Source: Verrucomicrobiota bacterium (GTDB lineage: Bacteria; Verrucomicrobiota; Verrucomicrobiia; Chthoniobacterales; JAFAMB01). From it: a stretch of DNA of 64,000 bases. The stretch is taken from the NCBI GenBank assembly GCA_019247695.1, contig JAFBAP010000159.1:13265-77264 (forward strand), read 5' to 3'. Made by a program: the position numbers and the translations under genes. Positions within the stretch are counted from its first letter, which is position 1; the number at the start of each line of letters is the position of its first letter. Below the pieces are notes generated by a model. It saw only the letters and a program-made list of their open reading frames with translations, was not told the origin of the DNA and did no database searches. Positions 1 through 64,000 of the stretch are shown one piece after another.

Positions 1-1
1 T

Positions 2-424
2 GCGGCCGGCGATGCGGGCGACGCACCGGGTCTGGGTCTGCTGCCGGTCCAAACGCGTTTTTGCCCGGAGAAAGAGGTCCGGCAGGTCGAGGCCGTGTGG
101 AAGGATTTTAGCTGGGCTGCGTACGAGATCCATATGGGCCGGACCGATGTGCCGGCCGGAACGGAAGCGCTTTTGCGGGTGCGCAACGGCGCCGGTTGGC
201 GCGAGGAGGGGATCCGGTGTGAAAACGTCTGGGGAACGTACCTGCACGGCGTTTTCGAATCGCCGGTTGTCCGGCGCGAGTTTGCCGCTCTGGCCGGGAT
301 TACGAACCATCGCGCAGCCGAGATGCCCTGGCGGACGCACCTGCTCCGCATTTACGACGGAATGGCGGATCTGCTTGAAGAGCACCTCAACCTGGAGGGC
401 ATCCGGCGGTATGTGGAGGCTTGA
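2..424 (+). CDS. cobQ: cobyric acid synthase CobQ/CbiP, C-terminal fragment (5' end outside the window)
   Basis: The frame is open from the window edge to the stop at 422-424. The translation 'ENVWGTYLHGVFESPVVRREFAALAGI' looks like the C-terminal end of the CobQ glutamine amidotransferase domain. The stop overlaps the cbiB start. Confidence 0.65.
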   Translation, partial: AAGDAGDAPGLGLLPVQTRFCPEKEVRQVEAVWKDFSWAAYEIHMGRTDVPAGTEALLRVRNGAGWREEGIRCENVWGTYLHGVFESPVVRREFAALAGITNHRAAEMPWRTHLLRIYDGMADLLEEHLNLEGIRRYVEA

Positions 425-1379
425 CCCGCTGCAGATCGGGTGTGCGATCGGGCTCGACGCGGCGTTGGGTGATCCACCCGGTTGGCCGCACCCGGCGCGC
501 GCTGCCGGCCGCCTGGCCGCTCTCCTGGAGCCCCCGCTGGCCCGTTGCCTGGGACGCAGCGTGTTTGCCGGCCTGATCTTTTGGCTCGGTGTGAACGGCG
601 CGATCCTTGCCGCCTTTGCCGCCATTCGCACAACGCTGAAACGCGTTCATCCGGCGGCGGCCTGGGTGTTCGAGGTGATTGTGGTATACCAGACGCTCGC
701 CGGGGCCGATCTGCAGCGGCACGTGCGGGCCGTCCTGCGTCCGCTGAAGGCCGGCGATCTGCCCGGGGCGCGCACCAAACTGGCGATGATCGTGGGCCGC
801 GACACGGAGCACCTTGATCAAAGCGAAGTCAGCCGCGCCGCCATGGAGAGCCTGGCGGAAAGCAGCAATGACGCGTTTGTCGCCCCGCTGTTCTGGGCCG
901 TGGCGGCAGGTGCTCCCGGCGCCCTCTGGTACCGCACGGTGAACACGCTTGATTCCATCGTCGGGCACCGCAATGAGCGCTACGAAGGATTCGGCAAGAT
1001 CTCCGCGCGCGCCGATGATGTGCTGAACTGGGTGCCCGCCCGGCTTTGCGCCCTCATTTCCGAATCGTCATGCGGCTTCCGCAACTGGAGAAGAATCTGC
1101 CGCGAAGCGGCTGCCCATGCCAGCCCTAACGCCGGGTGGAGCGAAGCGGCCGCCGCTTCCGCCCTGGATGTACGGTTGGGCGGCACGAATTTCTATGACG
1201 GTATTCCGCTGCCCGGACCCGTTTTCAATCCCGAAGGCTGCGTCCCCACTCCGGACACCCTGGCGCCGAGCCTGGACTGGTTCCGGGACGTTGCCGTCGT
1301 GGCATCCGGCGCCTTCCTGGGAGTCGCCGTGTGCCGGTGCCTCCTTATTAACCGTTCCGCCCCTTTTTATGATCGATGA
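411..1379 (+). CDS. cbiB: adenosylcobinamide-phosphate synthase CbiB/CobD
   Basis: The ATG at 411 lies inside the 12..1379 ORF. The product is a membrane protein with 'GDPPGWPHPARAAG', 'IVGRDTEHLD', 'ESLAESSNDAFVAPLFW' and 'NTLDSIVGHRN', all typical of the CobD/CbiB family. It overlaps cobQ by 14 nt. Confidence 0.85.
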   Translation: MWRLDPLQIGCAIGLDAALGDPPGWPHPARAAGRLAALLEPPLARCLGRSVFAGLIFWLGVNGAILAAFAAIRTTLKRVHPAAAWVFEVIVVYQTLAGADLQRHVRAVLRPLKAGDLPGARTKLAMIVGRDTEHLDQSEVSRAAMESLAESSNDAFVAPLFWAVAAGAPGALWYRTVNTLDSIVGHRNERYEGFGKISARADDVLNWVPARLCALISESSCGFRNWRRICREAAAHASPNAGWSEAAAASALDVRLGGTNFYDGIPLPGPVFNPEGCVPTPDTLAPSLDWFRDVAVVASGAFLGVAVCRCLLINRSAPFYDR

Positions 1380-2007
1380 TCCCCTTTCCGCCCCGGTAAC
1401 CCCCGACGTTGGTTCTGCCGCCGCCAATGCCACCGCCGCCGCTGCCGTCAGGAATCCGGCACGGCCGCGGCTCGCGCAGGGTGCTTTCCAGATTTATACG
1501 GGAGAAGGTAAAGGCAAGAGCACGGCATCAATGGGCCTGATGCTGCGCGCGCTCGGCTGCGGCTTCCGGGTTTATTACCTCCGAATGATGAAGCCGCGCT
1601 GGAAGACCGGTGAACTTGCCATTTGTCCGGGGCTGCACCCGAACCTGACGTATCGAAACGTCGAACAGGACTGGCTGCTCTCGAAGAGCAAACATATCCC
1701 GGAACACGTCGCGGCCATGACGGCGGCGCTCGCGCGCGAGATGGACGCGACCGAGGCGACGCTGGTCTCGGGCGAGTACGACCTGGTCATCCTCGATGAG
1801 ATTAATTATTGCCTCCACCGCAACCTGATTCCCCTTGAGCGCGCGATCGATCTCGTCGAAAAACGGCCGCCTCACGTCGAATTGGTTTTCACCGGCCGGT
1901 ACGCACCGGAAGAATTGATTGCCCGCGCCAGCGTCGTTACCGAGATGCGCAAGGTGAAACATCACTTCGACCAGGGCGTGAGGGCCCGGCGCGGAATCGA
2001 GTTCTGA
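1369..2007 (+). CDS. cobO: cob(I)yrinic acid a,c-diamide adenosyltransferase (CobO/BtuR type)
   Basis: The ATG at 1369 overlaps the cbiB end. P-loop 'IYTGEGKGKSTASMG', plus 'LVILDEINY' and C-terminal 'KHHFDQGVRARRGIEF'. Confidence 0.85.
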   Translation: MIDDPLSAPVTPDVGSAAANATAAAAVRNPARPRLAQGAFQIYTGEGKGKSTASMGLMLRALGCGFRVYYLRMMKPRWKTGELAICPGLHPNLTYRNVEQDWLLSKSKHIPEHVAAMTAALAREMDATEATLVSGEYDLVILDEINYCLHRNLIPLERAIDLVEKRPPHVELVFTGRYAPEELIARASVVTEMRKVKHHFDQGVRARRGIEF

Positions 2008-2013
2008 ATTGCC

Positions 2014-3387
2014 TTGAGCTTTATACAGACGATGGAGACTGCAGCGCCCCGTCCAGGCTTGATTCTCGCCGGTTTGCAAAGCGGCAACGGCAAGACTGCG
2101 GTCATGTGCATGCTGCTGGCGGCCTTGGTACGGCGCGGCGTACCGGTTCAACCGTTCAAAGCCGGGCCGGATTTCATCGACCCGGCTTACCACGCCCGTT
2201 ATGCCGGCCGGCCTTCGCGCAACCTTGATGCCTGGCTGATGGGGCCCGAGCGCCTCAAGCAGGAGGCAGCCACGCACGTATCCGGGCGGGTGGGAATCGT
2301 TGAAGGCGTGATGGGCCTCTTCGACGGCAGCGAGGCAACTTCAGACGCAGGCAGCACGATGGAAATCGCGCGCCTGCTGGGCTGGCCGGTTGTCCTCATC
2401 GTACCCTGCGCCAAAGCCGGGCGATCCCTCGCGGCTGCGTTGCGCGGCTTTGCCGCTGAAGCCGGAGCCGGCTGGATTTGCGGGGTCATCCTCAATCAAG
2501 TCAGCGGTGAATCGCACGCGGAGTACTTGCGGGAAGCAATTGCGCCGTTACGGCTTCCCGTCCTCGGGGTAGTGCCGCGCGACGCCACCTTGCAATGGCC
2601 GGAGCGCCACCTTGGGCTGCAGGCAAACCAGGAACTGGCGTTGCCCGGATCGGACGAACTCGCCGGGATGGCGGAGCGGTTCCTCGATCTCCCGGCCTTG
2701 ATGCAGATGCTCGCGCCCGCCGGCCGCGTCCGGGAAGGCGACACCGTCCCAGGGGTATCTTTCCGGCACTGGCGCCTGGCCGTGGCACGCGATGAGGCGT
2801 TCCACTTTTATTATGAATCCAATCTCGACTACCTGCGACAACGAGGCGCGGAACTAGTCAGTTTCTCACCGTTGCATGATCAAACCTTACCCGGGCAGAT
2901 TGACGCAGTCATGCTCGGCGGCGGTTTTCCCGAATGCTTTGCGGATCGGCTTTCGGCGAACGCGGCACTCCGGACGGAACTGCGTGAGGCGTTAAGCGCA
3001 GGGCTGGCCTGCTACGCCGAGTGCGGCGGGCTGATGTTTCTGTCGGAAAACCTCATCGCATCCGACGGGCAACGCTTTCCGATGGTCGGAGCACTCCCGG
3101 GTCAGGTCGAGATGACGGACCGGTTGCAACATTTCGGGTACTGTCGCACCTCAAATCTCGCCGGCGTACGTAAGGTTGCCTTCCATGGGCACGAATTCCA
3201 TCATTCCCGTTGGCGTGCGGAATCCGAACGCGCGAACCTTTGGGAGGTTACCCGAAAGCGCAACGCACAATGCCGATGGGAAGGATTTTCTTCCGGCCGC
3301 CTGCACGCCTCTTACGTTCACCTTTATTTCCCGGGAAGCGAACCGGTTCTGGAGCGCCTGTTCCCTTTCGGAAGGGAGGGGGTATGA
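2014..3387 (+). CDS. cbiA: cobyrinic acid a,c-diamide synthase CbiA/CobB
   Basis: 'GNGKTAVMCMLLAAL' and 'FKAGPDFIDPAYH', with a C-terminal amidotransferase domain carrying 'YAECGGLMFL'. The start is TTG at 2014 or ATG at 2032. Confidence 0.85.
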   Translation: MSFIQTMETAAPRPGLILAGLQSGNGKTAVMCMLLAALVRRGVPVQPFKAGPDFIDPAYHARYAGRPSRNLDAWLMGPERLKQEAATHVSGRVGIVEGVMGLFDGSEATSDAGSTMEIARLLGWPVVLIVPCAKAGRSLAAALRGFAAEAGAGWICGVILNQVSGESHAEYLREAIAPLRLPVLGVVPRDATLQWPERHLGLQANQELALPGSDELAGMAERFLDLPALMQMLAPAGRVREGDTVPGVSFRHWRLAVARDEAFHFYYESNLDYLRQRGAELVSFSPLHDQTLPGQIDAVMLGGGFPECFADRLSANAALRTELREALSAGLACYAECGGLMFLSENLIASDGQRFPMVGALPGQVEMTDRLQHFGYCRTSNLAGVRKVAFHGHEFHHSRWRAESERANLWEVTRKRNAQCRWEGFSSGRLHASYVHLYFPGSEPVLERLFPFGREGV

Positions 3388-3832
3388 GGGACGGGTGGCG
3401 GGTGGCGTTCCGAGTTCGGGGTTCGGTCGCACAGCGGGCACAACGTAAGAGTTCACACGGCGAACACGGCGGGCCACGGCGAACACGGCGGGAAGAGGAA
3501 AGAGTTCGGAGTTCGGAGTTCGGGGCTCGGCGTTCGGAGCGGCAGCATGGGGGCCGGTTGCCGGTGTCAAGCTCCGGTTTCGTGGATTTTTTCTGCGTTC
3601 TTCTGCGTGTTCTGCGGATCATTTCGTTTTCCCGCCGGGTGAGCGTGCGCCTCGGGGGAGATCGGACCCGGTTCTACGACGCCTCCGAACCCCGAACTCC
3701 GAACTCCGAACCCCGAACTCTCTCCCCCTCTTCCCGCCGTGTTCGCCGTGGCCCGCCGTGTTCGCCGTGTGAACTCAGTCGTTGTGCCCGCCGTGTGACC
3801 GAACCCCGAACTCCACCCGCCGCCCCTTCTAA
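3388..3832. repeat. modular palindromic intergenic element (word-repeat family A) with ~150-nt inverted arms
   Basis: Left arm ~3393-3542 and right arm ~3682-3826 are reverse complements. The ~140-nt loop carries 'ttttttctgcgttcttctgcgtgttctgcgg' (3587-3617). The same modules recur at 39660-39950, 43165-43612 and 62484-62850. Confidence 0.9.
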
Positions 3833-3835
3833 CTC

Positions 3836-4516
3836 ATGATCACCTGTATCGGTGCCGGTCCCGGCAATCTCTCCTTCCTTACCCAGCGCGGGCGCGAACT
3901 CATCGAATCGGCCGAGGTCGTCGCCGGATTTGCGAGCGTGGTGGAACTGGTCAGGCCATTGGTCTGCTCTCAAACCGAGGTGATCACGATGGGCTACAAG
4001 GATCAGGTCATCAAACTCGCGGAAGTCGCCGAACGGCACCACGCCGGGAAACGCTGCGTGGCCGTGTTCATGGGAGACATCCACTTTTCCGGCTTCCAGT
4101 TCCTTGAACGGATCGAACGCGCGTGCGGGCATCCGGTCGAGACGGTGCCGGGCATCAGTTCCGCCCAGGTGCTTGCCTCGCGCGCCCGGGTCTGCTTCGA
4201 CGAAACCACCTTTCTAACCTTTCATCGCCGGGGCGACATCGTCCCGTTCCAACGCCACCTGGTCCATGCCCTCAAGGATGACCGTAACGCGATCGTCATT
4301 CCGCGTCCCTGGGATTTCATGCCCAAAGAGATCGCCGCATTTCTGCTTGCCGGCGGGATTGCGGGCGAGCACCCGGTGGAAGTCTGGGAACGGCTCACGC
4401 AGGCTGAAGCCGGCTGGCGCGGTGAACTCAAAGATTGCACCCGCGACTTCAGCGACATGAGCATCATGCTCATCCGCACCCTTTGCCCCATGCCCAGCCA
4501 GGTCCAGCCCGTATGA
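3836..4516 (+). CDS. cbiE: cobalt-precorrin-7 (C5)-methyltransferase CbiE (CobL N-domain type)
   Basis: Tetrapyrrole methylase fold with '[15 protein letters not shown]', '[12 protein letters not shown]' and 'VPGISSAQ'. The stop overlaps the next ATG (ATGA at 4513-4516). Confidence 0.75.
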
Positions 4517-6087
4517 CGACGACCGCAAAAGCCGATTACGGTATCGTGATCGCCGGCCACGGCAGCCGCGATCCCGAAGGCGTGCTCGATTTCGAGGGGC
4601 TCGTCCGCCTGATCAAACGACGCGTGCCCGGGCAACAGCACGTTACCCATGGGTACCTCGAGTTTGCCCGGCCGACGATCGCGGAAGCAGTCCGGGCCAA
4701 CATCGCCGCCGGTTCACGCAAGCTGAGCATCGTGCCGGCGGTGCTCCTGGCGGCGACTCACGCCAAGAATGATCTGCCCAGCGAAGTACTCGCCCTCCGG
4801 CGTGAATTCCCGGAAGTCGGGATTCATTATGGCGCACCCCTGCACCTGCACCCGCTGGTCCTGCGGCTCTTTCGGGAACGGATCATCCAGGCCGAAGCGC
4901 AAAGCTCCTCGGTCGTTAAACGCGCCGAAACGTGTCTGGTGGTGGTTGGCCGCGGCACCACCGATCCGGACGCAAATTCAGACGTGTCAAAGCTGGCCCG
5001 CATGCTCGAGGAAGGGCTCGGTCTCGGTGCGTCGTTCGTCTGCTATGCCGGAACGGCGCGCCCGTCGGTCGCCGAAGGACTTCGGCTGGCGGCTCGACTC
5101 GGCCTTCCGAGGATCGTGGTAGCCCCGTTCCTGCTGTTTACCGGGGTGTTGTTGAAGCGGGTCCACGCGGCGGCGGACGAATTGGCGCAGCGGTCCCGGG
5201 GCCACGAGGTGCTCAAATGCGATCCGCTGGGGGCCGATAGTCACCTGGCCGACGCGTTCCTGGAGCGGGCGGCGGAAAGCGTTGAAGGCATGGCGGCCAT
5301 GAATTGCAGCCTTTGCAAATACCGGGTGCAGATCATCGGGTACGAACAGGAAGTCGGAACGCCCCAGCGCGGGCACCATTTTCACGTGCGCGCCGGTGCC
5401 GCCGACGAGCGGCCCGAAAAAGCGGGCCCGCAATTTGAGCTGCACCCGATTGAACGGAAGAGCTTCGAAATCATCGCGGCGGCACGTGACTGGTCAACCT
5501 TTCCTGAAGCTGAACGCGACGTGCTGAAACGCCTCGTGCACACCACCGGCGATACCGGCATCGTGGAAGACGTGTTTATTTCTGCCGGCGCACTTGAGGC
5601 GGGTCTTCGCGCCCTGGCGAGGCGCTGCCCGATCGCCACGGACGTCACGATGGTACAAAGCGGGCTGCGCCGGACCCTGCTCGAGCGGTTTGGCATCGAG
5701 ACATTTTGCGCAGTCCACGACGAGGAAACCCGGCTGCTTGCTGCGGCGACAGGCTGCACCCGTTCAGCCGCGGGTATCCGCCGCGCCTGGGAAAGGTTCG
5801 GGAATGAGACCGTGCTGGCGATCGGTGACGCGCCCACGGCCGTGGAGGAAACCGTGCGCCTGGTCCGGGAACACCGTTGGCGTCCGCAACTCGTGATCGG
5901 GCTGCCGGTCGGGTTCGTCGGCACCCGCGAGTGCAAAGACCAACTCCGTCGCTGCGTGCATATCCCCCGGATCACGAACCGCGGCACCCGCGGCGGATCA
6001 CCCTGGGCTGCCGCCGTGGTGAACGCCTTGCTGATCCGGTTGGCCGCCACCAGGAACGGAGCGGAGAATCGAGCGGTAAACCGATGA
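4513..6087 (+). CDS. cbiX-cbiC: fusion protein: long-form sirohydrochlorin cobaltochelatase CbiX plus precorrin-8X methylmutase CbiC/CobH
   Basis: The N-terminal half has two CbiX repeats ('[12 protein letters not shown]', '[10 protein letters not shown]', '[15 protein letters not shown]') and a Cys motif 'MNCSLCKY'. The C-terminal ~210 aa carry '[10 protein letters not shown]', 'IGDAPTAV', '[10 protein letters not shown]' and '[13 protein letters not shown]', typical of CbiC. Confidence 0.8.
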
Positions 6088-7217
6088 AGGTGATGAACGC
6101 GCTCGATCTGTCCATCCTTGCCGAAAACGGGTTACGCCGCGGGTTCACCACCGGGTCCTGCGCGACGGCGGCGGTGAAAGCGGCGCTGTTGAAATTACTC
6201 TGCGGTGAGCTTACCGGGCGGGTAAACGTCACTTTGCCGGACGGCGAATTTTATCTGACGATTCCGATTGAAAGCGTGTACGACGAACCGGACGGCTGGG
6301 TGCGGGCAACCGTGATCAAGGACGCAGGCGACGATCCGGACCAGACCCATCGGGCCAGGATTTTTGCCCGTGTTCGATCCAATTCCAGCGGCCGGGTCAT
6401 CTTTCGGCGTGGCGAAGGCGTTGGGATCGTGACCCAGCCGGGCCTGGCGGTGCCGGTAGGCGAACCGGCTATCAATCCGGCCCCCCGGAAGATGATTTTG
6501 CGGGCGGTCCAGGAAGTGCTGGCCGAAGGCGATAGCATTGGCCCGTCAGGTTACGACGTTGAGATCGGTTGTGAAAATGGAGCCGAAATCGCCCGCCGCA
6601 CGTTTAACCCGCGTCTCGGGATCGAGGGCGGCATCTCGATCCTCGGCACCACCGGGGTCGTCGAGCCGAAATCAATGGCGGCCTTCAAAGCGTCGATCGA
6701 GACCTATATCCGCGTGGCGCTCGGGGATAACCCGCCCGAAATCGTGCTTGCGCCCGGAAACATCGGACAACGCTTCGCCCGCGCCACGCTTGATGCGCCG
6801 CTTAAGCGGGTCGTGCAGATGTCGAACTTCGTCGGGTTCGCCCTGGACTGCGTCGAGCGCACGCTCCTGGAAAACGGGCAACGGCTCCCCCGTCTGTGGA
6901 TCGTCGGGCACCCGGGCAAGCTCGCGAAGGTTCTTGACGGTGTTTGGGATACGCACTCGCAGCGGAGCGAGAGCGCGGTAAGGCCGGTTCGCCGGATCGC
7001 GGGGGCGTGCGGGTTCACCGCCGAAGAGTGCGCGCGTTTTCAGGCCTCAAGAACGGTGGAGGGAATCATCGAATCCCTGGCCGGTGACGAGCGGGCGCCC
7101 GCTTTCTGGCGCGAGGTTGAGACCCGGATCGCCGCCGCCATAGGCCCGAAGCTGTCCACGGTGGACCGCGTCTGCGTGCGGATTTTTACCCTGGACGGGA
7201 AGGAACTCGGAGGCTGA
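6084..7217 (+). CDS. cbiD: cobalt-precorrin-5B (C1)-methyltransferase CbiD
   Basis: ATGA overlap with the previous gene. 'LRRGFTTGSCATAAVKAA', 'VIKDAGDDPDQTH', 'GISILGTTGVVEP'. Confidence 0.85.
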   Translation: MKVMNALDLSILAENGLRRGFTTGSCATAAVKAALLKLLCGELTGRVNVTLPDGEFYLTIPIESVYDEPDGWVRATVIKDAGDDPDQTHRARIFARVRSNSSGRVIFRRGEGVGIVTQPGLAVPVGEPAINPAPRKMILRAVQEVLAEGDSIGPSGYDVEIGCENGAEIARRTFNPRLGIEGGISILGTTGVVEPKSMAAFKASIETYIRVALGDNPPEIVLAPGNIGQRFARATLDAPLKRVVQMSNFVGFALDCVERTLLENGQRLPRLWIVGHPGKLAKVLDGVWDTHSQRSESAVRPVRRIAGACGFTAEECARFQASRTVEGIIESLAGDERAPAFWREVETRIAAAIGPKLSTVDRVCVRIFTLDGKELGG

Positions 7218-7219
7218 CC

Positions 7220-7957
7220 ATGGAACACCTGGGCACATTTTATGGAATCGGCGTCGGGCCGGGCGAACCCGGGCTCATCACGCTGGCGGCGTGGGAAGCG
7301 TTGCAACGGTGCGACGTGATCTTCACTCCGCGCGCGCAATCCGCCTCTGCGTCCGCCGCTCGAAACTGCCTTCCGCCGCACGCGATCCCGGACAAACGGT
7401 TCCGCGAAATCGAGTTCCGCATGGACCCGGATCGCGAAGTCTTGCGCGAATTTTATACGCTCCTGGCGGGGCAGATCGCGGCCGAACTGCGCGCCGGACG
7501 CAACGCCGGGTACCTGACGCTCGGCGACCCGCTCACCTACTCGACCTACGGTTACACGCTCGCAGCCCTTCGCGGCTGCCTGCCGCAACTCCGGCACCGG
7601 ACATTTCCCGGCATCACCAGTTATTGCGCGCTCGCCGCCGCGACCGACTGGCCCCTGGGCGAAGGCAAGGAACGGGTGCTGATCCTGCCGTGTCCCGAAT
7701 CGATGATCGAGCTGCGCCATGCCATTGAGGAAAATGACATCGTCGTGCTCATGAAGATCGGCGGGCGCCTGCCGTCGGTCCTGGAGCTCTTACGCCAACT
7801 GGGCATCGCCGAGCACTGCGCCTTCGGCCGGCATGTCGGCATGCAAAAGGAATTCATCGCCCGGCAGGCGCACGAACTCGAGGCCGTTTCCGAGAACCAC
7901 GGTTACCTTGCCACGATGCTGATCCGCAAAACGCCGCCGGTAAATCGCCATGCTTGA
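7220..7957 (+). CDS. cbiL: cobalt-factor II / precorrin-2 C20-methyltransferase CbiL/CobI
   Basis: 'FYGIGVGPGEPGLITL', 'YLTLGDPLTYSTY', 'FPGITSYCA'. Confidence 0.8.
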   Translation: MEHLGTFYGIGVGPGEPGLITLAAWEALQRCDVIFTPRAQSASASAARNCLPPHAIPDKRFREIEFRMDPDREVLREFYTLLAGQIAAELRAGRNAGYLTLGDPLTYSTYGYTLAALRGCLPQLRHRTFPGITSYCALAAATDWPLGEGKERVLILPCPESMIELRHAIEENDIVVLMKIGGRLPSVLELLRQLGIAEHCAFGRHVGMQKEFIARQAHELEAVSENHGYLATMLIRKTPPVNRHA

Positions 7958-8750
7958 ACCAAAGGTTCGTCCTGATCCGAAAGTCTATTTCATCGGCGCC
8001 GGTCCCGGCGCGGCGGATCTGATCACGATCCGCGGCGCGGAAATCCTGCGGCGGGTTCCGCTCGTGCTCTATGCGGGTTCGCTCGTCAGCCGCGACCTCC
8101 TGGTGCATTGCCGGCCGGACGCGGAAATCATCGACACGTCGCGCCTGACGCTCGACGAACAGGAGGCGCACTACGTGCGTGCGTCCGCCCAAGGCCTGGA
8201 GGTCGCCCGGCTGCATTCGGGTGATCCGTCGATTTATGGTGCGACGGCGGAACAAATGCGGCGCCTGGACCGGCTCGGGATCGAGTACGAAGTTGTTCCC
8301 GGCGTCTCTTCGTTCACCGCCGCCGCGGCCGTCCTGAAGGCGGAACTGACCAAGCCGCACGTCTCTCAAACCGTGATCCTCACCCGCACGGCGGGTCGGG
8401 CGTCCCCCGTACCGGAACGCGAGCTGCTCAACCTGCTCGCCGCTCACGGGGCGACGCTCTGCATTTTTCTATCCGGGGCAAAACTGCCCGCCGTAGTGCG
8501 CGAACTGGAGGGCAATTACCCGCCGGACACGCCGGTTGCCCTGGTGCAGAAGGCGACCTGGCCGCAACAGCGCGTTTACGAGGGAAAACTCGGTACCGTC
8601 CTGGAGTCAATCGACGAACAGGAGTGGCAGCTCTCGACCTTGATGATCGTGGGCGAGGTCCTTTCGCACGAGGCCATGCAGGAATCGCGCCTTTACTCGG
8701 CCGATTACGCGCACCGTTTCCGCGGGAAGAAACCACGGCAACCAAAATGA
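7950..8750 (+). CDS. cbiF: cobalt-precorrin-4 / precorrin-4 C11-methyltransferase CbiF/CobM
   Basis: 'VYFIGAGPGAADLITIRG', 'VLYAGSLV', 'RLHSGDPSIYGA', 'VPGVSSFTAAAA'. It overlaps cbiL by 8 nt. Confidence 0.85.
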   Translation: MLEPKVRPDPKVYFIGAGPGAADLITIRGAEILRRVPLVLYAGSLVSRDLLVHCRPDAEIIDTSRLTLDEQEAHYVRASAQGLEVARLHSGDPSIYGATAEQMRRLDRLGIEYEVVPGVSSFTAAAAVLKAELTKPHVSQTVILTRTAGRASPVPERELLNLLAAHGATLCIFLSGAKLPAVVRELEGNYPPDTPVALVQKATWPQQRVYEGKLGTVLESIDEQEWQLSTLMIVGEVLSHEAMQESRLYSADYAHRFRGKKPRQPK

Positions 8751-9559
8751 GTTCGACCGGTATCTGGATAGTCAGAGCTGAAGCCGAGGCGCTCGGCAGC
8801 CGCCTGGCCGCTGCGCTCGGCGCGCGGCTTTACCGGCCCCAGCCGGATGCAGGCGTCTCGAACCGGCTGCGGTTTGCGGGGGAGTTCCGAACGTGCCGTC
8901 AATGGGTATTGGTGATGGCCAGCGGCATTGCCGTGCGCTACCTGCAAGGACTCGCCTGCGACAAGCGCACCGACCCCGCCGTGGTGGTGCTCGATGAGGC
9001 CGCGCGATTTGCGGTTCCGCTCCTCTCCGGACACGAGGGAGGCGCAAACCGGCTGGCGTATGCCGTCGCCAATCTTACCGGCGCGATCCCGGTGATCACC
9101 ACTGCGACGGAAGCCTTGAAGCCGCTGATCGTCGGCCTGGGGTGCCGGCGCGGCGTTTCCGTTGAGCAGATCGATGAGGCCGTTAACGCCGGTCTGGCCC
9201 GGGCGCATCGATCCCTGGCCGAGGTGCGTGAACTGGCCACGCTCGATCTGAAAGCGGACGAACCCGCGCTGTGCGATTGGTGCCGGCGCTTCGACGTCCC
9301 CATGCGGATAATCGGCAAGAGCTCCATCCAGGCACGCCCGTGGGTGAACAAGCCATCCGCCTGGGTACAGGCCAACGCCGGCGTGGACGGCGTATGCGAA
9401 CCGTGCGCCCTGGTGGCGGCGGTTCGTGGCCGGCTCATTCTGCCGAAAACCGCATTTAACGGCGTTGCCGTCGCGATCGTCGATGACGGCTTTGAGGCCG
9501 GGTCCCTGATGCCGGTCTTACCCCTTCACCCAACTGCACTGCCGGATCCCGGAGTCTAA
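8747..9559 (+). CDS. cbiG: cobalt-precorrin-5A hydrolase CbiG
   Basis: ATGA overlap at 8747-8750. 'VPLLSGHEGGANRLA', 'IVGLGCRRG', 'LATLDLKADEP', 'GVDGVCEPCAL'. Confidence 0.75.
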   Translation: MSSTGIWIVRAEAEALGSRLAAALGARLYRPQPDAGVSNRLRFAGEFRTCRQWVLVMASGIAVRYLQGLACDKRTDPAVVVLDEAARFAVPLLSGHEGGANRLAYAVANLTGAIPVITTATEALKPLIVGLGCRRGVSVEQIDEAVNAGLARAHRSLAEVRELATLDLKADEPALCDWCRRFDVPMRIIGKSSIQARPWVNKPSAWVQANAGVDGVCEPCALVAAVRGRLILPKTAFNGVAVAIVDDGFEAGSLMPVLPLHPTALPDPGV

Positions 9560-9739
9560 CCGCATGAAGGTAAATCCCGCCCCGCAATCCCTCAGTTCAG
9601 GAGTTGACGCTACCCGCGCGCGTGGTTCGGAGACCGTCTTATGCCATTTAAACCGTTATTTCGGCAACATATCGGCTCAGGGGGCGCCGGCGTCGGATGA
9701 TGCTCCGCACCCTGGTGAATCGGTCTTAGACCCAACGGG

Positions 9740-10300
9740 CCGGCAGAACCTAGCCCAGGGTTCCACCCTGGGAACCGCCCCTCATCCCGGTCGAGGCCTG
9801 AAGGGCCGGCAGAAGGCGTTTGCTACCTTTCTACCGCCCTTTCAGGGCTCAACGGCGTGGAGGATCCTTTTCCAGGGTAACCCCCCCTGCAATTTAGTTA
9901 AGGGCGGCAGGCCGGGCGTGGCCTTCGTCCCGGAGGGACGGCTGAGGTTAGGCAGGTACTTTAGTGCCTGTACCTGTGCGGGCGTTCCCCAGCGGTTGCG
10001 TCCCCTCGGGACGCCTGAAGCGGCGCGCCGGGCCAGGCGGGCATCAAAGGTGGGGAGACCTTCGGGTTTTTGGCGCCGAGGGTCGCGCCGGGTTTGGCCG
10101 GCCGCTTGGGAGTCGGAATCCTCCCGGGCAGCGTTTCAGGCGTCCCGACGGGACGCGATCCCTCTTAAATGCCCCCTCCAGGGACTGAAGTCCCTGGCTA
10201 CGATCAAGGGTCCCTGCGGGACGAAAGCGCCCCCATCCGCCGGCCTTGTATCCTTAACTAAATGGCAGTGGGGTTTACCCTGGGCTAAGTTCCCACGCCC
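9740..10300. repeat. nested imperfect palindrome made of REP-like hairpin units (GTCCC-N3-GGGAC, CCCAGGG-N5-CCCTGGG)
   Basis: Inverted pairs 9872-9939 / 10210-10283 and 9998-10022 / 10132-10156 share one symmetry centre near 10075. Four GTCCCnnnGGGAC hairpins are present. Neither this unit nor this pattern was seen elsewhere in the window. Confidence 0.85.
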
Positions 10301-10363
10301 CTTTGGGGCTAATATCCAGCATAAAAGTATTGTTGAGGCCCAAGCCAGGAAGGCGGGCGCCCG

Positions 10364-12028
10364 ATGAGTGCGGAAAATCACTCGAATTCCGGGCTTCACT
10401 CCGGAAATCCCGACGGCGCCCACGGCAAACTTTATCTCGTTTCCGTCGGTCCCGGTTTTCGCGAGTTGATTCCGCCGCTGGCCGAAGCGGCCTTGCGGAG
10501 CAGTGACGCCATCGTCGGGTACGACTTGTACCTGCGCTGGATCGGCGACTGGACGGCAGGCAAAGAAGTCCATACCCTGCCGCTCACGAAAGAAAAGGAA
10601 CGTGCCGCGCGTGCCATCGAAATGGCGCGAGCCGGCCGTTGCGTCAGCCTTGTGTCGAGCGGCGACGTCGGAATCTACGGCATGGCGGCGCTGGCCCTCG
10701 AGTTAATGGAGGAATCCGACGTTTTCGAGGTCGCGGTTGTGCCCGGCATCTCCGCGGCGAACAGTTGCGCATCCCTGCTCGGGTCGCCGCTGTCGCACGA
10801 TTACGCCACGCTCTCCCTTTCAGACCTGCTGTGTCCTTGGGAATGGATCGAGCAGCGCGCCCGGCAACTCGCGCGGGCGGACCTGGTCGTCGCGCTTTAC
10901 AATGTGCAGAGCCGCCAGCGCCGCGACGGCATTTACCGGGTACTGCGGCTGTTCAGGGAGCACAAGGCGCCCGGCACCTGGTGCGGCGTGGTTCGCAACG
11001 CTTACCGCGAAGATCAACAAATTTCGATCTGCACGCTGGAAGAACTCGCCGGACGCGCGTTCGACATGCTGACCACGATCATCGTCGGCAACCGTTTCAC
11101 CCGGCGCAAACGGCAGTTCCTGTACACGCCGCGCGGTTACCAGGCGTGGTCCGAAACCACAGCCGAACCCCCTGCCGCGTTCCCTCGAGGAAGCGTCTGG
11201 GTTTTCTCGGGCACAAGCGACGGCAACCAGCTTGCAAACGCCCTGGTCCGGGCCGGCTACCGCGTGGTCGTGTCGGTGGCATCCGGCTACGGGCGCGAAA
11301 CCGCAGCCGGCGCGGTGCCCGGAGCTGTGGTGCGATCCGGGCCGGTGGGGCCGGAAGTGCGCCGGCGCGAGTTGGTCGAGTCGGCGGCGGGGTCGGTAGT
11401 GGACGCCACCCACCCGTTTGCGGTCCGGATTTCGCAACAACTTATGGCGCTGTGCGAAGACACCGGAATTCCGTACCTGCGGTACGAGCGGCCACCCGCG
11501 CCGAGACCGGCAACTGCGCATTATTGCCGGTCAATGGACGAGGCCGCCCGAGTGGCGGCTCGCCTGGGACAGCGGGTCTTCCTTGCGGTCGGCGTTAAAG
11601 AGTTGGCTGCTTTCGTGGAAGCCCGGAGCGATCGGGACTGGTTCGTGCGCGTCACGCCGGACGCTGCTTCGATCGATCGGGCGGTCAGCCTCGGCGTGCC
11701 GCGGGCGCGGATCTGCGCCATGCAGGGCCCCTTCTCCCGCGCATTCAACGAGGCGCTCTGGGCCGGCTGGCAGATCGATTGCGTGGTTACCAAAGATTCC
11801 GGCGAGGCCGGCGGCTTCAACGCCAAAGCCGAAGCCGCCGCCGTGCTGAAGATCCCGCTGGTGGTCGTCGAGCGGCCCACGCTGCGGTACCCGTTCGTCG
11901 CGCACGATTTTACCGGTATCCTCAAAAGGCTGGACGACCTCGCCTCGGACCAAGCGGCAGGCCTCAGTGCACCGCCTCAAGCCCCGGCCCGCCTTCATCC
12001 CCTTCCACCTTCACTCCCGTCATCATGA
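10364..12028 (+). CDS. cbiH-cbiJ: fusion protein: precorrin-3B C17-methyltransferase CbiH/CobJ plus precorrin-6x reductase CbiJ/CobK
   Basis: The N-terminal half has 'LYLVSVGPGFRELIP', 'VSLVSSGDVGIYGMA' and 'VPGISAANS'. The C-terminal half has 'VWVFSGTSDGNQLA', 'VVDATHPFAVRISQ' and 'VVTKDSGEAGG'. Confidence 0.8.
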   Translation: MSAENHSNSGLHSGNPDGAHGKLYLVSVGPGFRELIPPLAEAALRSSDAIVGYDLYLRWIGDWTAGKEVHTLPLTKEKERAARAIEMARAGRCVSLVSSGDVGIYGMAALALELMEESDVFEVAVVPGISAANSCASLLGSPLSHDYATLSLSDLLCPWEWIEQRARQLARADLVVALYNVQSRQRRDGIYRVLRLFREHKAPGTWCGVVRNAYREDQQISICTLEELAGRAFDMLTTIIVGNRFTRRKRQFLYTPRGYQAWSETTAEPPAAFPRGSVWVFSGTSDGNQLANALVRAGYRVVVSVASGYGRETAAGAVPGAVVRSGPVGPEVRRRELVESAAGSVVDATHPFAVRISQQLMALCEDTGIPYLRYERPPAPRPATAHYCRSMDEAARVAARLGQRVFLAVGVKELAAFVEARSDRDWFVRVTPDAASIDRAVSLGVPRARICAMQGPFSRAFNEALWAGWQIDCVVTKDSGEAGGFNAKAEAAAVLKIPLVVVERPTLRYPFVAHDFTGILKRLDDLASDQAAGLSAPPQAPARLHPLPPSLPSS

Positions 12029-13200
12029 CAAGAATCCCTGTGACCATCATCACCGGTTTCCTCGGCTCGGGGAAAACGACCCTGATTTGCAACCTCTTGA
12101 AACAGACGCCGGATCGCCGCCTGGCCGTGCTTGTGAACGAGTTCGGCGAGGTGTCGGTCGACGGCGCACTCCTGCGCAGCGCGGGGGACGGCTGCCGGAT
12201 TGAAGTGCATGATCTGCCGAACGGCTGCATCTGCTGCACGGTGAGGGATGATTTCCTGCCGATCATGCAGGCGCTGCAGGAACGCAAGCACGAGGTCGAC
12301 CACGTTCTGATCGAAACATCCGGCCTGGCGCTGCCGGCGCCGGTCATGCGGGCGTTATCCTGGCCGGAAATACGAAACGATTTTCAATTGGATGCAGTGC
12401 TGGCCGTGGTGGACACCCCGCAGCTCCTGGCCGGCCGTTTCGAAAACGGCACGCCGATCCCCGGCGCTGAAGCGTCCGAGGCACCGGTTCACCTCGCCTC
12501 AACGGACGCGATCCTCAACCAGCAACTCGAAAACGCGGACGTCGCCATTCTTAACAAAATCGATGACCTTTCAGAGGATCACCTGATCCAGGCGGAGGAA
12601 ATGGTTCGCCGGAAAGCCGGCCGGCTTCGATTCATCGAACTGGCGTATCAGGCGGAACTCGACACCCGGCTCTGCATGGGGCTGAACCTCCACGAGGAAG
12701 AAGGGCCCGCGAACGGGCATCCTCCCTCACACCATCATGATCACGGCCACGGCCATGACGATCATCACGGCCCCGTGCAGGTGACTCCGGTGGAAGGCGA
12801 CGCGCCGCTGGCCGACCAGCACCAGTTCGACGGCCACACGCACAGCGGGCTGAGCGCACACACCCATGGTGAAGGCACCCACGAACACTTCCACGCGCAC
12901 GATCCCGGCTGGCAATCCTTCGTCCTCCATTCGCACCAGGCGCAGCAGCCGGAACGGCTGAGGGACGCCGTCCGCGAGGTTACGGCTCGGGAACCGATCC
13001 TGCGTGCGAAAGGTTTTGCCCGCGTGGAAGGCAAACCCCACCGGCTCGTGCTCCAGGCGGTGCGCAACCGCGTGCAGGCCTATTTCGGCAAAGAGCATGC
13101 TGCTGACGCGGAGTCCAGCGTGGTCTTTATCGGCTACCACCCCAGCCGCGAGCGCGCAATCCGTCTGATGCGCGAATTGACCGGCTCGGACTGGCACTGA
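12025..13200 (+). CDS. cobW: CobW-type G3E-family metallochaperone GTPase with a His-rich insert
   Basis: ATGA overlap with cbiH-cbiJ. P-loop 'ITGFLGSGKTTL', metal motif 'GCICCT', 'IETSGLALP', 'LNKID'. The His-rich stretch is 'HPPSHHHDHGHGHDDHHG...HTHSGLSAHTHGEGTHEHFHAHD'. Confidence 0.8.
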   Translation: MTRIPVTIITGFLGSGKTTLICNLLKQTPDRRLAVLVNEFGEVSVDGALLRSAGDGCRIEVHDLPNGCICCTVRDDFLPIMQALQERKHEVDHVLIETSGLALPAPVMRALSWPEIRNDFQLDAVLAVVDTPQLLAGRFENGTPIPGAEASEAPVHLASTDAILNQQLENADVAILNKIDDLSEDHLIQAEEMVRRKAGRLRFIELAYQAELDTRLCMGLNLHEEEGPANGHPPSHHHDHGHGHDDHHGPVQVTPVEGDAPLADQHQFDGHTHSGLSAHTHGEGTHEHFHAHDPGWQSFVLHSHQAQQPERLRDAVREVTAREPILRAKGFARVEGKPHRLVLQAVRNRVQAYFGKEHAADAESSVVFIGYHPSRERAIRLMRELTGSDWH

Positions 13201-13234
13201 CCGGCACGAGATTTCAGCCCGTCTGTCTGCCGGC

Positions 13235-16200
13235 ATGCATTGGACTAATAGCCAGGGGGGCGGCCTCGACGCCGAACGCGAGCTCATCCTCATCGACCAG
13301 ACGCCAGGGGAAATCGTCTTTCTCAGCGCTGCCGATACCGACCTCGCCTGCGTCGCCGGCACTTGGTACCAGCGGTTTGGCGCCCGGTTGCGGATCGCGC
13401 AGGCGGCACCGCTGCGCCAACCGGTGGCGGCCGACGATTACGTCGAAAAAGTACTCCGCCATGCCCGGGTGGTCGTGGCGCGGCTGCTCGGCGGCGAAGG
13501 CTATTTCCCTCATCTCCTGCAAGCGCTCGCCGGTTTGCGCGACGAAACCGTCCGTCCGAAGCTGATCCTGCTCTCCGGAACCGACACCCCGGATGAAACC
13601 CTGACGGCCCTCAGCGATTTTCCCCCCGCGATTTGCGACCGCATGTTTGAGTTTTTTAAACATGGGGGCCGGGAAAACCTCGCCCGGGCCGCAGAGGCAC
13701 TGGACGCGCTGCTCGCAGGCGGAGGTATCTCCTTGCCCGAGGCCGTGCCCATGCCGGAAAGCGGGATTTATTGCCGTTCAGGCCTGGCGAACCCCATGCG
13801 CGCGTGGGTTTGCTTTTACCGGGCCTGGCATCAGACCGGGGATCTCGCGGTGGTCGATGCGCTCCAGACCGCCCTCGAGGAGAAAGGCTTCGCGGTGACT
13901 TCGTTTTTCACGTTTTCTCTGCGTTCGCCTCGCGCCCAACGGCAATTGCTGGACCTGGCGACCGGCTCCGCCCCGGACATCATCCTGACGATGCAAAGCT
14001 TCTCCATCTGCCCCGACGCAGACGAACGGTTGTCGTTCCTCGAGCAGATCGGCTGCCCGGTCTTGCAGGCGCCCGTCAGCGCAAATGGACGCGAGACGTG
14101 GCTCGTCCGACCGGCCGGCCTGCCGCCCGCGGAGGTCGCGATGAACGTCGCATTGCCGGAGATTGATGGACGGGTGTTCGGTTGCCTGACCGGATTCAAG
14201 GAGAACGATCGCACCATTGCCGCGCTGGAATTTACCCTGAAGCGCCTGGAGCCGGACCTCGAGCAGCTGAATTTTGCGGTTGAACAAGCCTGCCGGTGGG
14301 CGCGGCTGCGGCGTAAAGTTAATGCGGAAAAGAAGGTCGCCCTGATCCTCTCCAACTACCCGAACCGCGACGGGCGAATCGGTAACGGCGTGGGGCTTGA
14401 TACCCCCGCCAGCGCCTTGAAGCTGCTGCAAGCGCTTCGCGAAGACGGCTACGCGGTTGGACCATTGCCCGAATCCCCGGACGAACTGATGCAATGGCTG
14501 CGCGCAGGTCCGACCAACGACCCGGAGCAGTCGTACGGCAAAACTGCAGCCCTGGCTTTCCCAGCGGGGAAGCTCCGGGCTGCGCTGGAAGGTCTGCCGC
14601 CGGCCCGGGCGGCGGAATTGCGCAAACATTGGCCCGAGGAGATAGGCGGAGAGGACGCGCCGGTGGCCGGCGTGCAGCTTGGCAATGTCTTCATCGGGAT
14701 TCAACCGCCGCGTGGATTCGGTCTGCAAACGCAGGCGGTTTATCACAGCCCCGATCTCCCCCCGCCCCCGCAGTATCTGGCATTTTACCTCTGGATCCGG
14801 GAAGAGTTCCGCGCCGATGCGGTGGTGCACCTCGGCAAACATGGCAACCTCGAATGGCTGCCGGGTCGCAGCGTGGGCCTTGGCCCGGATGATTACCCCA
14901 GGATCTGTCTCGGGCCGTTGCCGTTGATCTATCCGTTCATCGTAAACAATCCCGGTGAAGGCGCCCAGGCCAAACGCCGGTCCGCAGCCGTGATCATCGA
15001 TCACCTGACGCCCCCGATCGTTCGGGCGGGTCTCTATGCCGAGTTGGAAAAAATGGAGCGTTTGCTCGAGGAGTACGCTCACAGCATGACCTTGTATCCG
15101 CCGCGTGCGGCGGAGATCCGGCGCCGGATCGAGGGCCTGCTTGCTTCGGTGGCGTGGAGGGATGAGCTGCCCGCGGCCGGTTCGCGCCTCGAGGCGATCG
15201 GCAATTTTCTGTGCGAACTCAAGGAAAGCCAGATCCGGTCCGGGCTGCACATCCTCGGCGAAGCGCCCACGGGCGAAAAAGAAATCGATTTCCTGCTGAG
15301 CCTGCTGCGGACGCCGCTGCCCGTTCCGGGTGCGCCCGATGCGAAAGCGCTCGGTCTGCTCGAACTTTTGCACGGCGCGACGGAGCCCTTGGACCCGCTC
15401 ACGCTGTCCGCGGCGGAACGCGATGCCCTGGAAAGCCGGGCGCATGAATGGGTGCGCAGCGCGTGCAAGCAACCACCCGAGACGCCTGCCGAGAGTGATG
15501 AAACCGACGGCCTTCGTAACCTGCGGCGGATGGTCCGGCAACGGCTCCGGCCGCGCCTGGCGCAGTGCGGCCAGGAAATCTCAAACGTGCTCAGGGCCCT
15601 CAGCGGCAGGTTCATAGCCCCGGGACCGGCGGGTGCGCCGACCCGGGGACGGCTCGACGTGCTGCCGACCGGGCGGAATTTTTTCTCGCTCGATCCCCGG
15701 ATCATCCCGACACCGACCGCTTGGCGTTGCGGGCGGACGCTGGGCGATCTGCTGTTGGAACGGCACCGGCAAATGCACGGCGAATACCCGCGGAAGGTCG
15801 CCCTGGTGTTGTGGGGCACTTCAAACATGCGGACCGGAGGCGACGACATCGCACAGGCGCTCTGGCTGTGGGGTTGCGAACCCGTTTGGGAGGAAGCGTC
15901 GGGCCGCGTCGTCGATTTTCGGATTCTCCCGGCGAGCTTGCTCGGCCGGCCGCGCGTGGACCTGCTGTTGCGCGTGTCCGGGCTGTTCCGTGACGCCTTT
16001 GGGGACGCGATGCGCCTCCTGGCCACGGTGCCGAAACGCCTCGCCGAACTCGACGAACCGGCCGAGGTTAACCCGGTCCGGGAGGCTTGGCTGCGCGACC
16101 GTGCCTTGCTCGTCGGGCAGGGCGTCGCACCGCGAGAAGCCGGGCGCCGCGCCTGCCTGCGCGTTTTCAGTTCCGGACCCGGCTGTTATGGGGCGGGTTT

Positions 16201-16870
16201 GCTGCCCCTCCTGGACGGCGGCAACTGGGAAACCCGTGAAGACATCGCAAACGTTTTCTGCCGCTGGGGCGGCCATGCGTACGACAGTGCCGGGCAGGCC
16301 GAGGATCAGCGCTCGTTGCTCGAATGGCGGCTGCGCGAGATCGAAGTCGTCCACCAGAACCAGGACAATGCCGAGCACGATGTGCTCGATTCGGATGACT
16401 ATTTCCAATTCCAGGGCGGGCTGCGGGCGGCGGTTGAGGCCGTTCGCGGCAAAGCACCGGCAACTTATCACGGTGATTCGAGCAGGCCCGAACGGCCCAA
16501 GGTGCGCGCGCTCCGGGAGGAACTCGTCCGGGTGATCCGTGCCCGCGTCCTGAACCCCCGCTGGATCGAAGCCATGCGGCGGCACGGCTACAAAGGCGCC
16601 TTCGAGTTCGCCGCGACGGTCGATTATTTATTCGGGTACGGCGCCACCACGGGCCTGGTCTCGGATCATCACTATGAAGAGGTCGCGCGTACCCTGCTGC
16701 TGGCGCCGGCCCAGAAGGAGTTCTTTTCCCGGCATAACCCGGAAGCCCTGAAGGAGGCGGCGGAGCGCCTTCTCGAAGCGAAGGAACGCGGCGTCTGGCG
16801 CTCGCCCTCTCCAGACACCGTCGCCGAACTTGAAGCCACGGTGCTGGAGATCGGAGGGCAATTGGAGTAA
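13235..16870 (+). CDS. cobN: cobaltochelatase large subunit CobN (CobN/Mg-chelatase H family)
   Basis: A 1211-aa ORF with CobN-family blocks 'ILSNYPNRDGRIGNGVGLDTPAS', 'HLGKHGNLEWLPG', 'DVLPTGRNFFS' and 'WGTSNMRTGGDD'. It follows cobW. Confidence 0.85.
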   Translation: MHWTNSQGGGLDAERELILIDQTPGEIVFLSAADTDLACVAGTWYQRFGARLRIAQAAPLRQPVAADDYVEKVLRHARVVVARLLGGEGYFPHLLQALAGLRDETVRPKLILLSGTDTPDETLTALSDFPPAICDRMFEFFKHGGRENLARAAEALDALLAGGGISLPEAVPMPESGIYCRSGLANPMRAWVCFYRAWHQTGDLAVVDALQTALEEKGFAVTSFFTFSLRSPRAQRQLLDLATGSAPDIILTMQSFSICPDADERLSFLEQIGCPVLQAPVSANGRETWLVRPAGLPPAEVAMNVALPEIDGRVFGCLTGFKENDRTIAALEFTLKRLEPDLEQLNFAVEQACRWARLRRKVNAEKKVALILSNYPNRDGRIGNGVGLDTPASALKLLQALREDGYAVGPLPESPDELMQWLRAGPTNDPEQSYGKTAALAFPAGKLRAALEGLPPARAAELRKHWPEEIGGEDAPVAGVQLGNVFIGIQPPRGFGLQTQAVYHSPDLPPPPQYLAFYLWIREEFRADAVVHLGKHGNLEWLPGRSVGLGPDDYPRICLGPLPLIYPFIVNNPGEGAQAKRRSAAVIIDHLTPPIVRAGLYAELEKMERLLEEYAHSMTLYPPRAAEIRRRIEGLLASVAWRDELPAAGSRLEAIGNFLCELKESQIRSGLHILGEAPTGEKEIDFLLSLLRTPLPVPGAPDAKALGLLELLHGATEPLDPLTLSAAERDALESRAHEWVRSACKQPPETPAESDETDGLRNLRRMVRQRLRPRLAQCGQEISNVLRALSGRFIAPGPAGAPTRGRLDVLPTGRNFFSLDPRIIPTPTAWRCGRTLGDLLLERHRQMHGEYPRKVALVLWGTSNMRTGGDDIAQALWLWGCEPVWEEASGRVVDFRILPASLLGRPRVDLLLRVSGLFRDAFGDAMRLLATVPKRLAELDEPAEVNPVREAWLRDRALLVGQGVAPREAGRRACLRVFSSGPGCYGAGLLPLLDGGNWETREDIANVFCRWGGHAYDSAGQAEDQRSLLEWRLREIEVVHQNQDNAEHDVLDSDDYFQFQGGLRAAVEAVRGKAPATYHGDSSRPERPKVRALREELVRVIRARVLNPRWIEAMRRHGYKGAFEFAATVDYLFGYGATTGLVSDHHYEEVARTLLLAPAQKEFFSRHNPEALKEAAERLLEAKERGVWRSPSPDTVAELEATVLEIGGQLE

Positions 16871-16926
16871 GGACCTGAACGCAAAACGTTCCGCGACGCG
16901 ACCGGCGCCCAAAGAAAATCACCCTC

Positions 16927-18636
16927 ATGGATGCTACGCTCCGTTTCCCATTTGTGGCCATCGTCGGAATGGACCTGGCAAAAAGATCGCTGATCTATCA
17001 CGCGATCGACCCGCGGATCGGTGGGGTGCTGCTGCTCGGGCCGCGGGGGAGCGCCAAGACCACGCTCGCCCGCGGCGCGGCCGAATTGTTTAGCACGGCG
17101 CAGGGCGAGCCGGCACCATTTGTCGAGGTCCCGCTCGGAACGACGGAGGATCGCCTGCTCGGTTCCGTGGACGCCGAAGCCCTGGTCGAAGCGGGCCGCT
17201 GGTCGCACCGGCCCGGGCTGCTGGAACAGGCCAACCAGGGGTTGCTCTACATCGACGAAATCAACCTGCTGCCCGATCCCTTGTCCGACCTCCTGCTGGA
17301 CTCCGCCGCAACCGGGTTCCACCGCGTTGAGCGCGAGGGATTCAGCCGCACCGTCGAGAGCCGTTACGTCCTGGTCGGAACCATGAACCCGGATGAGGGC
17401 GATTTACGGCCGCAACTCGCGGACCGGTTTGCGCACGGGGTGCGCATTCAAACGCAATGGACGGAACCGGAACGCGTCGAGATCGTGGCGCGCCGGATGG
17501 AATTTGACGACGCGCCGGGGCCGTTCCTGGAGCGTTTTGCTGAACCGGCCCGGGCGCTCAGCGCCCGTATTCGCGAGGCGCGTAAAGCCGTTCGTTCCGT
17601 AACGATCACCGACGCCCAAAGGCGATCGGTTGCCCAACGCGCCGGCCAATTGCGGCTCGAGGGTCTCCGCGCCGAACTGGCCGTGCTGCGAACCGCGCGC
17701 TCCGCGGCCGCTTTCCAGGGCCGGCGGGAACTGTCCCCCGGCGATCTCGAGGAAGCGTGGGAACTCTGTCTGGGGCACCGGGAGCATCCGGACCGTCCCG
17801 GCACGGCGCCCCCCCCGCGGCCGCCCTCGCATTCCGAAAAGAGCAGTTTCCGGCAAACCGGCCCCGCAACCTCGATCTTGCCGGCTGAAGCCCGCCCTGA
17901 GCCGATCACCTTACCGCCACCGAGGCCGGACGGCCATGCCGGTTTGCAGGACTGGTTCACCACGGCGGTCGCCTTTAGCCGTCGCATGCGCCGTGCCCGG
18001 TGTCCCGGTCCGGCCGAAGGGACCACGCGGGGATCGATCAACTGGATCGCCTCACTTCTCGCCACGCGAATCCGGGCCGGTTCGCAGAAAAAGCCGCGCC
18101 GTTGGGTGTTGCGGACCCGAACTGCCGGACGCCGGACCGGTGTCTGGATCTTTCTGGACGCCAGCCGCTCAACCGGGGTCGGGCATTTCCTCCAGCGCGC
18201 CTGCGGACGGCTTGTTCCCGTGGTAAAATCAAAGGCCGGCCTCGGGGTTCGATTTCACGTCCTGCTGCTGCATGACGGCGCCACGCGGTGGCTCGTCCGA
18301 GACGGGTCCGCGACACGCACCCAAAGCCGGCTGCTTACCTTGGGCCAGGCCGCCGGTAAAAGTCGCCTGACCGAGGCGTTGAACGCGCTGCGGCGAACGC
18401 AGCACCGGCGGCGCGACGCCGGATACGATCCGTTGATTATCCTCTCCGACGGTTTTCTCAGCCCGCGGCCGGGGGAAAACCCGGGTCGGGCCGTGCAACG
18501 CTTCCGCACTATGCTGGTATCCCTGACCGCAAAACGTAAAACGGCATGGCTGCATCCCGTGCCTAAACGCAGCGCGGCAACCTGGTTGCCGCGTCTCACG
18601 GCCGGATGCGACGTGCAGCCTTATGAAATCCGGTGA
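16927..18636 (+). CDS. chelatase ATPase subunit, ChlI/ChlD-type fusion (AAA+ domain, Pro-rich linker, vWA domain); probable CobN partner
   Basis: Walker A 'LLGPRGSAKTT', 'LLYIDEINLL', 'VGTMNPDEGDLRPQLADRF', linker 'PGTAPPPRPPSH', and a vWA/MIDAS-like 'VWIFLDASRSTG'. Confidence 0.75.
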   Translation: MDATLRFPFVAIVGMDLAKRSLIYHAIDPRIGGVLLLGPRGSAKTTLARGAAELFSTAQGEPAPFVEVPLGTTEDRLLGSVDAEALVEAGRWSHRPGLLEQANQGLLYIDEINLLPDPLSDLLLDSAATGFHRVEREGFSRTVESRYVLVGTMNPDEGDLRPQLADRFAHGVRIQTQWTEPERVEIVARRMEFDDAPGPFLERFAEPARALSARIREARKAVRSVTITDAQRRSVAQRAGQLRLEGLRAELAVLRTARSAAAFQGRRELSPGDLEEAWELCLGHREHPDRPGTAPPPRPPSHSEKSSFRQTGPATSILPAEARPEPITLPPPRPDGHAGLQDWFTTAVAFSRRMRRARCPGPAEGTTRGSINWIASLLATRIRAGSQKKPRRWVLRTRTAGRRTGVWIFLDASRSTGVGHFLQRACGRLVPVVKSKAGLGVRFHVLLLHDGATRWLVRDGSATRTQSRLLTLGQAAGKSRLTEALNALRRTQHRRRDAGYDPLIILSDGFLSPRPGENPGRAVQRFRTMLVSLTAKRKTAWLHPVPKRSAATWLPRLTAGCDVQPYEIR

Positions 18637-19600
18637 CTCGGGGGCTAACGTCCGGCCGGCGAGGAGGCGCCGGCCGGCTAATCGCGACCGGGGAACCGGG
18701 TTCGGCGCGGCGCCCTGCCACCACGGCGAATGGTTGCAGGGCGAGTTCCAGGACGGGCCTCTTCTCATTCCCGGCCTTGTAACGGTCCCCTGCCCGCTTT
18801 TTCGGTCCCGGGCAATCTTCACCCTTACCCCGCTCTCCGCCACCATCACGGTCCGGCCCGGGACGCACGTGAAGGCCCTGAGGGCGGCGCGGCTGACCTT
18901 GCAATGGCTGCAACGGCCGCACCTGGGTGGAGAGCTCGCCATCAGAAATCGTGCGCCCGCCGGGTTTGGATTCGGGTCTTCAACGGCGGATTGTTTAAGC
19001 GCGATTCGCGCCGTCGCGTCCGCGTTTGGCCGGATTCTACCGGCCGAAACCGAAGCACGGCTGGCCATCGCCGCAGAGGGCGCGTCCGACAGCACCATGT
19101 TCGACGCAAGCCGGCCGGTCCTCTTTTCACAATGTCACGGGCGGATCCTGGAATCCTTCCGTCGCGGGTGGCCCGAGATGTTTCTCCTTGGGTTCTGCAC
19201 CAGTACCGACGGCAAAGGCGTAGACACCGCCGCGGTCCGGCGCCCCGCTTACGCCCCGGCCGAACGCCGTGAATTCGCGCGGCTCAGAGGGGATCTGCGC
19301 CGCGGCCTCGAAGGCCAGTCGGTCGAGCTGCTGGGGCGGGTCGCAGAGCGCAGCGCCGAACTCAACCATAGCTACTTTCCCGTCCCACAACTCTCTGAAT
19401 TGCAGGCGCTCGCCCGCAGCGTGGGTGCCGCCGGGATTCAGGTCGCGCATACCGGCTGCCTCGCAGGACTGATTTTTCGCAACGATGCGACTTCTGAACG
19501 CTCGATCACGACGGCGCAAGGAGGATTGGCGGCTCTGGGTATCGCGAGAACCTGGCCGTTTCGAATCGGGGAAAACGGCGCGTGTCGCAACCCGCGCTGA
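18623..19600 (+). CDS. pduX: GHMP-family kinase resembling L-threonine kinase PduX (aminopropanol-phosphate branch of B12 synthesis)
   Basis: 'HHGEWLQG', the GHMP motif 'GFGFGSSTADCLSA', 'EGASDSTMF' and 'QVAHTGCLAGLIF' parallel the PduX motifs. It overlaps the chelatase gene end by 14 nt. Confidence 0.65.
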   Translation: MKSGDSGANVRPARRRRPANRDRGTGFGAAPCHHGEWLQGEFQDGPLLIPGLVTVPCPLFRSRAIFTLTPLSATITVRPGTHVKALRAARLTLQWLQRPHLGGELAIRNRAPAGFGFGSSTADCLSAIRAVASAFGRILPAETEARLAIAAEGASDSTMFDASRPVLFSQCHGRILESFRRGWPEMFLLGFCTSTDGKGVDTAAVRRPAYAPAERREFARLRGDLRRGLEGQSVELLGRVAERSAELNHSYFPVPQLSELQALARSVGAAGIQVAHTGCLAGLIFRNDATSERSITTAQGGLAALGIARTWPFRIGENGACRNPR

Positions 19601-19920
19601 TACCATTTAGACAGTTAATCTCCGGCCGGAAGGTCCGCTGCCGATGCGATCCCTCGGGTCGGCGGTGATCCCAGATGAGGAGACGCGACCACCCGAAGAC
19701 GCGGCGGCCTGGAGCCCAAGGCCGCCGATGCCATTGTGCAGGCGGTGGCCGAGTACACCGACACCATCGCGCCGGTGAGCCGCGACTACCTGGACAAGCG
19801 CATCGCGGAAACCGACACCCGCATCGTCCACCAAGCGGCTGCGGCCTGAGGCCATGCGCCGTCGAGTTTAGAGGATGCGCCCTCTAACAGGACCAGGTAT
19901 TATTCAGTACTGCTGCAGAG

Positions 19921-20514
19921 GTGACCGCCTACCCTATGAGCACCCTTACTCAACCGCCCCCGGTCCACTTCAATGCCGTGCGCCGGTTCACCATCGAGGA
20001 ATATTATCGGTTGGTCGAGGCCGGCATCCTTGAGGAGGACGCGCGCGTTGAGCTGCTGGACGGCCAAATCATTCCCATGTCTCCGATAGGACCCAGACAC
20101 GAATGGCTGGTGAGGCAACTGCGCCGTGCTCTCGAACCGCAGCAACATGGGCGTTTTGAGACGGACAAAGGCAGGCCCTTGCCCGTCCCAGACCACGACG
20201 AGCCGGAGCCTGACCTCTTGCTCTACCGGCCTGGCGCTGCCGATCCGCAGCATCACGTGCGTCCGGCCGACGTGTTCCTAGTGGTGGAGGTCTCCCAGAC
20301 CAGCCTTGATCATGACCTTGGTTTCAAAGCCAACCTCTACCAGCGTGCCAAAATCCCGGAATATTGGGTCGTCGCCCTCGAGCACAATCACTTGCATGTG
20401 TTTACGTTAGCCGGCGACCGCTACAAAACGAGGATCGTAAGGGAAGGCAAGGTATCGCCGCAGACCTTCCCTGACGTCGAAATTGATGTGGCCGCCCTGT
20501 TCGCCGGGGCCTAG
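19921..20514 (+). CDS. Uma2-family (DUF820) putative restriction-endonuclease-like protein
   Basis: 'FTIEEYYRLVEAGIL', 'RVELLDGQIIPMSP', 'PEPDLLLY', 'VFLVVEVSQTSLDHDLGFKANLYQRAKIPEYWVV'. The start is GTG at 19921 or ATG at 19936. Confidence 0.8.
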   Translation: MTAYPMSTLTQPPPVHFNAVRRFTIEEYYRLVEAGILEEDARVELLDGQIIPMSPIGPRHEWLVRQLRRALEPQQHGRFETDKGRPLPVPDHDEPEPDLLLYRPGAADPQHHVRPADVFLVVEVSQTSLDHDLGFKANLYQRAKIPEYWVVALEHNHLHVFTLAGDRYKTRIVREGKVSPQTFPDVEIDVAALFAGA

Positions 20515-20548
20515 GCCGGCTCGGTTTTTGCCGGTTGACCGAGGGCTG

Positions 20549-20721
20549 GATCGCTGATCTATCACGCGATCGACCCGCGGATCGGTGGGGTGCTGCTGCT
20601 CGGGCCGCGGGGGAGCGCCAAGGCCACGCTCGCCCGCGGCGCGGCCGAATCGTTTAGCACGGCGCAGGGCGAGCCGGATGGAATTTGACGACGCGCCAGG
20701 GCCGTTCCCGGAGCGTTTTGC
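20549..20721 (+). pseudogene. ghost fragment of the ChlI/D-type chelatase gene (copy of 16985-17113 joined to 17497-17540)
   Basis: There is a near-identical nucleotide match (a handful of substitutions) to two non-adjacent pieces of the 16927..18636 gene, joined at a shared 'gccgg'. No complete reading frame remains. Confidence 0.85.
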
Positions 20722-20918
20722 ATCACGAGTCAGAAAAAGCAGCTCGAACGTTCGAACCGGGCTCGACTTTAATCACGGCAAATGGAATTCTCGAAAGAGA
20801 GACTCAAGCCCAGGGGTATTGCGCCGCAATTAACCTGCGATACCTTTGATAATTTCCGCAGATTTCCGCCGAAAAGCCTAGCCAATTCTCTTTTTGACCG
20901 GTATCACACGGGTCGTAC

Positions 20919-21407
20919 ATGCTGTTCGGGTTATTCTTTCTAGCCATGTCGCTCAACACGGATTCGCCGCCGCCGTCTCCGTCAGAGCCCCCGGCGCTGA
21001 ATATCACCCACGCGCAAGAGGCACAACAATCGGATGCACTGCAAATCGCTTCTTTGCTCGCCGGGCAGTTTGCCGCCTGGAATGCCAAAGACATCGATGG
21101 TTATATGCAGGTGTTTTGGCGTTCGCCGCTCCTGGTCTACGTCACCGAAGGGTCGGTCTGGACAGGTTGGGACCAGGTGAAAGCGACCGTCGAGCGCCAG
21201 TATCCGGAAAAGAACAATATGGGGCACGCCGTCCTGGAACGCCTTCAAACAAACATCGTCTCGCCTGAAACGGCAACCACGATTGAGTGGTGGACGGTCT
21301 ATTTTCCAGCGGCGAAGGTTCACGGATTCAGCACTTCGACTTGGCGCAAGTTTCCCGAGGGCTGGCGCGTAATCGAAACCCACACCAGCACCTTGGAAGT
21401 CCCTTAG
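20919..21407 (+). CDS. SnoaL-like / DUF4440 (NTF2-fold) protein with a hydrophobic N-terminus
   Basis: 'FAAWNAKDIDGYMQVFW' and 'STWRKFPEGWRVIETH' are typical of NTF2-like DUF4440 proteins. The N-terminus 'MLFGLFFLAMSL' is signal-like. Confidence 0.6.
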   Translation: MLFGLFFLAMSLNTDSPPPSPSEPPALNITHAQEAQQSDALQIASLLAGQFAAWNAKDIDGYMQVFWRSPLLVYVTEGSVWTGWDQVKATVERQYPEKNNMGHAVLERLQTNIVSPETATTIEWWTVYFPAAKVHGFSTSTWRKFPEGWRVIETHTSTLEVP

Positions 21408-21477
21408 GCGCAACCAACCGTTGCGCCATTGAACTCATACAGAGGACGCAGCCGAAGCGAGCATCGTCGGCCCGTGC

Positions 21478-21741
21478 TCAGGCCAGGGTGGCGGTCGCCT
21501 TTCGCGGCAATGGCACCGCCCAGGCCAGCGTGGCGGTCGCCTTCCGCGGCAATGGCACCGCCCAGGCCAGCGTGGCGGTCGCCTTTCGCGGCAATGGCAC
21601 CGCCCAGGCCAGCGTGGTTGACTCTACGCGCGGGTGCCATGCTCCTGCCTCAGCTCCCGGTTTGGAGGATGCCGTGAATGGCGCCAAGCTGGGGTGGATG
21701 GCGGAAACCGCAACGATAAGAATGAGAATGGTCTTTTTCAT
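21478..21741 (-). CDS. possible small secreted protein with three 14-aa tandem repeats (TLAWAVPLPRKATA)
   Basis: The ATG at 21741 is preceded by 'aagaggggga' (SD-like). The N-terminus 'MKKTILILIVAVSAIHPSLA' looks like a signal peptide. The repeat period is 42 bp (14 codons). There are competing ORFs on the + strand, so coding status is uncertain. Confidence 0.35.
   Translation of the reverse strand: MKKTILILIVAVSAIHPSLAPFTASSKPGAEAGAWHPRVESTTLAWAVPLPRKATATLAWAVPLPRKATATLAWAVPLPRKATATLA
21479..21617. repeat. 42-bp tandem direct repeat, 3.3 copies
   Basis: The units at 21479-21520, 21521-21562 and 21563-21604 differ by 1-2 nt ('caggccagcgtggcggtcgcctttcgcggcaatggcaccgcc'). A partial fourth unit runs to 21617. 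Confidence 0.95.
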
Positions 21742-22160
21742 TCCCCCTCTTATCGTGCATTCCCGTGAGGCGAATATAGCAGAAAGTAGCGAGCATCTTA
21801 GAAAATATTACAATGATGGAAAGATGGCGTTAAAATCTCCTGACTTGCGCTTTGTAAGTGTTTTAAATTCTTGCGTTAAATTATACTGTTTTTGGCGAAT
21901 CTGAGAGTGCCCATTTCAAAAAGGCCGGTACGCCCGGCTTGCCTCACGCTGGGGGGCGGGAAAGCGCCTGAGCGGCGGCACATACCTCGACTTACGATGC
22001 AAATGCAATCTAGTGGATATAGATATTATCGATGATTTGATCTCCATGGCTTATGATCTTTAGTTACAATAAATTTAAGGTATAGCGCCTTTTGAGACCC
22101 TTCCACGCACCTGACGGGGTTCGCCCGCCGCTGGTTGCGCACCGGCGCCCAGGCAGCTGA

Positions 22161-22967
22161 TCAGGAACCGGGTGTGGAAGCCGGCATTGGCGCCGGAGAT
22201 GAACCGGGTGTGGAGGCCGGAGGCGGCGGGGAGGGGGACGGCGTCGATACGGGCGTGGTCCAGGCAGCATTCCGTTTTGCCAGGTCGAGGCCGACTTGGC
22301 GCAGGGCAGCTTCAAAGTACAGGCACCGGCCGTCCGGGTAATATTTGTGGGCGGTCGCCACGTAGTGTTCGACCTGGGGCCAATTTCCCTTTCGAAACCA
22401 ATCCGCGGCCCGGGCGTAGTAATAAGCCGGTGTCTTGCCCGGAATCGGGATGATGTCCGTCACAGTTTTTGCGTTCGCCTCATCACCCAGGAGGAGGTAG
22501 CAAATCGCGATTTTGAACTGCAGGACTTCCGATGAGTGATCCACGCTCTGGAGCTCCTGGTAACGCTGCAGGGCTTCCGGCACGTCACCGTGCAGCCACG
22601 CCAGCTCCGCCAGGTTGAATTTGGCCGGGTAAAAGTTGGGATCGATCGCGATAGCCTGATGATACTTCTCGGCGGCTTCGTCGTAACGCTGTTCACGCGT
22701 CAGCAAGACGCCGCGCAGGTTCGGGATCTCCGCCGCGTTCGGCTGCAATCTTCCGGCGGCCTCGATCTGCTTTTCCGCTTCGGCGAACTTGCCCGCCTGG
22801 ATGGCCTTATAGGCCTGATCGACCGCCAGGTTAAACTTCGCGTTGCTCGAGTCAGCGGCCCGGGCCGCGCCCAACCCCATCAACAGCAAGCAAAAGAAGA
22901 GTGCCGGGTACCGGGTAAACCGGTGCCTGTGAAGTGCGGAATGAAGGAACCGATGCCTCGAATTCAT
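22161..22967 (-). CDS. TPR-repeat protein with a signal peptide and a Pro/Ser/Thr-rich C-terminal tail
   Basis: 'ALFFCLLLMGLGAARA' is signal-like. TPR-like 'NLRGVLLTREQRYDEAAEKYHQAIAIDPNFYPAKFNLAEL'. The tail is 'TPVSTPSPSPPPPASTPGSSPAPMPASTPGS'. The start is ATG at 22967, or GTG at 22994 in the ORF track. Confidence 0.7.
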   Translation of the reverse strand: MNSRHRFLHSALHRHRFTRYPALFFCLLLMGLGAARAADSSNAKFNLAVDQAYKAIQAGKFAEAEKQIEAAGRLQPNAAEIPNLRGVLLTREQRYDEAAEKYHQAIAIDPNFYPAKFNLAELAWLHGDVPEALQRYQELQSVDHSSEVLQFKIAICYLLLGDEANAKTVTDIIPIPGKTPAYYYARAADWFRKGNWPQVEHYVATAHKYYPDGRCLYFEAALRQVGLDLAKRNAAWTTPVSTPSPSPPPPASTPGSSPAPMPASTPGS

Positions 22968-23008
22968 TTCCGGCCGTCCTTTATGGGATGGCACGCGGCG
23001 TAGCCCTT

Positions 23009-23053
23009 CTTCATTTGTGGCATTTTTCCGCTTGTGGCATTTGTGGCATTCTT
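23009..23053. repeat. solo TTGTGGCAT word module (family A component)
   Basis: 'cttcatttgtggcatttttccgcttgtggcatttgtggcattct' is identical to 43377-43421. It lies between the aroG-like stop and the TPR gene start. Confidence 0.9.
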
Positions 23054-23055
23054 CT

Positions 23056-24069
23056 TCAGAGGGAACGGCCTACCGCCTCGGCGACGCGCCGGATCCGGGT
23101 CAGCAGGTCCTCGAATTCATGCGGCCGCAGCGATTGTTCGCCGTCACTCTTGGCGCGTTCGGGTTCATGATGCACCTCAAGCATCAGGGCGTCCGCACCG
23201 GCTGCCACCGCGGCCAGCGCCATGGCCGGGACAAATTCGCGTACGCCAACGCCGTGCGTGGGATCGACCACCACCGGCAGGTGCGTCTCGGCCTTCAGCA
23301 CCGGCACGGCGTTCAGGTCGAGGGTGTTGCGGGTCATCGTTTCAAAAGTGCGGATCCCGCGTTCGCAGAGCAGAACGTTGAAATTGCCTTCGCTCAGAAT
23401 GTACTCCGCGCTCATCAGGAGATCCTTGATGCTCGCAGCCATTCCGCGCTTCAACATCACGGGGAGATTCGTACGGCCGACCTCGCGCAGCAGGGAAAAG
23501 TTCTGCATGTTGCGCGCACCGATCTGGAGGCAGTCGGCGTAAGCGGCCACCAACTCCAGATCTTTGGTGTCCATCACCTCGGTGATGATCGGCATGCCGG
23601 TGAGTTCACGCGCCTCGTGCAGGAACTGCAGACCGACCTTGCCGAGCCCTTGAAAACTGTACGGCGAGGTTCTGGGTTTGAAAGCGCCGCCGCGCAGGAC
23701 CTTCGCCCCGGCTTTCGCCACGCTTCGAGCGATCAAGGTAATCTGCTCGTAGCTTTCCACCGAACACGGCCCGGCCATTATTACCACCTCCGGTGTCCCA
23801 ATCGTCACCGGCCCTACTTTGACGTGGGAGGGCGTACCCCGGAATTCGTAGGAGACCAGTTTGTAGGGTTTCAGCACCGGCATCACCGATTCGACACCAG
23901 GAAAGGCGCCGAGCGGTTTCTCACGGATTTTGTCTTCCGGGCCGATCACCCCGATAACCACCCGGAGCACACCCCGGCTGACTTCGGTTTTGAGGCCCCA
24001 CCGACGGACGGAATCGACGATATGTTCGATCTGTGCCTCGGTTGCGTCCGGACGTGTGATGATAATCAT
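23056..24069 (-). CDS. 3-deoxy-7-phosphoheptulonate (DAHP) synthase, type I-beta with an N-terminal regulatory (ferredoxin-like) domain
   Basis: It aligns from '[18 protein letters not shown]' with the Thermotoga-type DAHPS. 'MAGPCSVES', '[19 protein letters not shown]', '[11 protein letters not shown]', '[10 protein letters not shown]', 'VVVDPTH'. The ORF-track start at 24198 adds an unconserved 43-aa extension. Confidence 0.85.
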
Positions 24070-24453
24070 GGCAGAAGCGGTTGGGTGGAGGGTTGGATGG
24101 GAGGTGGTGGAAGACGTTCGATTGACGGGAAGCGCCCGGCGGGCACCTGCTGCCGGTGCGTCGAGAATGGTGGGAGTAGACCGTGAAAAAGGGTGCATAG
24201 CCGGGGAGTCCAGCGTTCAACCTGAAAAGTGCTCGAAAAAGAAGCGGGGGTTGAACGCTTAGTTAAAGCGCCAATAAAAGAAAAAATAACCGGCGTAACC
24301 AAAAGGCTGCGAAGTGCCAACTTGGTAACGACGGTTCATGACGATGGATACACCTTTAGCCGAATCGTTTTCAGTTGCCAACGGAATTCTGACCTGAAAT
24401 CCGGATTCGTTCGCGTGATCGACCCGCAACGCCGGACAACGCCACCCGGCACG

Positions 24454-25524
24454 CTACAGGCCCAGCAAGCGGCGTTGCCAGCCCATCAGGACGGCATCAA
24501 TGCTTTCCGGTTCACGGATCAAACGCTCGAGCGCCTGCCGGGGCGCCAGCACGCCCGGGTCAAGTTCCAGTTTGCTCGCGATCCGGTCGCGGTGCTGGCG
24601 CAGATCCTCGAACCGCTTCTCCTGCTCAGGGGTCGGCCGCGTCCGGATCACCGGTTCGCGCTGCGGCCAGGCGTCCTCAGGCAGCTCCAGGGCCTTGTGC
24701 AGCGTCGCATAAAGTCGTTTGCGGCGGCCGGCAGGAAGGTGATGCGGAAGGTTCACCCGCCCTTGAGTGGCGCCCTGGGAGACTTCCACCATTTCTTCAT
24801 TCCGGAGAATCTGGAACGTCGGGCGGTCGGCCTGCTCGGCTTCTTCCTCGCGCCAGAACCAGAGCGCGCGCAATACCGCCAGAGCACGCCCTCGCAACAC
24901 GGAACTGCCGCTCACCTTCCATGCTTTCTCCGGATCACGTTCCCGATCTTCGCTGGCCGCGGCGACGGCTCGGGCACAACTCTCTTCAAACCAGGACCAG
25001 CGTCCCAATTCACCTAATTGCGCGCTGATGCGTTCGGCCATCGGAAGCAGGTAGCGCGTATCGTTCATGGCGTATGACACCATGGTGGCGGTGAGCGGAC
25101 GGCGCGCCCAGTTCGCCTTTTGCGAAGTTTTGGGCAGATCGACGCCGAAGTACCGCTGGACCAGCGAGGCCAGCCCGACCTCCTTCAGCCCGAGCAGCCG
25201 GGCGCCCAGGTAAGTGTCAAACACGCTGCCCGGAGTAAACTGGATCCCTCGACGCAACATCCGCAAATCGTAGTCACACCCGTGCAGCACGACGGTTCGC
25301 GCGCCCAGCATGGCGTTGAACGCGCTGAAATCCATCCGGACAAGCGGGTCGATCAGCAGGGTCGCGTCCACCGTGCTCATCTGGATGAGGCACAGCTTTT
25401 CCCGGTAACAATGCAAACTGTCGCCCTCGGTGTCGACCGCGACCGGATTGCTTTGGGAGCACGCCTTCACCCACGCGTCCAGTGCCGCGTGGTCAGAGAT
25501 GATGGCGCCGTCGAAATCGGTCAT
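24454..25524 (-). CDS. rnd: ribonuclease D (3'-5' exonuclease plus HRDC domain)
   Basis: 'VAVDTEGDSLHCYREKLCLIQMS', 'VLHGCDYDLRML', 'YAMNDTRYL', and a C-terminal HRDC-like region. Confidence 0.8.
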   Translation of the reverse strand: MTDFDGAIISDHAALDAWVKACSQSNPVAVDTEGDSLHCYREKLCLIQMSTVDATLLIDPLVRMDFSAFNAMLGARTVVLHGCDYDLRMLRRGIQFTPGSVFDTYLGARLLGLKEVGLASLVQRYFGVDLPKTSQKANWARRPLTATMVSYAMNDTRYLLPMAERISAQLGELGRWSWFEESCARAVAAASEDRERDPEKAWKVSGSSVLRGRALAVLRALWFWREEEAEQADRPTFQILRNEEMVEVSQGATQGRVNLPHHLPAGRRKRLYATLHKALELPEDAWPQREPVIRTRPTPEQEKRFEDLRQHRDRIASKLELDPGVLAPRQALERLIREPESIDAVLMGWQRRLLGL

Positions 25525-25526
25525 CC

Positions 25527-26867
25527 TCAGCGCAATGCGGTCAGCAGCAGCTCCGCGTTGGACCTGGTCGCCTTCAAGGTTTGCAGAAATACTTCCATCG
25601 CCTCGATGGCGGGTAGTTGCGCCAGCCTCTTACGAAGCATGCTGACCCGTTGAAATTCATCCGGATGGTACAACAGGTCATCCCGACGGGTTCCCGATTT
25701 AAGGATGTGGATCGCCGGGTAAACCCGTTTTTCGACCAGGGTACGATCGAGGTGGAGCTCCATGTTACCGGTGCCCTTGAACTCCTCGAAAATCACCTCA
25801 TCCATGCGGCTTTCCGTCTCAACCAGGGCGGTTGCCAGGATGGTGAGGCTGCCTCCCTCTTCGACGTTGCGGGCCGCGCCGAAAAACTTTTTGGGTTTGA
25901 GCAGGGCCTTAGCCTCCACCCCGCCCGACATGATCCGGCCTTTGCCCGGCTGGAGCGCGTTATAACCCCGGGCCAAACGGGTGATGCTGTCGAGCAGAAT
26001 AACCACGTCCTTCTTCAGTTCGACCAGCCGTCTGGCGCGTTCACTGACCAGCTCGGCGACCTGAACGTGCCGGGTCGGCGGCTCATCGAAGGTGGAGCTG
26101 AAAATTTCGCAATCCAGGCACTGCTTGAGATCGGTCACCTCTTCGGGCCGCTCATCGACAAGCAGGACGATCAAGTGGATCTCCGGAGCGTTCGCCCGGA
26201 TGGCCATGGCGATCTCTTTGAGCAGGATCGTCTTGCCGGTCCGAGGCGCCGCGACGATCAATCCGCGCTGCCCGCGACCCAGGGGGGCGATAAGGTCGAC
26301 CGCGCGCGCGCTCACGCTCTTGGTCTTCTGGTTTTCCAGCAGGATCCGCCGGTCCGGGAAAAGGGCGGTCAGCTGGTCAAAGTGTTTGGGTTCCTGCCAC
26401 GTCTCGACCGGGATCCCCTCAATGCTGATGACCTGGTCGAGGGCCATAAATTTCTCCTTCTCCCGCGGGGGGCGCAGGGTGCCGCGCACCTTGTGACCGG
26501 CCCGGATCGCGTGCTTTTTGAGAAGGTTGGGCGCAACGTAAACGTCTTCCGGGCAAGGCGTAAAGCTGTAACGCTCCCACCTCAGAAAACCGTGCGTTTC
26601 ATTCGACAGCTCGAGCATACCCTCGGCCATCAGGGTGATGCCGCGGCTGCCGTAAGCACGGAGCAGGTCAAAGATCAGCTGGTGGCGGGTGCGTTCGTGC
26701 GATGCCCTCAGGCCGAGTTCCCGCGCCAAATCCACCAACGCGGGGTGATTCAGCCGGTGCAGTTGGTCCAGCTCCAATATCGAGCCGTTGCCGGTAAGGA
26801 ACTGCGCGCCCGGCATCACGCCCGGCTCAACTTGCTGCTGCTCCTCCATAACGTTTGTTGAGTTCAC
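25527..26867 (-). CDS. rho: transcription termination factor Rho
   Basis: '[29 protein letters not shown]', '[13 protein letters not shown]', '[11 protein letters not shown]', '[27 protein letters not shown]'. Start ambiguous (26867 or 26849); the longer form overlaps coaE. Confidence 0.95.
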
Positions 26868-27444
26868 TGGCTATTGAATCAATCTGCAATGCAGTAATCG
26901 GCGGCGGACAGTCAGTCCAAACGACCCAGTCCGCCCGGCGCATCTTTTCTTCCAAAGGCATTTGCGCGTTGATTATTCGCGCGGCCATCTCCAGAGGCAG
27001 GCTACGTCCTGTGGTTAGCCGTTGAATTTGAGACGCCCGGCTGCACGCGGTTACGATGATAGAATCAAAATGTTTTTCGGCTTTGGTCTCGTAAAGCAGC
27101 GGGATTTCCGCCAACAGCAAATCCTGCCCGCACAAGCGATTTAACCAAGCCTCGCGTATTCGGGGGTGCAGAATTCCCTCCAAGCTCTTTCGGGCCGCAA
27201 CGTCTCCGAATACAAGCGCACGCAATTTTTCGCGCACCAGCTTGCGATTGGAGTCAAAAACGGTCTCTCCAAAAGCCGACCTAATCTCCTCTTGTACAAC
27301 GAAATCGGCTTCCGTCAATCTCCGAGCTTCAACATCGGCGCTAAAAGCCGTCACCGGCAACCGCTCGCGAAGGCGCTCAAGGAGGATTTGGCTGACGGTA
27401 CTTTTGCCGGTAGCGATACCGCCCGTGATTCCGATCGCAGCCAT
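26827..27444 (-). CDS. coaE: dephospho-CoA kinase
   Basis: P-loop 'IGITGGIATGKSTV'; length ~200 aa; 'LLAEIPLLYE'. Confidence 0.8.
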   Translation of the reverse strand: MAAIGITGGIATGKSTVSQILLERLRERLPVTAFSADVEARRLTEADFVVQEEIRSAFGETVFDSNRKLVREKLRALVFGDVAARKSLEGILHPRIREAWLNRLCGQDLLLAEIPLLYETKAEKHFDSIIVTACSRASQIQRLTTGRSLPLEMAARIINAQMPLEEKMRRADWVVWTDCPPPITALQIDSIASELNKRYGGAAAS

Positions 27445-27508
27445 GTGGTTCCGGGTCAGGCACCCGGCGCGTGCGTTTAGCGTGCGTTTAGCGTGCGTTT
27501 ACTTACCT

Positions 27509-28468
27509 TTACGAAGCAAGCCTTTCGCGGAAATACTCGATGGTCTGCCGGATGCCGGCGTCGAACTCAACCCGGGGCTCCCAACCCAAGAGCTTGCGGG
27601 CGCGAGTGATGTCGGGTTGGCGCACTTTCGGATCGTCGACCGGCAACGGTTTGTACTCGATCCGGGATTTTGTTCCGGTGATCTCCCGGATTTTTTCGGC
27701 GAATTGCTGAATGGTCATCTCCTGGGGGTTTCCGATGTTTACCGGGCTGTGATAGTCGCTCATCGCGAGCCGGAAGATGCCGTCGATGAGGTCCGATGCG
27801 TAGCAAAAGCTCCGGGTTTGCCCGCCGTCGCCGAACACGGTCAGCGGCTCGCCGTTCAAAGCCTGGCTGATGAAGGCCGGTACCACCCGTCCGTCCCTCA
27901 GGCGCATACGCGGCCCGTACGTATTGAAGATGCGGACAATTTTGGTGTCCACCCCATGGAAGCGATGGTACGCCATCGTCATGGCCTCGGCGAAACGCTT
28001 GGCCTCGTCGTAAACGCCCCGCGGACCGATCGGGTTCACGTTGCCCCAGTAATCCTCATTCTGCGGGTGAACCAGTGGATCGCCATAGCATTCCGAAGTC
28101 GACGCCAACAGGAACGTCGCGCCTTTGTCCTTCGCCAACCCAAGGGTGTTATGCGTGCCGAGCGCCCCAACCTTGAGCGTCGGAATGGGGTGCTCCAGGT
28201 AATCCACCGGGCTGGCCGGCGAAGCGAAGTGGAACACGAAATGCACCGGGCCCGGCACAAAGATAAATTCCGAAACGTTGTGCCGGATAAATTTAAAATC
28301 CGGGTTGCCGGCCAGGTGAGCGATGTTGTCCGGATTGCCCGTGATCAGGTTATCGATCGCGATGACCCGGAAACCTTCCATCAGCAAGCGGTCAGAAAGG
28401 TGAGACCCCAGGAACCCGGCGCCCCCGGTTACGACCGCGGTTTTTTTCGATGATTGCGTTTCAAACAT
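27509..28468 (-). CDS. UDP-glucuronate decarboxylase (UDP-xylose synthase)-like NAD-dependent epimerase/dehydratase
   Basis: '[14 protein letters not shown]', 'STSECYGDP', '[14 protein letters not shown]', '[10 protein letters not shown]', '[11 protein letters not shown]'. Confidence 0.8.
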
Positions 28469-28490
28469 GGTATAAAGGTAAACGCCACAG

Positions 28491-28731
28491 ACTCAGTAAC
28501 GGGTAACGGGTAACGGGTAATGGGTAACGGGTAACGGGTAATGCGTAACGGATAATGGGTGCGGTTCGCCGTTCGCCGTCTACCCTTAAGCTGTGTCCGG
28601 CGGTGCAATCTGTGGATGATTCTTCTTTTCTGCGTGTTCTGCGGCTGATTTCTGCCTTTCTGCGGATCCGCCGCGTGATCGAACCCGCTACCCGCTACCC
28701 GTTACGCGTTACCGGTTACCGGTGACTGAGT
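28491..28731. repeat. palindromic element with GTAACGG heptamer arms (word-repeat family B) and a TTCTGCG core
   Basis: The left arm 'actcagtaacgggtaacgggtaacgggtaatgggtaacgggtaacgggtaatgcgtaacgg' is inverted at 28676-28731 ('cccgctacccgctacccgttacgcgttaccggttaccggtgactgagt'). The core 'cttttctgcgtgttctgcggctgatttctgcctttctgcgg' is shared with family A. Confidence 0.9.
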
Positions 28732-28734
28732 TCA

Positions 28735-29430
28735 TCAGCCGACCGCGGGCTTCGTCCCATACGTATGGCGAATGTCTTCCGCCTGCTCCACCCAAATGGT
28801 GTCTTCGGCGATGTTGGTGGCGTGGTCGCCGATGCGCTCAAGGGCACGTGCCACGAAGATAAGGCTGAGGTAACTGGGAATTGCTTCGGGCTTTGCCGCC
28901 ATCCTGATCGTCAACTCCTCGCTCAAAGCCGTATTAAGCTGGTCAAGGTAACGGTCACGGGGCTTCAACTTCCGCGCCAGGTCGGCGTCGCCTTCGACAA
29001 ACGCATGCAGGCTGTCACGCAGCATGCTTTTCGCCTCGCGGAACAACGGTTCGAGCAAGGCAACCTCCGGAATGGCCGGTTCCACGTTAAGTTTTCTGGC
29101 CCGCCGGGCGATGGAAACCGCCTGATCGGCCACCCTCTCGAGGTTGGTGCTCAGTTTCATCGTGGAAATGACCTGCCGCATATCCGACGCAACCGGGTGA
29201 AAGCGGATCAAGAGGTCCACGCCGACGCGGTCAATCTGTTTTTCCAGCACGTCGATCTCCTCGTCGTCGGCCACCGACTGGTTGGAAAGGTCGCTGTTCC
29301 GCGTGAGCAAACCTTCCATCGCGCTATCGAACAGGCGCTCCGTCAGGCTTGACATCATGAGGGCATCGTTTTTCAACGCGTTGAGTGCCGCATCAAAGGC
29401 GCCTTGGATGTGCTTACCGCGATCGGCCAT
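28735..29430 (-). CDS. phoU: phosphate signalling complex protein PhoU
   Basis: Two PhoU repeats: 'DEEIDVLEKQIDRVGVDLLIRFHPVASDMR', 'LERVADQAVSIA', 'LERIGDHATNIAE'. Confidence 0.85.
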   Translation of the reverse strand: MADRGKHIQGAFDAALNALKNDALMMSSLTERLFDSAMEGLLTRNSDLSNQSVADDEEIDVLEKQIDRVGVDLLIRFHPVASDMRQVISTMKLSTNLERVADQAVSIARRARKLNVEPAIPEVALLEPLFREAKSMLRDSLHAFVEGDADLARKLKPRDRYLDQLNTALSEELTIRMAAKPEAIPSYLSLIFVARALERIGDHATNIAEDTIWVEQAEDIRHTYGTKPAVG

Positions 29431-29593
29431 AGTCTATTCCTCCTTGACCATTTGGGATTAAGAAACGTTTGTGGACTGGCAGACACCGGGAGGCATCCGG
29501 CGGGTTTCACGTTCCGTCAAAGCCACGTTTTCATAAAAAACATGATGTTTACAGAAAACGCGACCAATGCCTAGCACGGAACACAAAAATTGT

Positions 29594-31297
29594 TTACATC
29601 CGTTCCGGTACCTCGATGCCGAGCAGTCCCAGGCCGGCCCGGACCACGCGGCCGACGGTCTCACACAGCGCCAGCCGGGTCGCCCGTTGCGGTTCCGGGG
29701 CCGAAAGCACGGGGCATGCCTCGTAGAAAACATGGAACACCGCGGCCAGCTCGTAGAGATAGTTGGCCAGCACGTTCGGACGGAACCCGTCGAGAATGGC
29801 CGGGACAACCTCGGCAAACTGCACCAACGCCCTGGCCAGCTTCAATTCCGCCGCCTCCGTGAACGTCAGCGCCTCCGGAAGGGCAAACGTCCGCGGCAGC
29901 TTCCGGAAAATGGCCCGGCTTCGCACATAGGCGTTCTGCAGATACGGAGCGGTGTTGCCGTGCAGTGAAAGCAGTTTGTCCCAGGAAAACACGTAATCCG
30001 TCATGCGGTGCTGTGATAACTCAGCGTACTTGACGGCGCCGAGGCCGACGATCTCCGCGATGCGGCGGCGCTCGGCTTCAGAGAGGTCCGGGTTTTTCTC
30101 CGCGACGAGCGCGCCGGCCCGGTCGATGGCTTCCAGCAGCAATTCGTCCAGGGGCACCGAGTCACCGGACCGGGTTCGCATGAGTTTGCGATCCTCGCCG
30201 AGGATGCTGCCGAAGGCGATGTGTTCCAGGTCGATCTTGACGCCCAACCGGCGTGCAAGGCTGAACAGCTGTTTGAAATGCAACTGCTGCGGCGCGCCGA
30301 CGACGTACCAGATCGCGTCGGGCTGCCAGCGCTCCAGACGGTAGCGCAAGGTGGCCAGGTCGGTCGCAGCGTATCCGAATCCGCCGTCGGACTTGCGGAC
30401 GATGAACGGGTCATCGGAAAGGGAGTGGTCCCAGTAGACCAGGGCCCCGGCGCTTTCCTCCAGGATCCCCTCCTTCTGCAAGGACGCGGCCAACGCCGCC
30501 AGCCGCTCGTGGTAGAAGCTTTCGCCGAGTTGCTCGTCAAAACGAACGTTCAGCAACCGGTAAACGCGGGAGAACTCCTGCATTGAACGGCTGACGCACT
30601 CGTGCCATATGCGCCGGTTTTCGGGGTCACCCTGCTGCAATTTTACCAACTCCTCCCGGCAGCGGTCGAGAACGCCCGGATCGGCCGCGGCCGCACCGTC
30701 AGCCTGCCGGTAGATGCGGACTAACTCGGCCACCGGATGAAGTTCAAGCGCCTTTTGGTCCAGAAAATTCTTCCACCCATAAATTACCTTGCCGAACTGG
30801 GTACCCCAATCCCCGAGGTGATTATCGGTGATGACGTGGTGGCCCAGAAACCGGCTGACGCGGGCCAGCGTGTCTCCGAGGATGGTCGAGCGAATGTGCC
30901 CGACGTGCATCGGCTTGGCGATATTCGGCGAGCTGAAATCGATAATGATGGTCTTTGCCGGCGATGCGACGGGGACACCCAGCCGTTCGTCATGGGCCAT
31001 TTCCGCCACCTGGCCGGCCAGAAAATCGGCCCCGAGCCGGAAATTGATGAACCCGGGGCCGGCGATTTCAGGCGCGGGTCCCAGGTCCGAGACCTGGAGC
31101 GCGGCTACGATCCGGCCGGCGAGCGCCCGCGGGTTCTGTCCGACCCGTTTGGCGTACGTCATAGCGACGTTGGTCTGGTAGTCGCCGAAACGCGGGTCCG
31201 TCGCGACCGTAACCTGGGGGCGTTCGTCGGGATCGAGCCCGATGCGCACGAGTGCGTCGCGCAGACGCTCCTGCAGCGTCGAAACTACCGGCGACAT
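29594..31297 (-). CDS. argS: arginine--tRNA ligase
   Basis: 'SSPNIAKPMHVGHIRSTILGD' (HIGH-type motif), 'MRTRSGDSV', and the C-terminal DALR anticodon-binding end '...LGIEVPERM'. Confidence 0.9.
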   Translation of the reverse strand: MSPVVSTLQERLRDALVRIGLDPDERPQVTVATDPRFGDYQTNVAMTYAKRVGQNPRALAGRIVAALQVSDLGPAPEIAGPGFINFRLGADFLAGQVAEMAHDERLGVPVASPAKTIIIDFSSPNIAKPMHVGHIRSTILGDTLARVSRFLGHHVITDNHLGDWGTQFGKVIYGWKNFLDQKALELHPVAELVRIYRQADGAAAADPGVLDRCREELVKLQQGDPENRRIWHECVSRSMQEFSRVYRLLNVRFDEQLGESFYHERLAALAASLQKEGILEESAGALVYWDHSLSDDPFIVRKSDGGFGYAATDLATLRYRLERWQPDAIWYVVGAPQQLHFKQLFSLARRLGVKIDLEHIAFGSILGEDRKLMRTRSGDSVPLDELLLEAIDRAGALVAEKNPDLSEAERRRIAEIVGLGAVKYAELSQHRMTDYVFSWDKLLSLHGNTAPYLQNAYVRSRAIFRKLPRTFALPEALTFTEAAELKLARALVQFAEVVPAILDGFRPNVLANYLYELAAVFHVFYEACPVLSAPEPQRATRLALCETVGRVVRAGLGLLGIEVPERM

Positions 31298-31298
31298 G

Positions 31299-31799
31299 TC
31301 AGGAAGCCTGGGCCCGCGGGGCCCGGTGATCGAAAATCGCGAGGATTTCCTCCGCCGAATCGGCCCGGCTTAACTGTTCGCGGACCGATTTGTCGTTCAG
31401 GAATTTGGCGATGGCCGCAAGGGTCCGGAGGTGAACCTGGAACTGATCTTTCGGTACAATAAACAACACGATAAAGCGCACGGGCGAGTTATCGAGCGAA
31501 TCGAATTCGATGCCGGTCGTGGACCGTCCGAATGCCGCTACCACTTCAGAAACGTGTACAGAGGACGCGTGCGGGATGGCGATGCCGAACCCGATGCCCG
31601 TGCTCATGGTTTCCTCGCGCTGCCGCAGGGCAGCCAGGATCGAGTCACGATTTTTTGGCTCCACGCGCCCCTTGGCAACGAGCAGATCAATCAGCTCAAC
31701 AATCGCCGCCCACCTCTCGGTGGCGCGCATTTCCGGAATGATTTGGTCTACAGAAAGTAGGGAGCCTAAAGTCATAGCTCGCAGACGGAGATTCCGCAC
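31299..31799 (-). CDS. ptsN: PTS EIIA(Ntr)-type nitrogen regulatory protein
   Basis: 'REETMSTGIGFGIAIPHA' (phosphorylatable His context), 'VRFIVLFIVP'. Its stop is 1 nt from the argS start. Confidence 0.75.
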   Translation of the reverse strand: MRNLRLRAMTLGSLLSVDQIIPEMRATERWAAIVELIDLLVAKGRVEPKNRDSILAALRQREETMSTGIGFGIAIPHASSVHVSEVVAAFGRSTTGIEFDSLDNSPVRFIVLFIVPKDQFQVHLRTLAAIAKFLNDKSVREQLSRADSAEEILAIFDHRAPRAQAS

Positions 31800-31936
31800 C
31801 TTAACAGGCGCGAGATCTTTGACAAGAAGGTTTCAATTGAAAGATCGGAACCTTTCTCACAGGCTATCAAATTGCAAGGGCCAACGATTTACGTAGTACA
31901 AAGCAAGGAGCAAGGCCGCAAACCCAGGACTATATC

Positions 31937-33385
31937 ATGAAAATCATTATGGCTTCCAGTGAGCTCGTTCCGTTTGCTTATACGGGAGAGCTTGGCAGGA
32001 ATGTACGTACGCTGGCTGTTGAACTAAAGAAGGCAGGTCACGACGTCAGTGTGGTATTGCCTTACTACCGGTCGATCGCGGAGGGCGGGCATAAGGTTAG
32101 TCCGACCGACGTGGAATTCCAGGTTAACCTGGGCGGCAAACGGGCATCGGCGGATATTCTGGAGACCCGGAGCGAAGACGGGGTTCAGATCTTCCTGGTC
32201 CGCCGCGACGAGTACTTCGACCGTTCCTCGATTTACGGGGACAACCGGGCCTACGAGGACAACGCCGAACGATTCATCTTCTTTGCCAAGGCGGTCCTGG
32301 AACTGTCACGCCGTTTGACGCCCACGCCGGACGTGGTCCATGGTCACGAGTGGCCGACGGCCCTGATCCCGGTCTTTGCCAAGGAACGCCAGCTCCCGTT
32401 TCAGACCGTCCTGTCCATTTACGACCTGAAGCACCAAGGCTCCTTCTGGAGTTTTGATTTCGGGTTGACCAACCTGCCCGGCCACTATTTCAGCGCTCGC
32501 GGCGTTGAGTTCTACGGCCGGTTGAATTTCCTTAAAGGCGGCATTCTGTTCGCGGATGCGATCGTTCTGCCCGGAGAACCCGCCATGTTCGAGGCGTTCA
32601 CCCAGGAAGGCGGTTGCGGGCTCGACGCGGTGCTGCAGGAGAACTCCGCGCGCGTCCACGGGATTTTGCTCGGGAATGATTACACGACCACCAACCCGCC
32701 GCTTGACGGCTTGGTCAGGGGTGGTGTGCCGTCCGGCGTGGTTGCCGCCAAGGCCGCCTACCGCCAAGCGCTCGCCTCGCGTCTCGGCCTCTCGCTGGCC
32801 CCCGATGACGTGCTGACGGCGGTGCCCCTGAATCCGGGCGATCAACAGGTGCTCGCCTCCATCGTCCCGATTACCGATCTCATTCTGACCAGCGGCTTCC
32901 GGCTGGTTCTGACCGGCGAGGTCCCGGCTGGCGCACGCGCCAAGGCGATCACCGCTTCCCGGCGGTACCCCGGAAAATTTACGACGGTGCAGGAATCGCC
33001 GGGAACGGACGGCTACGCCTTGGCCCTGGCGGCGGCCGACCTGATCCTCGTTCCTTCGTCGCTCGGCTACCGGGCCCAGCCCGTGATTGCTTCGCTGCGG
33101 TACGGCACCCTCCCGGTTATCCGTTTCCGGCGTGGCCTGGTTCAACTGGTCACCGACGTCCAGCCGGCCGGCCAGACCGGCGTCAGCTTCGTCTATCACC
33201 ATAGCCGGCCGGAGGGCGTCTTCGATGCGCTGCGCCGCGCGCGATGGCTCCGGCAAGACACCCAGGTCTGGCATGAACTGGTGAACCGGGCCGCTCACCG
33301 CGACTTTTCCTGGCCGCAAACCGCGACCGACTACGGAACGCTCTACGCGGAACTGGTGCGGCACCGGCAGGCCGTGCCGGCCTAG
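31937..33385 (+). CDS. glgA: glycogen synthase (GT5)
   Basis: 'MKIIMASSELVPFAYTGELG', 'VVHGHEWPTALIP', 'NFLKGGILFADAIV'; ~480 aa. Confidence 0.8.
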   Translation: MKIIMASSELVPFAYTGELGRNVRTLAVELKKAGHDVSVVLPYYRSIAEGGHKVSPTDVEFQVNLGGKRASADILETRSEDGVQIFLVRRDEYFDRSSIYGDNRAYEDNAERFIFFAKAVLELSRRLTPTPDVVHGHEWPTALIPVFAKERQLPFQTVLSIYDLKHQGSFWSFDFGLTNLPGHYFSARGVEFYGRLNFLKGGILFADAIVLPGEPAMFEAFTQEGGCGLDAVLQENSARVHGILLGNDYTTTNPPLDGLVRGGVPSGVVAAKAAYRQALASRLGLSLAPDDVLTAVPLNPGDQQVLASIVPITDLILTSGFRLVLTGEVPAGARAKAITASRRYPGKFTTVQESPGTDGYALALAAADLILVPSSLGYRAQPVIASLRYGTLPVIRFRRGLVQLVTDVQPAGQTGVSFVYHHSRPEGVFDALRRARWLRQDTQVWHELVNRAAHRDFSWPQTATDYGTLYAELVRHRQAVPA

Positions 33386-33423
33386 CGTCTACTTGGTGCC
33401 GGCACTGCCCGAATTCCCCAATC

Positions 33424-34803
33424 ATGCTCCCCCACGTTATCGTCCCTCCTCCCGGTCCCGAATCGAAGCGCCTGGCGGAAACGCTGGCGCGTTACGAAAA
33501 CCGGAACGTCACCTTCCTCAGCGACGAGTTCCCGGTTTTTTGGGAACGCGGGAGGGGCGTTAACGTCTGGGATGCGGATGGGAACCGTTACCTTGACCTG
33601 ACGGCCGGGTTCGCCGTTGCGGGCCACGGCCACGCCTGTCCGGAGATCGTTCAAGCCGCCCATGACCAGGCGCAACGGCTCTACCACGCCATGGGCGACG
33701 TCCACCCTGCCGCGCTTAAGGCGGACCTCTGCCGGAATCTGAGCCGGATCACCTTTGAACGCTGGGGTTTGGGCTTCGGAAAAGTCACCCTGACCAACTC
33801 CGGCTTCGAAGCGGTCGAGGTGGCGCTCAAAACCTCGCTCCTGCACAGCCGAAAGCCGGGCGTCATCGCCTTTACCGGCGCTTACCACGGGCTGGGTTAC
33901 GGGGCCTTGGATGCCATCGGGATCGCTTGGTTTCGTGACCCGTTCAGGGAACACCTGCGCGAGTTCACCGCCCGCGTCCCCTACCCGAATTGTTTTCGTT
34001 GCCCGTTCGGCCGGGCCGAAGGTCATCGCCTTGAGGGAAGCCAGTTCCCGAATTGCGCCACCTCCTGCCTGCAGCAAATCGAGGAACAGCTCGTCAAGAT
34101 CATCCGGCAACGTCCCGTCGGCTGCATCGTGGTCGAACCGTGCCAGGGACGCGGCGGAGAAGTCATCCCGCCGCTGGATTTCCTGCGCTTGCTCCGGCAC
34201 CTTTGCGATACTTACAAGATCCTGCTCGTTTTCGATGAGATCTACACCGGGTTCAATCGTACCGGCGCATTGTTTGCCGCCGACCGGTTCCAGACCTACC
34301 CTGACCTGATCTGCATCGGCAAAGGTTTAACGTCCGGGTTCCCGTTATCGGCCTGCATCGGGCGCGCCGAAATCATGGAGGCGTGGCCAAAATCGGCGGG
34401 TGAAGCCCTGCATACCAGCACTTTCCTGGGCAACCCGGTCGGTTGCGCGATGGCGCTGGCCTCGGTCGCCCTGCACCTCGTGCCGGAACTCCCCCGCCGG
34501 GTACGGGAACTGGGACGTTATTTTCTGGAGCGGTTACGCCGGTTGGAGAGTCCTGCCATCGGGCATGCGCGGGGCCTGGGCCTGATGCTGGGATTGGAAC
34601 TCATTCAAAACGACGGTTCCCCTGACCCTTCGCTGACCGGCCGGATCGTGATGCGGGCCCTGCGCGATGGCGTGCTGCTGCTGGGAGGCGGCCCCGCCCG
34701 CAATGTCTTGAGCTTTACCCCGCCCTTCAGCATCGCGCAGCCGGAGATCGATTTCGTCTGCGAACGTCTTCAGGCGTATTTGCGTTTCGGATCCGTCTCG
34801 TAA
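33424..34803 (+). CDS. class-III pyridoxal-phosphate aminotransferase (acetylornithine/GABA aminotransferase family; specificity unknown)
   Basis: 'NSGFEAVEVALK', 'LVFDEIYTGFNRTG', 'ICIGKGLTSGFPLSA', 'HTSTFLGNP'. Confidence 0.75.
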   Translation: MLPHVIVPPPGPESKRLAETLARYENRNVTFLSDEFPVFWERGRGVNVWDADGNRYLDLTAGFAVAGHGHACPEIVQAAHDQAQRLYHAMGDVHPAALKADLCRNLSRITFERWGLGFGKVTLTNSGFEAVEVALKTSLLHSRKPGVIAFTGAYHGLGYGALDAIGIAWFRDPFREHLREFTARVPYPNCFRCPFGRAEGHRLEGSQFPNCATSCLQQIEEQLVKIIRQRPVGCIVVEPCQGRGGEVIPPLDFLRLLRHLCDTYKILLVFDEIYTGFNRTGALFAADRFQTYPDLICIGKGLTSGFPLSACIGRAEIMEAWPKSAGEALHTSTFLGNPVGCAMALASVALHLVPELPRRVRELGRYFLERLRRLESPAIGHARGLGLMLGLELIQNDGSPDPSLTGRIVMRALRDGVLLLGGGPARNVLSFTPPFSIAQPEIDFVCERLQAYLRFGSVS

Positions 34804-35081
34804 TCGAGCACCAGTAATTCGGAGGTGTTCCGCTTGACGATCTCCTCGATGAACTTGATGTAAATGGGATCTTCTTTGAAGATCGACATCTTCTCTTTTG
34901 AGTCGAACTCCACGGCCACGAAGAATGGCCATTCGTTCTTCGGGTCGATCCGCCGGCCGCACCGGACGTTCAAGGCAACCGGAATTTTCAACAGCTGAAT
35001 GCGGGTGTGCATCATCATCTCCTCAAGCTGTTGAGGCGTAACCTCCGGCTTCAGTTTGTACAAAACGAGATGATGGATCAT
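34770..35081 (-). CDS. Dabb-family stress-responsive alpha/beta-barrel protein
   Basis: 'MIHHLVLYKLKPEVT' and 'WPFFVAVEFDSKEKMSIFKEDPIYIKF'. The start is ATG at 35081. Its 3' end overlaps the convergent aminotransferase by 34 nt. Confidence 0.65.
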   Translation of the reverse strand: MIHHLVLYKLKPEVTPQQLEEMMMHTRIQLLKIPVALNVRCGRRIDPKNEWPFFVAVEFDSKEKMSIFKEDPIYIKFIEEIVKRNTSELLVLDYETDPKRKYA

Positions 35082-35131
35082 TGCGGCGTCTTCTTCTAGA
35101 AACTCGAGACCTCCTAGGCAAGGAATATCCA

Positions 35132-35953
35132 ATGCGCGCCTGGCGGAAAATAACAAGCCCGAGCCGCGTGGAAGGCTGGGCGCAACGCCTCGGCGACGCT
35201 TTCGGCTCGGAACGCCTGGTCATCACCGAAACTGGCCGCAGCGCCCGGCTGGAAATCTTCGCGCTGACCGAGGCCGAAGCGACCGCGTTGTGCGGGCAGT
35301 TCGGCGGAGAAATCCGGGATCTGGCCGCGTCGAATGCGGACTGGGCTCGTTCCGTGGTGCAGCACCGGCCGATCTCAATCCGGGGGCGGCTCCTGGTGTA
35401 TAATACCGAGCCGCCGCCCGAAGCCAGGGCCGGGAATGAAAAAGCCTTGTACATTCCGGCCGGAATGGCGTTTGGCACCGGCGACCACGCCACGACTGCC
35501 ACGTGCCTGCGCTTGCTGTGCGACCGGGCCGGTTCTCTGCCGGCCGGCTGGTCCTTCCTGGACATCGGCTGCGGCACGGGCATCCTGGCGCTCGCGGCGG
35601 CCAAACTCGGCGCCCGCCAGGCAGCGGGCTTTGACCTCGACGCTGCGGCCGTTCGCATCGCTCGCGAAAACGCGAGCTTAAACCGGCCCCTGAAAGCGCG
35701 CTTTTTCAGGGCGGACCTCTTCGAGTTCACGTCGCCGGAGCCGTATGACGTGGTCGCCGCCAACGTCTACTCCGAAGTTCTGGTGCAGGCAGCCCGCAAG
35801 GTCTGGGCCGCGGTGAAGCCGGGCGGCATCCTGATCGTTTCAGGCATCCTGCGCGCGCAGATCGGCGATGTGCAGGCCGCCTTCGGCCGCCTCGGCGCCA
35901 CATCCCGGTCCGCACGGCTCCGCGGCAAATGGGGAACGCTGGAATTTCGGTGA
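35132..35953 (+). CDS. prmA: ribosomal protein L11 methyltransferase
   Basis: 'IPAGMAFGTGDHATTATCL', SAM motif 'FLDIGCGTGILALAAAKLGA', 'VVAANV', 'ILIVSGIL'. Confidence 0.8.
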   Translation: MRAWRKITSPSRVEGWAQRLGDAFGSERLVITETGRSARLEIFALTEAEATALCGQFGGEIRDLAASNADWARSVVQHRPISIRGRLLVYNTEPPPEARAGNEKALYIPAGMAFGTGDHATTATCLRLLCDRAGSLPAGWSFLDIGCGTGILALAAAKLGARQAAGFDLDAAAVRIARENASLNRPLKARFFRADLFEFTSPEPYDVVAANVYSEVLVQAARKVWAAVKPGGILIVSGILRAQIGDVQAAFGRLGATSRSARLRGKWGTLEFR

Positions 35954-36233
35954 ACAGAGGATGCCACAGATGCCTGGCTTCCCTCAGCGTCGTTTCGGCC
36001 CTAACTCAACGCCACACGTCGAAGGGCGGAACGTGGTAAAAATCAAGAACGCCAAAACAACCGAACGCTTGCCGCCGGGGACCCGCTGCCGGCACCAAGT
36101 CTCTGACTGCCGATGCGTGACGCGCTCAAGAATGTACGATTAAAGGGCGGGCCTTCATTCGTGGCATTCTCCGTCTTGGGGCATTTCCTTGGTTGAAAAC
36201 CAAGGTTGGCACATATACTCGTAAGTCCATTTT

Positions 36234-37397
36234 ATGCAACTCTCTTCACGAGCCACAAGTCTTACGCCCTCGCTTACGCTTTCGGTCGACAGCAAAGCAA
36301 AAGCGATGAAAGCGGAGGGCATCGATGTGTGCAGCTTTGGTGCGGGAGAACCGGATTTTGACACGCCCGAACACATCAAGGCAGCGGCTATTGCCTCGCT
36401 GGAAGCCGGCTTTACCAAGTACACCCCTAGTTCAGGCATTCCCGAACTTCGTCAGGCCGTCGCGGACAAACTCTTGACCGATAATCACCTGGATTACAAA
36501 CCGTCACAGGTCATCCTGAGCTGCGGGGCCAAACACTCGTGCTACAATGCCGTCCTGGCCACCTGCCAGCCGGGCGACGAGGTCATCATCCCTGCCCCGT
36601 ACTGGCTCAGCTACCCGGAAATGGTGCGCCTCGCCGGCGCCGAACCCGTGTTTGTCTCCACCAGTGAGGAAAATGGCTGGAAGATCACCGCCGAAGAGTT
36701 CGAGAACGCAATGACGCCGCGGACAAAAATGATCATTCTCAACAGCCCCGGCAACCCGACGGGGGTGGTCTATTCCCGCGATGAACTGGAAGCGCTTGGG
36801 TCCGTCGCGGTTGAAGAGGAGATCCTTATCCTGTCCGACGAGATCTATGAGAAACTCGTGTACGACGACGCGCAGCATCACAGTATCGGGTCGCTGGGCA
36901 CGGAATTTTATAATCTCACCATCACGGTGAACGGCTTCAGCAAATCGTATGCGATGACCGGATGGCGTTTGGGTTACCTGGCTGCGCCGGAACCGATCGC
37001 GAAGGCGGTCGACTCGATCCAGAGCCACGTCACTTCCAACCCGTGTTCTTTTGCCCAAAAGGGCGGGTTGGCGGCTCTGAAGGGGGACCAGCAACCGGTC
37101 GTCGACATGCGCGACGAATTTAACCTGCGCCGTGAGTACATGATTGAACGGTTAAGCAAAATCCCCAACGTGAGCTTCGTCCGGCCTTCCGGTGCGTTTT
37201 ACATTCTGGTCAACATCCAGAAACTCGGATTGAATTCCCAGAACTTTGCGGACCGGCTGCTGAGCAAAGCCAGCGTCGCCGTGGTACCGGGAATCGCGTT
37301 CGGCGACGATCGCACCGTGCGCCTGAGTTACGCGACCAGCCTGGACATCATCAAAAAGGGCCTGGACCGCTTCGAAGAATTTTGCCGGACCTTGTGA
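36234..37397 (+). CDS. class-I PLP aminotransferase (aspartate aminotransferase type)
   Basis: 'SFGAGEPDFDTPEHIK', 'YTPSSGIPELR', 'ILNSPGNPTGVVY', 'TVNGFSKSYAMTGWRLGY' (Lys in SKS), 'RLSYATS'. Confidence 0.85.
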   Translation: MQLSSRATSLTPSLTLSVDSKAKAMKAEGIDVCSFGAGEPDFDTPEHIKAAAIASLEAGFTKYTPSSGIPELRQAVADKLLTDNHLDYKPSQVILSCGAKHSCYNAVLATCQPGDEVIIPAPYWLSYPEMVRLAGAEPVFVSTSEENGWKITAEEFENAMTPRTKMIILNSPGNPTGVVYSRDELEALGSVAVEEEILILSDEIYEKLVYDDAQHHSIGSLGTEFYNLTITVNGFSKSYAMTGWRLGYLAAPEPIAKAVDSIQSHVTSNPCSFAQKGGLAALKGDQQPVVDMRDEFNLRREYMIERLSKIPNVSFVRPSGAFYILVNIQKLGLNSQNFADRLLSKASVAVVPGIAFGDDRTVRLSYATSLDIIKKGLDRFEEFCRTL

Positions 37398-37544
37398 GGC
37401 TGTGAGGCTCACGCGGCGCGTGGCCGGCGGGCCCGGCGGCGGCACACCGCGCCCGGAATCGGCGTCATGAGCAGGCATTTCCGATGGCCCCCGGCCCGGA
37501 GACGCCTGCGCCCGCCGGATCGAGCCGCAGCCTGCGCTTCCCCC

Positions 37545-38348
37545 ATGCAGCGCGTTTACGAATACCTCCAGATCTACGGGGTCATGCTGCGGAACTCGCT
37601 CATCCGCGAGATGAGTTTCAAGCTGAACTTTGTCCTGTGGCTGGCCGTGGAGGCGTTATGGTTTGTCGGCCAACTGGCCTTCATCGAGGTCATCTACGGC
37701 CAGGTCAGCGCTCTTGGCGACTGGACGAAATGGCAAATGGTGCTTCTGGTCGGAACCCACCAGATCGTGAGCCAGATTTTTCAGGCGTTTTTCTATCCTA
37801 ACCTCGTGAACCTGCCGGAACTGGTGCGTACGGGCAAGCTTGATTTTGTCTTACTCCAGCCTGCAGACGGCCAGTTTCTGGTCTCGGCCCGCCAATTCGG
37901 GTTGGACAGCCTTGTAAATGCCGGGGCCGGCGTGGCCGTCGTGGTCTATTCGCTGGCCCGGCTTCATCTGGTACCCGGTCCGGGCCAGGTGCTGCTGTAT
38001 GTAGTCACGCTTTGCCTCGGCGTCAGCGTCCATTACGCGGTCATGTTCGGCCTGGCGACGATGAGTTTCTGGATCACGAGAACCCAGGGCCTGATTTACG
38101 GCTATTATAATATGATCAGCCTCGCGCGCTACCCGGACGCGGTCTTCAAAGGCGCCGTTAAATTCATTTTCAGTTGGGTCTTGCCGGTCATCGTGGTGAC
38201 CAACGTGCCTGCCCGCTTGCTGATGAACGCTACCTCCACACCGTGGCCGCTCGCCCTGCACCTGGTCGTGGCCTCGGCCTTGATGGTGATGCTGTCCCGG
38301 GTTCTTTGGACCGTCGCCCTGCGGCGTTACTCAAGTGCCAGTTCGTGA
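37545..38348 (+). CDS. ABC-2 family transporter permease (no partner ATPase in the window)
   Basis: A multi-helix membrane protein with 'LRNSLIREMSFKLNFVLWL', 'GKLDFVLLQP' and 'LARYPDAVF', as in COG3694/COG4587-type ABC-2 permeases. Confidence 0.55.
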   Translation: MQRVYEYLQIYGVMLRNSLIREMSFKLNFVLWLAVEALWFVGQLAFIEVIYGQVSALGDWTKWQMVLLVGTHQIVSQIFQAFFYPNLVNLPELVRTGKLDFVLLQPADGQFLVSARQFGLDSLVNAGAGVAVVVYSLARLHLVPGPGQVLLYVVTLCLGVSVHYAVMFGLATMSFWITRTQGLIYGYYNMISLARYPDAVFKGAVKFIFSWVLPVIVVTNVPARLLMNATSTPWPLALHLVVASALMVMLSRVLWTVALRRYSSASS

Positions 38349-38508
38349 AACGGCCATGCATCCTGCCGTCCATGGATAGACGATGTTTGAGTTACCGGCA
38401 GCGGGCCGGCTTAAGCATTTAATTTCAGTCCGTTCCCTCCGAAAACCAGGAAATGCATGCCTATCTCAGCGTCACCCGAAAAGGTTACCCCTACCCCCAC
38501 GTTTCCCC

Positions 38509-38537
38509 TTGCACCCATGATTGATTACGATTATATG
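38509..38537 (+). promoter_or_regulatory. candidate sigma-70-type promoter for the dksA-like/rpmG/rpsR unit
   Basis: 'ttgcac' (38509-38514), a 17-nt spacer, then 'tatatg' (38532-38537), about 50 nt upstream of the ATG at 38590. Pattern match only. Confidence 0.3.
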
Positions 38538-38589
38538 TTCGCCCTCTTCCGGGGGGAGAAACCTATTAGCAGCCTTTGGTAGTTATAGT

Positions 38590-39174
38590 ATGGCGAAATC
38601 GAAAGCGAATAAAAAAGATACCACCACGCCCTTAAATGGCCATGAGGCGGAGAGGGTGGACGTTGCCCCAGAAGCTGTAACCCCCGCCCCAAACGGCGAT
38701 GAAAACGTCTCCCCTTTTCTGCGCCAGCAAAAGGCGCGTCTCCTGCAACTCCGTGACAGCCTGCTGGATTCGATGGCGGGAGTGTCAGGCGATATCCTGC
38801 GCGCGCGGGCCGAAGGAAGTGAGGCCTCGGCTTTCGGGATGCACCAGGCCGATGCCGGCAGCGACGCTTATGACCGCGATTTTGCGCTCAGCCTGCTGTC
38901 GCAAGAGCAGGACGCGTTGTACGAAATTGAAGAAGCCCTGAAGCGCATCGACGCGGGAACTTACGGCACCTGCGAGATGTCCGGTAAACAGATCCCGGAA
39001 GCTCGTCTGGAAGCGATTCCGTTTGCCCGGTTTACCGTGGAATGCCAGGCCCAGATTGAGAAGCAGCGCAAGGCAACCCGGGTCCGGCAACCGGTGACGT
39101 CACTTTTCGGCTTAACTGAAGAGGAAGTCGGCGAAGGTGAGGAAGAGGACACCATTACGGAGACCAAGGACTAG
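38590..39174 (+). CDS. DksA/TraR-family regulator with a long N-terminal extension and only two Cys in the zinc-finger region
   Basis: '[69 protein letters not shown]' matches the DksA coiled-coil and C-terminal region. Confidence 0.75.
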
Positions 39175-39179
39175 ACGTT

Positions 39180-39353
39180 ATGCCCAGAGATATCATTATC
39201 TTGGAATGCACCGAGGCCAAGGCGGAGGGGAAGCCGGCCTCCCGTTACGTGACGACCCGTAACAAGAAGAGCCCGAACACCCCGGGGCGGTTGGAGAAAA
39301 GGAAGTATAACCCTTTCTTGCGCCGGCATACCCTGCATCGAGAGATAAAGTAA
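39180..39353 (+). CDS. rpmG: 50S ribosomal protein L33
   Basis: A 57-aa ORF missing from the 60-aa-cutoff track: '[57 protein letters not shown]'. Confidence 0.85.
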
Positions 39354-39366
39354 GTAGCCATCCATC

Positions 39367-39606
39367 ATGGAGCCTAAAAACGCCAAGCGCCGCTCGAACT
39401 TCCGCCGTGCCAATCGCGCCATGCCGCGCCGGCGGATCGACATCTCGGTTGAAGCCATCGATTACAAAAATCCCGATCTGTTGCGGAAATTCGTCACCGA
39501 GAGCGGCAAAATCCTGCCCCGCCGGGTTACCGGCATGCCGGCTCACCTGCACCGGAAGATCACCCGCGAAATCAAGCGGGCGCGTTCGGTCCTTTTGATG
39601 AAATAA
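39367..39606 (+). CDS. rpsR: 30S ribosomal protein S18
   Basis: '[48 protein letters not shown]'. Confidence 0.9.
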
Positions 39607-39631
39607 AGATAATGCCATCCGGTTTACTGCG

Positions 39632-39660
39632 AGGCGGCCTCACAAGGCCGCCTTTTCTTT
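39632..39660 (+). terminator. rho-independent terminator after rpsR
   Basis: Stem 'aggcggcc' / 'ggccgcct' with loop 'tcacaa', followed by 'tttcttt'. Confidence 0.65.
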
Positions 39661-39950
39661 CGTCACACGGCGGGCACAGCGGGTTTGGCGGGCACGACGT
39701 AAGAGTTCACACGGCGAACACGGCGAGCCACGGCGGGAAGAGGAAAGCCAGCAGGGAGGGCGGGCTGGTCAGGCACGCCGAGAATCTACGCCGTCTTTGC
39801 CGGGAGCCGAATTCGGGGCCGCACGTCGGCTGCCGGGTAACTTTGTCTTCCCGCCGTGTTCGCCGTGGCTCGCCGTGTTCGCCGTGTGAACTCAGTCGTT
39901 GTGCCCGCCGTGTGACCGTGTGAACCACAGTCGTCGTGGCCGCCACACCC
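39660..39950. repeat. modular palindromic intergenic element (family A)
   Basis: Left arm 39663-39746 and right arm 39846-39948. Within the right arm, the segment 'cttcccgccgtgttcgccgtggctcgccgtgttcgccgtgtgaactcagtcgttgtgcccgccgtgtgaccg' differs by 1 nt from 3730-3801. Confidence 0.9.
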
Positions 39951-40147
39951 GCCTTTCCTTTAATCCGTGTTCCGCTTGTGGGATTTATTACGTTTTTACG
40001 TCAAGTGAAAAATCCCTAAACCGCTTGCTCCGAGGTTATTTATGACTAAATTTCTGGTCCCCTGGTTCCGTAAAGGCCGCCACGAGATGGCGACCCGGGC
40101 TCGGGCTAATTTGGCAACCGTGGTTTGTTGGTCGTTTTAATATTTTT

Positions 40148-41827
40148 ATGACAGAAATGCAGGAGCTAATCGCGAAGTCCCTGCGCGATTACAAGGAAGG
40201 CAGCATTGTAAAGGGGCGCGTACTGGAAGTGCGGCCTCGCGAGGTCCTCGTCGACATCGGCTATAAGTCCGAGGGTGTGATACCCGCGTCGGAATTTGAT
40301 GATATCAACGAGGTCGAGGTCGGTGATGAGGTCGAAGTGCTGCTCGAGAAGCTCGAAAACGAAGATGGGATGGTTGTTCTTTCCAAAGAGAAGGCCGCCC
40401 ACAAGCAGAACTGGGACAAGATTGTCAAGGTTTTTGAGGGCGATGGCCTGATCAAGGGCAAGGTCCGTGCGGTTGTCAAAGGCGGCCTTACGGTCAACAT
40501 CGGTGTTGAAGCCTTTCTCCCCGGTTCTCAGATTGACATCGTTCCGCCCAAAGATTTACAGCAGTTTGTCGGTAACACGTACGATTTCAAAATCGTTAAG
40601 ATCAACGACGAACGAAAGAACGTCGTGCTGAGCCGGCGCGAAATCATCGAACAGGAGCGCGCCGAGAAACGTGCCCGGTTCCTTGAGACCGTAAAAGTCG
40701 GCGACACCGTCCGGGGTACGGTCAAGAACCTGACGGATTTCGGTGCGTTCATTGACCTGGACGGTATGGACGGCCTGTTGCACATCACCGACATGACCTG
40801 GGGTCGCCTGACCCACCCGAGCGAGTTGCTCAAGATCGGTCAGGAAGTCGAGGTGGTGGTGCTTGACATCAATCGGGAAAAAGAGCGCGTCTCGCTCGGC
40901 CTTAAGCAGACTCAGCGCAATCCTTGGGATAAGATCGAGGAACGGTTCCCCGTCGGAGCCAAAGTCCGTGGCCGGGTCACCAACCTCGTCCCTTACGGCG
41001 CGTTTGTCGAAATTGAGGAGGGCGTGGAAGGTCTGATCCACGTGTCTGAACTTTCCTGGACGAAACGGGTCACGCGTCCGTCGGATGTCCTGACTCAGGG
41101 ACAGGAAATCGAGGCGGTGGTGCTCGGGGTCAACAAGGAAGAACAAAAAATCTCGCTCGGCGTCCGCCAACTCGAGCCCAACCCGTGGGATGAGATTGAG
41201 CACAAGTACGTCATCGGCTCCCGCGTACGCGGCAAGATCCGCAACATGACTGCGTACGGCGCCTTTGTGGAACTTGAAGAGGGCATCGATGGCATGATCC
41301 ACGTGTCCGACCTGAGTTGGACCCGCAAAATCAATCATCCCAGTGAAGTTCTGAAGAAGAACGATGAGGTTGAAGCGGTGGTCCTGGACATCGACAAGGT
41401 CAATCAGCGCATCAGCCTTGGCATCAAGCAACTCGAGTCTGATCCGTGGAAGGAAATCGATCAGAAGTACAAGATCGGTGACCTCGTGCACGGCAAGGTA
41501 ACCAAGCTGGCCAGCTTCGGCGCCTTCGTGCAGCTGCAGGATGATATCGATGGTCTGGTGCACATCTCGCAACTGAGCGAGGAACACGTCGCGAAGGTCA
41601 AGGATGTGCTCAAGGTGGGCCAGGAAGTGGAAGCCCGCGTGATCAAGGTTGATAAAAACGAGCGTCGCATCGGTCTCTCGATCAAGGCAGCCCATTACTC
41701 CGACGATGAACTCCGTCGGGAAACGGAAGCTTTCGACAGCTTGCGCCCTGGTGAGGACATGGTCGGCTTGGAGCAGGCGTTCCAGGCGGCTGAAGAAGAG
41801 TACCGGCCGGGCGATCGTAAGAAATAA
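40148..41827 (+). CDS. rpsA: 30S ribosomal protein S1 (six S1 domains)
   Basis: Repeated S1 motifs: 'GRVLEVRPREVLVDIGYKSEGVIP', 'GTVKNLTDFGAFIDLDGMDGLLHITDM', 'GRVTNLVPYGAFVEIEEGVEGLIHVSEL', and others. Confidence 0.95.
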   Translation: MTEMQELIAKSLRDYKEGSIVKGRVLEVRPREVLVDIGYKSEGVIPASEFDDINEVEVGDEVEVLLEKLENEDGMVVLSKEKAAHKQNWDKIVKVFEGDGLIKGKVRAVVKGGLTVNIGVEAFLPGSQIDIVPPKDLQQFVGNTYDFKIVKINDERKNVVLSRREIIEQERAEKRARFLETVKVGDTVRGTVKNLTDFGAFIDLDGMDGLLHITDMTWGRLTHPSELLKIGQEVEVVVLDINREKERVSLGLKQTQRNPWDKIEERFPVGAKVRGRVTNLVPYGAFVEIEEGVEGLIHVSELSWTKRVTRPSDVLTQGQEIEAVVLGVNKEEQKISLGVRQLEPNPWDEIEHKYVIGSRVRGKIRNMTAYGAFVELEEGIDGMIHVSDLSWTRKINHPSEVLKKNDEVEAVVLDIDKVNQRISLGIKQLESDPWKEIDQKYKIGDLVHGKVTKLASFGAFVQLQDDIDGLVHISQLSEEHVAKVKDVLKVGQEVEARVIKVDKNERRIGLSIKAAHYSDDELRRETEAFDSLRPGEDMVGLEQAFQAAEEEYRPGDRKK

Positions 41828-41866
41828 CCAGACAAACAAGACGGCGAATCCCGATAGAATTTTTTT

Positions 41867-42205
41867 ATGGAAAAACCGCACATCGTTGCGTACCTCAAGA
41901 CCGTTTGCGGATGGAGCAATGGCGTCCGCGCAGTCCTGAAAAAGTACGACCTGCCCTACGAAGAAAAAGACATCATTAAGAATCCCGCTTTTCGTTGGGA
42001 AATGGAACAGAAGAGCGGTCAGCCCCTTTCGCCCTGCGTCGAGATCAACGGCATCATGCTGCCCGACATCAGCGGTGAAGAGGTGGAGGAATACCTGGTG
42101 ACCCAGGGGCTCATCCAGAGCGATTCAAGGCCGACGGACGTGCCGCTGAACGCGCCATGTCCTCCGGAACAACACGCGGTTCCGAACGTGCTGTTCCGCC
42201 GCTGA
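41867..42205 (+). CDS. glutaredoxin-like small thioredoxin-fold protein
   Basis: 'IVAYLKTVCGWSNGVRAVLKKYDLPYEEKDI' and 'PCVEINGIMLPDISGEEV'. Confidence 0.6.
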   Translation: MEKPHIVAYLKTVCGWSNGVRAVLKKYDLPYEEKDIIKNPAFRWEMEQKSGQPLSPCVEINGIMLPDISGEEVEEYLVTQGLIQSDSRPTDVPLNAPCPPEQHAVPNVLFRR

Positions 42206-42235
42206 TCGCAGGGATCGGCACCACGTGATTTGATT

Positions 42236-42266
42236 CAAAAAAGGCCGGCGCAAGCCGGCCTTTTTT
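42236..42266. terminator. bidirectional rho-independent terminator between convergent genes
   Basis: 'aaaaaaa ggccggc gcaa gccggcc tttttt': a GC stem flanked by an A-run and a T-run. Confidence 0.8.
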
Positions 42267-42310
42267 GTTGGCAGTCCCTCAAACGTTTGCAGTCCCGCCG
42301 GTAAAAAGCG

Positions 42311-43159
42311 CTACTCGACAAATTCCGGCTCGACGACGTGCGGGATGAGCTTCCGGGCAACGGCCTGGCCGAGAAACTCACGAATGGCAGCGCGTCCGGT
42401 ATCGCCATAGTCGATGGTAAAATCGTTGACGTACATGCCGATAAACCGGTCCGCCTTGGCCAGATCCAACCCTCGCGCCAGAGGCATCGAGTGTTCCACA
42501 CCGGCCCGGCGATGCTCGAGACCGTACCTGATGCTCTCCTTGAGAATGCCGGATACCTCCCTGCACACATCCGGGGGAATATCCTTGCGGATGACATTTC
42601 CCCCTAGCGGCAAAGGCATGCCGGTGCGCTCTTTCCACCAGGCGCCCAGGTCGCGCACCAGCGCGAATCCTTCGTCGGCATAGGTGAGCTGCCCTTCATG
42701 GATGATGAGGCCCGCATCGGCCTTGCCCGCCTGCACGTACGCGAAAATCTGATCAAACGGAACGACCACGGTCCTGACCTCCCCGGCAAACAGCCGCAGC
42801 GCCAGATAGGCGCTGGTCTTAAGGCCGGGCACCGCGATGGTGCGTTGCCGGACCCAACCGCAAACCGCTTCGTCGTCGCCCGGTGGCCGATCCTGCAGGG
42901 TGACCAGCATCGGGCCGTACCCATCGCCCATGCTCGCCCCGCATGGCAAAAGGGCGTACTTGTCGGCCAGGTAAGCGTACGCGTGAATGGAGACCGCTGA
43001 GATGTGAAGCTCTCCTCTGAGCGCCCGCTGATTCAGCGTTTCGATGTCCTGCAGGATGTGTTCGAACTGGTGCCCGCGAGCGTCGATCTTGTGCTGAGCC
43101 AACGCGTAGAACATGAACGCGTCGTCGGGGTCAGGAGAATGGCCAAGGAGAAAATTCAT
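42311..43159 (-). CDS. mqnD: 1,4-dihydroxy-6-naphthoate synthase (futalosine pathway MqnD family)
   Basis: 'LLGHSPDPDDAFMFYAL', 'DIETLNQRALRGELHISAVSIHAYAYL', 'YALLPCGASMGDGYGPMLV'. The ATG at 43159 is preferred over the GTG at 43177, which lies inside the repeat. Confidence 0.7.
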   Translation of the reverse strand: MNFLLGHSPDPDDAFMFYALAQHKIDARGHQFEHILQDIETLNQRALRGELHISAVSIHAYAYLADKYALLPCGASMGDGYGPMLVTLQDRPPGDDEAVCGWVRQRTIAVPGLKTSAYLALRLFAGEVRTVVVPFDQIFAYVQAGKADAGLIIHEGQLTYADEGFALVRDLGAWWKERTGMPLPLGGNVIRKDIPPDVCREVSGILKESIRYGLEHRRAGVEHSMPLARGLDLAKADRFIGMYVNDFTIDYGDTGRAAIREFLGQAVARKLIPHVVEPEFVE

Positions 43160-43164
43160 ATTAC

Positions 43165-43612
43165 GGAAGGCATCCACAGATTAAAGTCACACAGTGGCCA
43201 CGGAGAGAAAACAGAATCATCCGCAGAACACGCAGACAACGCAGAAAAGAGAAAACATCCACAGATTACACAGATTGACACGGATTAAGGGCACACGGCA
43301 GCCGCAACGTACGAGTTCACACGGCGCCACGACGGAACACGGCGACCACGGTGGGAAGCCATGCCGCCCGGCGCCTCTTCATTTGTGGCATTTTTCCGCT
43401 TGTGGCATTTGTGGCATTCTCTTCCGCTCCGAACCCCGAACTCCGAACTCCGAACTCCGAACTCTTTCCCCCCCTTCTTCCCGCCGTGGTCGCCGTGGCC
43501 CGCCGTGGTCGCCGTGTGAACTCTTGCGTCGTGCCCGCCAAACCCGCCGTGTGACCGACACCCGACACCCGGCACTCGGCACCCGACACCGTTCCGTCAT
43601 TTGTGGCATTTT
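43165..43612. repeat. modular palindromic intergenic element (family A, largest composite)
   Basis: It contains the CACAGATT, reversed TTCTGCG ('ccgcagaacacgcagacaacgcagaaaag'), CACGGCG, TTGTGGCAT (43377-43421), CGAACTC x4, GTGGTCGCC and CGACACC (43556-43590) word blocks. Confidence 0.9.
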
Positions 43613-44626
43613 CTATGAGTCTGTGAACTCGTGCGCGCGTTCGACCTCGGTTTCCATCTCGCGCCAGCCGGGGCGCGTTTTGGGTGAATAGAACAGGTAA
43701 GCGATGCCGCCGACCAGGCCGAACAGCACGAAAAAGGCGAAGCCGAGCAGCGAAACCAGTACGCCCAGCTGTGTCGGAACACCGCAGAGATCCCGGAGCA
43801 GAATTTCGATAAGGGATTCACGGAAGCCGACGCCGCTCGGGGTGATAGGCAGCGAGATGATGATCGTCACGATCGGCATGATGCTGAACATATCAAGCGG
43901 CGAGACGCTGGCGTGAACCGCCTGTGCGGAACAATAGAAGGCTCCGTAGAAGGAGAAGAGAACCGGAAACGAAAGCAGGAGCGCGTACGAGGTCGAAAGC
44001 TTGGCCCGGGCAAACTCGTGGTAAGCCTCGGACGTTTCCACGATTCGCTCGCGGAATGGAAAATGGTGGGGCAATCGCTCGGCGACCTTCAACCCGCTCA
44101 GGGTAAACGAGCCGACCAGCATGACGGTGAACCCGATCAGCATCACGACCAGGGTCCAGAGCAGGACGGAAGATTTAGGCGTTTGCCGGAGCCAGTCCCA
44201 GCGGAGAAAGGTGGTCGCGGCGGCCGTCAGAACCAGGGCTACGATCCCGATCAGACGGTCCATGACGATGGTCAGCACCGCTTGTTTTTTCCGGTCGGGA
44301 AACTCGCGCATCAGGTAGTACAACCGTGCAAAGTCGCCGCCGGTGTAACCGGGCATGAAAAGGTTAAAGAACAGTCCGACGAAAAAGAGCAGGAAGGAAC
44401 GGCCCCAGCTCAAGTACATGCCTTGTACCCGCAGGAGGATCCGCCACCGCATGATGTTGGCAATCTCGCCGGCGAAGGCGATGGGCAGACCGATCAGCAT
44501 CCACGACGGGTCGGCCTTGGTAAAGGCAGCCGCCATTTGTGCGCGCTTGGTCGGATCATGAAAAACCCAGACGAGAATGCCGATCGTGAAGATGGCCTGA
44601 AAAGTTCGGGTAATGGTTTTCTTCAT
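43613..44626 (-). CDS. UPF0104 / lysylphosphatidylglycerol-synthase-TM-region-like (flippase-like) membrane protein
   Basis: 'RWRILLRVQGMYLSWGRSFLLFFVGLFFNLFMPGYTGGDFARLYYL' is typical of the LPG_synthase_TM family; about 8 TM segments. Confidence 0.7.
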   Translation of the reverse strand: MKKTITRTFQAIFTIGILVWVFHDPTKRAQMAAAFTKADPSWMLIGLPIAFAGEIANIMRWRILLRVQGMYLSWGRSFLLFFVGLFFNLFMPGYTGGDFARLYYLMREFPDRKKQAVLTIVMDRLIGIVALVLTAAATTFLRWDWLRQTPKSSVLLWTLVVMLIGFTVMLVGSFTLSGLKVAERLPHHFPFRERIVETSEAYHEFARAKLSTSYALLLSFPVLFSFYGAFYCSAQAVHASVSPLDMFSIMPIVTIIISLPITPSGVGFRESLIEILLRDLCGVPTQLGVLVSLLGFAFFVLFGLVGGIAYLFYSPKTRPGWREMETEVERAHEFTDS

Positions 44627-44674
44627 CTGGGCACGGACGCGGTACCGGCGCCGGAGTCGGGGAAAGGTTGACCT

Positions 44675-45583
44675 TCACGGGATCACTGATTGCAACTCGG
44701 TCACACGGCGCCGCAGTAAGACTCCGGGCAGGTAACTCGTCCGAATCGCCCACCATAGCCGTTCCGCCCCGGAAGGCATGACAAAAATGCGCCGTAAATG
44801 GTCCAGCACGCAGGTCCGGCCATAAGCGTTCAAAAAACCAGAGGCGTTGTCCGGCCATTCGCCGTCGGCGCTGCGTCCGAGGAGGTCAAGTAAGAACACC
44901 TTCAAGTCATCTGCGTGCCTTTGCTCAGGTGACACGTCACGGAAGTGCGTCGTCTCAAAATCGATGATCCGCCCACGGCCGGTGTCGCAGTCGAAGATAA
45001 CGTTCCCAAGGTGCGGATCCCCATGCGACCATTTTGCGTTGAACTCTGGTGACCAGAGTTCGTGCATGCGACGGAATTCCGCCCCGGCCGCCGCCAGGTG
45101 GACGGGTTGCAGACGCGACTGCTTGGCCAACAACGCAAGGTCTTCGCCCGGAAGGGCGTCCAACCAGACCGCATTGCCGACTGGAAAAGCGGCGAAACGA
45201 TCCCCGTTCAGGAGGCTGAAGCAGTGCACTTCCCAATTCTGCCAGGCCGCCACGTTTGAGAAAACGAATACAGGGTTGCGCACGAGCCGAAAGAAGGCGT
45301 TTGCACCATTGATCACCCACCGGCTTCCCAGGTTGCGCTCCTTAACCCAATACCGCCGGGCAGCGTGGCTCCTCACGGCCAGAGAATTGATCCGGATCAC
45401 GTCAACGGCCGCTCCGATACGGGTCAACAGGCCCGTAGGAAACCGGTAAACGCTGTCAGGTCTGCTGTCCAAGTCAGCACGATAAACAAGTCTGGGGATG
45501 GCGCAATGGAAACGGCCGCGTTTACATCCCCTTTTGAGGCGCCTTGCGGGTGGAACGCGCCTGGCGCAGAGTGGGGCGCCCAC
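44675..45583 (-). CDS. protein-kinase-like fold protein (LPS Kdo/WaaP kinase or APH-like); start uncertain
   Basis: Catalytic-loop-like 'WSHGDPHLGNVIFD' and 'RIIDFETTHF'. The ORF-track GTG start at 45583 abuts the hisD ATG, so the real start is probably internal. Confidence 0.5.
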   Translation of the reverse strand: MGAPLCARRVPPARRLKRGCKRGRFHCAIPRLVYRADLDSRPDSVYRFPTGLLTRIGAAVDVIRINSLAVRSHAARRYWVKERNLGSRWVINGANAFFRLVRNPVFVFSNVAAWQNWEVHCFSLLNGDRFAAFPVGNAVWLDALPGEDLALLAKQSRLQPVHLAAAGAEFRRMHELWSPEFNAKWSHGDPHLGNVIFDCDTGRGRIIDFETTHFRDVSPEQRHADDLKVFLLDLLGRSADGEWPDNASGFLNAYGRTCVLDHLRRIFVMPSGAERLWWAIRTSYLPGVLLRRRVTELQSVIP

Positions 45584-46873
45584 ATGAAGGTTATCGATTT
45601 ACGCAATGACCCCGCTGGCTGCCGGGAAGACCAATTTGATCGTCGCTACACGCCCTCACCGGCACTCGCGTCCAGCGTGGCCGGGATCCTGGCGGAAGTT
45701 CGCCGCGACGGCGATGCCGCGTTGCAGCGGTTTTCGCAGCAGTTCGATCACGTGGACCTCGCGGCCACGGGCCTGCGGGTGACGGAAGCAGAAATCCGAT
45801 CTGCCATGGGGCACCTGGATCCGCAGGTGAAGGAGGCGTTTGAGGCGGCCGGCACGAACGTACGCGAATTCGCGCTTCGGAGCCGGCGGACCGACTGGCT
45901 GGCGGAGAATCTTCAGGGCGCTACGGTGGGTGAGCGTTTCGATCCGTTTCAGCGGGTGGGCATTTACATCCCTGCAGGGACGGCGCCCCTGGTTTCTTCA
46001 GCGATCATGAACGTGTGCCTGGCCACTGCGATGGAGGTGCCGGAAATCGTGGTCACATCGCCGCCGAACCGCGAGGGAATGATCGACGGCAACCTGCTGT
46101 CCGCCATCAGCCTGTCCGGGGCGACGGAAATCTACAAGGTGGGTGGGGCTCAGGCGATCGCCGCACTGGCGTTCGGAACGCAAAGCATCCGGCGCGTCCT
46201 GAAAGTATTCGGCCCGGGGAACGCCTATGTGACGGAGGCGAAACGGCAGGTGTTCGGGTATGTAAGCGTCGACCTTCTACCCGGACCGAGTGAGATTCTG
46301 GTGCTCGCGGACCATACGGCTAACGTCGAATTTGTGGCTGCGGATCTGCTCGCCCAGGCCGAACATGGTCCTGGAAGCGTGATTTGTCTGGTCACCACGG
46401 ACACTGCCCTGGCGGCGAAATTGCCGGGGGTCATCGAGCGTCAGCTTGGCCGATTGCAGCGGCAGACGTATCTACAGCAGGTTTTAAAAGAGAATGCGTC
46501 GGTCGTGATCGCCCGCGACCCGATCCAAGCCATCCAGGTCGCAAACGCGTTTGCGCCGGAACACCTGTCCCTGGTGATGGAAAATGCGAGTGAACTCGCG
46601 GCACGAATCGTTACGGCAGGCGCTATTTTCCTCGGCCATTTTTCCCCGGTGGTCGCAGGCGACTTCATGGCGGGACCGAGCCATACGCTGCCGACGGGCG
46701 GGGCCGCCAAATCATTCGGCGGGCTTACGGTCGACCAGTTCCAGCGCCGGACGAGTCTGGTGTGCTATGACCGCGCAGCGCTGGAAAGATCGGCTGAGAC
46801 GTTGCGCCGGTTCAGCGAGGTCGAGCAATTGGACGCCCACGGCCGGTCGGTGACTATCCGCTTCGAGACCTAG
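45584..46873 (+). CDS. hisD: histidinol dehydrogenase
   Basis: ATG at 45584 ('MKVIDLRND'). 'RVGIYIPAGTAPLVSS', 'VFGPGNAYVTEAKR', 'DLLPGPSEILVLAD', 'LLAQAEHGP', 'NAFAPEHLSL', 'GDFMAGPSHTLPTGG'. Confidence 0.9.
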   Translation: MKVIDLRNDPAGCREDQFDRRYTPSPALASSVAGILAEVRRDGDAALQRFSQQFDHVDLAATGLRVTEAEIRSAMGHLDPQVKEAFEAAGTNVREFALRSRRTDWLAENLQGATVGERFDPFQRVGIYIPAGTAPLVSSAIMNVCLATAMEVPEIVVTSPPNREGMIDGNLLSAISLSGATEIYKVGGAQAIAALAFGTQSIRRVLKVFGPGNAYVTEAKRQVFGYVSVDLLPGPSEILVLADHTANVEFVAADLLAQAEHGPGSVICLVTTDTALAAKLPGVIERQLGRLQRQTYLQQVLKENASVVIARDPIQAIQVANAFAPEHLSLVMENASELAARIVTAGAIFLGHFSPVVAGDFMAGPSHTLPTGGAAKSFGGLTVDQFQRRTSLVCYDRAALERSAETLRRFSEVEQLDAHGRSVTIRFET

Positions 46874-46888
46874 TTTCCCGGTCAGGTT

Positions 46889-47629
46889 ATGACGGCAAGA
46901 CCGGTCAAAGCGCCAAACTGGGGACGCCGGGTCTTCATCTGGCTCGTGACGGTGACGGCATTGCTCCTGACGGTGCCCATGGCCGAGGTGGCGGTCGTGC
47001 GATTTTGGGATCCCCCGGTCACGACGGTGATGATCCAACGCCAAGTCGAACGCTGGCTTGGGTCTCCGTACCGGGCCGGCATCGACTACCGCTGGGTGCC
47101 GCTGCACTCGGTTTCAGACAACTTCCTCAAAGGGGTCTGGCAAATGGAGGACAGCCGCTTTTTCAAGCACGACGGCTTTGATTGGATCGAGATGGAGCAG
47201 GCCATGGCCCAGGCCAAGGCAAAAAATCAGCCGGTACGAGGCGTCTCGACGATCAGCATGCAATGCGCTCGATCCCTCTTTCTGTGGCAAAGCCGCTCAT
47301 GGCTGCGCAAGGGAATCGAAGCGTACTACACGTTCCTGATGGAACGCCTTCTGACGAAGGAAAGGATCCTCGAACTGTACGTAAACGTGATCGAACTCGG
47401 CGACGGAATTTATGGGATCCAGGCGGCCGCGGAACGGTATTATGGGGTAAATGCGGATCGGTTGACCCGCGCTCAGGGGGCAATGCTGGCAGCGCTGCTG
47501 CCTTTTCCCCGGGGCTGGAATCCGTTGCATCCGAGTCCCCGCCTCCAGCGGCGGTTTATCCTGGTGCTGAAACGGATGAATGAAGGCGGTTCCATCGAGC
47601 GCAATCTGGGGGATACCGGTAACGGGTAG
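46889..47629 (+). CDS. mtgA: monofunctional biosynthetic peptidoglycan transglycosylase
   Basis: GT51 motifs 'MEDSRFFKHDGFDW', 'GVSTISMQCARSLFL', 'RKGIEAYYTFLME' and 'ILELYVNVIELGDGIYG'. The last codons lie in the GTAACGG repeat. Confidence 0.85.
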   Translation: MTARPVKAPNWGRRVFIWLVTVTALLLTVPMAEVAVVRFWDPPVTTVMIQRQVERWLGSPYRAGIDYRWVPLHSVSDNFLKGVWQMEDSRFFKHDGFDWIEMEQAMAQAKAKNQPVRGVSTISMQCARSLFLWQSRSWLRKGIEAYYTFLMERLLTKERILELYVNVIELGDGIYGIQAAAERYYGVNADRLTRAQGAMLAALLPFPRGWNPLHPSPRLQRRFILVLKRMNEGGSIERNLGDTGNG

Positions 47630-47712
47630 CAACCAGGTAACCGGTCCCGGCGAATCGCCGGTTAACCGTTACCCGTTACCCGTTACGAGGTACCCGTTAC
47701 GGCCGGTTAACC
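47615..47712. repeat. GTAACGG-word palindromic element (family B) between convergent mtgA and atpC
   Basis: 'accggtaacgggtagcaaccaggtaaccggtcccggcgaatcgccggttaaccgttacccgttacccgttacgaggtacccgttacggccggttaacc', with a central hairpin 'ccggcg aat cgccgg'. Confidence 0.85.
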
Positions 47713-48171
47713 ACCGCCGGTGTGCTCGCCACCGCCGAGAGCGGTGGACGCGGCAGGGCTCTGGCCGCGGCGACGACGTTTGAATTGCAACTGGGCCAGC
47801 GAGCGCCGCAGCAGGGCTTCCTCATCTTCCCGGGTATCGGCGTCCGCGGGCCGCTCCTTCAGGGCGGCCTCGGCGCGCCGGACCGCTTCCTCTGCCGCCT
47901 GTTCGTCAATCCCCCCTTCCTCCAGCGCCATGTCGGTCAGTACGGAAACCGTCGTGTGCGTCACCTCGACGAAGCCGTTTCCCACCAGCAGCTCGGAAGT
48001 GCGTCCCGCCTTGGTGATGCGTAACGCTCCGGGCAGCAACCCTGCCACGGTCGGCACGTGACCCGCCAGCACGCCCATCTCACCTTCTGCTGCCGGGATC
48101 ACCACCATGTCCACATCGTCGGAGTAGATGCGCTCCTCCGGAGTAACCACTTCGAGTCGCACGGTAGCCAT
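47707..48171 (-). CDS. atpC: F1 ATP synthase epsilon subunit
   Basis: 'LEVVTPEERIYSDDVDMVVIPAAEGEMGVLAGHVP'; last gene of the atp operon. Confidence 0.85.
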   Translation of the reverse strand: MATVRLEVVTPEERIYSDDVDMVVIPAAEGEMGVLAGHVPTVAGLLPGALRITKAGRTSELLVGNGFVEVTHTTVSVLTDMALEEGGIDEQAAEEAVRRAEAALKERPADADTREDEEALLRRSLAQLQFKRRRRGQSPAASTALGGGEHTGGG

Positions 48172-48177
48172 AAAAGC

Positions 48178-50465
<2,288 letters not shown>

Positions 50466-50479
50466 GAACTCAGCCTCGC

Positions 50480-52015
50480 CTAAGGCCGGTAAAAGGTTTT
50501 GAAATCCTTGATCGCGGCATGCAGGGCGCCTTCAAGCTCCTTGTCGATCGCCCGTTTGTCGACGATCTGCTTCAGGATGCCTTCCTGGCGTGTCTGGAAG
50601 AAGTCCCGCAGCTTGGTTTTGCAATCCCGCACCTTGTCCACCGCGACGTCGTCAAAATAGCCCTTCTGCATCGCAAACAGCAGAACCACTTGTACCTCTA
50701 CGGGCAACGGGTCGTGCTGTCCTTGCTTGAAGAGTTCGACGATGCGCTGGCCCCGATCGAGCTTTTTGCGCGTGCCCGGATCGACATCCGAACCGAACTG
50801 GGCAAACGCCTGGAGATCCCGGAATTGCGCCAGGTCGAGCTTGGTCGTGCCGGCAACCTGTTTGATGGCTTTGATCTGCGCCGCCGATCCCACCCGGCTC
50901 ACGGAGATACCAACCGAAATTGCCGGGCGCACCCCTTGGTAGAACAGGTCCGTTTCCAGGTAGATCTGGCCGTCGGTGATGGAGATGACGTTTGTAGGAA
51001 TGTAAGCCGACACGTCGCCCGCCTGGGTCTCAATGAAGGGGAGCGCGGTCAGGGAACCGCCGCCTTCTTTCTCGCTCAGACGCGCGCTGCGCTCCAGCAA
51101 GCGCGAGTGCAGGTAAAACACGTCACCCGGATACGCCTCACGGCCGGACGGGCGTCTCAGCACCAGGGAGACCTGGCGGTAAGCGGCCGCGTGCTTCGTC
51201 AGGTCGTCATAAATAATGAGCGCGTCCATGCCGTTGTTCATGAACCACTCGCCCATGGCCGTCCCGGCGTAAGGGGCGAGGTACTGGTTCGTCGCGCTCT
51301 CGGCCGCGGGAGCGGAAACGATGATCGTATACGGCAATGCGCCCGCTTTATCGAGGGTGTCGATGGTCCGGGCAACCGACATGTTTTTCTGGCCGACCGC
51401 CACGTAGATGCAGTAGAGCGGCTTATGGTTCTTGTTGCGCCCTTCTTCGGCTTCGCGGTTCAGCTTGGCCTGGCTGATGATCGTGTCGAGCGCCACCGTT
51501 GACTTGCCCGTGGCGCGGTCGCCGATGATCAATTCACGCTGGCCGCGACCGATCGGAATCATCGCGTCGACGGCCATGATCCCCGTCTGTACCGGGACCG
51601 TGACGCTCTGGCGTTTGATGATGCCGGGCGCAATCTTTTCGACCGGGTAAGTCTCTTCTGCCCGGATCGGTCCCTTGCCGTCGATCGGCTGCCCCAGCGC
51701 GTTGACCACCCGGCCCAGAAGACCTTTGCCGACCGGCACCGACAACAGCCGGCCCGTGGTCCGTACCTCCATGCCCTCCGTGATCTCGGTGTATTCGCCC
51801 AGCAGGATGGCGCCGACCTCAGTCTCTTCCAGGTTCAACGCGAGACCGTACAGGCCGCCCGGGAACTCAAGCATCTCGTTGAGCATGACATCGCTCAGCC
51901 CCTCGATTTTGGCGACCCCATCCCCTACCTCACGCACGGTCCCGACGTTCGTCCGGGTCGTCTCCGTCTGCAGCCCCGCAATCGTGGATTCCAACTCCTC
52001 CAGAAACGCGCTCAT
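50480..52015 (-). CDS. atpA: F1 ATP synthase alpha subunit
   Basis: ATG at 52015 ('MSAFLEELE'). '[15 protein letters not shown]', '[43 protein letters not shown]'. Confidence 0.95.
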
Positions 52016-52046
52016 GATCTGGTCTCTTTCCTTTAAGCCTTTAAGG

Positions 52047-52439
52047 TTAGAACTTCTCTTGCAAACGGTTGAGCCGGTTACGAACCGAACCATCCAAAAC
52101 GTTGTTTCCGATCTTGATGCGGAGTCCGCCCAGCAACTCAGGATTTGTCCGGAACTCCGTGGTTACGTCGTCGCCGTAACGAGCACGTAAGGTGTTGACG
52201 ATCTGGTCACCCAGGGAACGGTTTAACGGAGTCGCGCTCTCGATCACGGCGTGGCGTTTCTCGACCTCCAGCCGAATCAGGCGCTGGTAGTCCTTGAGGA
52301 CTTCAAGGTATTGGCGTGGCTTCTCGTTAATAACGGTTTGCACCATTTGCGTTACTTTCTGCTTATCTAATTTTCCGTCGGAAAAACTTTGCCGAAGCAA
52401 GTGCCGGGAAAGCCGGCGGGCCTCTCGGGTGCCTCTCAT
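52047..52439 (-). CDS. atpH: F1 ATP synthase delta (OSCP) subunit, unusually short (130 aa)
   Basis: C-terminal '[25 protein letters not shown]' matches the OSCP consensus. It lies between atpF and atpA. Confidence 0.75.
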
Positions 52440-52443
52440 GCCT

Positions 52444-52956
52444 TTAAACGGCCGCCAACTGGCGCGCGGTTTCCTCGTTTAAACGTTGCTGGTCGGACGG
52501 GGTAAGCACCTTGCCCGTCACTTTCTCGGTTGTTTCCACGACCAGACGGCCGATCTCATGCCTGACCTCCGCCATGACCCGTTCACGTTCCAATTGAATG
52601 GATTCCTGCGCCTTCTGGTTGATCCGCTCCGCTTCGGCAATCGCTTCCTGGCGCTTTTGCTCGGCCAACCGTTCACTGCTCACGCGGACATCCTCCAGCA
52701 ACCGTTGCGCTTCTGCGCTGGCTTTGGCCAGAATTTCTTCATAGCGCTGCTGCGCCGCCGCCAGCTGCTGCTTGATCTTTTCAGCGTTCAACTGGCCCTC
52801 TTCAATGCGTCGCCGGCGCTCTTCAAACATATCCACGATCGGCTTGAAGGCGTACCTGCGCAGGATGAGGTAGACGAGTATAAACAGAACCACCTGCGCA
52901 ATGAGGTTGGGCCAGTAAATCCCAAAGATCTGGGCAATGTTCTCAGCGGGATTCAT
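52444..52956 (-). CDS. atpF: Fo ATP synthase subunit b
   Basis: A single N-terminal TM segment 'LIAQVVLFILVYLILRRYAFKPI', then a long charged helix. Confidence 0.85.
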   Translation of the reverse strand: MNPAENIAQIFGIYWPNLIAQVVLFILVYLILRRYAFKPIVDMFEERRRRIEEGQLNAEKIKQQLAAAQQRYEEILAKASAEAQRLLEDVRVSSERLAEQKRQEAIAEAERINQKAQESIQLERERVMAEVRHEIGRLVVETTEKVTGKVLTPSDQQRLNEETARQLAAV

Positions 52957-52990
52957 CTTCTGCTGCTCTCCCCTTGTCTCTCAGACGACC

Positions 52991-53049
52991 GATGAACGAG
53001 GCCCGGCTGCGGGGTCAGATCCCCGCAGCCAGACTGAACGTTCGTTCAT
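52991..53049 (-). promoter_or_regulatory. intercistronic stem-loop between atpE and atpF
   Basis: A 10-bp GC stem 'ggctgcgggg'(53005-53014) / 'ccccgcagcc'(53021-53030) with a 6-nt loop, nested in an outer pairing 'atgaacg'(52992-52998) / 'cgttcat'(53043-53049). Confidence 0.5.
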
Positions 53050-53330
53050 TACTTCGTAAACGCAATAATCAGTGCGTAAATCGCGATCGCCTCTGAGAGC
53101 GCCATACCGATAATCGCGATCACCAGGATGCTGTTAAAGGCACCCGGGTTGCGTCCGACGGCCTGCGCCGCCCCCTGGCCGACCAAACCGACGCCGATAC
53201 CGGCCCCGGCCCCGGCAAAGGCCAGCGGGAAGGTTGCCCCAAGGTTACCCGTAAGGCCAGGAGCCGCACCGGCTCCGGCGGCAGCCGCATCTGCAGCAGC
53301 CGCCAAGATAGGATGGAGGATGTCTACCAT
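53049..53330 (-). CDS. atpE: Fo ATP synthase subunit c
   Basis: Hairpin proteolipid with a Gly-rich helix 1 'GAGAGIGVGLVGQGAAQAVGRNP' and a carboxylate helix 'IGMALSEAIAIYALIIAF'. Confidence 0.9.
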   Translation of the reverse strand: MVDILHPILAAAADAAAAGAGAAPGLTGNLGATFPLAFAGAGAGIGVGLVGQGAAQAVGRNPGAFNSILVIAIIGMALSEAIAIYALIIAFTK

Positions 53331-53390
53331 AGGATGTCTCTTTTTGCTTCTCGCCGCCCACGCTCATCGGATGGTCCCGGCGAGAAATTT

Positions 53391-54260
53391 TCAGTGGCCG
53401 TGCGCGCCCGCGCCTTCTCCTTCTCCCTCCGGATGGGTGGTGGAGAGCCGGATGTACACCGCGCAGAGCAGCGCAAAAACGAATGCCTGCAGAATTCCGA
53501 CCAGAAGCTCAAGAAAGTAGAAAGGCAACGGAAAAAGCACGCTGGTGATCCAGTTCAACGGGATGGGCAGGCCCGAGCCCAGCTCCGACATCGTATGAAG
53601 CAGCGTCTCCCCCGCATAGATGTTGCCGAAAAGCCGGAGGGAAAGCGAGACCGGCCGGAAAATGATGGAGATGATCTCGATAATCCCCGTGAAGATAAAG
53701 AGCGGCAGCAGCACGAACCACATGGCGCCTTTCATGCCGCCCTTCGGGGCAAAGTTCTCCTTCAGGAAACCGACCACGCCCACTTCGCTGATAGTCCAAA
53801 TGACCCACCAGATCATGAAGAAGAGCGCCATCCCCAGCGTCATGTTCAGGTCCGCATTGGAGGGCCGCAACAGGGGGCGCTGCACCTCCTCCAGGGCAAG
53901 CGGCCCGTGCGCAGGCGGACCGAAACCGATCGTGCCGACCCCGGGCACCAGCCCGAACCAGTTCGCGGCGAGAATGAAAACGAACAGGGTCGCGATCAGC
54001 GGAAAGGTTTTCGCGATCATGTGGCGCCCGACGATCCCCTCGAAGGTGGTGTAGAGCGCTTCGACCACGGTTTCAAAAACGTTCTGATGGCCGCTCGGCA
54101 CCAATTCCATCCTGGCGGTGGCGGATCGTGCCCAGACCAACAGCAGCCCGGCGACGATCACCGTGACCAGCAAAGAATTGGTAAACCAGACGTGATTGGG
54201 AAAAAACGGCGTCGCGTTTACCGAGATCTGCTCCGCAAGAAAGTATATTCCCATCCCCAT
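53391..54260 (-). CDS. atpB: Fo ATP synthase subunit a
   Basis: 'RPVSLSLRLFGNIYAGE' (conserved Arg) and 'LELLVGILQAFVFALL'. Confidence 0.9.
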   Translation of the reverse strand: MGMGIYFLAEQISVNATPFFPNHVWFTNSLLVTVIVAGLLLVWARSATARMELVPSGHQNVFETVVEALYTTFEGIVGRHMIAKTFPLIATLFVFILAANWFGLVPGVGTIGFGPPAHGPLALEEVQRPLLRPSNADLNMTLGMALFFMIWWVIWTISEVGVVGFLKENFAPKGGMKGAMWFVLLPLFIFTGIIEIISIIFRPVSLSLRLFGNIYAGETLLHTMSELGSGLPIPLNWITSVLFPLPFYFLELLVGILQAFVFALLCAVYIRLSTTHPEGEGEGAGAHGH

Positions 54261-54541
54261 AGTTTAGTTGCCCTCCAGACGTATCGACACGACACCTGGG
54301 GCTTAATTAGCGCAGGGCGGACCAGAGGGTGAACTCGGGAATAAAAGCAATCGACTACCTTACTGGCAAGTCGTTTTGCGATTTTTTTCCAAGGTTTTTC
54401 CAACGCAAGTGGAAAGCCTGCCGAAACTTTGCGGCGCCTCGGCCGGCGTCGGAATCAAACGCACCCTTCCCGGAGGCCCTATCCCGTTCAAGGACGGCAA
54501 GACCGGCTTCCCTGGCCTGATGCCTATTTATAATATTATGT

Positions 54542-55828
54542 ATGTACCGGCCCGGGCACCTTGATCCGGTACGCCGTTCGACGTTTATGCCTACCCGCAG
54601 CCCTCACCTGAAAGTTCAGCCCGGCGCGGACCCTGCGCCGGGACGCAATCCGTCTCTGGCCTACCTTTTTGAACGTTTCCCAGCGTTTACGCAGACATTT
54701 TGCGCCCGCGAAGTGCTCGAACTGTCCCGCCAGGGGTTGGCCGTGCCGATTTATTCGATCCGGCGGCCGGTGGAACCGCCGCCCAGTGATTTACCGCTCC
54801 AGGATCTTGACGTGCGTTACCTGCCCGATACCAACCGGCTCAGGTTCAAACTCGAGGCCAGGCTTCTGTCGCCCCAATACCATCAGCACTGGGATGCCGA
54901 GGGGGACACCCGTGACAAAAACCGGTACCGCGAAGCCCTCTACCTGGGCCGCCGCCTCCGCCGGCACGGCATCGGCCACCTCCACGTCCATTTTGCCAGC
55001 CTGGCCGCGCGTACCGCCTGGTGGATCAAACGGCTGCACGGCATCCCTTACAGCCTTACCGCCCATGCGAAAGACATTTTCCGGCCCAAACCGGACCAGC
55101 GCGTGCCCATGGAGGTTCTGATCCGTGACGCCGCCTTCGTGGTCAGCGTCAGCAATTATGGGGCGGATTACCTCCGTGCCCGCGTCCCGGAGGCCGCCGG
55201 CCGCATCCTGCGGATCTATAACGGGCTGGACCTGTCGCGGTTCCGCGCGGCCCGGCCGGAGGCGACGCCCATCCGGCTACTGGCCATCGGGCGGCTCATT
55301 GAAAAAAAGGGATTCATTTATCTGCTGCAAGCCTGCCGCGATCTCAACCGGGCGGGTTTACCGTTCTCCTGCCGGATCGTCGGCGAAGGGCCCGAACACG
55401 ACCACCTCGCCCAATACATCGAACGGGAACGCCTTAGCCCGCGAGTCCAACTGGTTGGCGCCCGGACGCAAGGAGAAATCGCCGATCTGCTCGCCGAAGC
55501 CAGCATTTTCGTCTTTCCGGCCGTCCACGACCGCGACCGTGATTCCGACAACCTGCCGACCGTGATCGCCGAGGCGATGGCCAGCGGCTTGCCCGTCGTC
55601 AGCACCTGGGTGGCCGGCATCCCGGAAATGGTGGTGCCGGACCGGAACGGCCTGCTCGTCGAGGAACGTAACCCGAGCCGGCTGGCCCAGGCGATTCAGC
55701 TGCTGGCGGAAGATCCCGCCCGGAGAGTTTCCTTCGGCACAAATTCGCGCCGTCTGGCTGAGCAGCATTTCGACCTGCACAAGACCGTGGCCCAATTGCG
55801 GGAAACCTTCCGGGAGCGCGTCGCCTGA
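54542..55828 (+). CDS. GT4-family glycosyltransferase (start 54542 or 54587)
   Basis: 'LAYLFERFPAFTQTFCAREV', 'KGFIYLLQA', and the C-terminal GT-B motif 'FVFPAVHDRDRDSDNLPTVIAEAMASGLPVVST'. Confidence 0.75.
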   Translation: MYRPGHLDPVRRSTFMPTRSPHLKVQPGADPAPGRNPSLAYLFERFPAFTQTFCAREVLELSRQGLAVPIYSIRRPVEPPPSDLPLQDLDVRYLPDTNRLRFKLEARLLSPQYHQHWDAEGDTRDKNRYREALYLGRRLRRHGIGHLHVHFASLAARTAWWIKRLHGIPYSLTAHAKDIFRPKPDQRVPMEVLIRDAAFVVSVSNYGADYLRARVPEAAGRILRIYNGLDLSRFRAARPEATPIRLLAIGRLIEKKGFIYLLQACRDLNRAGLPFSCRIVGEGPEHDHLAQYIERERLSPRVQLVGARTQGEIADLLAEASIFVFPAVHDRDRDSDNLPTVIAEAMASGLPVVSTWVAGIPEMVVPDRNGLLVEERNPSRLAQAIQLLAEDPARRVSFGTNSRRLAEQHFDLHKTVAQLRETFRERVA

Positions 55829-55872
55829 ATTTAGGGTTGATTTTACCCGCGCGGGGCACCTTAAATGCGCCT

Positions 55873-56130
55873 ATGCCTAACGAAAGTAAAGCGAACAGCG
55901 CGTTCATGAAACCGGTCCAGCCGGACGCTGCTTTGGCCAAAATCGTCGGATCAGATCCTTTGCCTCGAACTGAACTCACCAAAAAACTTTGGGAGTACAT
56001 TAAGAAAAATAATCTTCAGGATAAAAAGACCATCAAAGCTGATGCCGCGCTGGAAGCGGTATTTAATGGTAAAAAGCAGGTGGACATGTTTGAGCTCACT
56101 CGCCTGGTGAACGGGCACCTGGTGAAATAG
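55873..56130 (+). CDS. SWIB/MDM2-domain protein
   Basis: 'FMKPVQPDAALAKIVGSDPLPRTELTKKLWEYIKKNNLQDKKTIKADAALEAVFNGKKQVDMFELTRLVNGHL' matches the canonical SWIB domain layout. Confidence 0.8.
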   Translation: MPNESKANSAFMKPVQPDAALAKIVGSDPLPRTELTKKLWEYIKKNNLQDKKTIKADAALEAVFNGKKQVDMFELTRLVNGHLVK

Positions 56131-56205
56131 CGGCCCTCCTTTGTATTCGGAGCAGCCGCGGCAGCTGTAAAAAGCAGTTTACCTGGCGTTGTTTTCGGTC
56201 AAGGG

Positions 56206-56919
56206 TTGCAGGTTGTGCCTAGTTTCCGCGTCAAGATCGCCATCGCCGCGATTGTCGCAGCCGGACTAGTGGTTGCGGCTGCCCATTTTCCAGTTATCCC
56301 GGTCCTGAAAGGTTTTTGTGACCACGTGGGCCGAATGGGGGCGGCCGGGGTTGTCTGCTTTGCCTTGCTCCTTGCCGTCGGTTCCGTCTGCATGCTTCCA
56401 GCCAGCCCTTTCATCATCGCCGCTTCGGCCGTGTTTGGGTTCGGACTCGGGCTAACGGCCGGGCTGTCCGGGATTGCGCTCGGGGCGTCGCTCGGTTTTT
56501 TTCTGTCGCGCTGGTTGTTGAGAAAAGATGTTGCCGCTCAACTCCGAAAACACCCCACGTTCGAAAGCATCGACCTCGCGATTGAGCGCGAAGGGTGGAA
56601 GATCATTATCCTCCTCCGGCTCTGCCCGATCCCTTTCGGATTAGCCAATTACCTTTACGGGCTGACGGGGATCCCGTACCAGGCTTACCTGTTAACCACG
56701 CTGGCCGGCGGCCTGCCTTCGACCCTGCTTTTCTGCCACCTCGGCGCCGCCAGCAAGGCCGGGCTCGAGGCGGTTGCCTCCGGTCAGTCCGGCCATCACG
56801 CGGGCCAGATCGTGCTGCTGGGACTCAGCGTGGCCGCCACCGTGGCGGTCATCGTGGTCTTACCCCGGTTTGCGAAGAAAGCCATCGCCAAACACGCCAA
56901 GGTCAGCATCCCCTCCTAG
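56206..56919 (+). CDS. TVP38/TMEM64 (DedA-superfamily, VTT-domain) membrane protein
   Basis: 'LLRLCPIPFGLANYLYGLTGIPYQAYLLTTLAGGLPSTLLF'; multi-TM. The start (TTG at 56206) is uncertain. Confidence 0.7.
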   Translation: MQVVPSFRVKIAIAAIVAAGLVVAAAHFPVIPVLKGFCDHVGRMGAAGVVCFALLLAVGSVCMLPASPFIIAASAVFGFGLGLTAGLSGIALGASLGFFLSRWLLRKDVAAQLRKHPTFESIDLAIEREGWKIIILLRLCPIPFGLANYLYGLTGIPYQAYLLTTLAGGLPSTLLFCHLGAASKAGLEAVASGQSGHHAGQIVLLGLSVAATVAVIVVLPRFAKKAIAKHAKVSIPS

Positions 56920-56922
56920 AAG

Positions 56923-57131
56923 CGGTAACGCGTAACGAGTAACGGGTAACGGGTGGCGGGTCGAGTAAATGCCGCTCAGGGGTGACTTCGACGGCTCGTG
57001 CGCATGGCGTTGATTCCATACCGGCGGTGAAGCAGTTCTTCCTGGGCTGACGCGCGGCGCTCTCCACCGGGTACAACGTCGGCTTGCGGTCTTCCACCCG
57101 CTATTCGTTACGCGTTACCCGTTACCCGCCC
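56923..57131. repeat. family B element: GTAACGG-word inverted arms around a 134-nt unique core
   Basis: The arms 'cggtaacgcgtaacgagtaacgggtaacgggtggcgggt' (56923-56961) and 'cacccgctattcgttacgcgttacccgttacccgcccc' (57096-57131) lie between convergent stops at 56919 and 57148. Confidence 0.85.
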
Positions 57132-57147
57132 CTCTCTTCCATTTTCC

Positions 57148-58521
57148 TCAAAGCTCGTACGTTTCCCCCGGGACGGGGATCACGACGCGGGTACCGGGTA
57201 AGGCTTCGGCGATCGCTGCTTCAAACCATGACATTGACGCCGGTCCGCCGTGCACCAGGACCACCGTTTGCGGGCGGGTCTGGCAGATATAATTCAGGAT
57301 TTGTTCCCGCGGAGAGTGGGCGCTGAAATCAAATTCCTCCACGCGACAGATCAACGGTTGTTCCGGTAATTCGTTGTCGAGCCGGATCGGTTCTTCCGGC
57401 TGTCCCGCCTTCAACCGGCCGCCGGGTGACTCCGGGTCCGCGTAGCCGACGAAGAAGATGGACTGCTTCGGGTCGGACAGAATCCTGGCGGCGAGCTGGT
57501 TGGAAAGCGTTTTTTCGGACATCATCCCGCTGGAGAGCGCGTAAATGTGCTGGCGTTCGAGCTGCGTGGTCCCGACTTCCCGTCCGCTCAGGACGTAAGG
57601 CGCGAGGGTGTCGAGCAGTTGCACGCCGACGTGCTGGCGGGTGGCAACGCTGGCCAACTGGTCGTGGATGACGGTGATTTTCGTGCTCAACCCGCCGATG
57701 TAGATCGGTGTGCGCTTAAGGAGCCCGCGATTCCGGAACTCGAACAGCATCGTGAGCACTTCCTGGGTTTTACCTAAAGCGAAGACCGGCACCAGCACCG
57801 ACCCGCCGCGCTCAAAAGCCTCAAGGATCGCCTGCAGAAACCGTTCCTCCTCAGCCGGACGATTGAACGCCGGCGGCAGAGCGCGGTCGCCGCGCGTGGT
57901 TTCGACGATCAAAACGTCCAGCGGCTCCTCGGGAAACTCCGCCTTTCGCATCAGCGTTTGATCGGCAAAATTCACGTCGCCCGTGTAAAAGATCTTTCGG
58001 CCCTGCGACCGGAGCATGACGCCCGCAGAACCGAGGATGTGCCCGGCATGGTACATTTCGAAGGTCAGCTCGCCATTGTCGCCCGTTACCCTTTCGCCCT
58101 GCAGGTTCCAGCGCTGGCGCAACCCTACGCTCTGCCAGGCCTGGGCGAATAGATCGGTCTCACGGTGGGTAAATAAAGGGTAAACGCCCAGGCCGAGCTC
58201 CTCTCGCTGGCGTGACATGACGTTGACCGAGTTGTGCAGCATCGCCTCGCTGAGGGCGGCCGTCGGCCCCGTCATGTACACCGGCGCCTGAGGTTGGCGC
58301 CGCATCAGTACCGGCAGGGACCCGATGTGATCCTGATGGGCATGCGTGATCAGGATCGCATCCAGCTCGTGGTCCGGAATGAACCGGTAATTGGGAAGCG
58401 CCGCCTCGCCCTCATTTCGGGGATGCAGGCCCGCATCGAGCACCAGTTCGGCGCCGTCCAATTGGATGTGATAGGAGTTAGCCCCGATCTCGATCTCTTT
58501 GGTCAGATTTGTGAAACGCAT
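57148..58521 (-). CDS. metallo-beta-lactamase / beta-CASP family RNA-metabolising hydrolase
   Basis: 'DAILITHAHQDHIGSLP' (HxHxDH), 'MYHAGHILGSA', 'TGDVNF', and a C-terminal beta-CASP region ending 'VVLVHG'. Confidence 0.8.
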   Translation of the reverse strand: MRFTNLTKEIEIGANSYHIQLDGAELVLDAGLHPRNEGEAALPNYRFIPDHELDAILITHAHQDHIGSLPVLMRRQPQAPVYMTGPTAALSEAMLHNSVNVMSRQREELGLGVYPLFTHRETDLFAQAWQSVGLRQRWNLQGERVTGDNGELTFEMYHAGHILGSAGVMLRSQGRKIFYTGDVNFADQTLMRKAEFPEEPLDVLIVETTRGDRALPPAFNRPAEEERFLQAILEAFERGGSVLVPVFALGKTQEVLTMLFEFRNRGLLKRTPIYIGGLSTKITVIHDQLASVATRQHVGVQLLDTLAPYVLSGREVGTTQLERQHIYALSSGMMSEKTLSNQLAARILSDPKQSIFFVGYADPESPGGRLKAGQPEEPIRLDNELPEQPLICRVEEFDFSAHSPREQILNYICQTRPQTVVLVHGGPASMSWFEAAIAEALPGTRVVIPVPGETYEL

Positions 58522-58653
58522 GTTCTACCGCCAGACACCAGTATCGCTGAAACCTTTTGCGCCCCTTCGCGTCTTCAGGTCTGAAGAATCGGGACCAACC
58601 TTGACCGCTCGTCAGATTGGCTAAGCCAAGCTTTCCTCAACGTCCTCAATGCT

Positions 58654-60225
58654 TTGCAGCTACGCAACAAAGTCCCAGAAAATCGGTTTAACTCAAGGAA
58701 CATGTTGACTCCACTCGCTGCTTCAGCCTGGGACCAGGATGCCGCCGCCCACCTCGCCCTGCGTGCCGGTTTCGGACCGAAATCGGTCGAAGAACTCGAG
58801 AAGCTGGCCAGCCTCGGCCCCGAACGCGCCGTGGAAACGTTTTTGTCCGTTGCGGCGGCGGACCAGGACCCGCCACCCCCGTCGCCCGACCTTACTCCGG
58901 ACCACTTCTCGGCTCTGGAGGCCCAAATCCGAAACTCCACCGACCTGCTCGAGAAGCGGGAACTGCAGAAGCAAAAACGGCAGGAGGCACACCGCCAGAT
59001 GCAGGAACTCACCCGCTGGTGGATCGAGCGCATGGTCCAAACCCCTTCGCCCCTGGTGGAGAAAATGGCCTTCTTCTGGCATGGGCACTTCGCCACCAGC
59101 ATGGAAAAGGTGCAGTCGCCTTATAAAATGTGGAGTCAGAACCGGACGTTCCGGCGTTATGCCCTGGGCAGCTTCCGGGACCTGACCAAGGCCGTCTCGC
59201 GCGACCCCGCCATGCTGGTCTGGCTGGATCTGAACGGATCGCGGAAAGAAAAGCCGAATGAGAACTTTGCCCGCGAACTCATGGAGCTTTTCACCCTCGG
59301 CGAAGGGCATTACTCCGAACAGGACGTCAAAGAGGCCGCCCGCGCCTTTACCGGCTACCGCATCAATCCGGTCGACCAGTCTTTCCGGTTCATGCCCGGC
59401 CAGTTCGACGGAACGCCAAAAACCTTTCTAGGCCGGACGGGACCTTGGGACGGCGATCAAGTGATCGACATTATCCTGAGCCAGCCGGCGTGCGCACGCT
59501 TTCTGGTGACCAAACTCTGGCGTTTTTTCGTCAACGATAACGCCGCCCCGGAGCTGGTCGACCATCTGGCCGGCGAATTGCGCCGCAACAATTTCGAGCT
59601 GCACCCCCTCCTGCGGGTCATTTTCCGCAGCACGGAGTTCTACGCGGACGCCTGCAGAAACGGCCAGATCAAAGGCCCGGTGCAATGGATTGCGCAGACC
59701 TGCCGGACGCTGCCGGTCGAAGTGCCGAGCGCTGAGGTGTTATCGAATGTCCTCCGTCAATTGGGCCAGCTTCCCTTCTACCCTCCCAATGTGAAGGGCT
59801 GGGAAGGCGGCACAGCCTGGATCAACACGGCGACCCTGGCGTTTCGCTACGCCATCGGCCGCCAGCTGATCCTGGGCCGGCCCGCACCAAAGCCGCCCGA
59901 GTTCACGATGCAGCCGCCGCCGATGGTCAGCAACCAGGGTGGGCAGCCGGCCGTGGAGGCCGTCGCTCCCAACCAGCCGAGACCACCGGGCGCGAGGCCG
60001 ATCGCACCGCTGGACGTGGCAATGCTCGTAACCGGCCGGGAGCGCGATGAACCCGTCGCGTTGGTCAAAGATCTATGCCACCGGCTCTGCCCGGGCCGGC
60101 TGCCGGCGTCCCTTGAGGAACAATGCCTGGGTCTGATTGCCGGCAAGCGCCTGCCTTTAAATGATCAAGCCATCCGTGAACTCGTCGCGCTGATGGTTGC
60201 CACCCCGAATTTCCAACTCTGTTGA
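58654..60225 (+). CDS. DUF1800-domain protein
   Basis: 'FWHGHFATS', 'NENFARELMELFTLGEGHYSEQDVKEAARAFTGY', 'PNVKGWEGG'. The start is TTG at 58654 or ATG at 58702. Confidence 0.75.
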   Translation: MQLRNKVPENRFNSRNMLTPLAASAWDQDAAAHLALRAGFGPKSVEELEKLASLGPERAVETFLSVAAADQDPPPPSPDLTPDHFSALEAQIRNSTDLLEKRELQKQKRQEAHRQMQELTRWWIERMVQTPSPLVEKMAFFWHGHFATSMEKVQSPYKMWSQNRTFRRYALGSFRDLTKAVSRDPAMLVWLDLNGSRKEKPNENFARELMELFTLGEGHYSEQDVKEAARAFTGYRINPVDQSFRFMPGQFDGTPKTFLGRTGPWDGDQVIDIILSQPACARFLVTKLWRFFVNDNAAPELVDHLAGELRRNNFELHPLLRVIFRSTEFYADACRNGQIKGPVQWIAQTCRTLPVEVPSAEVLSNVLRQLGQLPFYPPNVKGWEGGTAWINTATLAFRYAIGRQLILGRPAPKPPEFTMQPPPMVSNQGGQPAVEAVAPNQPRPPGARPIAPLDVAMLVTGRERDEPVALVKDLCHRLCPGRLPASLEEQCLGLIAGKRLPLNDQAIRELVALMVATPNFQLC

Positions 60226-60241
60226 CCCTTCCTCCTTCCTT

Positions 60242-61558
60242 ATGCCACATCAGCCCGAAGTTCTTACCCGGCGTCGTTTTCTGCGCACGTCCGTGCTGGG
60301 CGCGGCGCTCAGCTGGACGGTTCCGCTGTTCATTGAACGCACTTTCTCGACCCTGAATGCCGCCGCGGCCGAGTCTGCGTCCTCCCTGCAAGTGCCCACG
60401 GGACGAGATCATCCCATCCTCGTCGTCCTGCAATTGGCGGGCGGGAACGATGGGCTGAACACCCTGATCCCGTACGAGGACGACGCTTATTACCGCGCCC
60501 GGCCCACGCTGGGCATTCCCAAAACCCGGGTTTTGCCCCTGAGCGACCGCATCGGCCTGCACCCGGCGCTGGCCCCGCTGGCGGATCTTTACCACGAAGG
60601 AGCGCTGGCAATCCTGCAAGGGGTCGGTTACCCCAACCCTAACCGGTCGCATTTTCGGTCCACCGAAATCTGGCAGACGGCTTCCGATGCAAACCGGGTT
60701 TCAACCAAAGGCTGGATCGGACGGTACTTCGACAATTGTTGCTCGGGCGGGGACCCGACCGTCGGCGTCAGCTTGGGCCAACAACTGCCGCAGGCATTCA
60801 ATGCGCAGCAACCGGTCGGTATGGCGATTGAACGGCCGGATCACCTCGGCCTGCCGAAAGTGGGTGACGCCTTCGAAAGGGCTGCCTTCGAACAACTCAA
60901 CGGCCTGGACCACGAACTCGATGCCGGCAATGCCGGAGGTTCCATCGCCGGCTTGAATGGCTCCCTGCATTCCAACCTCTCGCCCCTGGATTACCTTCAA
61001 CGGGTTGCGCTCGATGCGCAGGTGGGCGCCGACCGGATCAGCGCGATCCTGAAGCGGACCAGAGACGAAGCAAACTATCCGAACACGCAGCTCGGGCGTT
61101 CGTTGAGCTCGATTGCTCGATTGATTGCGGGCGGCCTCACCACGCGGGTGTATTATCTCAGCCACGGCGGTTTTGATACGCACAACAATCAAGGCGAGGC
61201 TCATCAAAGGCTCCTGGGTGAACTCGCCGGTGCCACCGATGCTTTCTGCCATGACCTGCGTAGCAAGGGGTTGCTCGACCGCGTGACGCTGATGACGTTC
61301 AGCGAGTTCGGGCGACGCGTCGCCGAGAACGCCAGCAAAGGGACTGACCACGGGACCGCCGCCCCGCTTTTTGTAATGGGCGGTGCAATCCGGCCCGGGC
61401 TCTACGGGCGCCAGCCCAGCCTCGAGCAACTGGATGCGGGCGACCTAATTTTCAACGTCGATTTTCGTTCGGTTTACGCCACGATCCTTGAACGATGGAT
61501 GCAGGCGCCTGCCCAAAAGGTGCTTGGCCGGGAATTCCCGTTGCTGGCATTTTTGTAA
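60242..61558 (+). CDS. DUF1501-domain protein (sulfatase-like fold) with a twin-arginine signal
   Basis: 'TRRRFLRTSVLGAALS' Tat motif, 'QLAGGNDGLNTLIPY', 'GGFDTHNNQ', 'FSEFGRRVAENASKGTDHG'. Confidence 0.8.
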   Translation: MPHQPEVLTRRRFLRTSVLGAALSWTVPLFIERTFSTLNAAAAESASSLQVPTGRDHPILVVLQLAGGNDGLNTLIPYEDDAYYRARPTLGIPKTRVLPLSDRIGLHPALAPLADLYHEGALAILQGVGYPNPNRSHFRSTEIWQTASDANRVSTKGWIGRYFDNCCSGGDPTVGVSLGQQLPQAFNAQQPVGMAIERPDHLGLPKVGDAFERAAFEQLNGLDHELDAGNAGGSIAGLNGSLHSNLSPLDYLQRVALDAQVGADRISAILKRTRDEANYPNTQLGRSLSSIARLIAGGLTTRVYYLSHGGFDTHNNQGEAHQRLLGELAGATDAFCHDLRSKGLLDRVTLMTFSEFGRRVAENASKGTDHGTAAPLFVMGGAIRPGLYGRQPSLEQLDAGDLIFNVDFRSVYATILERWMQAPAQKVLGREFPLLAFL

Positions 61559-61700
61559 GAACCTAAAGGGCTCACCTCGTAAATGCAGCCGGTTGCATTG
61601 CGACCCCGGGCACCGGGGCCGCCGGAGTTCCGCGTTTTGATGCGTCAAAGCTTGCCCTCCGGACTCCGAAGCTTATGCTCACGCACCTGGGGCTTGCGAT

Positions 61701-62483
61701 GTGAAACTCCTTTTGACCTCAGATTTTCACTTTCACCGGCCATGGTACGACTGGCTTTTAGATCACGGGCCCCAGTACGACCTCGTGGCCATCGCCGGAG
61801 ATTTGATGGAAATGCATTACCCCGGAGGGGTGGTGCCGCAGCTTATTTACCTTCACGGTTGGGTACGGACGATGCTCAAGCGAGGGGCGGTTCTGGCGGT
61901 CTGCTCCGGTAACCACGACCTGCCTTCGACCGCGCCGATGGTCGTGCCGCACCAGGGTATCGATAAAGAACGCGTCGCGCTCCTCGAGGGGTTTGCGAAG
62001 CATGAACATTGGTTGCAGGCCTTGCGCCGCGATCACCAGATCACCGTCGACCAGGACCATCGCATCATTCGCACCAATTCCGGGGAGAGCCTCATGGTAA
62101 GCTGCGCGCCTTACCGCGCCGACGGCCAGTTTTTGTTCCGTGAACATTTCCCGCCCCCCTGGCTCCTGCTGCACCATGAACCGCCCGGGGGCACGACCCT
62201 GGCAGGACCGAATACGGGCAACCAGGCCCTGGCCGAATTCGTCCGAAAAACACCGCCGAAATACGTTTTAAGCGGCCACGCCCATTTCAGCGAATCGGGC
62301 CATAACGCTTTCCATGAGCGTATCGGCAAGGCGCATTGCTTCAACTGCCGCCAATACCCAACGGCCGGTATCCGCCCCCCGGCGCCCAACGTGATTCTTC
62401 TCGACACCGGCGCCGGCACGGCAACCTGGCGCTTCTACACGCAGGACAGCACCCCGCAGCAGGCCGTCGTGGAATTGGACTGA
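61701..62483 (+). CDS. calcineurin-like metallophosphoesterase
   Basis: 'LLTSDFHF', 'VAIAGDLME', 'CSGNHD', 'VLSGHAHF'; GTG start. Confidence 0.7.
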   Translation: MKLLLTSDFHFHRPWYDWLLDHGPQYDLVAIAGDLMEMHYPGGVVPQLIYLHGWVRTMLKRGAVLAVCSGNHDLPSTAPMVVPHQGIDKERVALLEGFAKHEHWLQALRRDHQITVDQDHRIIRTNSGESLMVSCAPYRADGQFLFREHFPPPWLLLHHEPPGGTTLAGPNTGNQALAEFVRKTPPKYVLSGHAHFSESGHNAFHERIGKAHCFNCRQYPTAGIRPPAPNVILLDTGAGTATWRFYTQDSTPQQAVVELD

Positions 62484-62850
62484 GAAAAGAGGAAACATCC
62501 ACAGATTACACAGATTGACACAGATTACGGTCACACGGTCGCACGGCGGACACAGCGGAGAAGAATCACACGGCGCCACGGCGGAACACGGCGACCACGG
62601 CGGGAAGAGGGGGAAAGAGTTCGGAGTTCGGGGCTCGGGGTTCGGAGCGGCAGAGAATGCCACAAATGAAGAGGCGCCGGGTCTGGTAATCTTTTTTCTG
62701 CGTTCTCTGCGTGTTCTGCGGTTGATTCTGTCTTTCCGCCGTGGTCGCCGTGGTCCGCCGTGTTCGCCGTGTGAACTCTTACGTTGCGCCCGCCGTGTGA
62801 CCGTGTGAACTCTTTCGTCGTGCCCGCCACCCTCTTCATTTGTGGCATTT
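62484..62850. repeat. modular palindromic intergenic element (family A) filling the gap between two convergent stop codons exactly
   Basis: Words CACAGATT x3, CACGGCG arms (62531-62617 vs 62733-62808), 'agaatgccacaaatgaagagg' (62654-62674) inverted at 62831-62852, and the core 'cttttttctgcgttctctgcgtgttctgcgg' (62691-62721). Confidence 0.9.
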
Positions 62851-63993
62851 TCAGGGAGAGGTCAGCCCGGATACGGCGCCGCCATAACCCGTTAATTCCA
62901 TGTAACCGTTTCCCTGGACCGGCTGGCCGGCCTTGGCGCCTGAAAGCCGGATACATCCCTCCCAGTAGCGTGAGGAAAGCCTGAGTTCCTGATCGTCAAC
63001 CGGAGTCACGATCGCCAACTCCAAACCTAATTTCGGGATGCTTGCCTGCCATCCGATCGGATAGCGGGGTGCCGACCGGTCACGCTGCCAGAACCGGTTG
63101 GGAATGAGCTGGAAGTCATCCCGGGCAAGCGGGGTGACCTGACCCTCACGACTCACGTATTTTCCGCTGGAATAAGGATCGATCCCGCCATCCTTCAGGC
63201 GCATCTGGTAGAGCATGAGGCTGGAACCGTCATTTAGCTGGATTGCAAACCAGTTCCAACCGGCCTGCTGCGGTTCGAGCTGGTTGGTGGCCCATTCACG
63301 ATCGAACCACGAACTCCCGGCAACGGTCCAGGCGTTTGCGCCGAGACGAACGGTCCCCTGGGTTTTCAGGATCGGAATAGAATAATAATACGAGGCTCGC
63401 CCCGGTCCGCCGGCTTTCCGGCTGAAGCCGTCGACGCCCTGCAATACCGGAGCCATCTGCGGTTCGAGTTTAAGGTCGATGGCGCATTGGCCGGCCGCCG
63501 CCCGCAGACGGAAATTCCCGTCGTAATCGACCTGCCAATCCTCAATCCAGACAAGCGTCCCGTCGCGGCCGTAACCAGCATCACCCAAGGCGCCGCGGCT
63601 GATTTTTTCATAGGCATGGAAATGGTGGTCCGCGACGTCGGTGACCGTGAAGTGCGCGAATTTCACTTCCCCGGTCGCAAACGGGGACTGCGGAGGGTGA
63701 ACGGGGTCCGGCGGCCGGTAGCCATGACGGAAAAAGGTTAGTTCGAACCCGAACTCACGTCCGTCCCCGGCCGCCAGGTTACCGGTAAAATACCACCATT
63801 CCGTGCGGAAACCCGGGTGAGGGCCGTGGTCAGCCGGAAAATGAAAAACATAGCCCGGCTCGGCGATTTGCCATCCATCCGCATTTACGCTTTGCCCCTT
63901 GAGTTCTCCCGCCAGGAGAAAAACACCGATGGCGATAAACATCCAACGGGCACTTCCGAAAAACCACGGCCACATCACCTTGAATATACGCAC
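62851..63993 (-). CDS. CrtC (hydroxyneurosporene synthase)/AttH-like lipocalin-domain protein with an N-terminal signal or anchor
   Basis: 'FHFPADHGPHPGFRTEWWYFTGNL', 'GFELTFFR', 'SYYYSIP', 'SWFDREW'. Confidence 0.7.
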   Translation of the reverse strand: MRIFKVMWPWFFGSARWMFIAIGVFLLAGELKGQSVNADGWQIAEPGYVFHFPADHGPHPGFRTEWWYFTGNLAAGDGREFGFELTFFRHGYRPPDPVHPPQSPFATGEVKFAHFTVTDVADHHFHAYEKISRGALGDAGYGRDGTLVWIEDWQVDYDGNFRLRAAAGQCAIDLKLEPQMAPVLQGVDGFSRKAGGPGRASYYYSIPILKTQGTVRLGANAWTVAGSSWFDREWATNQLEPQQAGWNWFAIQLNDGSSLMLYQMRLKDGGIDPYSSGKYVSREGQVTPLARDDFQLIPNRFWQRDRSAPRYPIGWQASIPKLGLELAIVTPVDDQELRLSSRYWEGCIRLSGAKAGQPVQGNGYMELTGYGGAVSGLTSP

Positions 63994-64000
63994 CCAAGCG

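What the first reader, a model, noticed from the sequence alone, without database searches (positions are those of the whole stretch)
3388..62850. A family of modular, stuttered-word palindromic elements occupies at least eight intergenic gaps
Roughly 2 kb of this window consists of non-coding elements that share one architecture: an arm, a core of about 100-140 nt, then the inverted arm. The arms are concatenations of short words repeated with small variations. The words are GTAACGG, CGAACTC, CGACACC (heptamers), GTGTTCGCC/GTGGCCCGCC, TTCTGCG, TTGTGGCAT and CACAGATTA. The heptamer periods are not multiples of 3, which argues against coding. The loci are 3388-3832, 23009-23053, 28491-28731, 39660-39950, 43165-43612, 47615-47712, 56923-57131 and 62484-62850. 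The core 'ttttctgcgt(t/g)(c/t)tctgcgtgttctgcgg' is present in four of them (3587-3617, 28627-28670, reversed at 43210-43245, and 62691-62721), including one GTAACGG-armed locus, so the two arm types belong to one system. Several elements begin or end within a few nt of stop codons. Copies 36 kb apart are nearly identical, which implies recent spread or gene conversion. No transposase is present in the window. As far as I know this is not an IS, MITE or REP/BIME family with a published description, but I cannot search to confirm that.
Basis: partly seen in the sequence, partly recalled or inferred. Interest (0 to 1): 0.8.

Follow-up and report, generated by a model that had tools for sequence, protein, structure and literature searches.

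The report
Nested palindromic repeats with nuclease partner
About 2 kb of this soil Verrucomicrobia DNA consists of nested, hairpin-forming repeats built from stuttered 7- and 9-letter words, and two of the word types are the same inverted ends that elsewhere bracket a small uncharacterised nuclease gene (GxxExxY family), which points to a repeat-and-enzyme partnership resembling REP-RAYT but with a different enzyme class.

Summary
Seven of the eight loci are long imperfect palindromes made of tandem heptamer and nonamer words. Locus 23009-23053 is only a solo word array. The words are far above chance, and the palindromes fold with z-scores of -2.6 to -19.7. The window comes from a Chthoniobacterales (Verrucomicrobiota) soil metagenome. 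More than 116 metagenome stretches carry the TTCTGCG "core". Orthologous gaps in relatives lack the elements or hold different ones, and word copy number differs between near-identical contigs. The main new result concerns two of the word types. The "core" (TTCTGCG words ending in CTGCGGAT) and the CACAGATTA/TAATCTGTG words are the terminal inverted repeats that bracket GxxExxY (Pfam PF13366, PD-(D/E)XK) nuclease genes. One such gene lies on another contig of the same assembly, and that contig shares blocks up to 100% identical with the window. Nine of 13 such genes read at DNA level are bracketed by inverted word arrays, and the other four carry related flanking arrays. I read the window loci as gene-less, nested derivatives, REPIN/BIME-like but partnered with a PD-(D/E)XK nuclease instead of a RAYT. 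Mobilisation by the nuclease is inferred, not shown. The heptamer arms are not yet linked to any enzyme. No Rfam family and no paper in the searchable library describes this.

The parts
3388..3835 (.). Element 1. It fills the whole gap between two + strand genes. It is a nested palindrome with these layers: GGTGGCG (3394-3407) / 3813-3826; GAGTTCG x2 (3412-3425) / 3800-3813; CACGGCG x4 (3456-3490) / CGCCGTG x4 (3735-3769); GAGTTCG x5 (3502-3536) / CGAACTC x5 (3686-3720); and an asymmetric centre.
   Evidence: I1, I17; z -19.7
3587..3620 (+). TTCTGCG 'core' of element 1: three TTCTGCG words ending in CTGCGGAT. This is a right-hand terminal inverted repeat of the GxxExxY-cassette type, here without the gene.
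   Evidence: It is 100% identical over 42 nt to L254 4184-4225 and 4408-4449.
23009..23053 (+). Solo TTGTGGCAT x3 array with no inverted partner. It is 87% identical to 43352-43420.
   Evidence: D10; z +0.3
28491..28731 (.). Element 3. The arms are GTAACGG x8-9 (28495-28560) / CCGTTAC-type x5 (28683-28720). The loop holds AATCTGTGGAT (28607-28617) and TTCTGCG words ending in CTGCGGAT (28624-28668).
   Evidence: (z -6.4)
39660..39950 (.). Element 4. The arms are CACGGCG-word (39663-39735) / CGCCGTG-word (39846-39945). It lies between a canonical terminator-like hairpin (39631-39654) and the conserved rpsA leader.
   Evidence: I13; z -8.7
43165..43612 (.). Element 5, a mosaic. Blocks in order: ATCCACAGATTA (43172-43183); core module; CACAGATTA x3 (43257-43287); CACGGCG x4 (43320-43353); TTGTGGCAT x3 (43380-43418); CGAACTC x5 (43427-43464); CGCCGTG x4 (43480-43516); CGACACC x5 (43555-43590); TTGTGGCAT (43601-43609).
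   Evidence: (z -6.7)
43184..43268 (-). An 85-nt core module. It contains ATCCGCAGAACACGCAGACAACGCAGAA at 43219-43246 and is bounded by the 12-nt direct repeat ATCCACAGATTA (43172-43183 and 43257-43268). It is absent from the sister-species contig L245.
47615..47712 (.). Element 6, a short GTAACGG / CCGTTAC-armed hairpin in a convergent gap.
   Evidence: (z -3.0)
56923..57131 (.). Element 7. The arms are GGTAACG x4 (56924-56951) / CGTTACC x3 (57106-57126), with a 154-nt centre. It lies in a convergent gap.
   Evidence: (z -2.6)
62484..62850 (.). Element 8. It fills a convergent gap from stop codon to stop codon. Blocks in order: AGAAAAGAGGAAAC + ATCCACAGATTA-type x3 (62484-62527); CACGGCG x4 (62566-62603); GAGTTCG x4 (62617-62647); ATGCCACAAATG (62654-62668); TTCTGCG core (62691-62721); CGCCGTG x4 (62735-62771); GTGTGAACTC blocks (62767-62829); TTGTGGCAT (62840-62848).
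   Evidence: D12, D16; z -9.4
35954..36200 (.). GATGCCACAGATG lies at its left edge and TTCATTCGTGGCATTCTCCGTCTTGGGGCATTTCC at its right. The orthologous gap in L245 holds a GGTGTCG-armed element followed by TTTGTGGCAT.
   Evidence: Folding z 0.0, so it is only a remnant.

Best explanation
The loci are nested mosaics of short palindromic repeat modules. They form a BIME-like intergenic repeat population of a Chthoniobacterales (Verrucomicrobiota) genome. At least two module types are gene-less copies of the terminal inverted repeats that bracket genes for GxxExxY (Pfam PF13366 / TIGR04256) PD-(D/E)XK nucleases. These are the TTCTGCG 'core' and the CACAGATTA/TAATCTGTG words. Both consist of two or three 9-10-nt words about one helical turn apart, and both end in ATCC(G/A)CAG...CTG(C/T)GGAT. 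The window therefore carries the non-autonomous side of a repeat-and-enzyme partnership. This partnership is analogous to REP/REPIN-RAYT but uses a PD-(D/E)XK nuclease. Shown: the homology of the words to the gene-bracketing repeats; the presence of such a gene on a second contig of the same assembly that shares identical repeat blocks; presence/absence and module-level indels at orthologous sites; and strong hairpin potential. Inferred: the nuclease, acting in trans, recognises the words and cuts at or near the GGAT tag; modules are copied into or next to existing palindromes, which produces the onion-like nesting; word number drifts by replication slippage, with the two arms kept complementary by hairpin-templated correction; and the resulting hairpins accumulate where they are tolerated, mostly downstream of genes. 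The heptamer arms (GTAACGG, GAGTTCG, GGTGTCG) travel with these modules as composites, but they have no demonstrated enzyme partner.
For: (1) Gene clustering over 123 core-bearing loci (820 kb, 710 called genes) gave one small recurrent family, present in 7 loci. It is PF13366 PDDEXK_3 (E 2e-36 to 7e-42) and TIGR04256 GxxExxY. None occurs in about 825 kb of control loci, in the syntenic relatives or in the window. (2) In L167/L254 the gene sits between ATCCGCAGAACACGCAGAGGACGCAGAAAAAGAG and TTTTTCTGCGTGATCTGCGTGTTCTGCGGAT, and the stop codon lies inside the right arm. When all called genes of at most 900 nt were ranked by complementarity of their flanks, the five complete GxxExxY genes took ranks 1-5. 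(3) That gene's contig (ERZ27313880:k141_598932) comes from the same assembly as the window's contig. Its GC is 61.3% against 61.5% for the window, and it shares repeat blocks of 90-100% identity with the window. (4) Other GxxExxY genes show the same layout with other words. Those reached by protein homology alone are L251, L252, L253 and L256 (CACAGATTA/AATCTGTGGAT type), Treponema (inverted CACGGATT words), Gemmatirosa ((CACGCGGAT)3-loop-(ATCCGCGTG)3), and Fusobacteria and Persicobacter (related word blocks on both sides). L219, one of the seven core-selected loci, has CACACGAAA words. (5) Called proteins of the family read into the words. The N-tails read PQITQITQI or MTQM, and the C-tails read SAKSAD. 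The P0122 tail FSALSACSAD is the exact translation of the window core. (6) Gene-less palindromes CCGCAGAACACGCAGAACACGCAGAA-loop-TTCTGCGTNNTTCTGCGTGTTCTGCGG occur in many unrelated metagenomes and in a Pontiella MAG. (7) The elements are dynamic. The VitK2-LPG gap is 17-46 nt in six relatives against 435 nt in the window. Element 4 is reduced to about 45 nt in sister contig L245. The core module is an 85-nt indel flanked by a 12-nt direct repeat. Word-number indels separate near-identical contigs. (8) The nuclease looks active. D78, E88 and K90 are invariant, as is the G..E..Y motif. The AlphaFold model has pLDDT 88.8 and a PD-(D/E)XK fold.
Against: No GxxExxY gene lies in the 64-kb window. 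That the second contig belongs to the same genome is inferred from the shared sample, GC content and shared repeats, not proven. No target-site duplication or conserved insertion site was found for the simple palindromes. No mechanism is known by which a 125-aa PD-(D/E)XK nuclease alone could copy DNA. The heptamer, CACGGCG and TTGTGGCAT words, which make up most of the mass of the elements, were not found bracketing any gene. The seven founding loci were selected by the core, although eight further genes (L247-L253 and L256) were reached by protein homology alone. For the Fusobacteria and Persicobacter genes the flanking blocks are direct rather than inverted, and for Gemmatirosa only a downstream palindrome was seen. 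The indels between L121 and the window could partly be assembly artefacts in repeats.
Confidence: 0.55

Rival explanations
1. The relationship runs the other way. The GxxExxY gene is a selfish, homing-endonuclease-like cassette that inserts into the centre of pre-existing word palindromes. Under this reading the dispersed palindromes are its empty target sites rather than its derivatives.
For: The gene sits exactly in the loop position of what is otherwise a gene-less palindrome. Start and stop codons are supplied by the arms. Many family members lie on very short contigs, and Steczkiewicz et al. (PMC3424549) describe the family as showing 'multiple transfers'.
Against: It does not explain how the gene-less palindromes themselves multiplied to many copies. 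It also does not explain why word type co-varies with the gene copy across phyla. No occupied/empty pair at one orthologous site was seen.
Confidence: 0.2
2. The elements are primarily host-selected structural signals, such as transcription terminators, insulators or mRNA 3'-end stabilisers, or protein-binding platforms as proposed for BIMEs. The nuclease gene merely shares such hairpins.
For: Hairpin potential is very strong. In the window all 8 loci lie downstream of at least one gene, and none of the 4 divergent gaps carries one. Several abut stop codons.
Against: Element 4 lies downstream of a separate canonical terminator hairpin (39631-39654), and the elements are not flagged as terminators above chance. 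Across 150 core hits, 12 of the 69 that lie in a gap between two called genes are in divergent gaps, and the core has no strand preference relative to genes (22:17). Orthologous gaps in relatives do without the elements. The content is mosaic and variable rather than conserved.
Confidence: 0.15
3. They are ordinary MITEs or REPINs mobilised by a conventional enzyme (a DDE transposase or a HUH RAYT) encoded elsewhere in the genome. Under this reading GxxExxY is a passenger.
For: The elements have terminal inverted repeats, high copy number and presence/absence polymorphism, and contigs break at them (68 of 150 core hits lie at contig edges). O. terrae, another verrucomicrobium, is rich in RAYT-type REPs (PMC3733652).
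Against: The only recurrent small gene next to the words in 820 kb is GxxExxY. No GTAG/CGTC tag and no target-site duplication was seen. The arms are 26-35 nt of tandem nonamers, not 20-40-bp REP stem-loops. The same gene-word layout recurs in other phyla with other words. No dedicated RAYT or DDE scan of a full genome was possible.
Confidence: 0.12
4. There is no mobility at all. Ancestral hairpins grew in place by replication slippage, and similarity between loci reflects gene conversion only.
For: Word-number indels (9, 21 nt) are the only differences between near-identical contigs. Arrays vary from 3 to 12 units between copies.
Against: Multi-module blocks of 40-99 nt are 90-100% identical at unlinked loci and on different contigs. 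A conserved, non-repetitive centre of about 190 nt recurs in at least 13 loci. Whole elements are absent from orthologous gaps. The same core occurs across phyla.
Confidence: 0.05

Closest known systems
REP / REPIN elements with their RAYT (TnpA-REP) transposase
   Same: Both are short palindromic intergenic repeats in many copies, often in inverted pairs. The same repeats bracket a small, low-copy nuclease-type gene, and repeat sequence co-varies with the gene copy. Both have a short conserved end tag (here GGAT/ATCC or GGGC; in REPs GTAG/CGTC) (PMC3733652).
   Different: The partner protein is a PD-(D/E)XK nuclease (PF13366), not a HUH Y1 transposase. The arms are tandem 9-10-nt words, 26-35 nt long, not a 20-40-bp REP stem-loop. 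There is no GTAG/CGTC tag. The arms overlap the gene's start and stop codons. The elements are nested into composites of up to 450 nt.
BIMEs (bacterial interspersed mosaic elements) of enterobacteria
   Same: Both show a mosaic, combinatorial arrangement of a small set of repeat modules in extragenic gaps, mostly at gene 3' ends, with variable module number between loci.
   Different: The modules here are arrays of stuttered heptamers and nonamers forming arms up to about 170 nt. There is no sequence relation to REP Y/Z motifs. The concentric, onion-like nesting is not a BIME feature (own knowledge).
Bacterial MITEs and modular repeats (Correia/NEMIS, BOX, RUP, ERIC)
   Same: All are non-coding, 100-450 nt, with terminal inverted repeats, stable hairpins and presence/absence between relatives. 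BOX also has a variable number of internal units (own knowledge).
   Different: No target-site duplication or parent IS with a DDE transposase was found. The candidate parent cassette encodes only a nuclease of about 125 aa.
Intergenic heptamer arrays (cyanobacterial STRR; TAACTGA repeats of Beggiatoaceae, Cyanobacteria and Bacteroidetes, PMC4679880)
   Same: Both are tandem heptamers confined to intergenic DNA, with variable copy number, a patchy phylogenetic distribution and no known mechanism.
   Different: TAACTGA sets are almost all direct repeats (169 direct, 1 indirect) placed just upstream of start codons. Here the heptamer arrays come as inverted pairs around a core and lie mostly downstream of genes.
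Eukaryotic Foldback (FB) transposons
   Same: Both have long inverted terminal arms that are themselves built of short tandem repeats, with a variable number of units and a variable centre (own knowledge).
   Different: Different domain of life, and no sequence or enzyme relation. This is an analogy of architecture only.
23S rRNA intervening sequences with an ORF in the loop of a long hairpin
   Same: Both have a small ORF of unknown function enclosed by long inverted repeats that can form a stem (own knowledge).
   Different: The location differs (inside rRNA), and the protein family usually cited (PF05635) is different. No rRNA context is seen here.

Membership tests
REP/REPIN-RAYT | 20-40-bp imperfect palindrome with an unpaired GTAG or CGTC tag at one end | tested here: not met
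   The arms are 26-35 nt of tandem nonamers (or longer heptamer arrays). The ends read CTG(C/T)GGAT or CTGCGGGC. The definition is from PMC3733652.
REP/REPIN-RAYT | The repeats flank a RAYT (IS200-like Y1/HUH transposase) gene | tested here: not met
   The flanked gene is PF13366 PDDEXK_3 / TIGR04256 GxxExxY. No other recurrent small gene was found in 820 kb of repeat-bearing loci. No whole genome could be scanned for a RAYT.
BIME | Mosaic of REP units (Y, Z1, Z2) with defined linker motifs | tested here: not met
   The mosaic organisation is present, but the modules are unrelated word arrays. It resembles a BIME in kind only.
MITE | Terminal inverted repeats plus a target-site duplication, derived from an IS encoding a transposase | tested here: inconclusive
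   Inverted ends are present. No duplication was seen at the simple palindromes. The 12-nt direct repeat around the core module could be a duplication or the substrate of a deletion. The candidate parent encodes a nuclease, not a known transposase.
Rfam RNA families | Match to a covariance model at or near the gathering score | tested here: not met
   There were no hits on the elements at the gathering threshold or at E <= 0.05 over the whole window.
Intrinsic (Rho-independent) terminator | Short GC-rich stem-loop followed by a T run at the end of a transcription unit | tested here: not met
   The scan found 12 sites against 11.0 expected. The canonical site (39631-39654) lies upstream of element 4, not in it.
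CRISPR array | Direct repeats of 24-48 nt separated by unique spacers of similar length | tested here: not met
   The repeats are tandem 7-10-nt words with no spacers, and the arrays are paired in inverted orientation.
GxxExxY-cassette inverted repeats (class defined provisionally here) | End tag ATCC(G/A)CAG ... CTG(C/T)GGAT followed by 2-3 tandem 9-10-nt words | tested here: met
   Window positions 3587-3620, 28607-28668, 43172-43287, 62497-62527 and 62691-62721. Compare L167, L251-253 and L256.
GxxExxY-cassette inverted repeats (class defined provisionally here) | The two arms enclose a GxxExxY nuclease gene | tested here: not met
   There is no GxxExxY gene or remnant in the window. The gene is on contig k141_598932 of the same assembly. 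The window copies are therefore gene-less.
PD-(D/E)XK nuclease superfamily (for the partner protein) | alpha-beta-beta-beta-alpha-beta core with catalytic D ... (D/E)xK | tested here: met
   D78, E88 and K90 are invariant in 54 sequences. The AlphaFold2 model has pLDDT 88.8. Foldseek hits Cas4 SSO0001, lambda exonuclease, RecE and Hjc, but only at E about 1e-3 and TM 0.3-0.5.

The most novel reading that the evidence does not exclude
GxxExxY (PF13366) proteins are the long-missing function-bearing partner of a widespread class of bacterial palindromic repeats. They would be a PD-(D/E)XK counterpart of RAYTs that recognises tandem 9-nt words and cuts at the GGAT tag of hairpins or cruciforms. 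This would drive the copying and nesting of these elements across Verrucomicrobiota, Kiritimatiellota, Gemmatimonadota, Spirochaetota, Bacteroidota and Fusobacteriota. The stuttered words would then be arrays of nuclease-binding sites, or footprints of repeated staggered cleavage and fill-in.
Probability: 0.35. Interest if true: 0.85.

Novelty: new variant of a known kind. Interest (0 to 1): 0.72.

Why it matters
Chthoniobacterales are among the most abundant soil bacteria. Here 3-4% of a typical chromosomal stretch is made of these elements, and they break metagenome assemblies: 68 of 150 core hits sit at contig ends. Linking two of the word types to GxxExxY genes gives a first testable function for a large family listed as 'Unknown' in the PD-(D/E)XK survey (PMC3424549). 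The family has 31,929 clusters at 50% identity, of which 12,766 score E <= 1e-10. If the nuclease does act on the repeats, this would be a second, mechanistically different solution to the REP-RAYT type of repeat-enzyme partnership. It would also be a natural system for studying how palindromes built of tandem words expand while keeping both arms complementary. In practical terms, the words are good markers for strain typing and for diagnosing misassemblies in these MAGs.

Tried and rejected
(1) The genome-contig scan used the 16-nt core. It still revealed MAG JAFAUY01 and a Pontiella MAG. The chance loci later served as an 825-kb control. (2) Rfam gave nothing on the elements at the gathering threshold or at permissive thresholds. 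(3) A viral-contig scan with the core gave 0 hits, so there is no sign of a phage origin. (4) I searched for coding remnants of the nuclease in the window by six-frame hmmsearch and low-stringency tblastn. Only noise came back. (5) The idea that the elements are excluded from promoter-side gaps holds in the window (0 of 4). It does not hold in the larger set, where 12 of the 69 core hits that lie between two called genes are in divergent gaps, and the core has no strand bias. Gene calls there come from my own crude caller. (6) The canonical terminator reading was rejected. (7) I looked for target-site duplications around the simple palindromes and found none. The palindrome simply extends to TTGCCCGCAG...CTGCGGGCAA. 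(8) I looked for a gene between heptamer arms. Only one 94-aa ORF (L176 987-1271) turned up, with no credible Pfam match. (9) A specific structural relative of the nuclease was sought. The phmmer hits to T7 endonuclease I are weak (E 0.2). Foldseek gives only generic PD-(D/E)XK matches, so a 'junction resolvase' claim is not justified. (10) Full-text searches for the core sequence, GxxExxY, PF13366/PDDEXK_3, TIGR04256, Chthoniobacter+palindromic and REPIN/RAYT+Verrucomicrobia found no description of this association. The library lacks most subscription journals.

Full report
OBSERVATION. The eight loci are in the sequence as described. Tandem Repeats Finder reports period-7 arrays (GTAACGG up to 9.3 copies at 28496-28560; GAGTTCG/CGAACTC; CGACACC). 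It also reports period-9/19 arrays (CGCCGTG-type, CACAGATTA, TTGTGGCAT, TTCTGCG), all at these loci. My own word-array scan finds arrays of three or more words nowhere else, apart from one chance case inside rpsA.

The words are far above chance. TTGTGGCAT occurs 9 times against 0.42 expected, and ATCCRCAGA 8 times against 0.67. Inverted repeats reach 99 nt at 90% complementarity (3400-3498 / 3727-3825). Folded as single strands, seven loci are much more stable than dinucleotide shuffles, with z from -2.6 to -19.7; element 1 reaches -343.6 kcal/mol. Six other intergenic gaps give z from -2.4 to +0.8.

Locus 23009-23053 is only a solo TTGTGGCAT array (z +0.3). 'Nearly identical' applies to blocks of 40-90 nt at 92-97% identity, not to whole elements. 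A degenerate ninth locus lies at about 35954-36200.

CONTEXT. A codon-usage gene caller of my own and the gene calls attached to a near-identical public contig place the elements in gaps. Three are convergent gaps (47630-47706, 56920-57147, 62484-62850). Five are co-directional gaps (3388-3835, 22890-23055, 28469-28734, 39607-40156, 43178-43612). None of the four divergent gaps carries one. Several elements run from stop codon to stop codon.

The window corresponds to ENA metagenome assembly ERZ27313880 (contig k141_1600040). Its ribosomal protein S1 is 95-99% identical to proteins of Chthoniobacterales/Verrucomicrobia MAGs.

SPREAD. The 16-nt core was too short for a clean genome scan, but it picked out MAG JAFAUY01 (Verrucomicrobiota) with seven copies and the same word set, and a Pontiella MAG with a simpler relative. 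Two forms appear.

- Composite elements like those of the window.
- A simple palindrome in many unrelated samples: CCGCAGAACACGCAGAACACGCAGAA - 20-40 nt - TTCTGCGTNNTTCTGCGTGTTCTGCGG.

The GAGTTCG-armed composite has a conserved, non-palindromic centre of about 190 nt. It recurs in at least 13 loci with 3-12 heptamers per arm. It also shows a clean indel of the TAATCTGTG module at ...GTGGAT.

DYNAMICS. The public contig L121 is 99.6-99.9% identical to the window over 21.6 kb, and every indel lies in an element. These are +9 nt (one word), +76 nt (a small palindrome) and +9 nt in element 4, and +21 nt (three heptamers) in element 5. These may be strain differences or assembly differences.

Syntenic relatives were reached through S1 homologues. 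In six of them the VitK2-LPG synthase gap is 17-46 nt, against 435 nt in the window. The S18-S1 gap is 152-213 nt in several relatives against 550 nt in the window.

The sister-species contig L245 (about 92-94% nucleotide identity) keeps only about 45 nt of element 4. It carries a different, GGTGTCG-armed element in the PrmA gap. It also shows the edge of element 5 without the 85-nt core module, which in the window is bounded by the 12-nt direct repeat ATCCACAGATTA. The modules are therefore gained and lost separately, which explains the nested, onion-like order of the arms.

THE PARTNER GENE. I clustered all genes called in 123 core-bearing loci. This gave one small recurrent family, present in 7 loci. 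It is PF13366 PDDEXK_3 / TIGR04256 'GxxExxY protein'. A profile search of six-frame ORFs found it nowhere else: not in about 825 kb of chance-hit control loci, not in the syntenic relatives and not in the window.

The gene lies between inverted TTCTGCG arms. In L167 the left arm is ATCCGCAGAACACGCAGAGGACGCAGAAAAAGAG, followed by 14 nt and then the ATG. The right arm is TTTTTCTGCGTGATCTGCGTGTTCTGCGGAT, and the TGA stop codon lies inside it. When all called genes of at most 900 nt were ranked by complementarity of their flanks, the five complete GxxExxY genes ranked first to fifth.

The identical protein (P0121) is encoded on contig k141_598932 of the same assembly as the window. That contig has the same GC content, and its repeat blocks are 90-100% identical to window blocks. 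For example, 42 nt are identical to 3589-3630.

GENERALITY. Other GxxExxY genes show the same layout with different words.

- L219 (one of the seven core-selected loci): CACACGAAA / TTTCGTGTA.
- L251: ATCCGCAGATTTTCGCAGATTGGCGCAGATTTT-ATG ... AATCCGCGTAAATCTGCGGAT.
- L252 and L253: ATCCGCAGATGACGCAGAG ... GCGTCATCTGCGGATGA.
- L256: ATCCACAGATTACGCAGATTACGCAGAT ... AATCTGCGGAATCTGCGAAATCTGCGGAT, followed by AATCTGTGGAT arrays. This is the window's CACAGATTA type.
- Plasmid-borne genes of Treponema, Gemmatirosa, Fusobacteria and Persicobacter.

At DNA level, 9 of 13 genes are bracketed by inverted word arrays. The other four have a palindrome on one side or direct word blocks on both sides.

Because nonamers are in frame, over-extended gene calls translate the words. 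N-tails read PQITQITQI or MTQM, and C-tails read SAKSAD or SADYADFAD. The tail FSALSACSAD of P0122 is the exact translation of the window core.

The family is large: 31,929 clusters at 50% identity with E <= 1e-3. The PD-(D/E)XK survey lists its function as 'Unknown' (PMC3424549). The protein keeps an invariant D...ExK and G..E..Y and models confidently as a PD-(D/E)XK fold (pLDDT 88.8). Structural neighbours are generic: Cas4, lambda exonuclease, RecE, splicing endonuclease and Hjc, at E about 1e-3 and TM 0.3-0.5. The sequence hit to T7 endonuclease I is not significant (E 0.2).

INTERPRETATION. The best-supported reading is as follows. The window carries gene-less, nested copies of the inverted ends of GxxExxY cassettes, embedded in or combined with heptamer-armed hairpins. 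This makes a REPIN/BIME-like repeat population whose partner enzyme is a PD-(D/E)XK nuclease.

Shown: word homology, gene bracketing, co-occurrence in one assembly, module-level gain and loss, and hairpin potential. Inferred: recognition of the words by the nuclease, cleavage near the GGAT tag, copying into other palindromes, and slippage with hairpin-templated correction.

The main rival is that the gene is a homing-type cassette that targets pre-existing palindromes. A host-function reading (terminator or insulator) is weakened by four findings.

- A separate canonical terminator lies upstream of element 4.
- The core shows no strand bias relative to genes (22:17).
- 12 of the 69 core hits that lie between two called genes are in divergent gaps.
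- Relatives lack the elements at the same gaps.

Pure in-place slippage cannot explain identical multi-module blocks at unlinked loci.

COMPARISON AND NOVELTY. Membership in REP/RAYT, BIME, MITE, CRISPR, Rfam families or intrinsic terminators is not met on the defining features tested. REP/REPIN-RAYT is the closest in logic (PMC3733652). Intergenic heptamer arrays such as TAACTGA (PMC4679880) are the closest for the heptamer words, but those are direct repeats placed upstream of start codons.

Full-text searches found no description of the core sequence or of any GxxExxY-repeat association. The library is incomplete, so prior description cannot be excluded.

I rate the finding a new variant of a known kind, with interest 0.72. 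The strongest open points are three: whether the nuclease acts on the repeats, what (if anything) partners the heptamer, CACGGCG and TTGTGGCAT words, and whether the two contigs belong to one genome.

Noticed in passing
window 9560-10363: This 804-nt gap has low coding score and is full of short hairpins and inverted repeats (I10, I18). It is 80% identical to L220 1686-2098. It holds two near-threshold matches to Rfam RF01687 Acido-Lenti-1 RNA, at 10178-10223 (+, 35.8 bits) and 9728-9772 (-, 33.7 bits) against a gathering score of 37, plus two weaker ones. It looks like a second, unrelated repeat or hairpin family.
   Followed up: partly
window 39631-39658: A canonical intrinsic-terminator-like hairpin (GGCGGCC-TCACAA-GGCCGCC followed by TTTTCTTTC) lies directly after rpsR and upstream of element 4. 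It is conserved in sister contig L245. The rpsA leader (about 39990-40156) is also conserved among relatives.
   Followed up: partly
window 16985-17113 vs 20549-20677, and 17487-17540 vs 20668-20721: These are direct repeats of 129 nt (98%) and 54 nt (94%). A fragment of the 5' part of the gene at 16927-18636 is duplicated in the gap 20515-20918 (D2 and D13).
   Followed up: no
window 21479-21617: A 42-nt tandem repeat, 3.3 copies at 96% identity (score 264). The period is a multiple of 3, and the region has weak, ambiguous gene calls (D4, 33).
   Followed up: no
window 27469-27501: A perfect 11-nt tandem repeat GCGTGCGTTTA x3 in the short gap between two minus-strand genes.
   Followed up: no
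L239 16547-16869: In a relative, the transglycosylase / ATP-synthase-epsilon convergent gap holds an unrelated long-armed palindrome. Its arms are about 55 nt (GGCGCAGGTAGG..GGGTGAGGCTCCGCCCGAACCGGGGCTTCCCGC) around a centre of about 170 nt. Long-armed intergenic palindromes of several kinds therefore seem typical of this order.
   Followed up: no
L018, L032, L038, L066 (MAG JAFAUY01): A further small palindromic module, GGATCCGCCGC - about 40 nt - GCGGCGGAT(G/A)ATCGTC, flanks the TTCTGCG core. It shows apparently compensatory differences between copies (GCCGAAC...GTTCGGC against GCCGCC...GTGCGGC). Its ends resemble the ATCC...GGAT tag.
   Followed up: no
L254 2367-2670: On the nuclease-bearing contig, one gap holds tandemly duplicated left-arm blocks (CACGGCG words plus GAGTTCG words, twice) with no right arm. 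Solo arms can therefore also be amplified in tandem.
   Followed up: no
L176 987-1271: A GTAACGS-armed element encloses a centre of about 380 nt with a 94-aa ORF that has no credible Pfam match (best hit DUF2271, E 0.01, below cutoff). It could be a small unknown gene carried by a heptamer-armed hairpin, or non-coding.
   Followed up: partly
metagenome loci L122-L237: 68 of 150 core occurrences lie within reach of a contig end, and many GxxExxY homologues sit on contigs under 2 kb. These repeats are a frequent cause of assembly breaks in soil metagenomes.
   Followed up: no

Follow-up and report, generated by a model that had tools for sequence, protein, structure and literature searches.

The 448-nt spacer between cbiA and cbiE in the 64,000-nt stretch of DNA analyzed here (the window) is very probably a young copy of a high-copy, non-coding and mosaic family of foldback repeats from a Chthoniobacterales-like lineage of Verrucomicrobiota. 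The copy would have landed in an ancestral 4-bp ATGA overlap between the two genes after the split from relatives that retain the overlap. Because the hairpin arrived with the insertion of a young family copy, we consider it a by-product of the architecture of the element and not an evolved cobalamin regulator. The extreme hairpin in this cobalamin operon would then be selfish or neutral repeat DNA instead of a riboregulator, and annotation pipelines and structure scans should therefore not call it a cis-regulatory element.

The genes on both sides of the spacer are well defined by domains and homology, which agree with the cbiA stop at 3387 and the cbiE start at 3836 assigned in a previous reading of the nucleotide letters (the sequence-only reading). 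The C-terminal length of CbiA agrees with that of its relatives, CbiE is 70–72% identical to the CbiE proteins of syntenic relatives, and the flanking genes have their closest annotated relatives in Verrucomicrobiota/Chthoniobacterales. The locus L196 is a second assembly of the same organism (ENA ERZ27313880 k141_508337). Its independent gene calls reproduce the ATGA or short overlaps by which neighboring cbi genes had been described to be joined, and place the start of cbiA at window position 2032 (L196 gene 8197–9552); a cobalamin riboswitch lies about 9.1 kb upstream on the same strand of L196. It is hardly conceivable that the spacer is a chimeric foldback that arose during assembly or amplification. 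Palindromic repeats commonly fragment or mislead assemblies, and numerous metagenome contigs do terminate within copies of the family. However, the 448-nt spacer recurs in L196 and differs there at 4 nucleotides, indicating that the palindrome is not an assembly artefact, and dozens of other complete copies are embedded among intact genes.

The long imperfect palindrome of 3393–3826, identified from the sequence and with a repeat finder, occupies the whole gap between cbiA and cbiE, in accordance with the sequence-only reading. Three pairs of inverted arms detected by the repeat finder, 3400–3498/3727–3825 (99 nt, 90% complementary), 3492–3539/3683–3730 (48 nt, 85%) and 3393–3419/3799–3825 (27 nt, 85%), make up a single continuous foldback, in which approximately 3393–3539 faces 3683–3826 around a loop of about 140 nt. 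The mirrored strings quoted in the same reading are located at 3451–3499 and 3726–3775. The minimum free energy (MFE) fold of 3380–3840, the calculation proposed there, gave -347.3 kcal/mol for the RNA compared with -204.3 +/- 6.7 kcal/mol for dinucleotide shuffles (z = -21.3), a value beyond all 100 shuffles. The reverse strand is nearly as stable (-332.6 kcal/mol, z = -20.5). In the RNA fold, the stem stops 10 nt 5' of the cbiE ATG. Among 80 family copies, the cbi copy (copy A) has the highest stability (-0.76 kcal/mol/nt), and it forms 146 long-range pairs where the median is 73, which fits a recent insertion; RNA folds of other copies contained 75–142 long-range pairs.

Features of the window at the cbiA–cbiE junction and at further repeats
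Feature	Position	Strand	Details
cbiA/cobB-type cobyrinate a,c-diamide synthase	2014..3387	+	Pfam CbiA + GATase_3; stop TGA 3385–3387
Left ATGA	3384..3387	+	ATG overlapping the cbiA stop; ancestral position of the cbiA-stop/cbiE-start overlap
Bridging ORF, 151 codons	3384..3839	+	from the ATG on the cbiA stop to the TGA on the cbiE start; encloses the hairpin
Outer left arm	3393..3433		GGGTGGC x2 and GAGTTCG-type heptamers; pairs with 3793–3826
Core left arm	3434..3501		GGGCACAACGTAAGAGTTCACACGGCG, (AACACGGCGGGC CACGGCG) as a 19-nt unit x2, then GGGAAGAGGAAA
Inner left arm	3502..3539		GAGTTCG heptamer array, 5.4 copies (TRF)
Non-palindromic center/loop	3540..3682	+	GGAGCGGCAGC..GTGTCAAGCTCCGG; TTCTGCG 9-mer array 3591–3616; GGGGGAGATCGGACCCGGTTCTACGAC
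Inner right arm	3683..3720		CCGAAC(C/T) heptamer array, 4.9 copies (TRF)
Core right arm	3721..3792		mirrors 3434–3501; bears the family signature CCGTGTGAACTCNNNCGTYGYGCCCGCC
Outer right arm	3793..3826		mirrors 3393–3433 (repeat finder, RNA fold)
Retained native sequence and right ATGA	3827..3839	+	CTTCTAACTC; cbiE ATG 3836, TGA of the bridging ORF
cbiE-type cobalt-precorrin-7 (C5)-methyltransferase	3836..4516	+	Pfam TP_methylase; homologues so named by their sources
Different composite palindromic repeat	9583..10401	+	inserted after codon 6 of a cbiH/J-type gene
Second family copy	39658..39953		same core arms, different center
Third family copy	43187..43612		extra modules CGCAGAA, CACAGATTA, CATTTGTGG, CCGACAC
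Fourth family copy	62477..62832		between convergent metallophosphoesterase and CrtC-like genes

The arms of the cbi copy are assembled from short modules, namely GAGTTCG (x5), CACGGCGAACACGGCGGGC (x2) and TTCTGCG 9-mers, and TRF reported the tandem heptamers GAGTTCG x5.4, CCGAACC x4.9 and CGGGTGG x2.3. For the heptamer array of the inner left arm, a motif search found 15 matches where 0.01 was expected. The palindrome begins with GGGTGGC and ends with GCCACCC, without a terminal GTAG. Conservation within the family is highest in the core left arm (BLAST depth of about 200–220), whereas the outer left arm is common to few other copies (depth of 1–38 vs more than 200 in the core). The orientation of the loop center varies among copies, with L094 carrying the reverse complement. 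The short native segment behind the palindrome is homologous to the DNA just 5' of cbiE in L203, L197, L198 and L204.

The cbiA–cbiE junction of related genomes shows an insertion polymorphism. The site is empty in L198–L202 (CbiE 85% identical), L205 (80%), L206/L207 (81–82%) and L013, where cbiA and cbiE overlap as ATGA, and cbiA also ends in the ATGA that starts cbiE in L203-type tails; L001 has a spacer of 36 nt. Since the relatives with 80–87% identical CbiE keep the ATGA overlap and lack the element, the spacer must be a recent insertion. This comparison of the cbiA–cbiE spacing lends no support to the proposal of the sequence-only reading that the duplex may split the operon into two expression units. 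The site is filled in L196 from the same organism, and the contigs of L197 (CbiE 92%) and L204 (86%) break within family modules just 5' of cbiE. L198 contains a 54-nt mini-palindrome at the junction, which is read through as a CbiA tail to the ATGA. In L203, from an independent lineage, the cbiA–cbiE site is occupied by another kind of repeat. The gene order differs in L208 (a 76% relative), which was uninformative.

The modules of the cbi copy also build the other three palindromes of the family in the window, all adjoining unrelated housekeeping genes. The second copy follows a terminator-like hairpin and precedes the gene for ribosomal protein S1, and the third between LPG-synthase-like and MqnA-like genes, both on the - strand. 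Related heptamer palindromes occur at 28480–28727, 56918–57144 and 47655–47701, and TRF detected heptamer arrays elsewhere, such as GTAACGG x9.3 and CCGACAC x5.1. Outside the window, a 28-nt signature of the core arm matches at least 115 further loci in one metagenome. The repeats match between the window and the metagenome loci, and the coding DNA does not; no orthologous genes are common to the window and the sampled Ga0213876 loci. The closest match to copy A has 89% identity over 338 nt. An all-versus-all BLAST comparison defined 224 repeat intervals that cover 52 kb of 1.01 Mb, and their lengths range continuously from 40 to 745 nt, indicating that the family is mosaic. Only the part corresponding to 3434–3792 is widely common to the copies, and the outer modules differ from copy to copy. 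Nevertheless, the modules follow a fairly fixed order from outside to inside, with arms of the GGCGGGCACAACGTAAGAGTTCACACGGCG type consisting of tandem 7-nt and 9/19-nt modules. In the sampled loci, a copy is found every 1–3 genes. Where a gene reads into a copy, the copy begins 0–15 nt past the stop codon of that gene, and 38 of 71 copies lie between co-directional genes, 23 between convergent and 10 between divergent ones. The background contains 139 convergent and 137 divergent cases among 708, so that convergent contexts are somewhat overrepresented among the copies and divergent contexts underrepresented. This family fills a large share of the intergenic space in an uncultured soil/freshwater verrucomicrobial lineage, where it breaks metagenome assemblies. 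A literature search with the motif strings found no paper, and the family is apparently undescribed, having no Rfam model, no literature match for its motifs and no plasmid match.

If the operon is transcribed as one unit, its mRNA is able to fold into a duplex of about 146 bp, which would in principle be an RNase III substrate. This part of the sequence-only reading stands, while the operon-splitting function that it attached to the duplex is unsupported. We consider it unlikely that the hairpin acts in RNA as an RNase III site, a terminator/attenuator or a 3' stabilizer and thereby splits the cob/cbi operon in two. The great stability of the sense duplex would suit such a role, and so would the placement of the copies right after stop codons and their enrichment between convergent genes, which resemble REP/BIME 3'-end elements. 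Precedents also exist, as RNase III cleaves Correia/NEMIS hairpins that are transcribed along with genes, and REPs stabilize upstream mRNA (general statements in PMC3733652). However, the stem is not followed by the U-tract that follows the G+C-rich stem of an intrinsic terminator, the sequence from 3827 being CTTCTAACTCATGATC, and the only terminator-like sites are two weak ones within the loop (3581–3618), which is at shuffle level (mean 1.8). The suggested strong terminator or attenuator is thus not borne out. No sigma-70 promoter was found in the element by a consensus scan, and the consensus scans for terminators and promoters gave no excess over shuffles. A known RNA family was ruled out: an Rfam scan of the whole window at gathering thresholds gave no match, and a permissive scan of 3300–3900 at E <= 10 returned only chance miRNA/UTR hairpin matches far below threshold. 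Selection at the RNA level was not detectable across the family in any of three tests. The loop orientation is unbiased with respect to transcription (18:12, p = 0.36), the sense strand is the more stable one in 20 of 32 copies (p = 0.21), and arm complementarity within a copy (0.733) does not exceed that between copies (0.730), suggesting that pairing persists without copy-specific maintenance. Only one two-allele site (TAA/ACT) correlates between the arms (18 of 33 vs 11.1 expected). Together with the close relatives that have the same operon and a junction without the element, the dispersal of the family and its lack of strand bias speak against a stability determinant evolved for dividing the operon. 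A stop-free frame also crosses the hairpin, and this ORF spans the insert from overlap to overlap, which points to neutralizing the hairpin and not using it. Cleavage or pausing is possible as a side effect of the hairpin, and the placement of copies after stop codons and between convergent genes could mean a function at 3' ends beyond mere tolerance. A role at the level of DNA, where the palindromes and heptamer arrays would be sites for nucleoid proteins, gyrase, cruciform formation or recombination, as proposed for BIMEs, is very improbable. The elements are symmetric, alike on both strands and indifferent to the direction of transcription, their short tandem modules suit cooperative protein binding, and they are very densely spaced. 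Nonetheless, copy length and module content are highly variable, and the cbi copy is recent, with relatives doing without it.

As a young repeat copy, the spacer would persist in the operon because its effect is tolerated or neutralized, most plausibly by a frame that stays open. A translational relay is compatible with the insertion of a repeat copy and would add a mechanism to it. Ribosomes ending cbiA at the TGA (3385–3387) would restart at the overlapping ATG (3384), and translation of the 151 codons would melt the hairpin and shield the RNA from Rho and RNases. The ribosomes would stop at the TGA (3837–3839) and restart at the overlapping cbiE ATG (3836). The bridging ORF, which has no protein-family and no NCBIfam match, would then be selected for openness and not for its product. 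It is conceivable, though somewhat doubtful, that cbiE is still expressed in this way. The geometry of copy A, ATGA at both ends, is as expected for a relay, but copy A alone is weak evidence as 15% of shuffles keep the frame open. Three other repeat inserts of the operon lineage are bridged alike. The composite repeat at 9583–10401, flanked by the direct repeat AAATCCCG(C/A)C, is crossed by an ORF at 9564–10367, which runs for 267 codons from the native start at 9564 to an ATGA on a new start at 10364; the other + frames of the insert contain 9 and 13 stops, and one of 5000 shuffles was open. A real gene is ruled out for this 267-aa ORF, which had five matches among 5.8 billion proteins, four of them partial, and belongs to no protein family, with no match in Pfam or NCBIfam. 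In the 490-nt cobS–cobU spacer of L196, a frame without any stop (6 and 6 stops in the others; 81/5000 shuffles open) has ATGs at 2944 and 2947 close behind the cobS stop and ends in ATGA at cobU. In L203, GTGA at the cbiA stop is followed by 143 open codons up to ATGA, while the other frames contain 7 and 9 stops and 57/5000 shuffles are open. Combined by Fisher's method, the four shuffle p-values give 7.6e-6 for these four inserts, which comprise at least two unrelated repeat types and two lineages, but the pattern was noticed post hoc. The 54-nt mini-palindrome of L198, read through as a CbiA tail, is in line with a relay, and so is the fact that the genes of the organism mostly lack Shine–Dalgarno motifs; a stem ending 10 nt before the cbiE ATG would probably hinder de novo initiation there. 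On the other hand, the bridging frame of L204 has a stop 130 nt 5' of the ATGA, and in copy L098 the corresponding sequence frame is open on the antisense strand. Open frames are not a general property of the family, because, among the copies flanked by co-directional genes at the metagenome loci, sense frames are open no more often (4/32) than antisense ones (5/32). It may tentatively be proposed that repeats in this coupled cobalamin operon persist only as product-less translated spacers, each entered at or over the stop of the upstream gene and ending in ATGA on the downstream start, which would relay ribosomes, keep the coupling, unwind the hairpin and avert polarity or RNase attack. If true, the relay would be a simple and general route by which translationally coupled operons absorb insertions without polarity.

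As for its origin, the family may have spread as non-autonomous mobile DNA or, alternatively, by insertion into pre-existing small palindromes. The cbi element shares with MITEs the terminal inverted repeats (arms of 99, 48 and 27 nt) and the small, non-coding, multi-copy and dispersed nature (about 445 nt; four copies in the window and at least 115 metagenome loci). It lacks their defined termini and discrete size, and the variable termini and continuous lengths of 40–745 nt are atypical for a MITE mobilized by a transposase. ATGA is present on both sides of the insert and once at empty sites, but a target-site duplication is not demonstrable because both copies are needed there anyway as stop/start, and they do not abut the palindrome. 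A limited search revealed neither a mobilizing enzyme nor an autonomous partner: the ten ORFs bracketed by copies, including argG, ilvC, a PLP enzyme and a sigma-54 activator, are housekeeping genes or have no Pfam match, without a transposase in these partial genomes, and a phmmer search with an IS200 TnpA query, a weak test, found nothing in 7844 ORFs from 1.07 Mb of partial genomes. A phage or plasmid origin was ruled out, as the 28-nt signature had no match among viral contigs and the element none among plasmids.

The family mixes features of BIMEs, MITEs, heptamer STRRs and foldback transposons. REP units are 20–40 nt long and tagged with GTAG or CGTC (PMC3733652). Like the REP/BIME/REPIN elements of Proteobacteria, the present copies are numerous, extragenic and palindromic, and they combine a few motifs in preferred order as mosaics. 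They likewise tend to follow stop codons closely, seldom separate divergent genes, are presumably transcribed along with the flanking genes and are missing from the orthologous sites of relatives. Unlike REPs, they have arms of 100–150 nt built from 7- and 9/19-nt arrays without terminal GTAG, they come with no RAYT in 1.07 Mb, which is a weak test, and their host is a verrucomicrobium. Correia/NEMIS elements are found in Neisseria, ERIC/IRU in enterobacteria and BOX in pneumococcus. These elements are also non-coding, a few hundred bp long, bounded by terminal inverted repeats (TIRs), dispersed, present in operons and able to form mRNA hairpins, and BOX is modular too, with a varying number of internal units. 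However, their termini are fixed, their sizes discrete and their target duplications defined (TA for Correia), whereas here termini and lengths vary continuously and the TIRs are several-fold longer; the 26-bp TIR, TA duplication and 100–155 bp classes of Correia/NEMIS are not found, and sequence, size and host differ. The tandem heptanucleotide arrays in intergenic DNA resemble STRRs and intergenic heptamer repeats such as TAACTGA, in which mixed heptanucleotide types also occur and orthologous regions of relatives are shorter and repeat-free (PMC4679880). The heptamers here (GAGTTCG, GGGTAAC, GGGTGTC, GGGTGGC) differ from the cyanobacterial consensus, form mirror-image arms around a conserved core and belong to a host of another phylum. 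Foldback (FB) transposons have long inverted arms of short tandem subrepeats with variable arm length and center. The likeness to them is one of architecture only, without evidence of homology, as FB elements are eukaryotic, kilobase-scale and equipped with their own transposase. By analogy, the nearest precedent for the bridging ORFs may be Rickettsia RPEs and intragenic REPs, palindromic repeats that survive in transcription and translation units by in-frame read-through. RPEs join a functional host protein, whereas the spacer ORF here is separate and, if translated, would be entered and left via overlapping stop and start codons.

The spacer between cbiA and cbiE is a single long imperfect palindrome according to both the sequence and a repeat finder, which bears out the giant hairpin that a sequence-only reading had proposed here (arms and flanking ORFs are listed in the table). 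The minimum free energy RNA fold of 3380-3840 reaches -347.3 kcal/mol, versus -204.3 ± 6.7 kcal/mol in dinucleotide shuffles (z = -21.3), and the opposite strand folds almost equally well (-332.6 kcal/mol). The organism is known from metagenome contigs only, with Verrucomicrobiota/Chthoniobacterales as its nearest annotated relatives. A second, independent assembly of this organism (L196; ENA ERZ27313880 k141_508337) has the same 448-nt spacer structure with four differences from the window, and identical gene overlaps along the cluster, in agreement with the overlapping cbi junctions described earlier. Because this assembly independently carries the spacer and the overlaps, the palindrome is real, and an artefact is extremely improbable. 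We consider it very probable that the hairpin arose when a non-coding mosaic foldback repeat recently inserted at an ATGA junction, its structure following as a by-product from the element itself.

Features of the cbiA-cbiE spacer and palindromes or arrays built from other modules (window coordinates)
Feature	Position	Properties	Source or location
CbiA/CobB-type amidase ORF	2014-3387		left flank of spacer
Palindrome arm pair	3400-3498/3727-3825	99 nt, 90% complementary	repeat finder
Palindrome arm pair	3492-3539/3683-3730	48 nt, 85% complementary	repeat finder
Palindrome arm pair	3393-3419/3799-3825	27 nt, 85% complementary	repeat finder
CbiE-type methylase ORF	3836-4516		right flank of spacer
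Palindrome/array from other modules	22990-23057		intergenic
Palindrome/array from other modules	28480-28727		intergenic
Palindrome/array from other modules	47655-47701		intergenic
Palindrome/array from other modules	56918-57144		intergenic

The arms of this repeat copy (copy A) are not unique sequence but concatenated short tandem modules, GGGTGGC (x2), GAGTTCG (x5.4) and the 19-nt unit CACGGCGAACACGGCGGGC (x2) with their mirror images, and its loop holds a TTCTGCG 9-mer array. Two module motif searches of the window returned 15 and 13 matches against 0.01 expected, including sites at 39.7, 43.4 and 62.6 kb, every one again palindromic. The intergenic palindromes listed in the table consist of other modules (GTAACGG x9, GTTACCC x5.7, GGTAACG/CGTTACC and CATTTGTGG x4.4), and some have the TTCTGCG centre in common with the main family. 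Neighbours of the other window copies encode an MqnA-like enzyme, an LPG-synthase-like protein, a metallophosphoesterase, a CrtC-like protein, ribosomal protein S1 and a DksA-type protein. Since these are unrelated to cobalamin, the element is not cobalamin-specific. A terminator-like short hairpin with a T-run (gaggcggcctcacaaggccgccttttctttcg, 39620-39660) immediately precedes the family copy at 39658-39953. The window also contains a 42-nt tandem repeat (CAGGCCAGCGTGGCGGTCGCCTTTCGCGGCAATGGCACCGCC, 3.3 copies, 96% matches, 21479-21617) in or beside ORF 21287-21904, and a perfect 11-nt tandem repeat (GCGTGCGTTTA x3, 27469-27501) near the start of ORF 27242-28453.

The family is large and mosaic. 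The 28-nt core-arm signature CCGTGTGAACTCNNNCGTYGYGCCCGCC occurs in at least 115 stretches of one metagenome, Ga0213876, many of them at contig ends among the matches listed, and had no match in viral contigs. Only the repeats match between the window and these loci, the coding DNA being without a match. The core of copy A (3434-3792) is widely common (BLAST depth ~200), and the outer 40 nt per side are found in few copies. Among the matches listed, an all-vs-all comparison gave 224 repeat intervals covering 52 kb of 1.01 Mb, with continuous lengths of 40-745 nt. A module map drawn from 69 copies revealed an order that recurs from the outer edge inward: outermost AATGCCACAAATG, (GGGTAAC)n, (GGGTGTC)n and (GAGTTCG)n; then GGTCACACGGCGGGCAC..GGCGGGCACAACGTAAGAGTTCACACGGCG, followed by (CACGGCG-type)n, GGGAAGAGG and (GAGTTCG)n; and innermost a centre of type CGCAGAA/CACAGATT or CAAGCTCCGG..TTCTGCG..GGTTCTACGAC. 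Modules are optional and half-elements occur. Copies start 0-15 nt past the stop codon of the gene reading in; 38 of the 71 placed copies lie between co-directional, 23 between convergent and 10 between divergent genes, versus 432, 139 and 137 background pairs, respectively, and the genes with copies on both sides are ordinary housekeeping genes. Copy A is the most stable among 80 copies compared. Within individual copies in the Ga0213876 loci (L081-L195), G:U pairs are numerous on one strand but scarce on the other (for example, 23 vs 5, or 5 vs 27), in a direction unrelated to transcription. Such a bias resembles strand-asymmetric mutation and may be tied to replication.

To read the history of the junction, we collected CbiE homologues and inspected their contigs. 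As the sequence-only reading had proposed, we compared the cbiA-cbiE spacing in relatives: both genes overlap as ATGA, without the element, in L198-L202 (CbiE 85% identity, five samples), L205 (80%), L206/L207 (81-82%) and L013, and the spacer is 36 nt in L001. The C-terminus of the window CbiA is of normal length and finishes in ...GTATGA; therefore, the left ATGA (3384-3387) represents the ancestral overlap of stop and start, with copy A placed between it and a second ATGA (3836). The contigs of L197 (92%) and L204 (86%) break within family modules a short distance before cbiE, and the outer modules differ. At the same junction, L203 (87%) has another kind of palindromic repeat, ~425 nt long (97-521; arms 312-374/445-507) and bounded by a 14-nt inverted repeat (82-95/506-519). 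The L198 junction (6236-6303) has only a 54-nt mini-palindrome with a 16-bp stem (AGAAGGTGTGTGGGAG/CTCCCACACACCTTCT, -33 kcal/mol), directly upstream of the cbiE ATGA, that reads as an 18-codon C-terminal extension of CbiA; L199-L202 are alike. Its left-hand motif GAAGGTGTGTGAG also ends cobS in L196. The final ~10 nt before cbiE (CCCCTTCYAACYC) are common to all members of the 85-100% clade. From these sequences we infer that a small junction palindrome may repeatedly have received and exchanged larger repeats, which would also account for the nested module order of the family. The repeats may be mobilised as non-autonomous elements and/or may insert into loops of older palindromes.

One left-arm block differs between the two assemblies, GTAA in the window (3445-3448) and GACT in L196 (9610-9613), the latter being a perfect complement of the right arm. 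Both alleles also segregate among family members, and at this one two-allele site the left and right arms of a copy co-vary (18/33 vs 11.1 expected). At the sequence level, the difference hints at arm-to-arm conversion or suggests strain variation. L196 also has a cobalamin riboswitch (RF00174, 63.4 bits, 716-930) upstream of cobT, where the cluster begins, ~9.1 kb upstream of the spacer on the same strand, a position consistent with one long cob/cbi transcription unit. A partial family copy (616-721) lies ahead of the riboswitch and immediately follows a TPR/CHAT gene's stop codon.

The sequence-only reading had suggested plausible roles for the hairpin in RNA, as an RNase III site, a strong terminator or attenuator, or a stability determinant splitting the operon. 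As to a terminator or attenuator, no U-tract follows the stem, and the scan gave only two weak terminator-like sites, both within the loop and no more than in shuffles. No Rfam family matched, and no sigma-70-like promoter was found in the element. Of 30 co-directional cases, the asymmetric loop followed the direction of transcription in 18 and ran counter to it in 12 (p = 0.36), sense RNA was stabler than antisense in 20/32 copies (p = 0.21), and arm complementarity within copies did not exceed that across copies (0.733 vs 0.730). These tests lend no support to an evolved terminator, attenuator or processing device. We regard a processing or termination element, possibly as a side effect, as unlikely, and a DNA-level role of the palindromes as less likely still. 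Incidental RNase III cleavage of the hairpin is possible.

Beyond the insertion itself, a relay of ribosomes through the spacer ORF is a possible added mechanism, one that we consider less probable than not. Frame 0 is open over the entire copy A insert, from ATG 3384, overlapping the cbiA stop as ATGA, through 151 codons to TGA 3837-3839, overlapping the cbiE start as ATGA. The same geometry was found at every other large insert examined in the operon lineage. The ~820-nt insert at 9583-10401, a composite of other, unrelated palindromic repeats in the 5' end of a cbiH/J-type gene, is missing from L197 and flanked on both sides by the direct repeat AAATCCCG(C/A)C; the native start 9564 (MKVNPA) opens 267 codons to an ATGA on the new start 10364 (9 and 13 stops in the other frames; 1/5000 shuffles open), and this ORF matched no protein family among 5.8 billion proteins. 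The repeat-filled 490-nt cobS-cobU spacer of L196 (2937-3425), ~3.2 kb upstream of the window start, contains a CCCAGGGTAAACCCTGGGCTAAG-type motif twice, then CCGAACT and CCGGCAC heptamers; from ATG codons 8 nt past the cobS stop, its frame has 0 stops vs 6 and 6 in the others (81/5000 shuffles open) and ends in ATGA on the cobU start. The L196 gene call extends cobU into this repeat. In L203, GTGA at the cbiA stop leads through 143 open codons to ATGA (7 and 9 stops in the other frames; 57/5000 shuffles open). Translation of such spacer ORFs would neutralise the inserts: ribosomes passing through would maintain coupling between genes, open up the hairpin and forestall Rho-dependent polarity. 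The four shuffle p-values combine to 7.6e-6 (Fisher), with the 1-in-3 phase requirement per site uncounted, but the pattern was spotted post hoc. However, the copy A frame is open in 15% of dinucleotide shuffles (open frames in 59 family copies: 5.6%) and is by itself weak evidence for a relay, sense frames are open no more often than antisense frames in family copies that lie elsewhere between co-directional genes (4/32 vs 5/32), and in L204 the bridging frame is interrupted by a stop 130 nt before the ATGA.

In genomic behaviour, the foldback repeats come nearest to BIMEs/REPs and hairpin-forming MITEs (Correia, ERIC, BOX), in fine structure they resemble STRR-type heptamer arrays, and in architecture eukaryotic foldback elements. 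However, they lack the 20-40-nt GTAG-tagged unit of REPs, the fixed termini, discrete size and clear TSD of MITEs and Correia elements, the STRR consensus heptamers, and the signature of an intrinsic terminator. Because the defining features of all these classes are absent, we file the family as a new form of intergenic palindromic repeats. The bridging ORFs have their closest counterpart in the in-frame read-through of RPEs and intragenic REPs, but differ in being separate spacer ORFs that stop/start overlaps connect to their neighbours.

Follow-up and report, generated by a model that had tools for sequence, protein, structure and literature searches.

The gap of about 800 nt between cbiG and the cbiH-cbiJ fusion gene in a verrucomicrobial cbi operon is very probably a non-autonomous mosaic of REP/BIME/REPIN-like hairpin repeats, which would have been mobilised by a Y1 transposase and may exert a local effect on the operon. 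We favour this reading because the gap is non-coding, its repeats are dispersed and its units match a covariance model of units that flank Y1 transposase genes. No transposase was found in the window, i.e. the whole 64,000-nt stretch of DNA that was analysed.

The gap (9560-10363) lies between cbiG (8747..9559, plus strand; Pfam CbiG_N and CbiG_C, gene call in locus L001) and the cbiH-cbiJ fusion (10364..12028, plus strand; Pfam TP_methylase and CbiJ, exact protein on L001), and these Pfam matches and gene calls confirm the borders drawn in the first-pass annotation. CbiG has a clade-specific C-terminal extension of ~20 aa (comparison with L252), and CbiH-CbiJ a clade-specific N-terminal extension of ~17 aa (N-terminal comparison). 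Since L001, which was assembled independently from a metagenome, contains the same locus at 99.6% identity, the repeats in the gap are not an assembly artefact. The cbi cluster is indeed split twice, as had been proposed; the first split is a different repeat family at 3388-3835. The distinctness of the gap family from the word/heptamer-repeat elements was also confirmed. Named CbiG matches come from mixed phyla at ~60-65% identity, and AtpD is 90% identical to sequences from Verrucomicrobia and 86-88% identical to those from Chthoniobacterales.

A 267-aa open reading frame (9564..10367, plus strand) spans the gap exactly, shares an ATGA overlap with cbiH-J at its end, is also predicted by gene callers in L001 and matched four other proteins in a database search (E 5e-23 to 3e-5). 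It is nevertheless scarcely credible that this frame encodes a genuine protein of the cbi cluster. The four matched proteins lie on repeat copies in unrelated loci, some of them on the opposite strand, and the apparent homologues P0002-P0004 are translations of other repeat copies. The frame has no Pfam family and is broken in other copies, and L129 and L130 contain no equivalent. At least one stop is found in 10 of 12 aligned copies even in the frame with the fewest stops, and every aligned copy has frame-breaking indels (not multiples of three). Substitutions at codon positions 1/2/3 number 271/236/185, so the third position is not favoured. The alignment of copies effectively refutes the coding reading, and the description of the gap as non-coding stands; the check for real homologues of this frame returned repeat copies, not homologues of a gene.

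Repeated DNA extends from 9638 to 10312 and has unique flanks on both sides, as judged by blastn coverage from 247 other loci. The spacer 3' of the cbiG stop codon (9560..9637) has no blastn match among these loci, and the spacer before cbiH-J (10313..10363), which carries a Shine-Dalgarno-like AGGAAGG, has no repeat match, its sequence being kept in L130. The nested palindrome noticed earlier is present and rich in hairpins, with a length of 587 nt (9726-10312) instead of ~560 nt. A search of the gap for inverted repeats recovered both the outer ~70-nt inverted units and the inner inverted pair: 9850-9915 / 10240-10305 (66 nt, 73% complementary), 9921-9970 / 10179-10228 (50 nt, 76%), 9980-10031 / 10123-10174 (52 nt, 73%, centre ~10077) and I4, 9726-9761 / 10277-10312 (36 nt, 81%). 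The hairpin GTCCC-N3-GGGAC occurs four times, as claimed (9927, 10000, 10142 and 10210), and these are all the occurrences in the 64-kb window (0.11 expected; none of 100 shuffles reached four). The 23-mer GCGTCCCnnnGGGACGCCTGAAG has three matches versus 0.02 expected, and the 32-nt outer arm two versus 0 expected. Two further small hairpins, given earlier as 9753-9771 and 10179-10198, exist one base away, at 9754-9772 and 10178-10197. The RNA fold of the whole gap reaches -422.6 kcal/mol (z = -10.7) and the single-stranded DNA fold of 9726-10312 reaches -174 kcal/mol (z = -10.9). The structure of the palindrome is thus far above chance, with z of about -11.

The building block of the palindrome is a module of ~92 nt with three hairpins, in which hpA (GTCCC-nnn-GGGAC) leads into a linker with TAG at its end, and then come hpB, a spacer of ~20 nt and hpA' followed by CTGAA. 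The unit is therefore a hairpin repeat, as the label REP-like implied, but not a single REP hairpin. The tetranucleotide (G/A/T)TAG stands directly 5' of hpB; of TAG, the T and the G do not vary among 22 units that flank Y1 genes, and the heads in the window read GTTAG at 9947-9951 and CGTAG on the reverse strand. Going downstream, the repeated DNA begins with a module at 9638..9726 that accompanies type-2 units elsewhere (15-21 blastn matches in other loci, e.g. L193, L003 at 6570-6811, L181, L232 and L236). It is followed by an intact type-2 unit on the plus strand (9727..9815), composed of hpA at 9729-9741, the GGCAGAACCTAG linker, hpB at 9754-9772 and hpA' at 9795-9807. The inner half of a reversed type-2 unit (9826..9879, minus strand) comprises hpA' at 9836-9848, the spacer and the left half of hpB (CCAGGGT), a flank also found at L148 and L136. 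Its outer half (10277..10312, minus strand) holds the right half of hpB (ACCCTGGG), the CTAAGTTCCCAC linker and hpA at 10297-10309. Between these halves are two type-1 units. The left one (9925..10020, plus strand) has hpA at 9927-9939, GGCTGAGGTTAG, hpB at ~9952-9976, hpA' at 9998-10014 and CTGAAG. The right one is inverted (10134..10224, minus strand), with hpA' at 10140-10156, hpB at 10178-10197 and hpA at 10210-10222; its hpB is invariant in 13 of 13 copies. The centre of ~115 nt (10021..10133), whose conservation within the family is 0.88, occupies the place where autonomous relatives hold a transposase gene.

The type-1 pair belongs to an amplified palindromic element of 413 nt (9872..10284). 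Its ends are consistent in 13 other copies, although the exact terminus may be either CCAGGGT... or ACCCCACTGCC.... Terminal inverted repeats of 32 nt lie at 9872..9903 (plus strand, CCAGGGTAACCCCCCCTGCAATTTAGTTAAGG; column identity across copies 0.89) and at 10252..10284 (minus strand; 0.93), and 29 of the 32 bases in 9872-9903 are identical to the reverse complement of 10252-10283. Judged from the sequence, the reversed type-2 unit carries the 413-nt element in its hpB hairpin loop. The palindrome is nested because this copy sits in the hairpin loop of a second, related doublet, formed by 9727-9815 together with 9826-9879 + 10277-10312.

At least 13 other copies of the 413-nt element, with most of the length aligned and pairwise identities of 79-90%, were found in metagenomes, on contigs from the same Chthoniobacterales-like population of Verrucomicrobiota. 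L002 and L232, which are one locus from two assemblies, are 99.66% identical over 12.2 kb, which places the Ga0213876 copies in this population. The search of loci thus revealed a dispersed family, and the units are not unique to this locus; uniqueness would have counted against the REP-like interpretation. The contexts of the copies are unrelated (a type IV pilus/T2SS cluster, ABC transporters, hydrolases), and both orientations are represented. The pairing of the arms is preserved in a consensus fold of the copies, and conservation is higher in hairpins and linkers (0.95-1.0) than in spacers (0.74-0.88). The copies have diverged by 10-21% in a star-like manner and hence give no sign of current mobility; no filled-versus-empty polymorphism was seen. 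Short-read assemblies are broken by the repeats, with four contigs stopping within the first unit.

Discrete size and ends in at least 13 copies, together with 32-nt terminal inverted repeats conserved across them, are what a MITE of the classical kind would show, mobilised by a DDE transposase with target-site duplication, for which the link to Y1 genes would be incidental. Next to each end is a 4-nt loop, TTTA or TAAA, which in about half of the copies reads in the same direction on both sides, as a duplicated GGGTTTACCC target would. However, the flanks are inverted, not direct, in the window, L136 and L173, and L173 carries a different inverted pair, GGCGGTGAG / CTCACCGCC; no clear target-site signature was found among the copies compared. 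Clustering of ORFs uncovered no DDE transposase with these ends in any locus. Moreover, the internal units match transposase-flanking units over all 92 positions and face inward as those do. We thus consider the MITE explanation very improbable and retain that of a hairpin mosaic with putative Y1 mobilisation.

The connection to Y1 transposases was established in a scan of loci seeded solely with the 20-22-nt hairpin motif (238 loci, ~1.7 Mb). In 16 of these loci, from other genomes and metagenomes, a Y1 gene of ~150 aa is located beside a unit or the motif. Two inward-facing units, 453-603 nt apart, bracket 13 of the 16 genes, and in 14 of the 16 loci no more than ~110 nt separate the gene from its closest unit. 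A unit overlaps the 5' end of the Y1 gene in L088, and the seed motif alone is present ~80 nt upstream of the gene in L150. The inverted three-hairpin flanks are visible base by base in L096, L067, L176 and L203. Alignment of 22 flanking units revealed compensatory changes in 11 of 16 stem pairs.

The proteins encoded next to the units match Pfam Y1_Tnp (92.5 bits) and pass the NCBIfam IS200 model (NF033573, 60-82 bits), but fail the NCBIfam RAYT model (NF047646, cut-off 80 bits): of the four tested, one gave no match and the others scored 21-31 bits, with a maximum of 31.5. All 16 share a Y---Q--HH signature and a conserved C-terminal extension. A regular expression for RAYT proteins, H.H...Y..NP, found no match among all locus ORFs, since these proteins belong to the Y---Q type; they were then revealed by clustering the ORFs. 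The proposed kinship with REP/BIME units mobilised by RAYTs accordingly holds at the level of the family, given the 13 Y1 loci with inverted flanks and the covariance-model matches described below, but not for the protein, which is IS200-like.

The covariance model R1, built solely from units flanking Y1 genes, matches the gap three times over model positions 1-92: at 10134-10224 (minus strand; 75.8 bits, E=2.4e-16), 9925-10020 (plus strand; 57.5 bits, E=5.6e-12) and 9727-9815 (plus strand; 26.5 bits, E=1.5e-4). Nothing better than E=0.6 was obtained elsewhere in the 64 kb. Like the units that flank Y1 genes, the type-1 pair in the window is inward-facing, with 115 nt between its members. A census counted 321 units in 194 loci, whereas Y1 genes in the sampled loci number 16. 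Inward-facing is the dominant orientation of neighbouring units (69 pairs versus 30, 14 and 14 for the others), and inward spacings fall into classes of 3-74, 97-118 and 453-603 nt. None of the 17 pairs of the 97-118-nt class, which includes the window, encloses a Y1 gene, versus 13 of 13 pairs of the 453-603-nt class. Consistent with the first-pass annotation, tblastn and HMM searches detected no RAYT or other Y1 transposase encoded in the window, and no Y1 gene was found in L001-L004 or in contigs of the same population totalling ~229 kb. We also considered the centre as a decayed transposase gene, but rejected this since 10021-10133 has no similarity to the Y1 genes in blastn-short or blastx comparisons.

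On its opposite strand, the hpA-hpB half of the unit corresponds to Acido-Lenti-1 (Rfam RF01687; hpB-CUA-linker-hpA). This motif was described by Weinberg et al. 2010 (PMC2864571), who judged it probably an RNA from its covariation; since 2010, Rfam has carried it as an sRNA from Acidobacteria and Lentisphaerae to which no function is assigned. In the present loci, by contrast, the motif makes up one half of a larger DNA repeat, and this repeat flanks genes for Y1 transposases. When the whole window was compared with all Rfam families, Acido-Lenti-1 scored 35.8 bits at 10178-10223 (plus strand, E = 1.9e-4) and 33.7 bits at 9728-9772 (minus strand, E = 7.2e-4), with the Rfam cut-off at 37. Weaker matches are at 9926-9971 (minus strand, 22.5 bits) and 10278-10310 (plus strand, 23.5 bits, hpB counted as deleted). 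Related loci score 37.2-57.7 bits, so the units of the window are close relatives that fall just below the cut-off. The layout of the family, an 8-bp hairpin, CUA with a linker of ~12 nt and a 5-bp hairpin, is present over model positions 1-46 with both stems paired. The motif is also found in MAGs labelled Verrucomicrobiota, Anaerolineae, Thermoflexus and Planctomycetota. At gathering level, the Rfam scan of the whole window gave no match, including to the cobalamin riboswitch; Acido-Lenti-1 was the sole family to appear in the E-value scans, without any known cis-regulatory RNA, and scans for tRNA and tmRNA were negative.

Comparison with relatives indicates that the insertion at the cbiG|cbiH-J junction is derived, because the two genes overlap by 4 nt, without interruption, in relatives that share the gene order and whose CbiG is 66-67% identical. 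The comparison of junctions suggested in the first-pass annotation also covered four related lineages with CbiG 82-85% identical. All four carry an inward-facing doublet at the junction, with differing centres, and no empty site was found among them. The presence of a doublet at the same junction in close relatives could also mean that the site has been retained for function. No promoter-like or terminator-like site above chance was detected in 9300-10600, and the element is probably read through in the operon mRNA.

These features raise the alternative that the structure is mainly a functional RNA of the cbi operon, a processing or stability signal or an attenuator that is under selection and sets the ratio of the genes through cbiG to cbiH-J, cobW and cobN, its likeness to mobile repeats being secondary. 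Besides the doublet shared by the four lineages and the extreme RNA fold, the probable RNA nature assigned to Acido-Lenti-1 (PMC2864571) points in this direction, as do eight acidobacterial loci in which a unit lies ~100-150 nt upstream of the gene for a B12-dependent ribonucleotide reductase. The higher conservation of hairpins and linkers relative to spacers fits as well, but recognition of the DNA by a protein would predict it just as much. The alternative is also difficult to reconcile with a 413-nt element that occurs in many unrelated contexts and in both orientations, and with distant relatives that have the same operon without the gap; neither a cobalamin riboswitch or other regulatory family was detected in the window, nor a terminator-like feature above chance in 9300-10600. 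A functional RNA would fit a secondary exaptation while leaving the family unexplained. We therefore regard it as unlikely as the main explanation, and nothing in this analysis shows the gap to be a dedicated regulator. Co-option of the clade-wide copy at the junction as an mRNA-processing signal is a weaker possibility.

Under the hairpin-mosaic explanation, a Y1 transposase encoded elsewhere would recognise the hairpins on single-stranded DNA and would cut and rejoin beside them, thereby moving doublets, with exposed hairpin loops as the preferred targets. Hairpins on single-stranded DNA are known to be both bound and cut by the TnpA of IS200/IS605 and by TnpA-REP of E. coli, as summarised by Quentin et al. 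2018 (PMC6006769). The inward-facing pair, together with the 32-nt terminal inverted repeats, forms the 413-nt element, which has become dispersed over many sites in the population. Its insertion would have broken the ancestral 4-nt overlap of cbiG and cbiH-J, so that cbiH-J presumably now begins from its own ribosome-binding site, and the long RNA hairpin may change processing or stability of the transcript. Palindromic elements such as Correia (Neisseria) and ERIC are known to reside in operons, where they are co-transcribed and form long RNA hairpins cleavable by RNase III. By analogy, they could serve as a model for the likely local effect here, although they belong to another sequence family and presumably rely on other transposition chemistry.

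Among the closest parallels are REP/BIME elements and REPIN doublets with their RAYT (TnpA-REP) genes, the REPtrons of E. coli and Pseudomonas. These likewise consist of short GC-rich hairpins dispersed in intergenic DNA, carry a conserved GT(A/G)G-like head next to the hairpin (here the (G/A/T)TAG tetranucleotide directly 5' of hpB), occur mostly as inverted doublets and mosaics of several unit types, and are found inside operons. In both cases, inverted repeat copies bracket a Y1 HUH gene, and the repeats far outnumber the gene. The differences concern the repeat, which is one hairpin of 20-40 nt in REPtrons but a 92-nt three-hairpin module here, with an amplified unit of 413 nt that has its own 32-nt terminal repeats. 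They extend to the protein, in which the IS200-like Y---Q--HH signature contrasts with the Y...NP motif of RAYTs, and to the lack of a Y1 gene in the retrieved loci of the window lineage.

IS200/IS605 elements resemble the present system in their ~150-aa Y1 transposase (NF033573), subterminal hairpins and gene-less derivatives. However, canonical IS200/IS605 ends are asymmetric, whereas here they are inverted copies of one 92-nt module, and tnpA, with or without tnpB, lies inside the element, whereas the element of the window has none. TIRtrons with TIRYT genes (Di Nocera et al. 2013, PMC3733652) share Y1 genes flanked by long inverted repeats; the repeats form moderately abundant dispersed families of dimers or clusters and include an acidobacterial group, and Acido-Lenti-1 is not mentioned in that paper. 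Identity with the acidobacterial TIRYT was rejected, since the listed proteins (e.g. aba 1552) have the RAYT-type Y...NP (PMC3733652). The Y---Q--HH signature is shared with subclass 1.2 of TnpA_Y1, which the excerpted text of Quentin et al. (PMC6006769) describes as low-copy, without IS-type terminal structures and mostly from Cyanobacteria and Bacteroidetes, and does not place among the REP-flanked subclasses. Class 3, as characterised in the same text, was rejected because its W[TA] and YV..EQ differ from WQ and YI..Q here.

Tentatively, and with somewhat less than even confidence, we propose that the unit and the Y---Q--HH protein constitute a REPtron-like system new to the literature searched, in which Acido-Lenti-1 would be the REP, TnpA_Y1 subclass 1.2 the transposase, and doublets would insert in hairpin loops. 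The seed motif is present in MAGs labelled Acidobacteriota, Verrucomicrobiota, Chloroflexota and Planctomycetota, with full units and Y1 genes checked in part of these loci. For annotation, an automatically predicted 800-nt 'gene' in a B12 operon is replaced by a defined repeat mosaic. The orphan Acido-Lenti-1 would be explained as half of the inverted repeat found on both sides of a small gene for a Y1 transposase, and our results suggest such a partner for TnpA_Y1 subclass 1.2, which had been reported without IS- or REP-like partners. The pattern of nesting predicts hairpin loops as targets of single-strand DNA transposition. Finally, these repeats would uncouple translationally coupled genes and are thus relevant to how operons are read in MAGs of Verrucomicrobiota and Acidobacteriota.

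The cbiG gene ends at position 9559 and the cbiH-cbiJ fusion gene starts at 10364, leaving a gap of 804 nt in a neighborhood that also encodes CbiD, two corrin methylases, CobW and CobN. Four inverted-repeat pairs are nested concentrically in the gap (9726-9761/10277-10312, 9850-9915/10240-10305, 9921-9970/10179-10228 and 9980-10031/10123-10174). GTCCC-N3-GGGAC occurs four times in the whole window, against an expectation of 0.11, and all four occurrences lie in the gap; chance likewise fails to explain a 23-mer hairpin or the 32-nt outer arm. The gap folds much more stably than shuffled sequences, both as RNA (z = -10.7) and, over 9726-10312, as single-stranded DNA (z = -10.9), and an independent assembly (L001) contains this locus with 99.6% identity. 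The palindrome described in the first-pass annotation is thus confirmed, with correct coordinates except for two small hairpins, each displaced by one base, which lie at 9754-9772 and 10178-10197. GC content is ~62%, and the best named matches of AtpD are from Verrucomicrobia (90% identity) and Chthoniobacterales (86-88%).

The gap had been read as non-coding despite a 267-aa ORF, and we reject this ORF as a gene. Pfam search assigns it to no family. Its four database 'homologues' are translated repeat copies from unrelated loci, with a T2SS/pilus cluster, ABC transporters or a hydrolase as neighbors, and the underlying DNA matches the gap repeat, in some cases in the opposite orientation. When the gap is aligned with 12 other copies, 10 of these carry at least one stop even in the frame with fewest stops, all copies contain indels of lengths not divisible by three, and substitutions at codon positions 1/2/3 number 271/236/185, the reverse of a coding pattern. 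The window also holds a second, unrelated palindrome family composed of repeated short words and heptamers (GAGTTCG, GTAACGG, CGCCGTGTT and others), at 3388-3835, 39675-39925, 43190-43612, 62480-62850, 28495-28720, 47657-47701 and 56924-57126, from which the gap repeats had rightly been distinguished. The copy at 3388-3835, with arms at 3400-3498 and 3727-3825 (99 nt, 90% complementary), fills the interval that separates a cbiA-like gene from the following methylase gene. It splits the cbi cluster once, and the gap, as proposed, does so a second time. Elsewhere, fragments of an AAA/Mg-chelatase-like gene (16927..18636) are duplicated as two direct repeats ~3.5 kb downstream (16985-17113 versus 20549-20677 and 17487-17540 versus 20668-20721, 98% and 94% identical), in a stretch where GC falls from ~0.65 to ~0.58, and a 42-nt tandem repeat occupies 21479-21617 (3.3 copies, 96% matches).

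Scanning species-representative genomes with GCGTCCCnnnGGGACGCCTGAA yielded at least 120 stretches; among the matches listed, most are from Acidobacteriota MAGs, the others including Verrucomicrobiota, Anaerolineae, Thermoflexus and Planctomycetota. Alignment of their neighborhoods revealed a unit of ~92 nt, consisting of hairpin hpA (GTCCC-nnn-GGGAC), the linker nCTGAnA(A/G)TAG, hairpin hpB (CCCGGCG...CGCCGGG or variants), a spacer of ~20 variable nt and hairpin hpA' (GCGTCCC-nnn-GGGACGC) followed on its 3' side by CTGAA. In an Anaerolineae chromosome (SSC4, CP059258; L029 and L080, e.g. L029 444-1201) the hairpin motif forms tandem arrays with a period of ~250-480 nt and at most three per kb, instead of the inverted doublets found elsewhere. 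Read on the opposite strand, the hpA-linker-hpB half of the unit is the motif Acido-Lenti-1 (Rfam RF01687), which Weinberg et al. (PMC2864571) reported from Acidobacteria and Lentisphaerae as probably an sRNA, with no known function. Related loci score 37-58 bits with this model; the two matches in the window (35.8 and 33.7 bits, E=1.9e-4 and 7.2e-4), slightly below the 37-bit cut-off, are the only credible ones in all 64 kb. Among the literature matches listed for Acido-Lenti-1, none concerns REPs or transposases.

Comparison of the gap with all collected loci by blastn delimits the repeated DNA to 9638-10312, with unique flanks at 9560-9637 and 10313-10363. Its 413-nt core (9872-10284) was recovered near full length and with the same ends at least 13 times, so that the units are dispersed rather than unique to this locus. 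Copies are 79-90% identical pairwise (10-21% divergence) in a star-like pattern. Most come from metagenome Ga0213876. Two of the loci, L002 and L232, are 99.66% identical across 12.2 kb, which shows that this metagenome and the assembly of the window sample one population. Conservation is highest in hairpins and linkers (0.95-1.0, versus 0.74-0.88 in spacers), and the long-range pairing of the arms is retained in the consensus fold. The arms differ in hpB (GCAGGTAC...GTGCCTG on the left, CCAGGGACTGAAGTCCCTGG on the right), and all copies share this asymmetry, which shows that the 413-nt element spread as a whole. To its left lies an intact unit of a second type (9727-9815), with a GCCC-type hpA, linker GGCAGAACCTAG and hpB CCCAGGGT/ACCCTGGG. 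The mirror image of this unit begins ~10 nt further on (9826-9879) and its outer half reappears at 10277-10312, the 413-nt element being located exactly between the two hpB stem halves, a placement shared by 12 of the 13 copies. Elsewhere, type-2 units are found uninterrupted (e.g. L002 2198-2287). We infer that hairpin loops are preferred insertion targets. Locus L173 differs: there the element is enclosed by another inverted pair (GGCGGTGAG/CTCACCGCC) and occupies the center of inverted heptamer arrays. Alternatively to loop insertion, the last 8-9 bp might belong to the element and have changed on both sides. A duplication of the target may also have occurred.

Clustering all ORFs of the collected loci uncovered a protein of ~150 aa adjoining the motif, which matches Pfam Y1_Tnp (92.5 bits) and NCBIfam IS200/IS605 transposase (60-82 bits). 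The NCBIfam RAYT model does not match it (at most 31.5 bits, cut-off 80). Searching metagenomes with the hpB variant present in the window, TAGCCAGGGACTnnAGTCCCTGG, added more such loci, bringing the total to 16 (L096 3328-3774, L067 1859-2302, L176 953-1402, L203 1229-1696 and 12 further loci). Base-by-base reading shows a three-hairpin unit on each side of the Y1 gene, both facing inward. The hpA'-CTGAA of the upstream unit precedes the start codon by 5-25 nt, and its mirror image starts one to a few bases 3' of the stop codon. The sequence of these hairpins varies between groups with pairing retained, and across 22 flanking units compensatory changes are seen at 11 of 16 stem pairs. All 16 proteins contain Y---Q--HH and a conserved C-terminal extension, FEEEFxxFLxKHxxEYDxxYVWG or a variant. 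Y---Q--HH characterizes TnpA_Y1 subclass 1.2 (Quentin et al. 2018, PMC6006769), which is described there as low copy, devoid of IS-type terminal structures and mostly from Cyanobacteria and Bacteroidetes, and which is absent from the REP-flanked subclasses named in the accessible part of that paper. L067 has a tRNA gene (932-1006) ~330 nt away from four to five successive units that follow the Y1 gene, a neighborhood that may be a repeat clustering site.

A covariance model (R1) built only from Y1-flanking units, none from the window's lineage, matches the window over its full 92 positions at 10134-10224 on the minus strand (75.8 bits, E=2.4e-16) and, on the plus strand, at 9925-10020 (57.5 bits, E=5.6e-12) and 9727-9815 (26.5 bits, E=1.5e-4); elsewhere in the window no score is better than E=0.6. 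The two strong matches face inward, as around Y1 genes, but with 115 nt between them. Across all collected loci, a profile census counted 321 units, with neighbors facing inward in 69 cases versus 30, 14 and 14 for the other orientations. Spacings of inward-facing pairs fall into three classes: 3-74 nt, 97-118 nt (Y1 gene in none of 17 pairs) and 453-603 nt (Y1 gene in each of 13 pairs). The middle class includes the window, its 413-nt family and the cbi junctions of two relatives (L129, L130). This makes the window element a gene-less derivative of the unit-Y1-unit arrangement. Its 115-nt center holds no remnant of a Y1 gene.

In more distant relatives, which keep the gene order and have a CbiG 66-67% identical, cbiG and cbiH-J overlap by 4 nt. 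In the window clade (CbiG 82-85% identical) the gap is occupied in every lineage, through one insertion or several. The occupant in L130 and L129 is a simpler inward-facing doublet; its left and right hpB differ in the same way, but the centers are different and the 32-nt ends are absent. Four independent short-read Logan contigs of a close relative (L125-L128) all end inside the first unit, ~90 nt past the cbiG stop; the repeat breaks assemblies, and its abundance in MAGs is therefore probably under-estimated. Compared with the overlapping relatives, CbiG of the window clade has ~20 extra C-terminal and CbiH-J ~17 extra N-terminal residues (window 9500-9559 and 10364-10420 versus L252 4680-4800), and loss of the overlap was accompanied by remodeling of the junction. 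On the simplest expectation, the operon mRNA would read through the gap and cbiH-J would re-initiate translation independently, since the Shine-Dalgarno-like AGGAAGG stands in the unique spacer ahead of cbiH-J and promoter or terminator signals at the gap do not exceed chance. At eight other loci, mostly from Acidobacteriota MAGs (L027, L037, L041, L054, L090, L099, L114, L116), a unit precedes a class II B12-dependent ribonucleotide reductase gene by ~100-150 nt (in L037, unit ~5520-5612 and gene 5710-7998), in the same orientation and with conserved neighbors. The repeat has been retained at this orthologous position, where it may have been co-opted as a 5' leader.

The units and the 413-nt element seem to work like REP/BIME/REPIN elements with a Y1 partner, sharing dispersed hairpins, a TAG head, inverted doublets and a gene bracketed by inverted repeats. 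The original comparison with REP/BIME and RAYT holds for the hairpins, the doublets and, at other loci, the bracketed Y1 gene, but not for the protein, which lacks the type defining the RAYT family. Unit size also differs, the amplified unit here being the 413-nt composite. TIRtrons (Di Nocera et al. 2013, PMC3733652) are close but not the same, their proteins being of the Y...NP type, as is class 3 of Quentin et al. (PMC6006769), whose motifs differ. Two points would be new to specialists: the reinterpretation of Acido-Lenti-1, and the putative pairing of subclass 1.2 proteins with a repeat.
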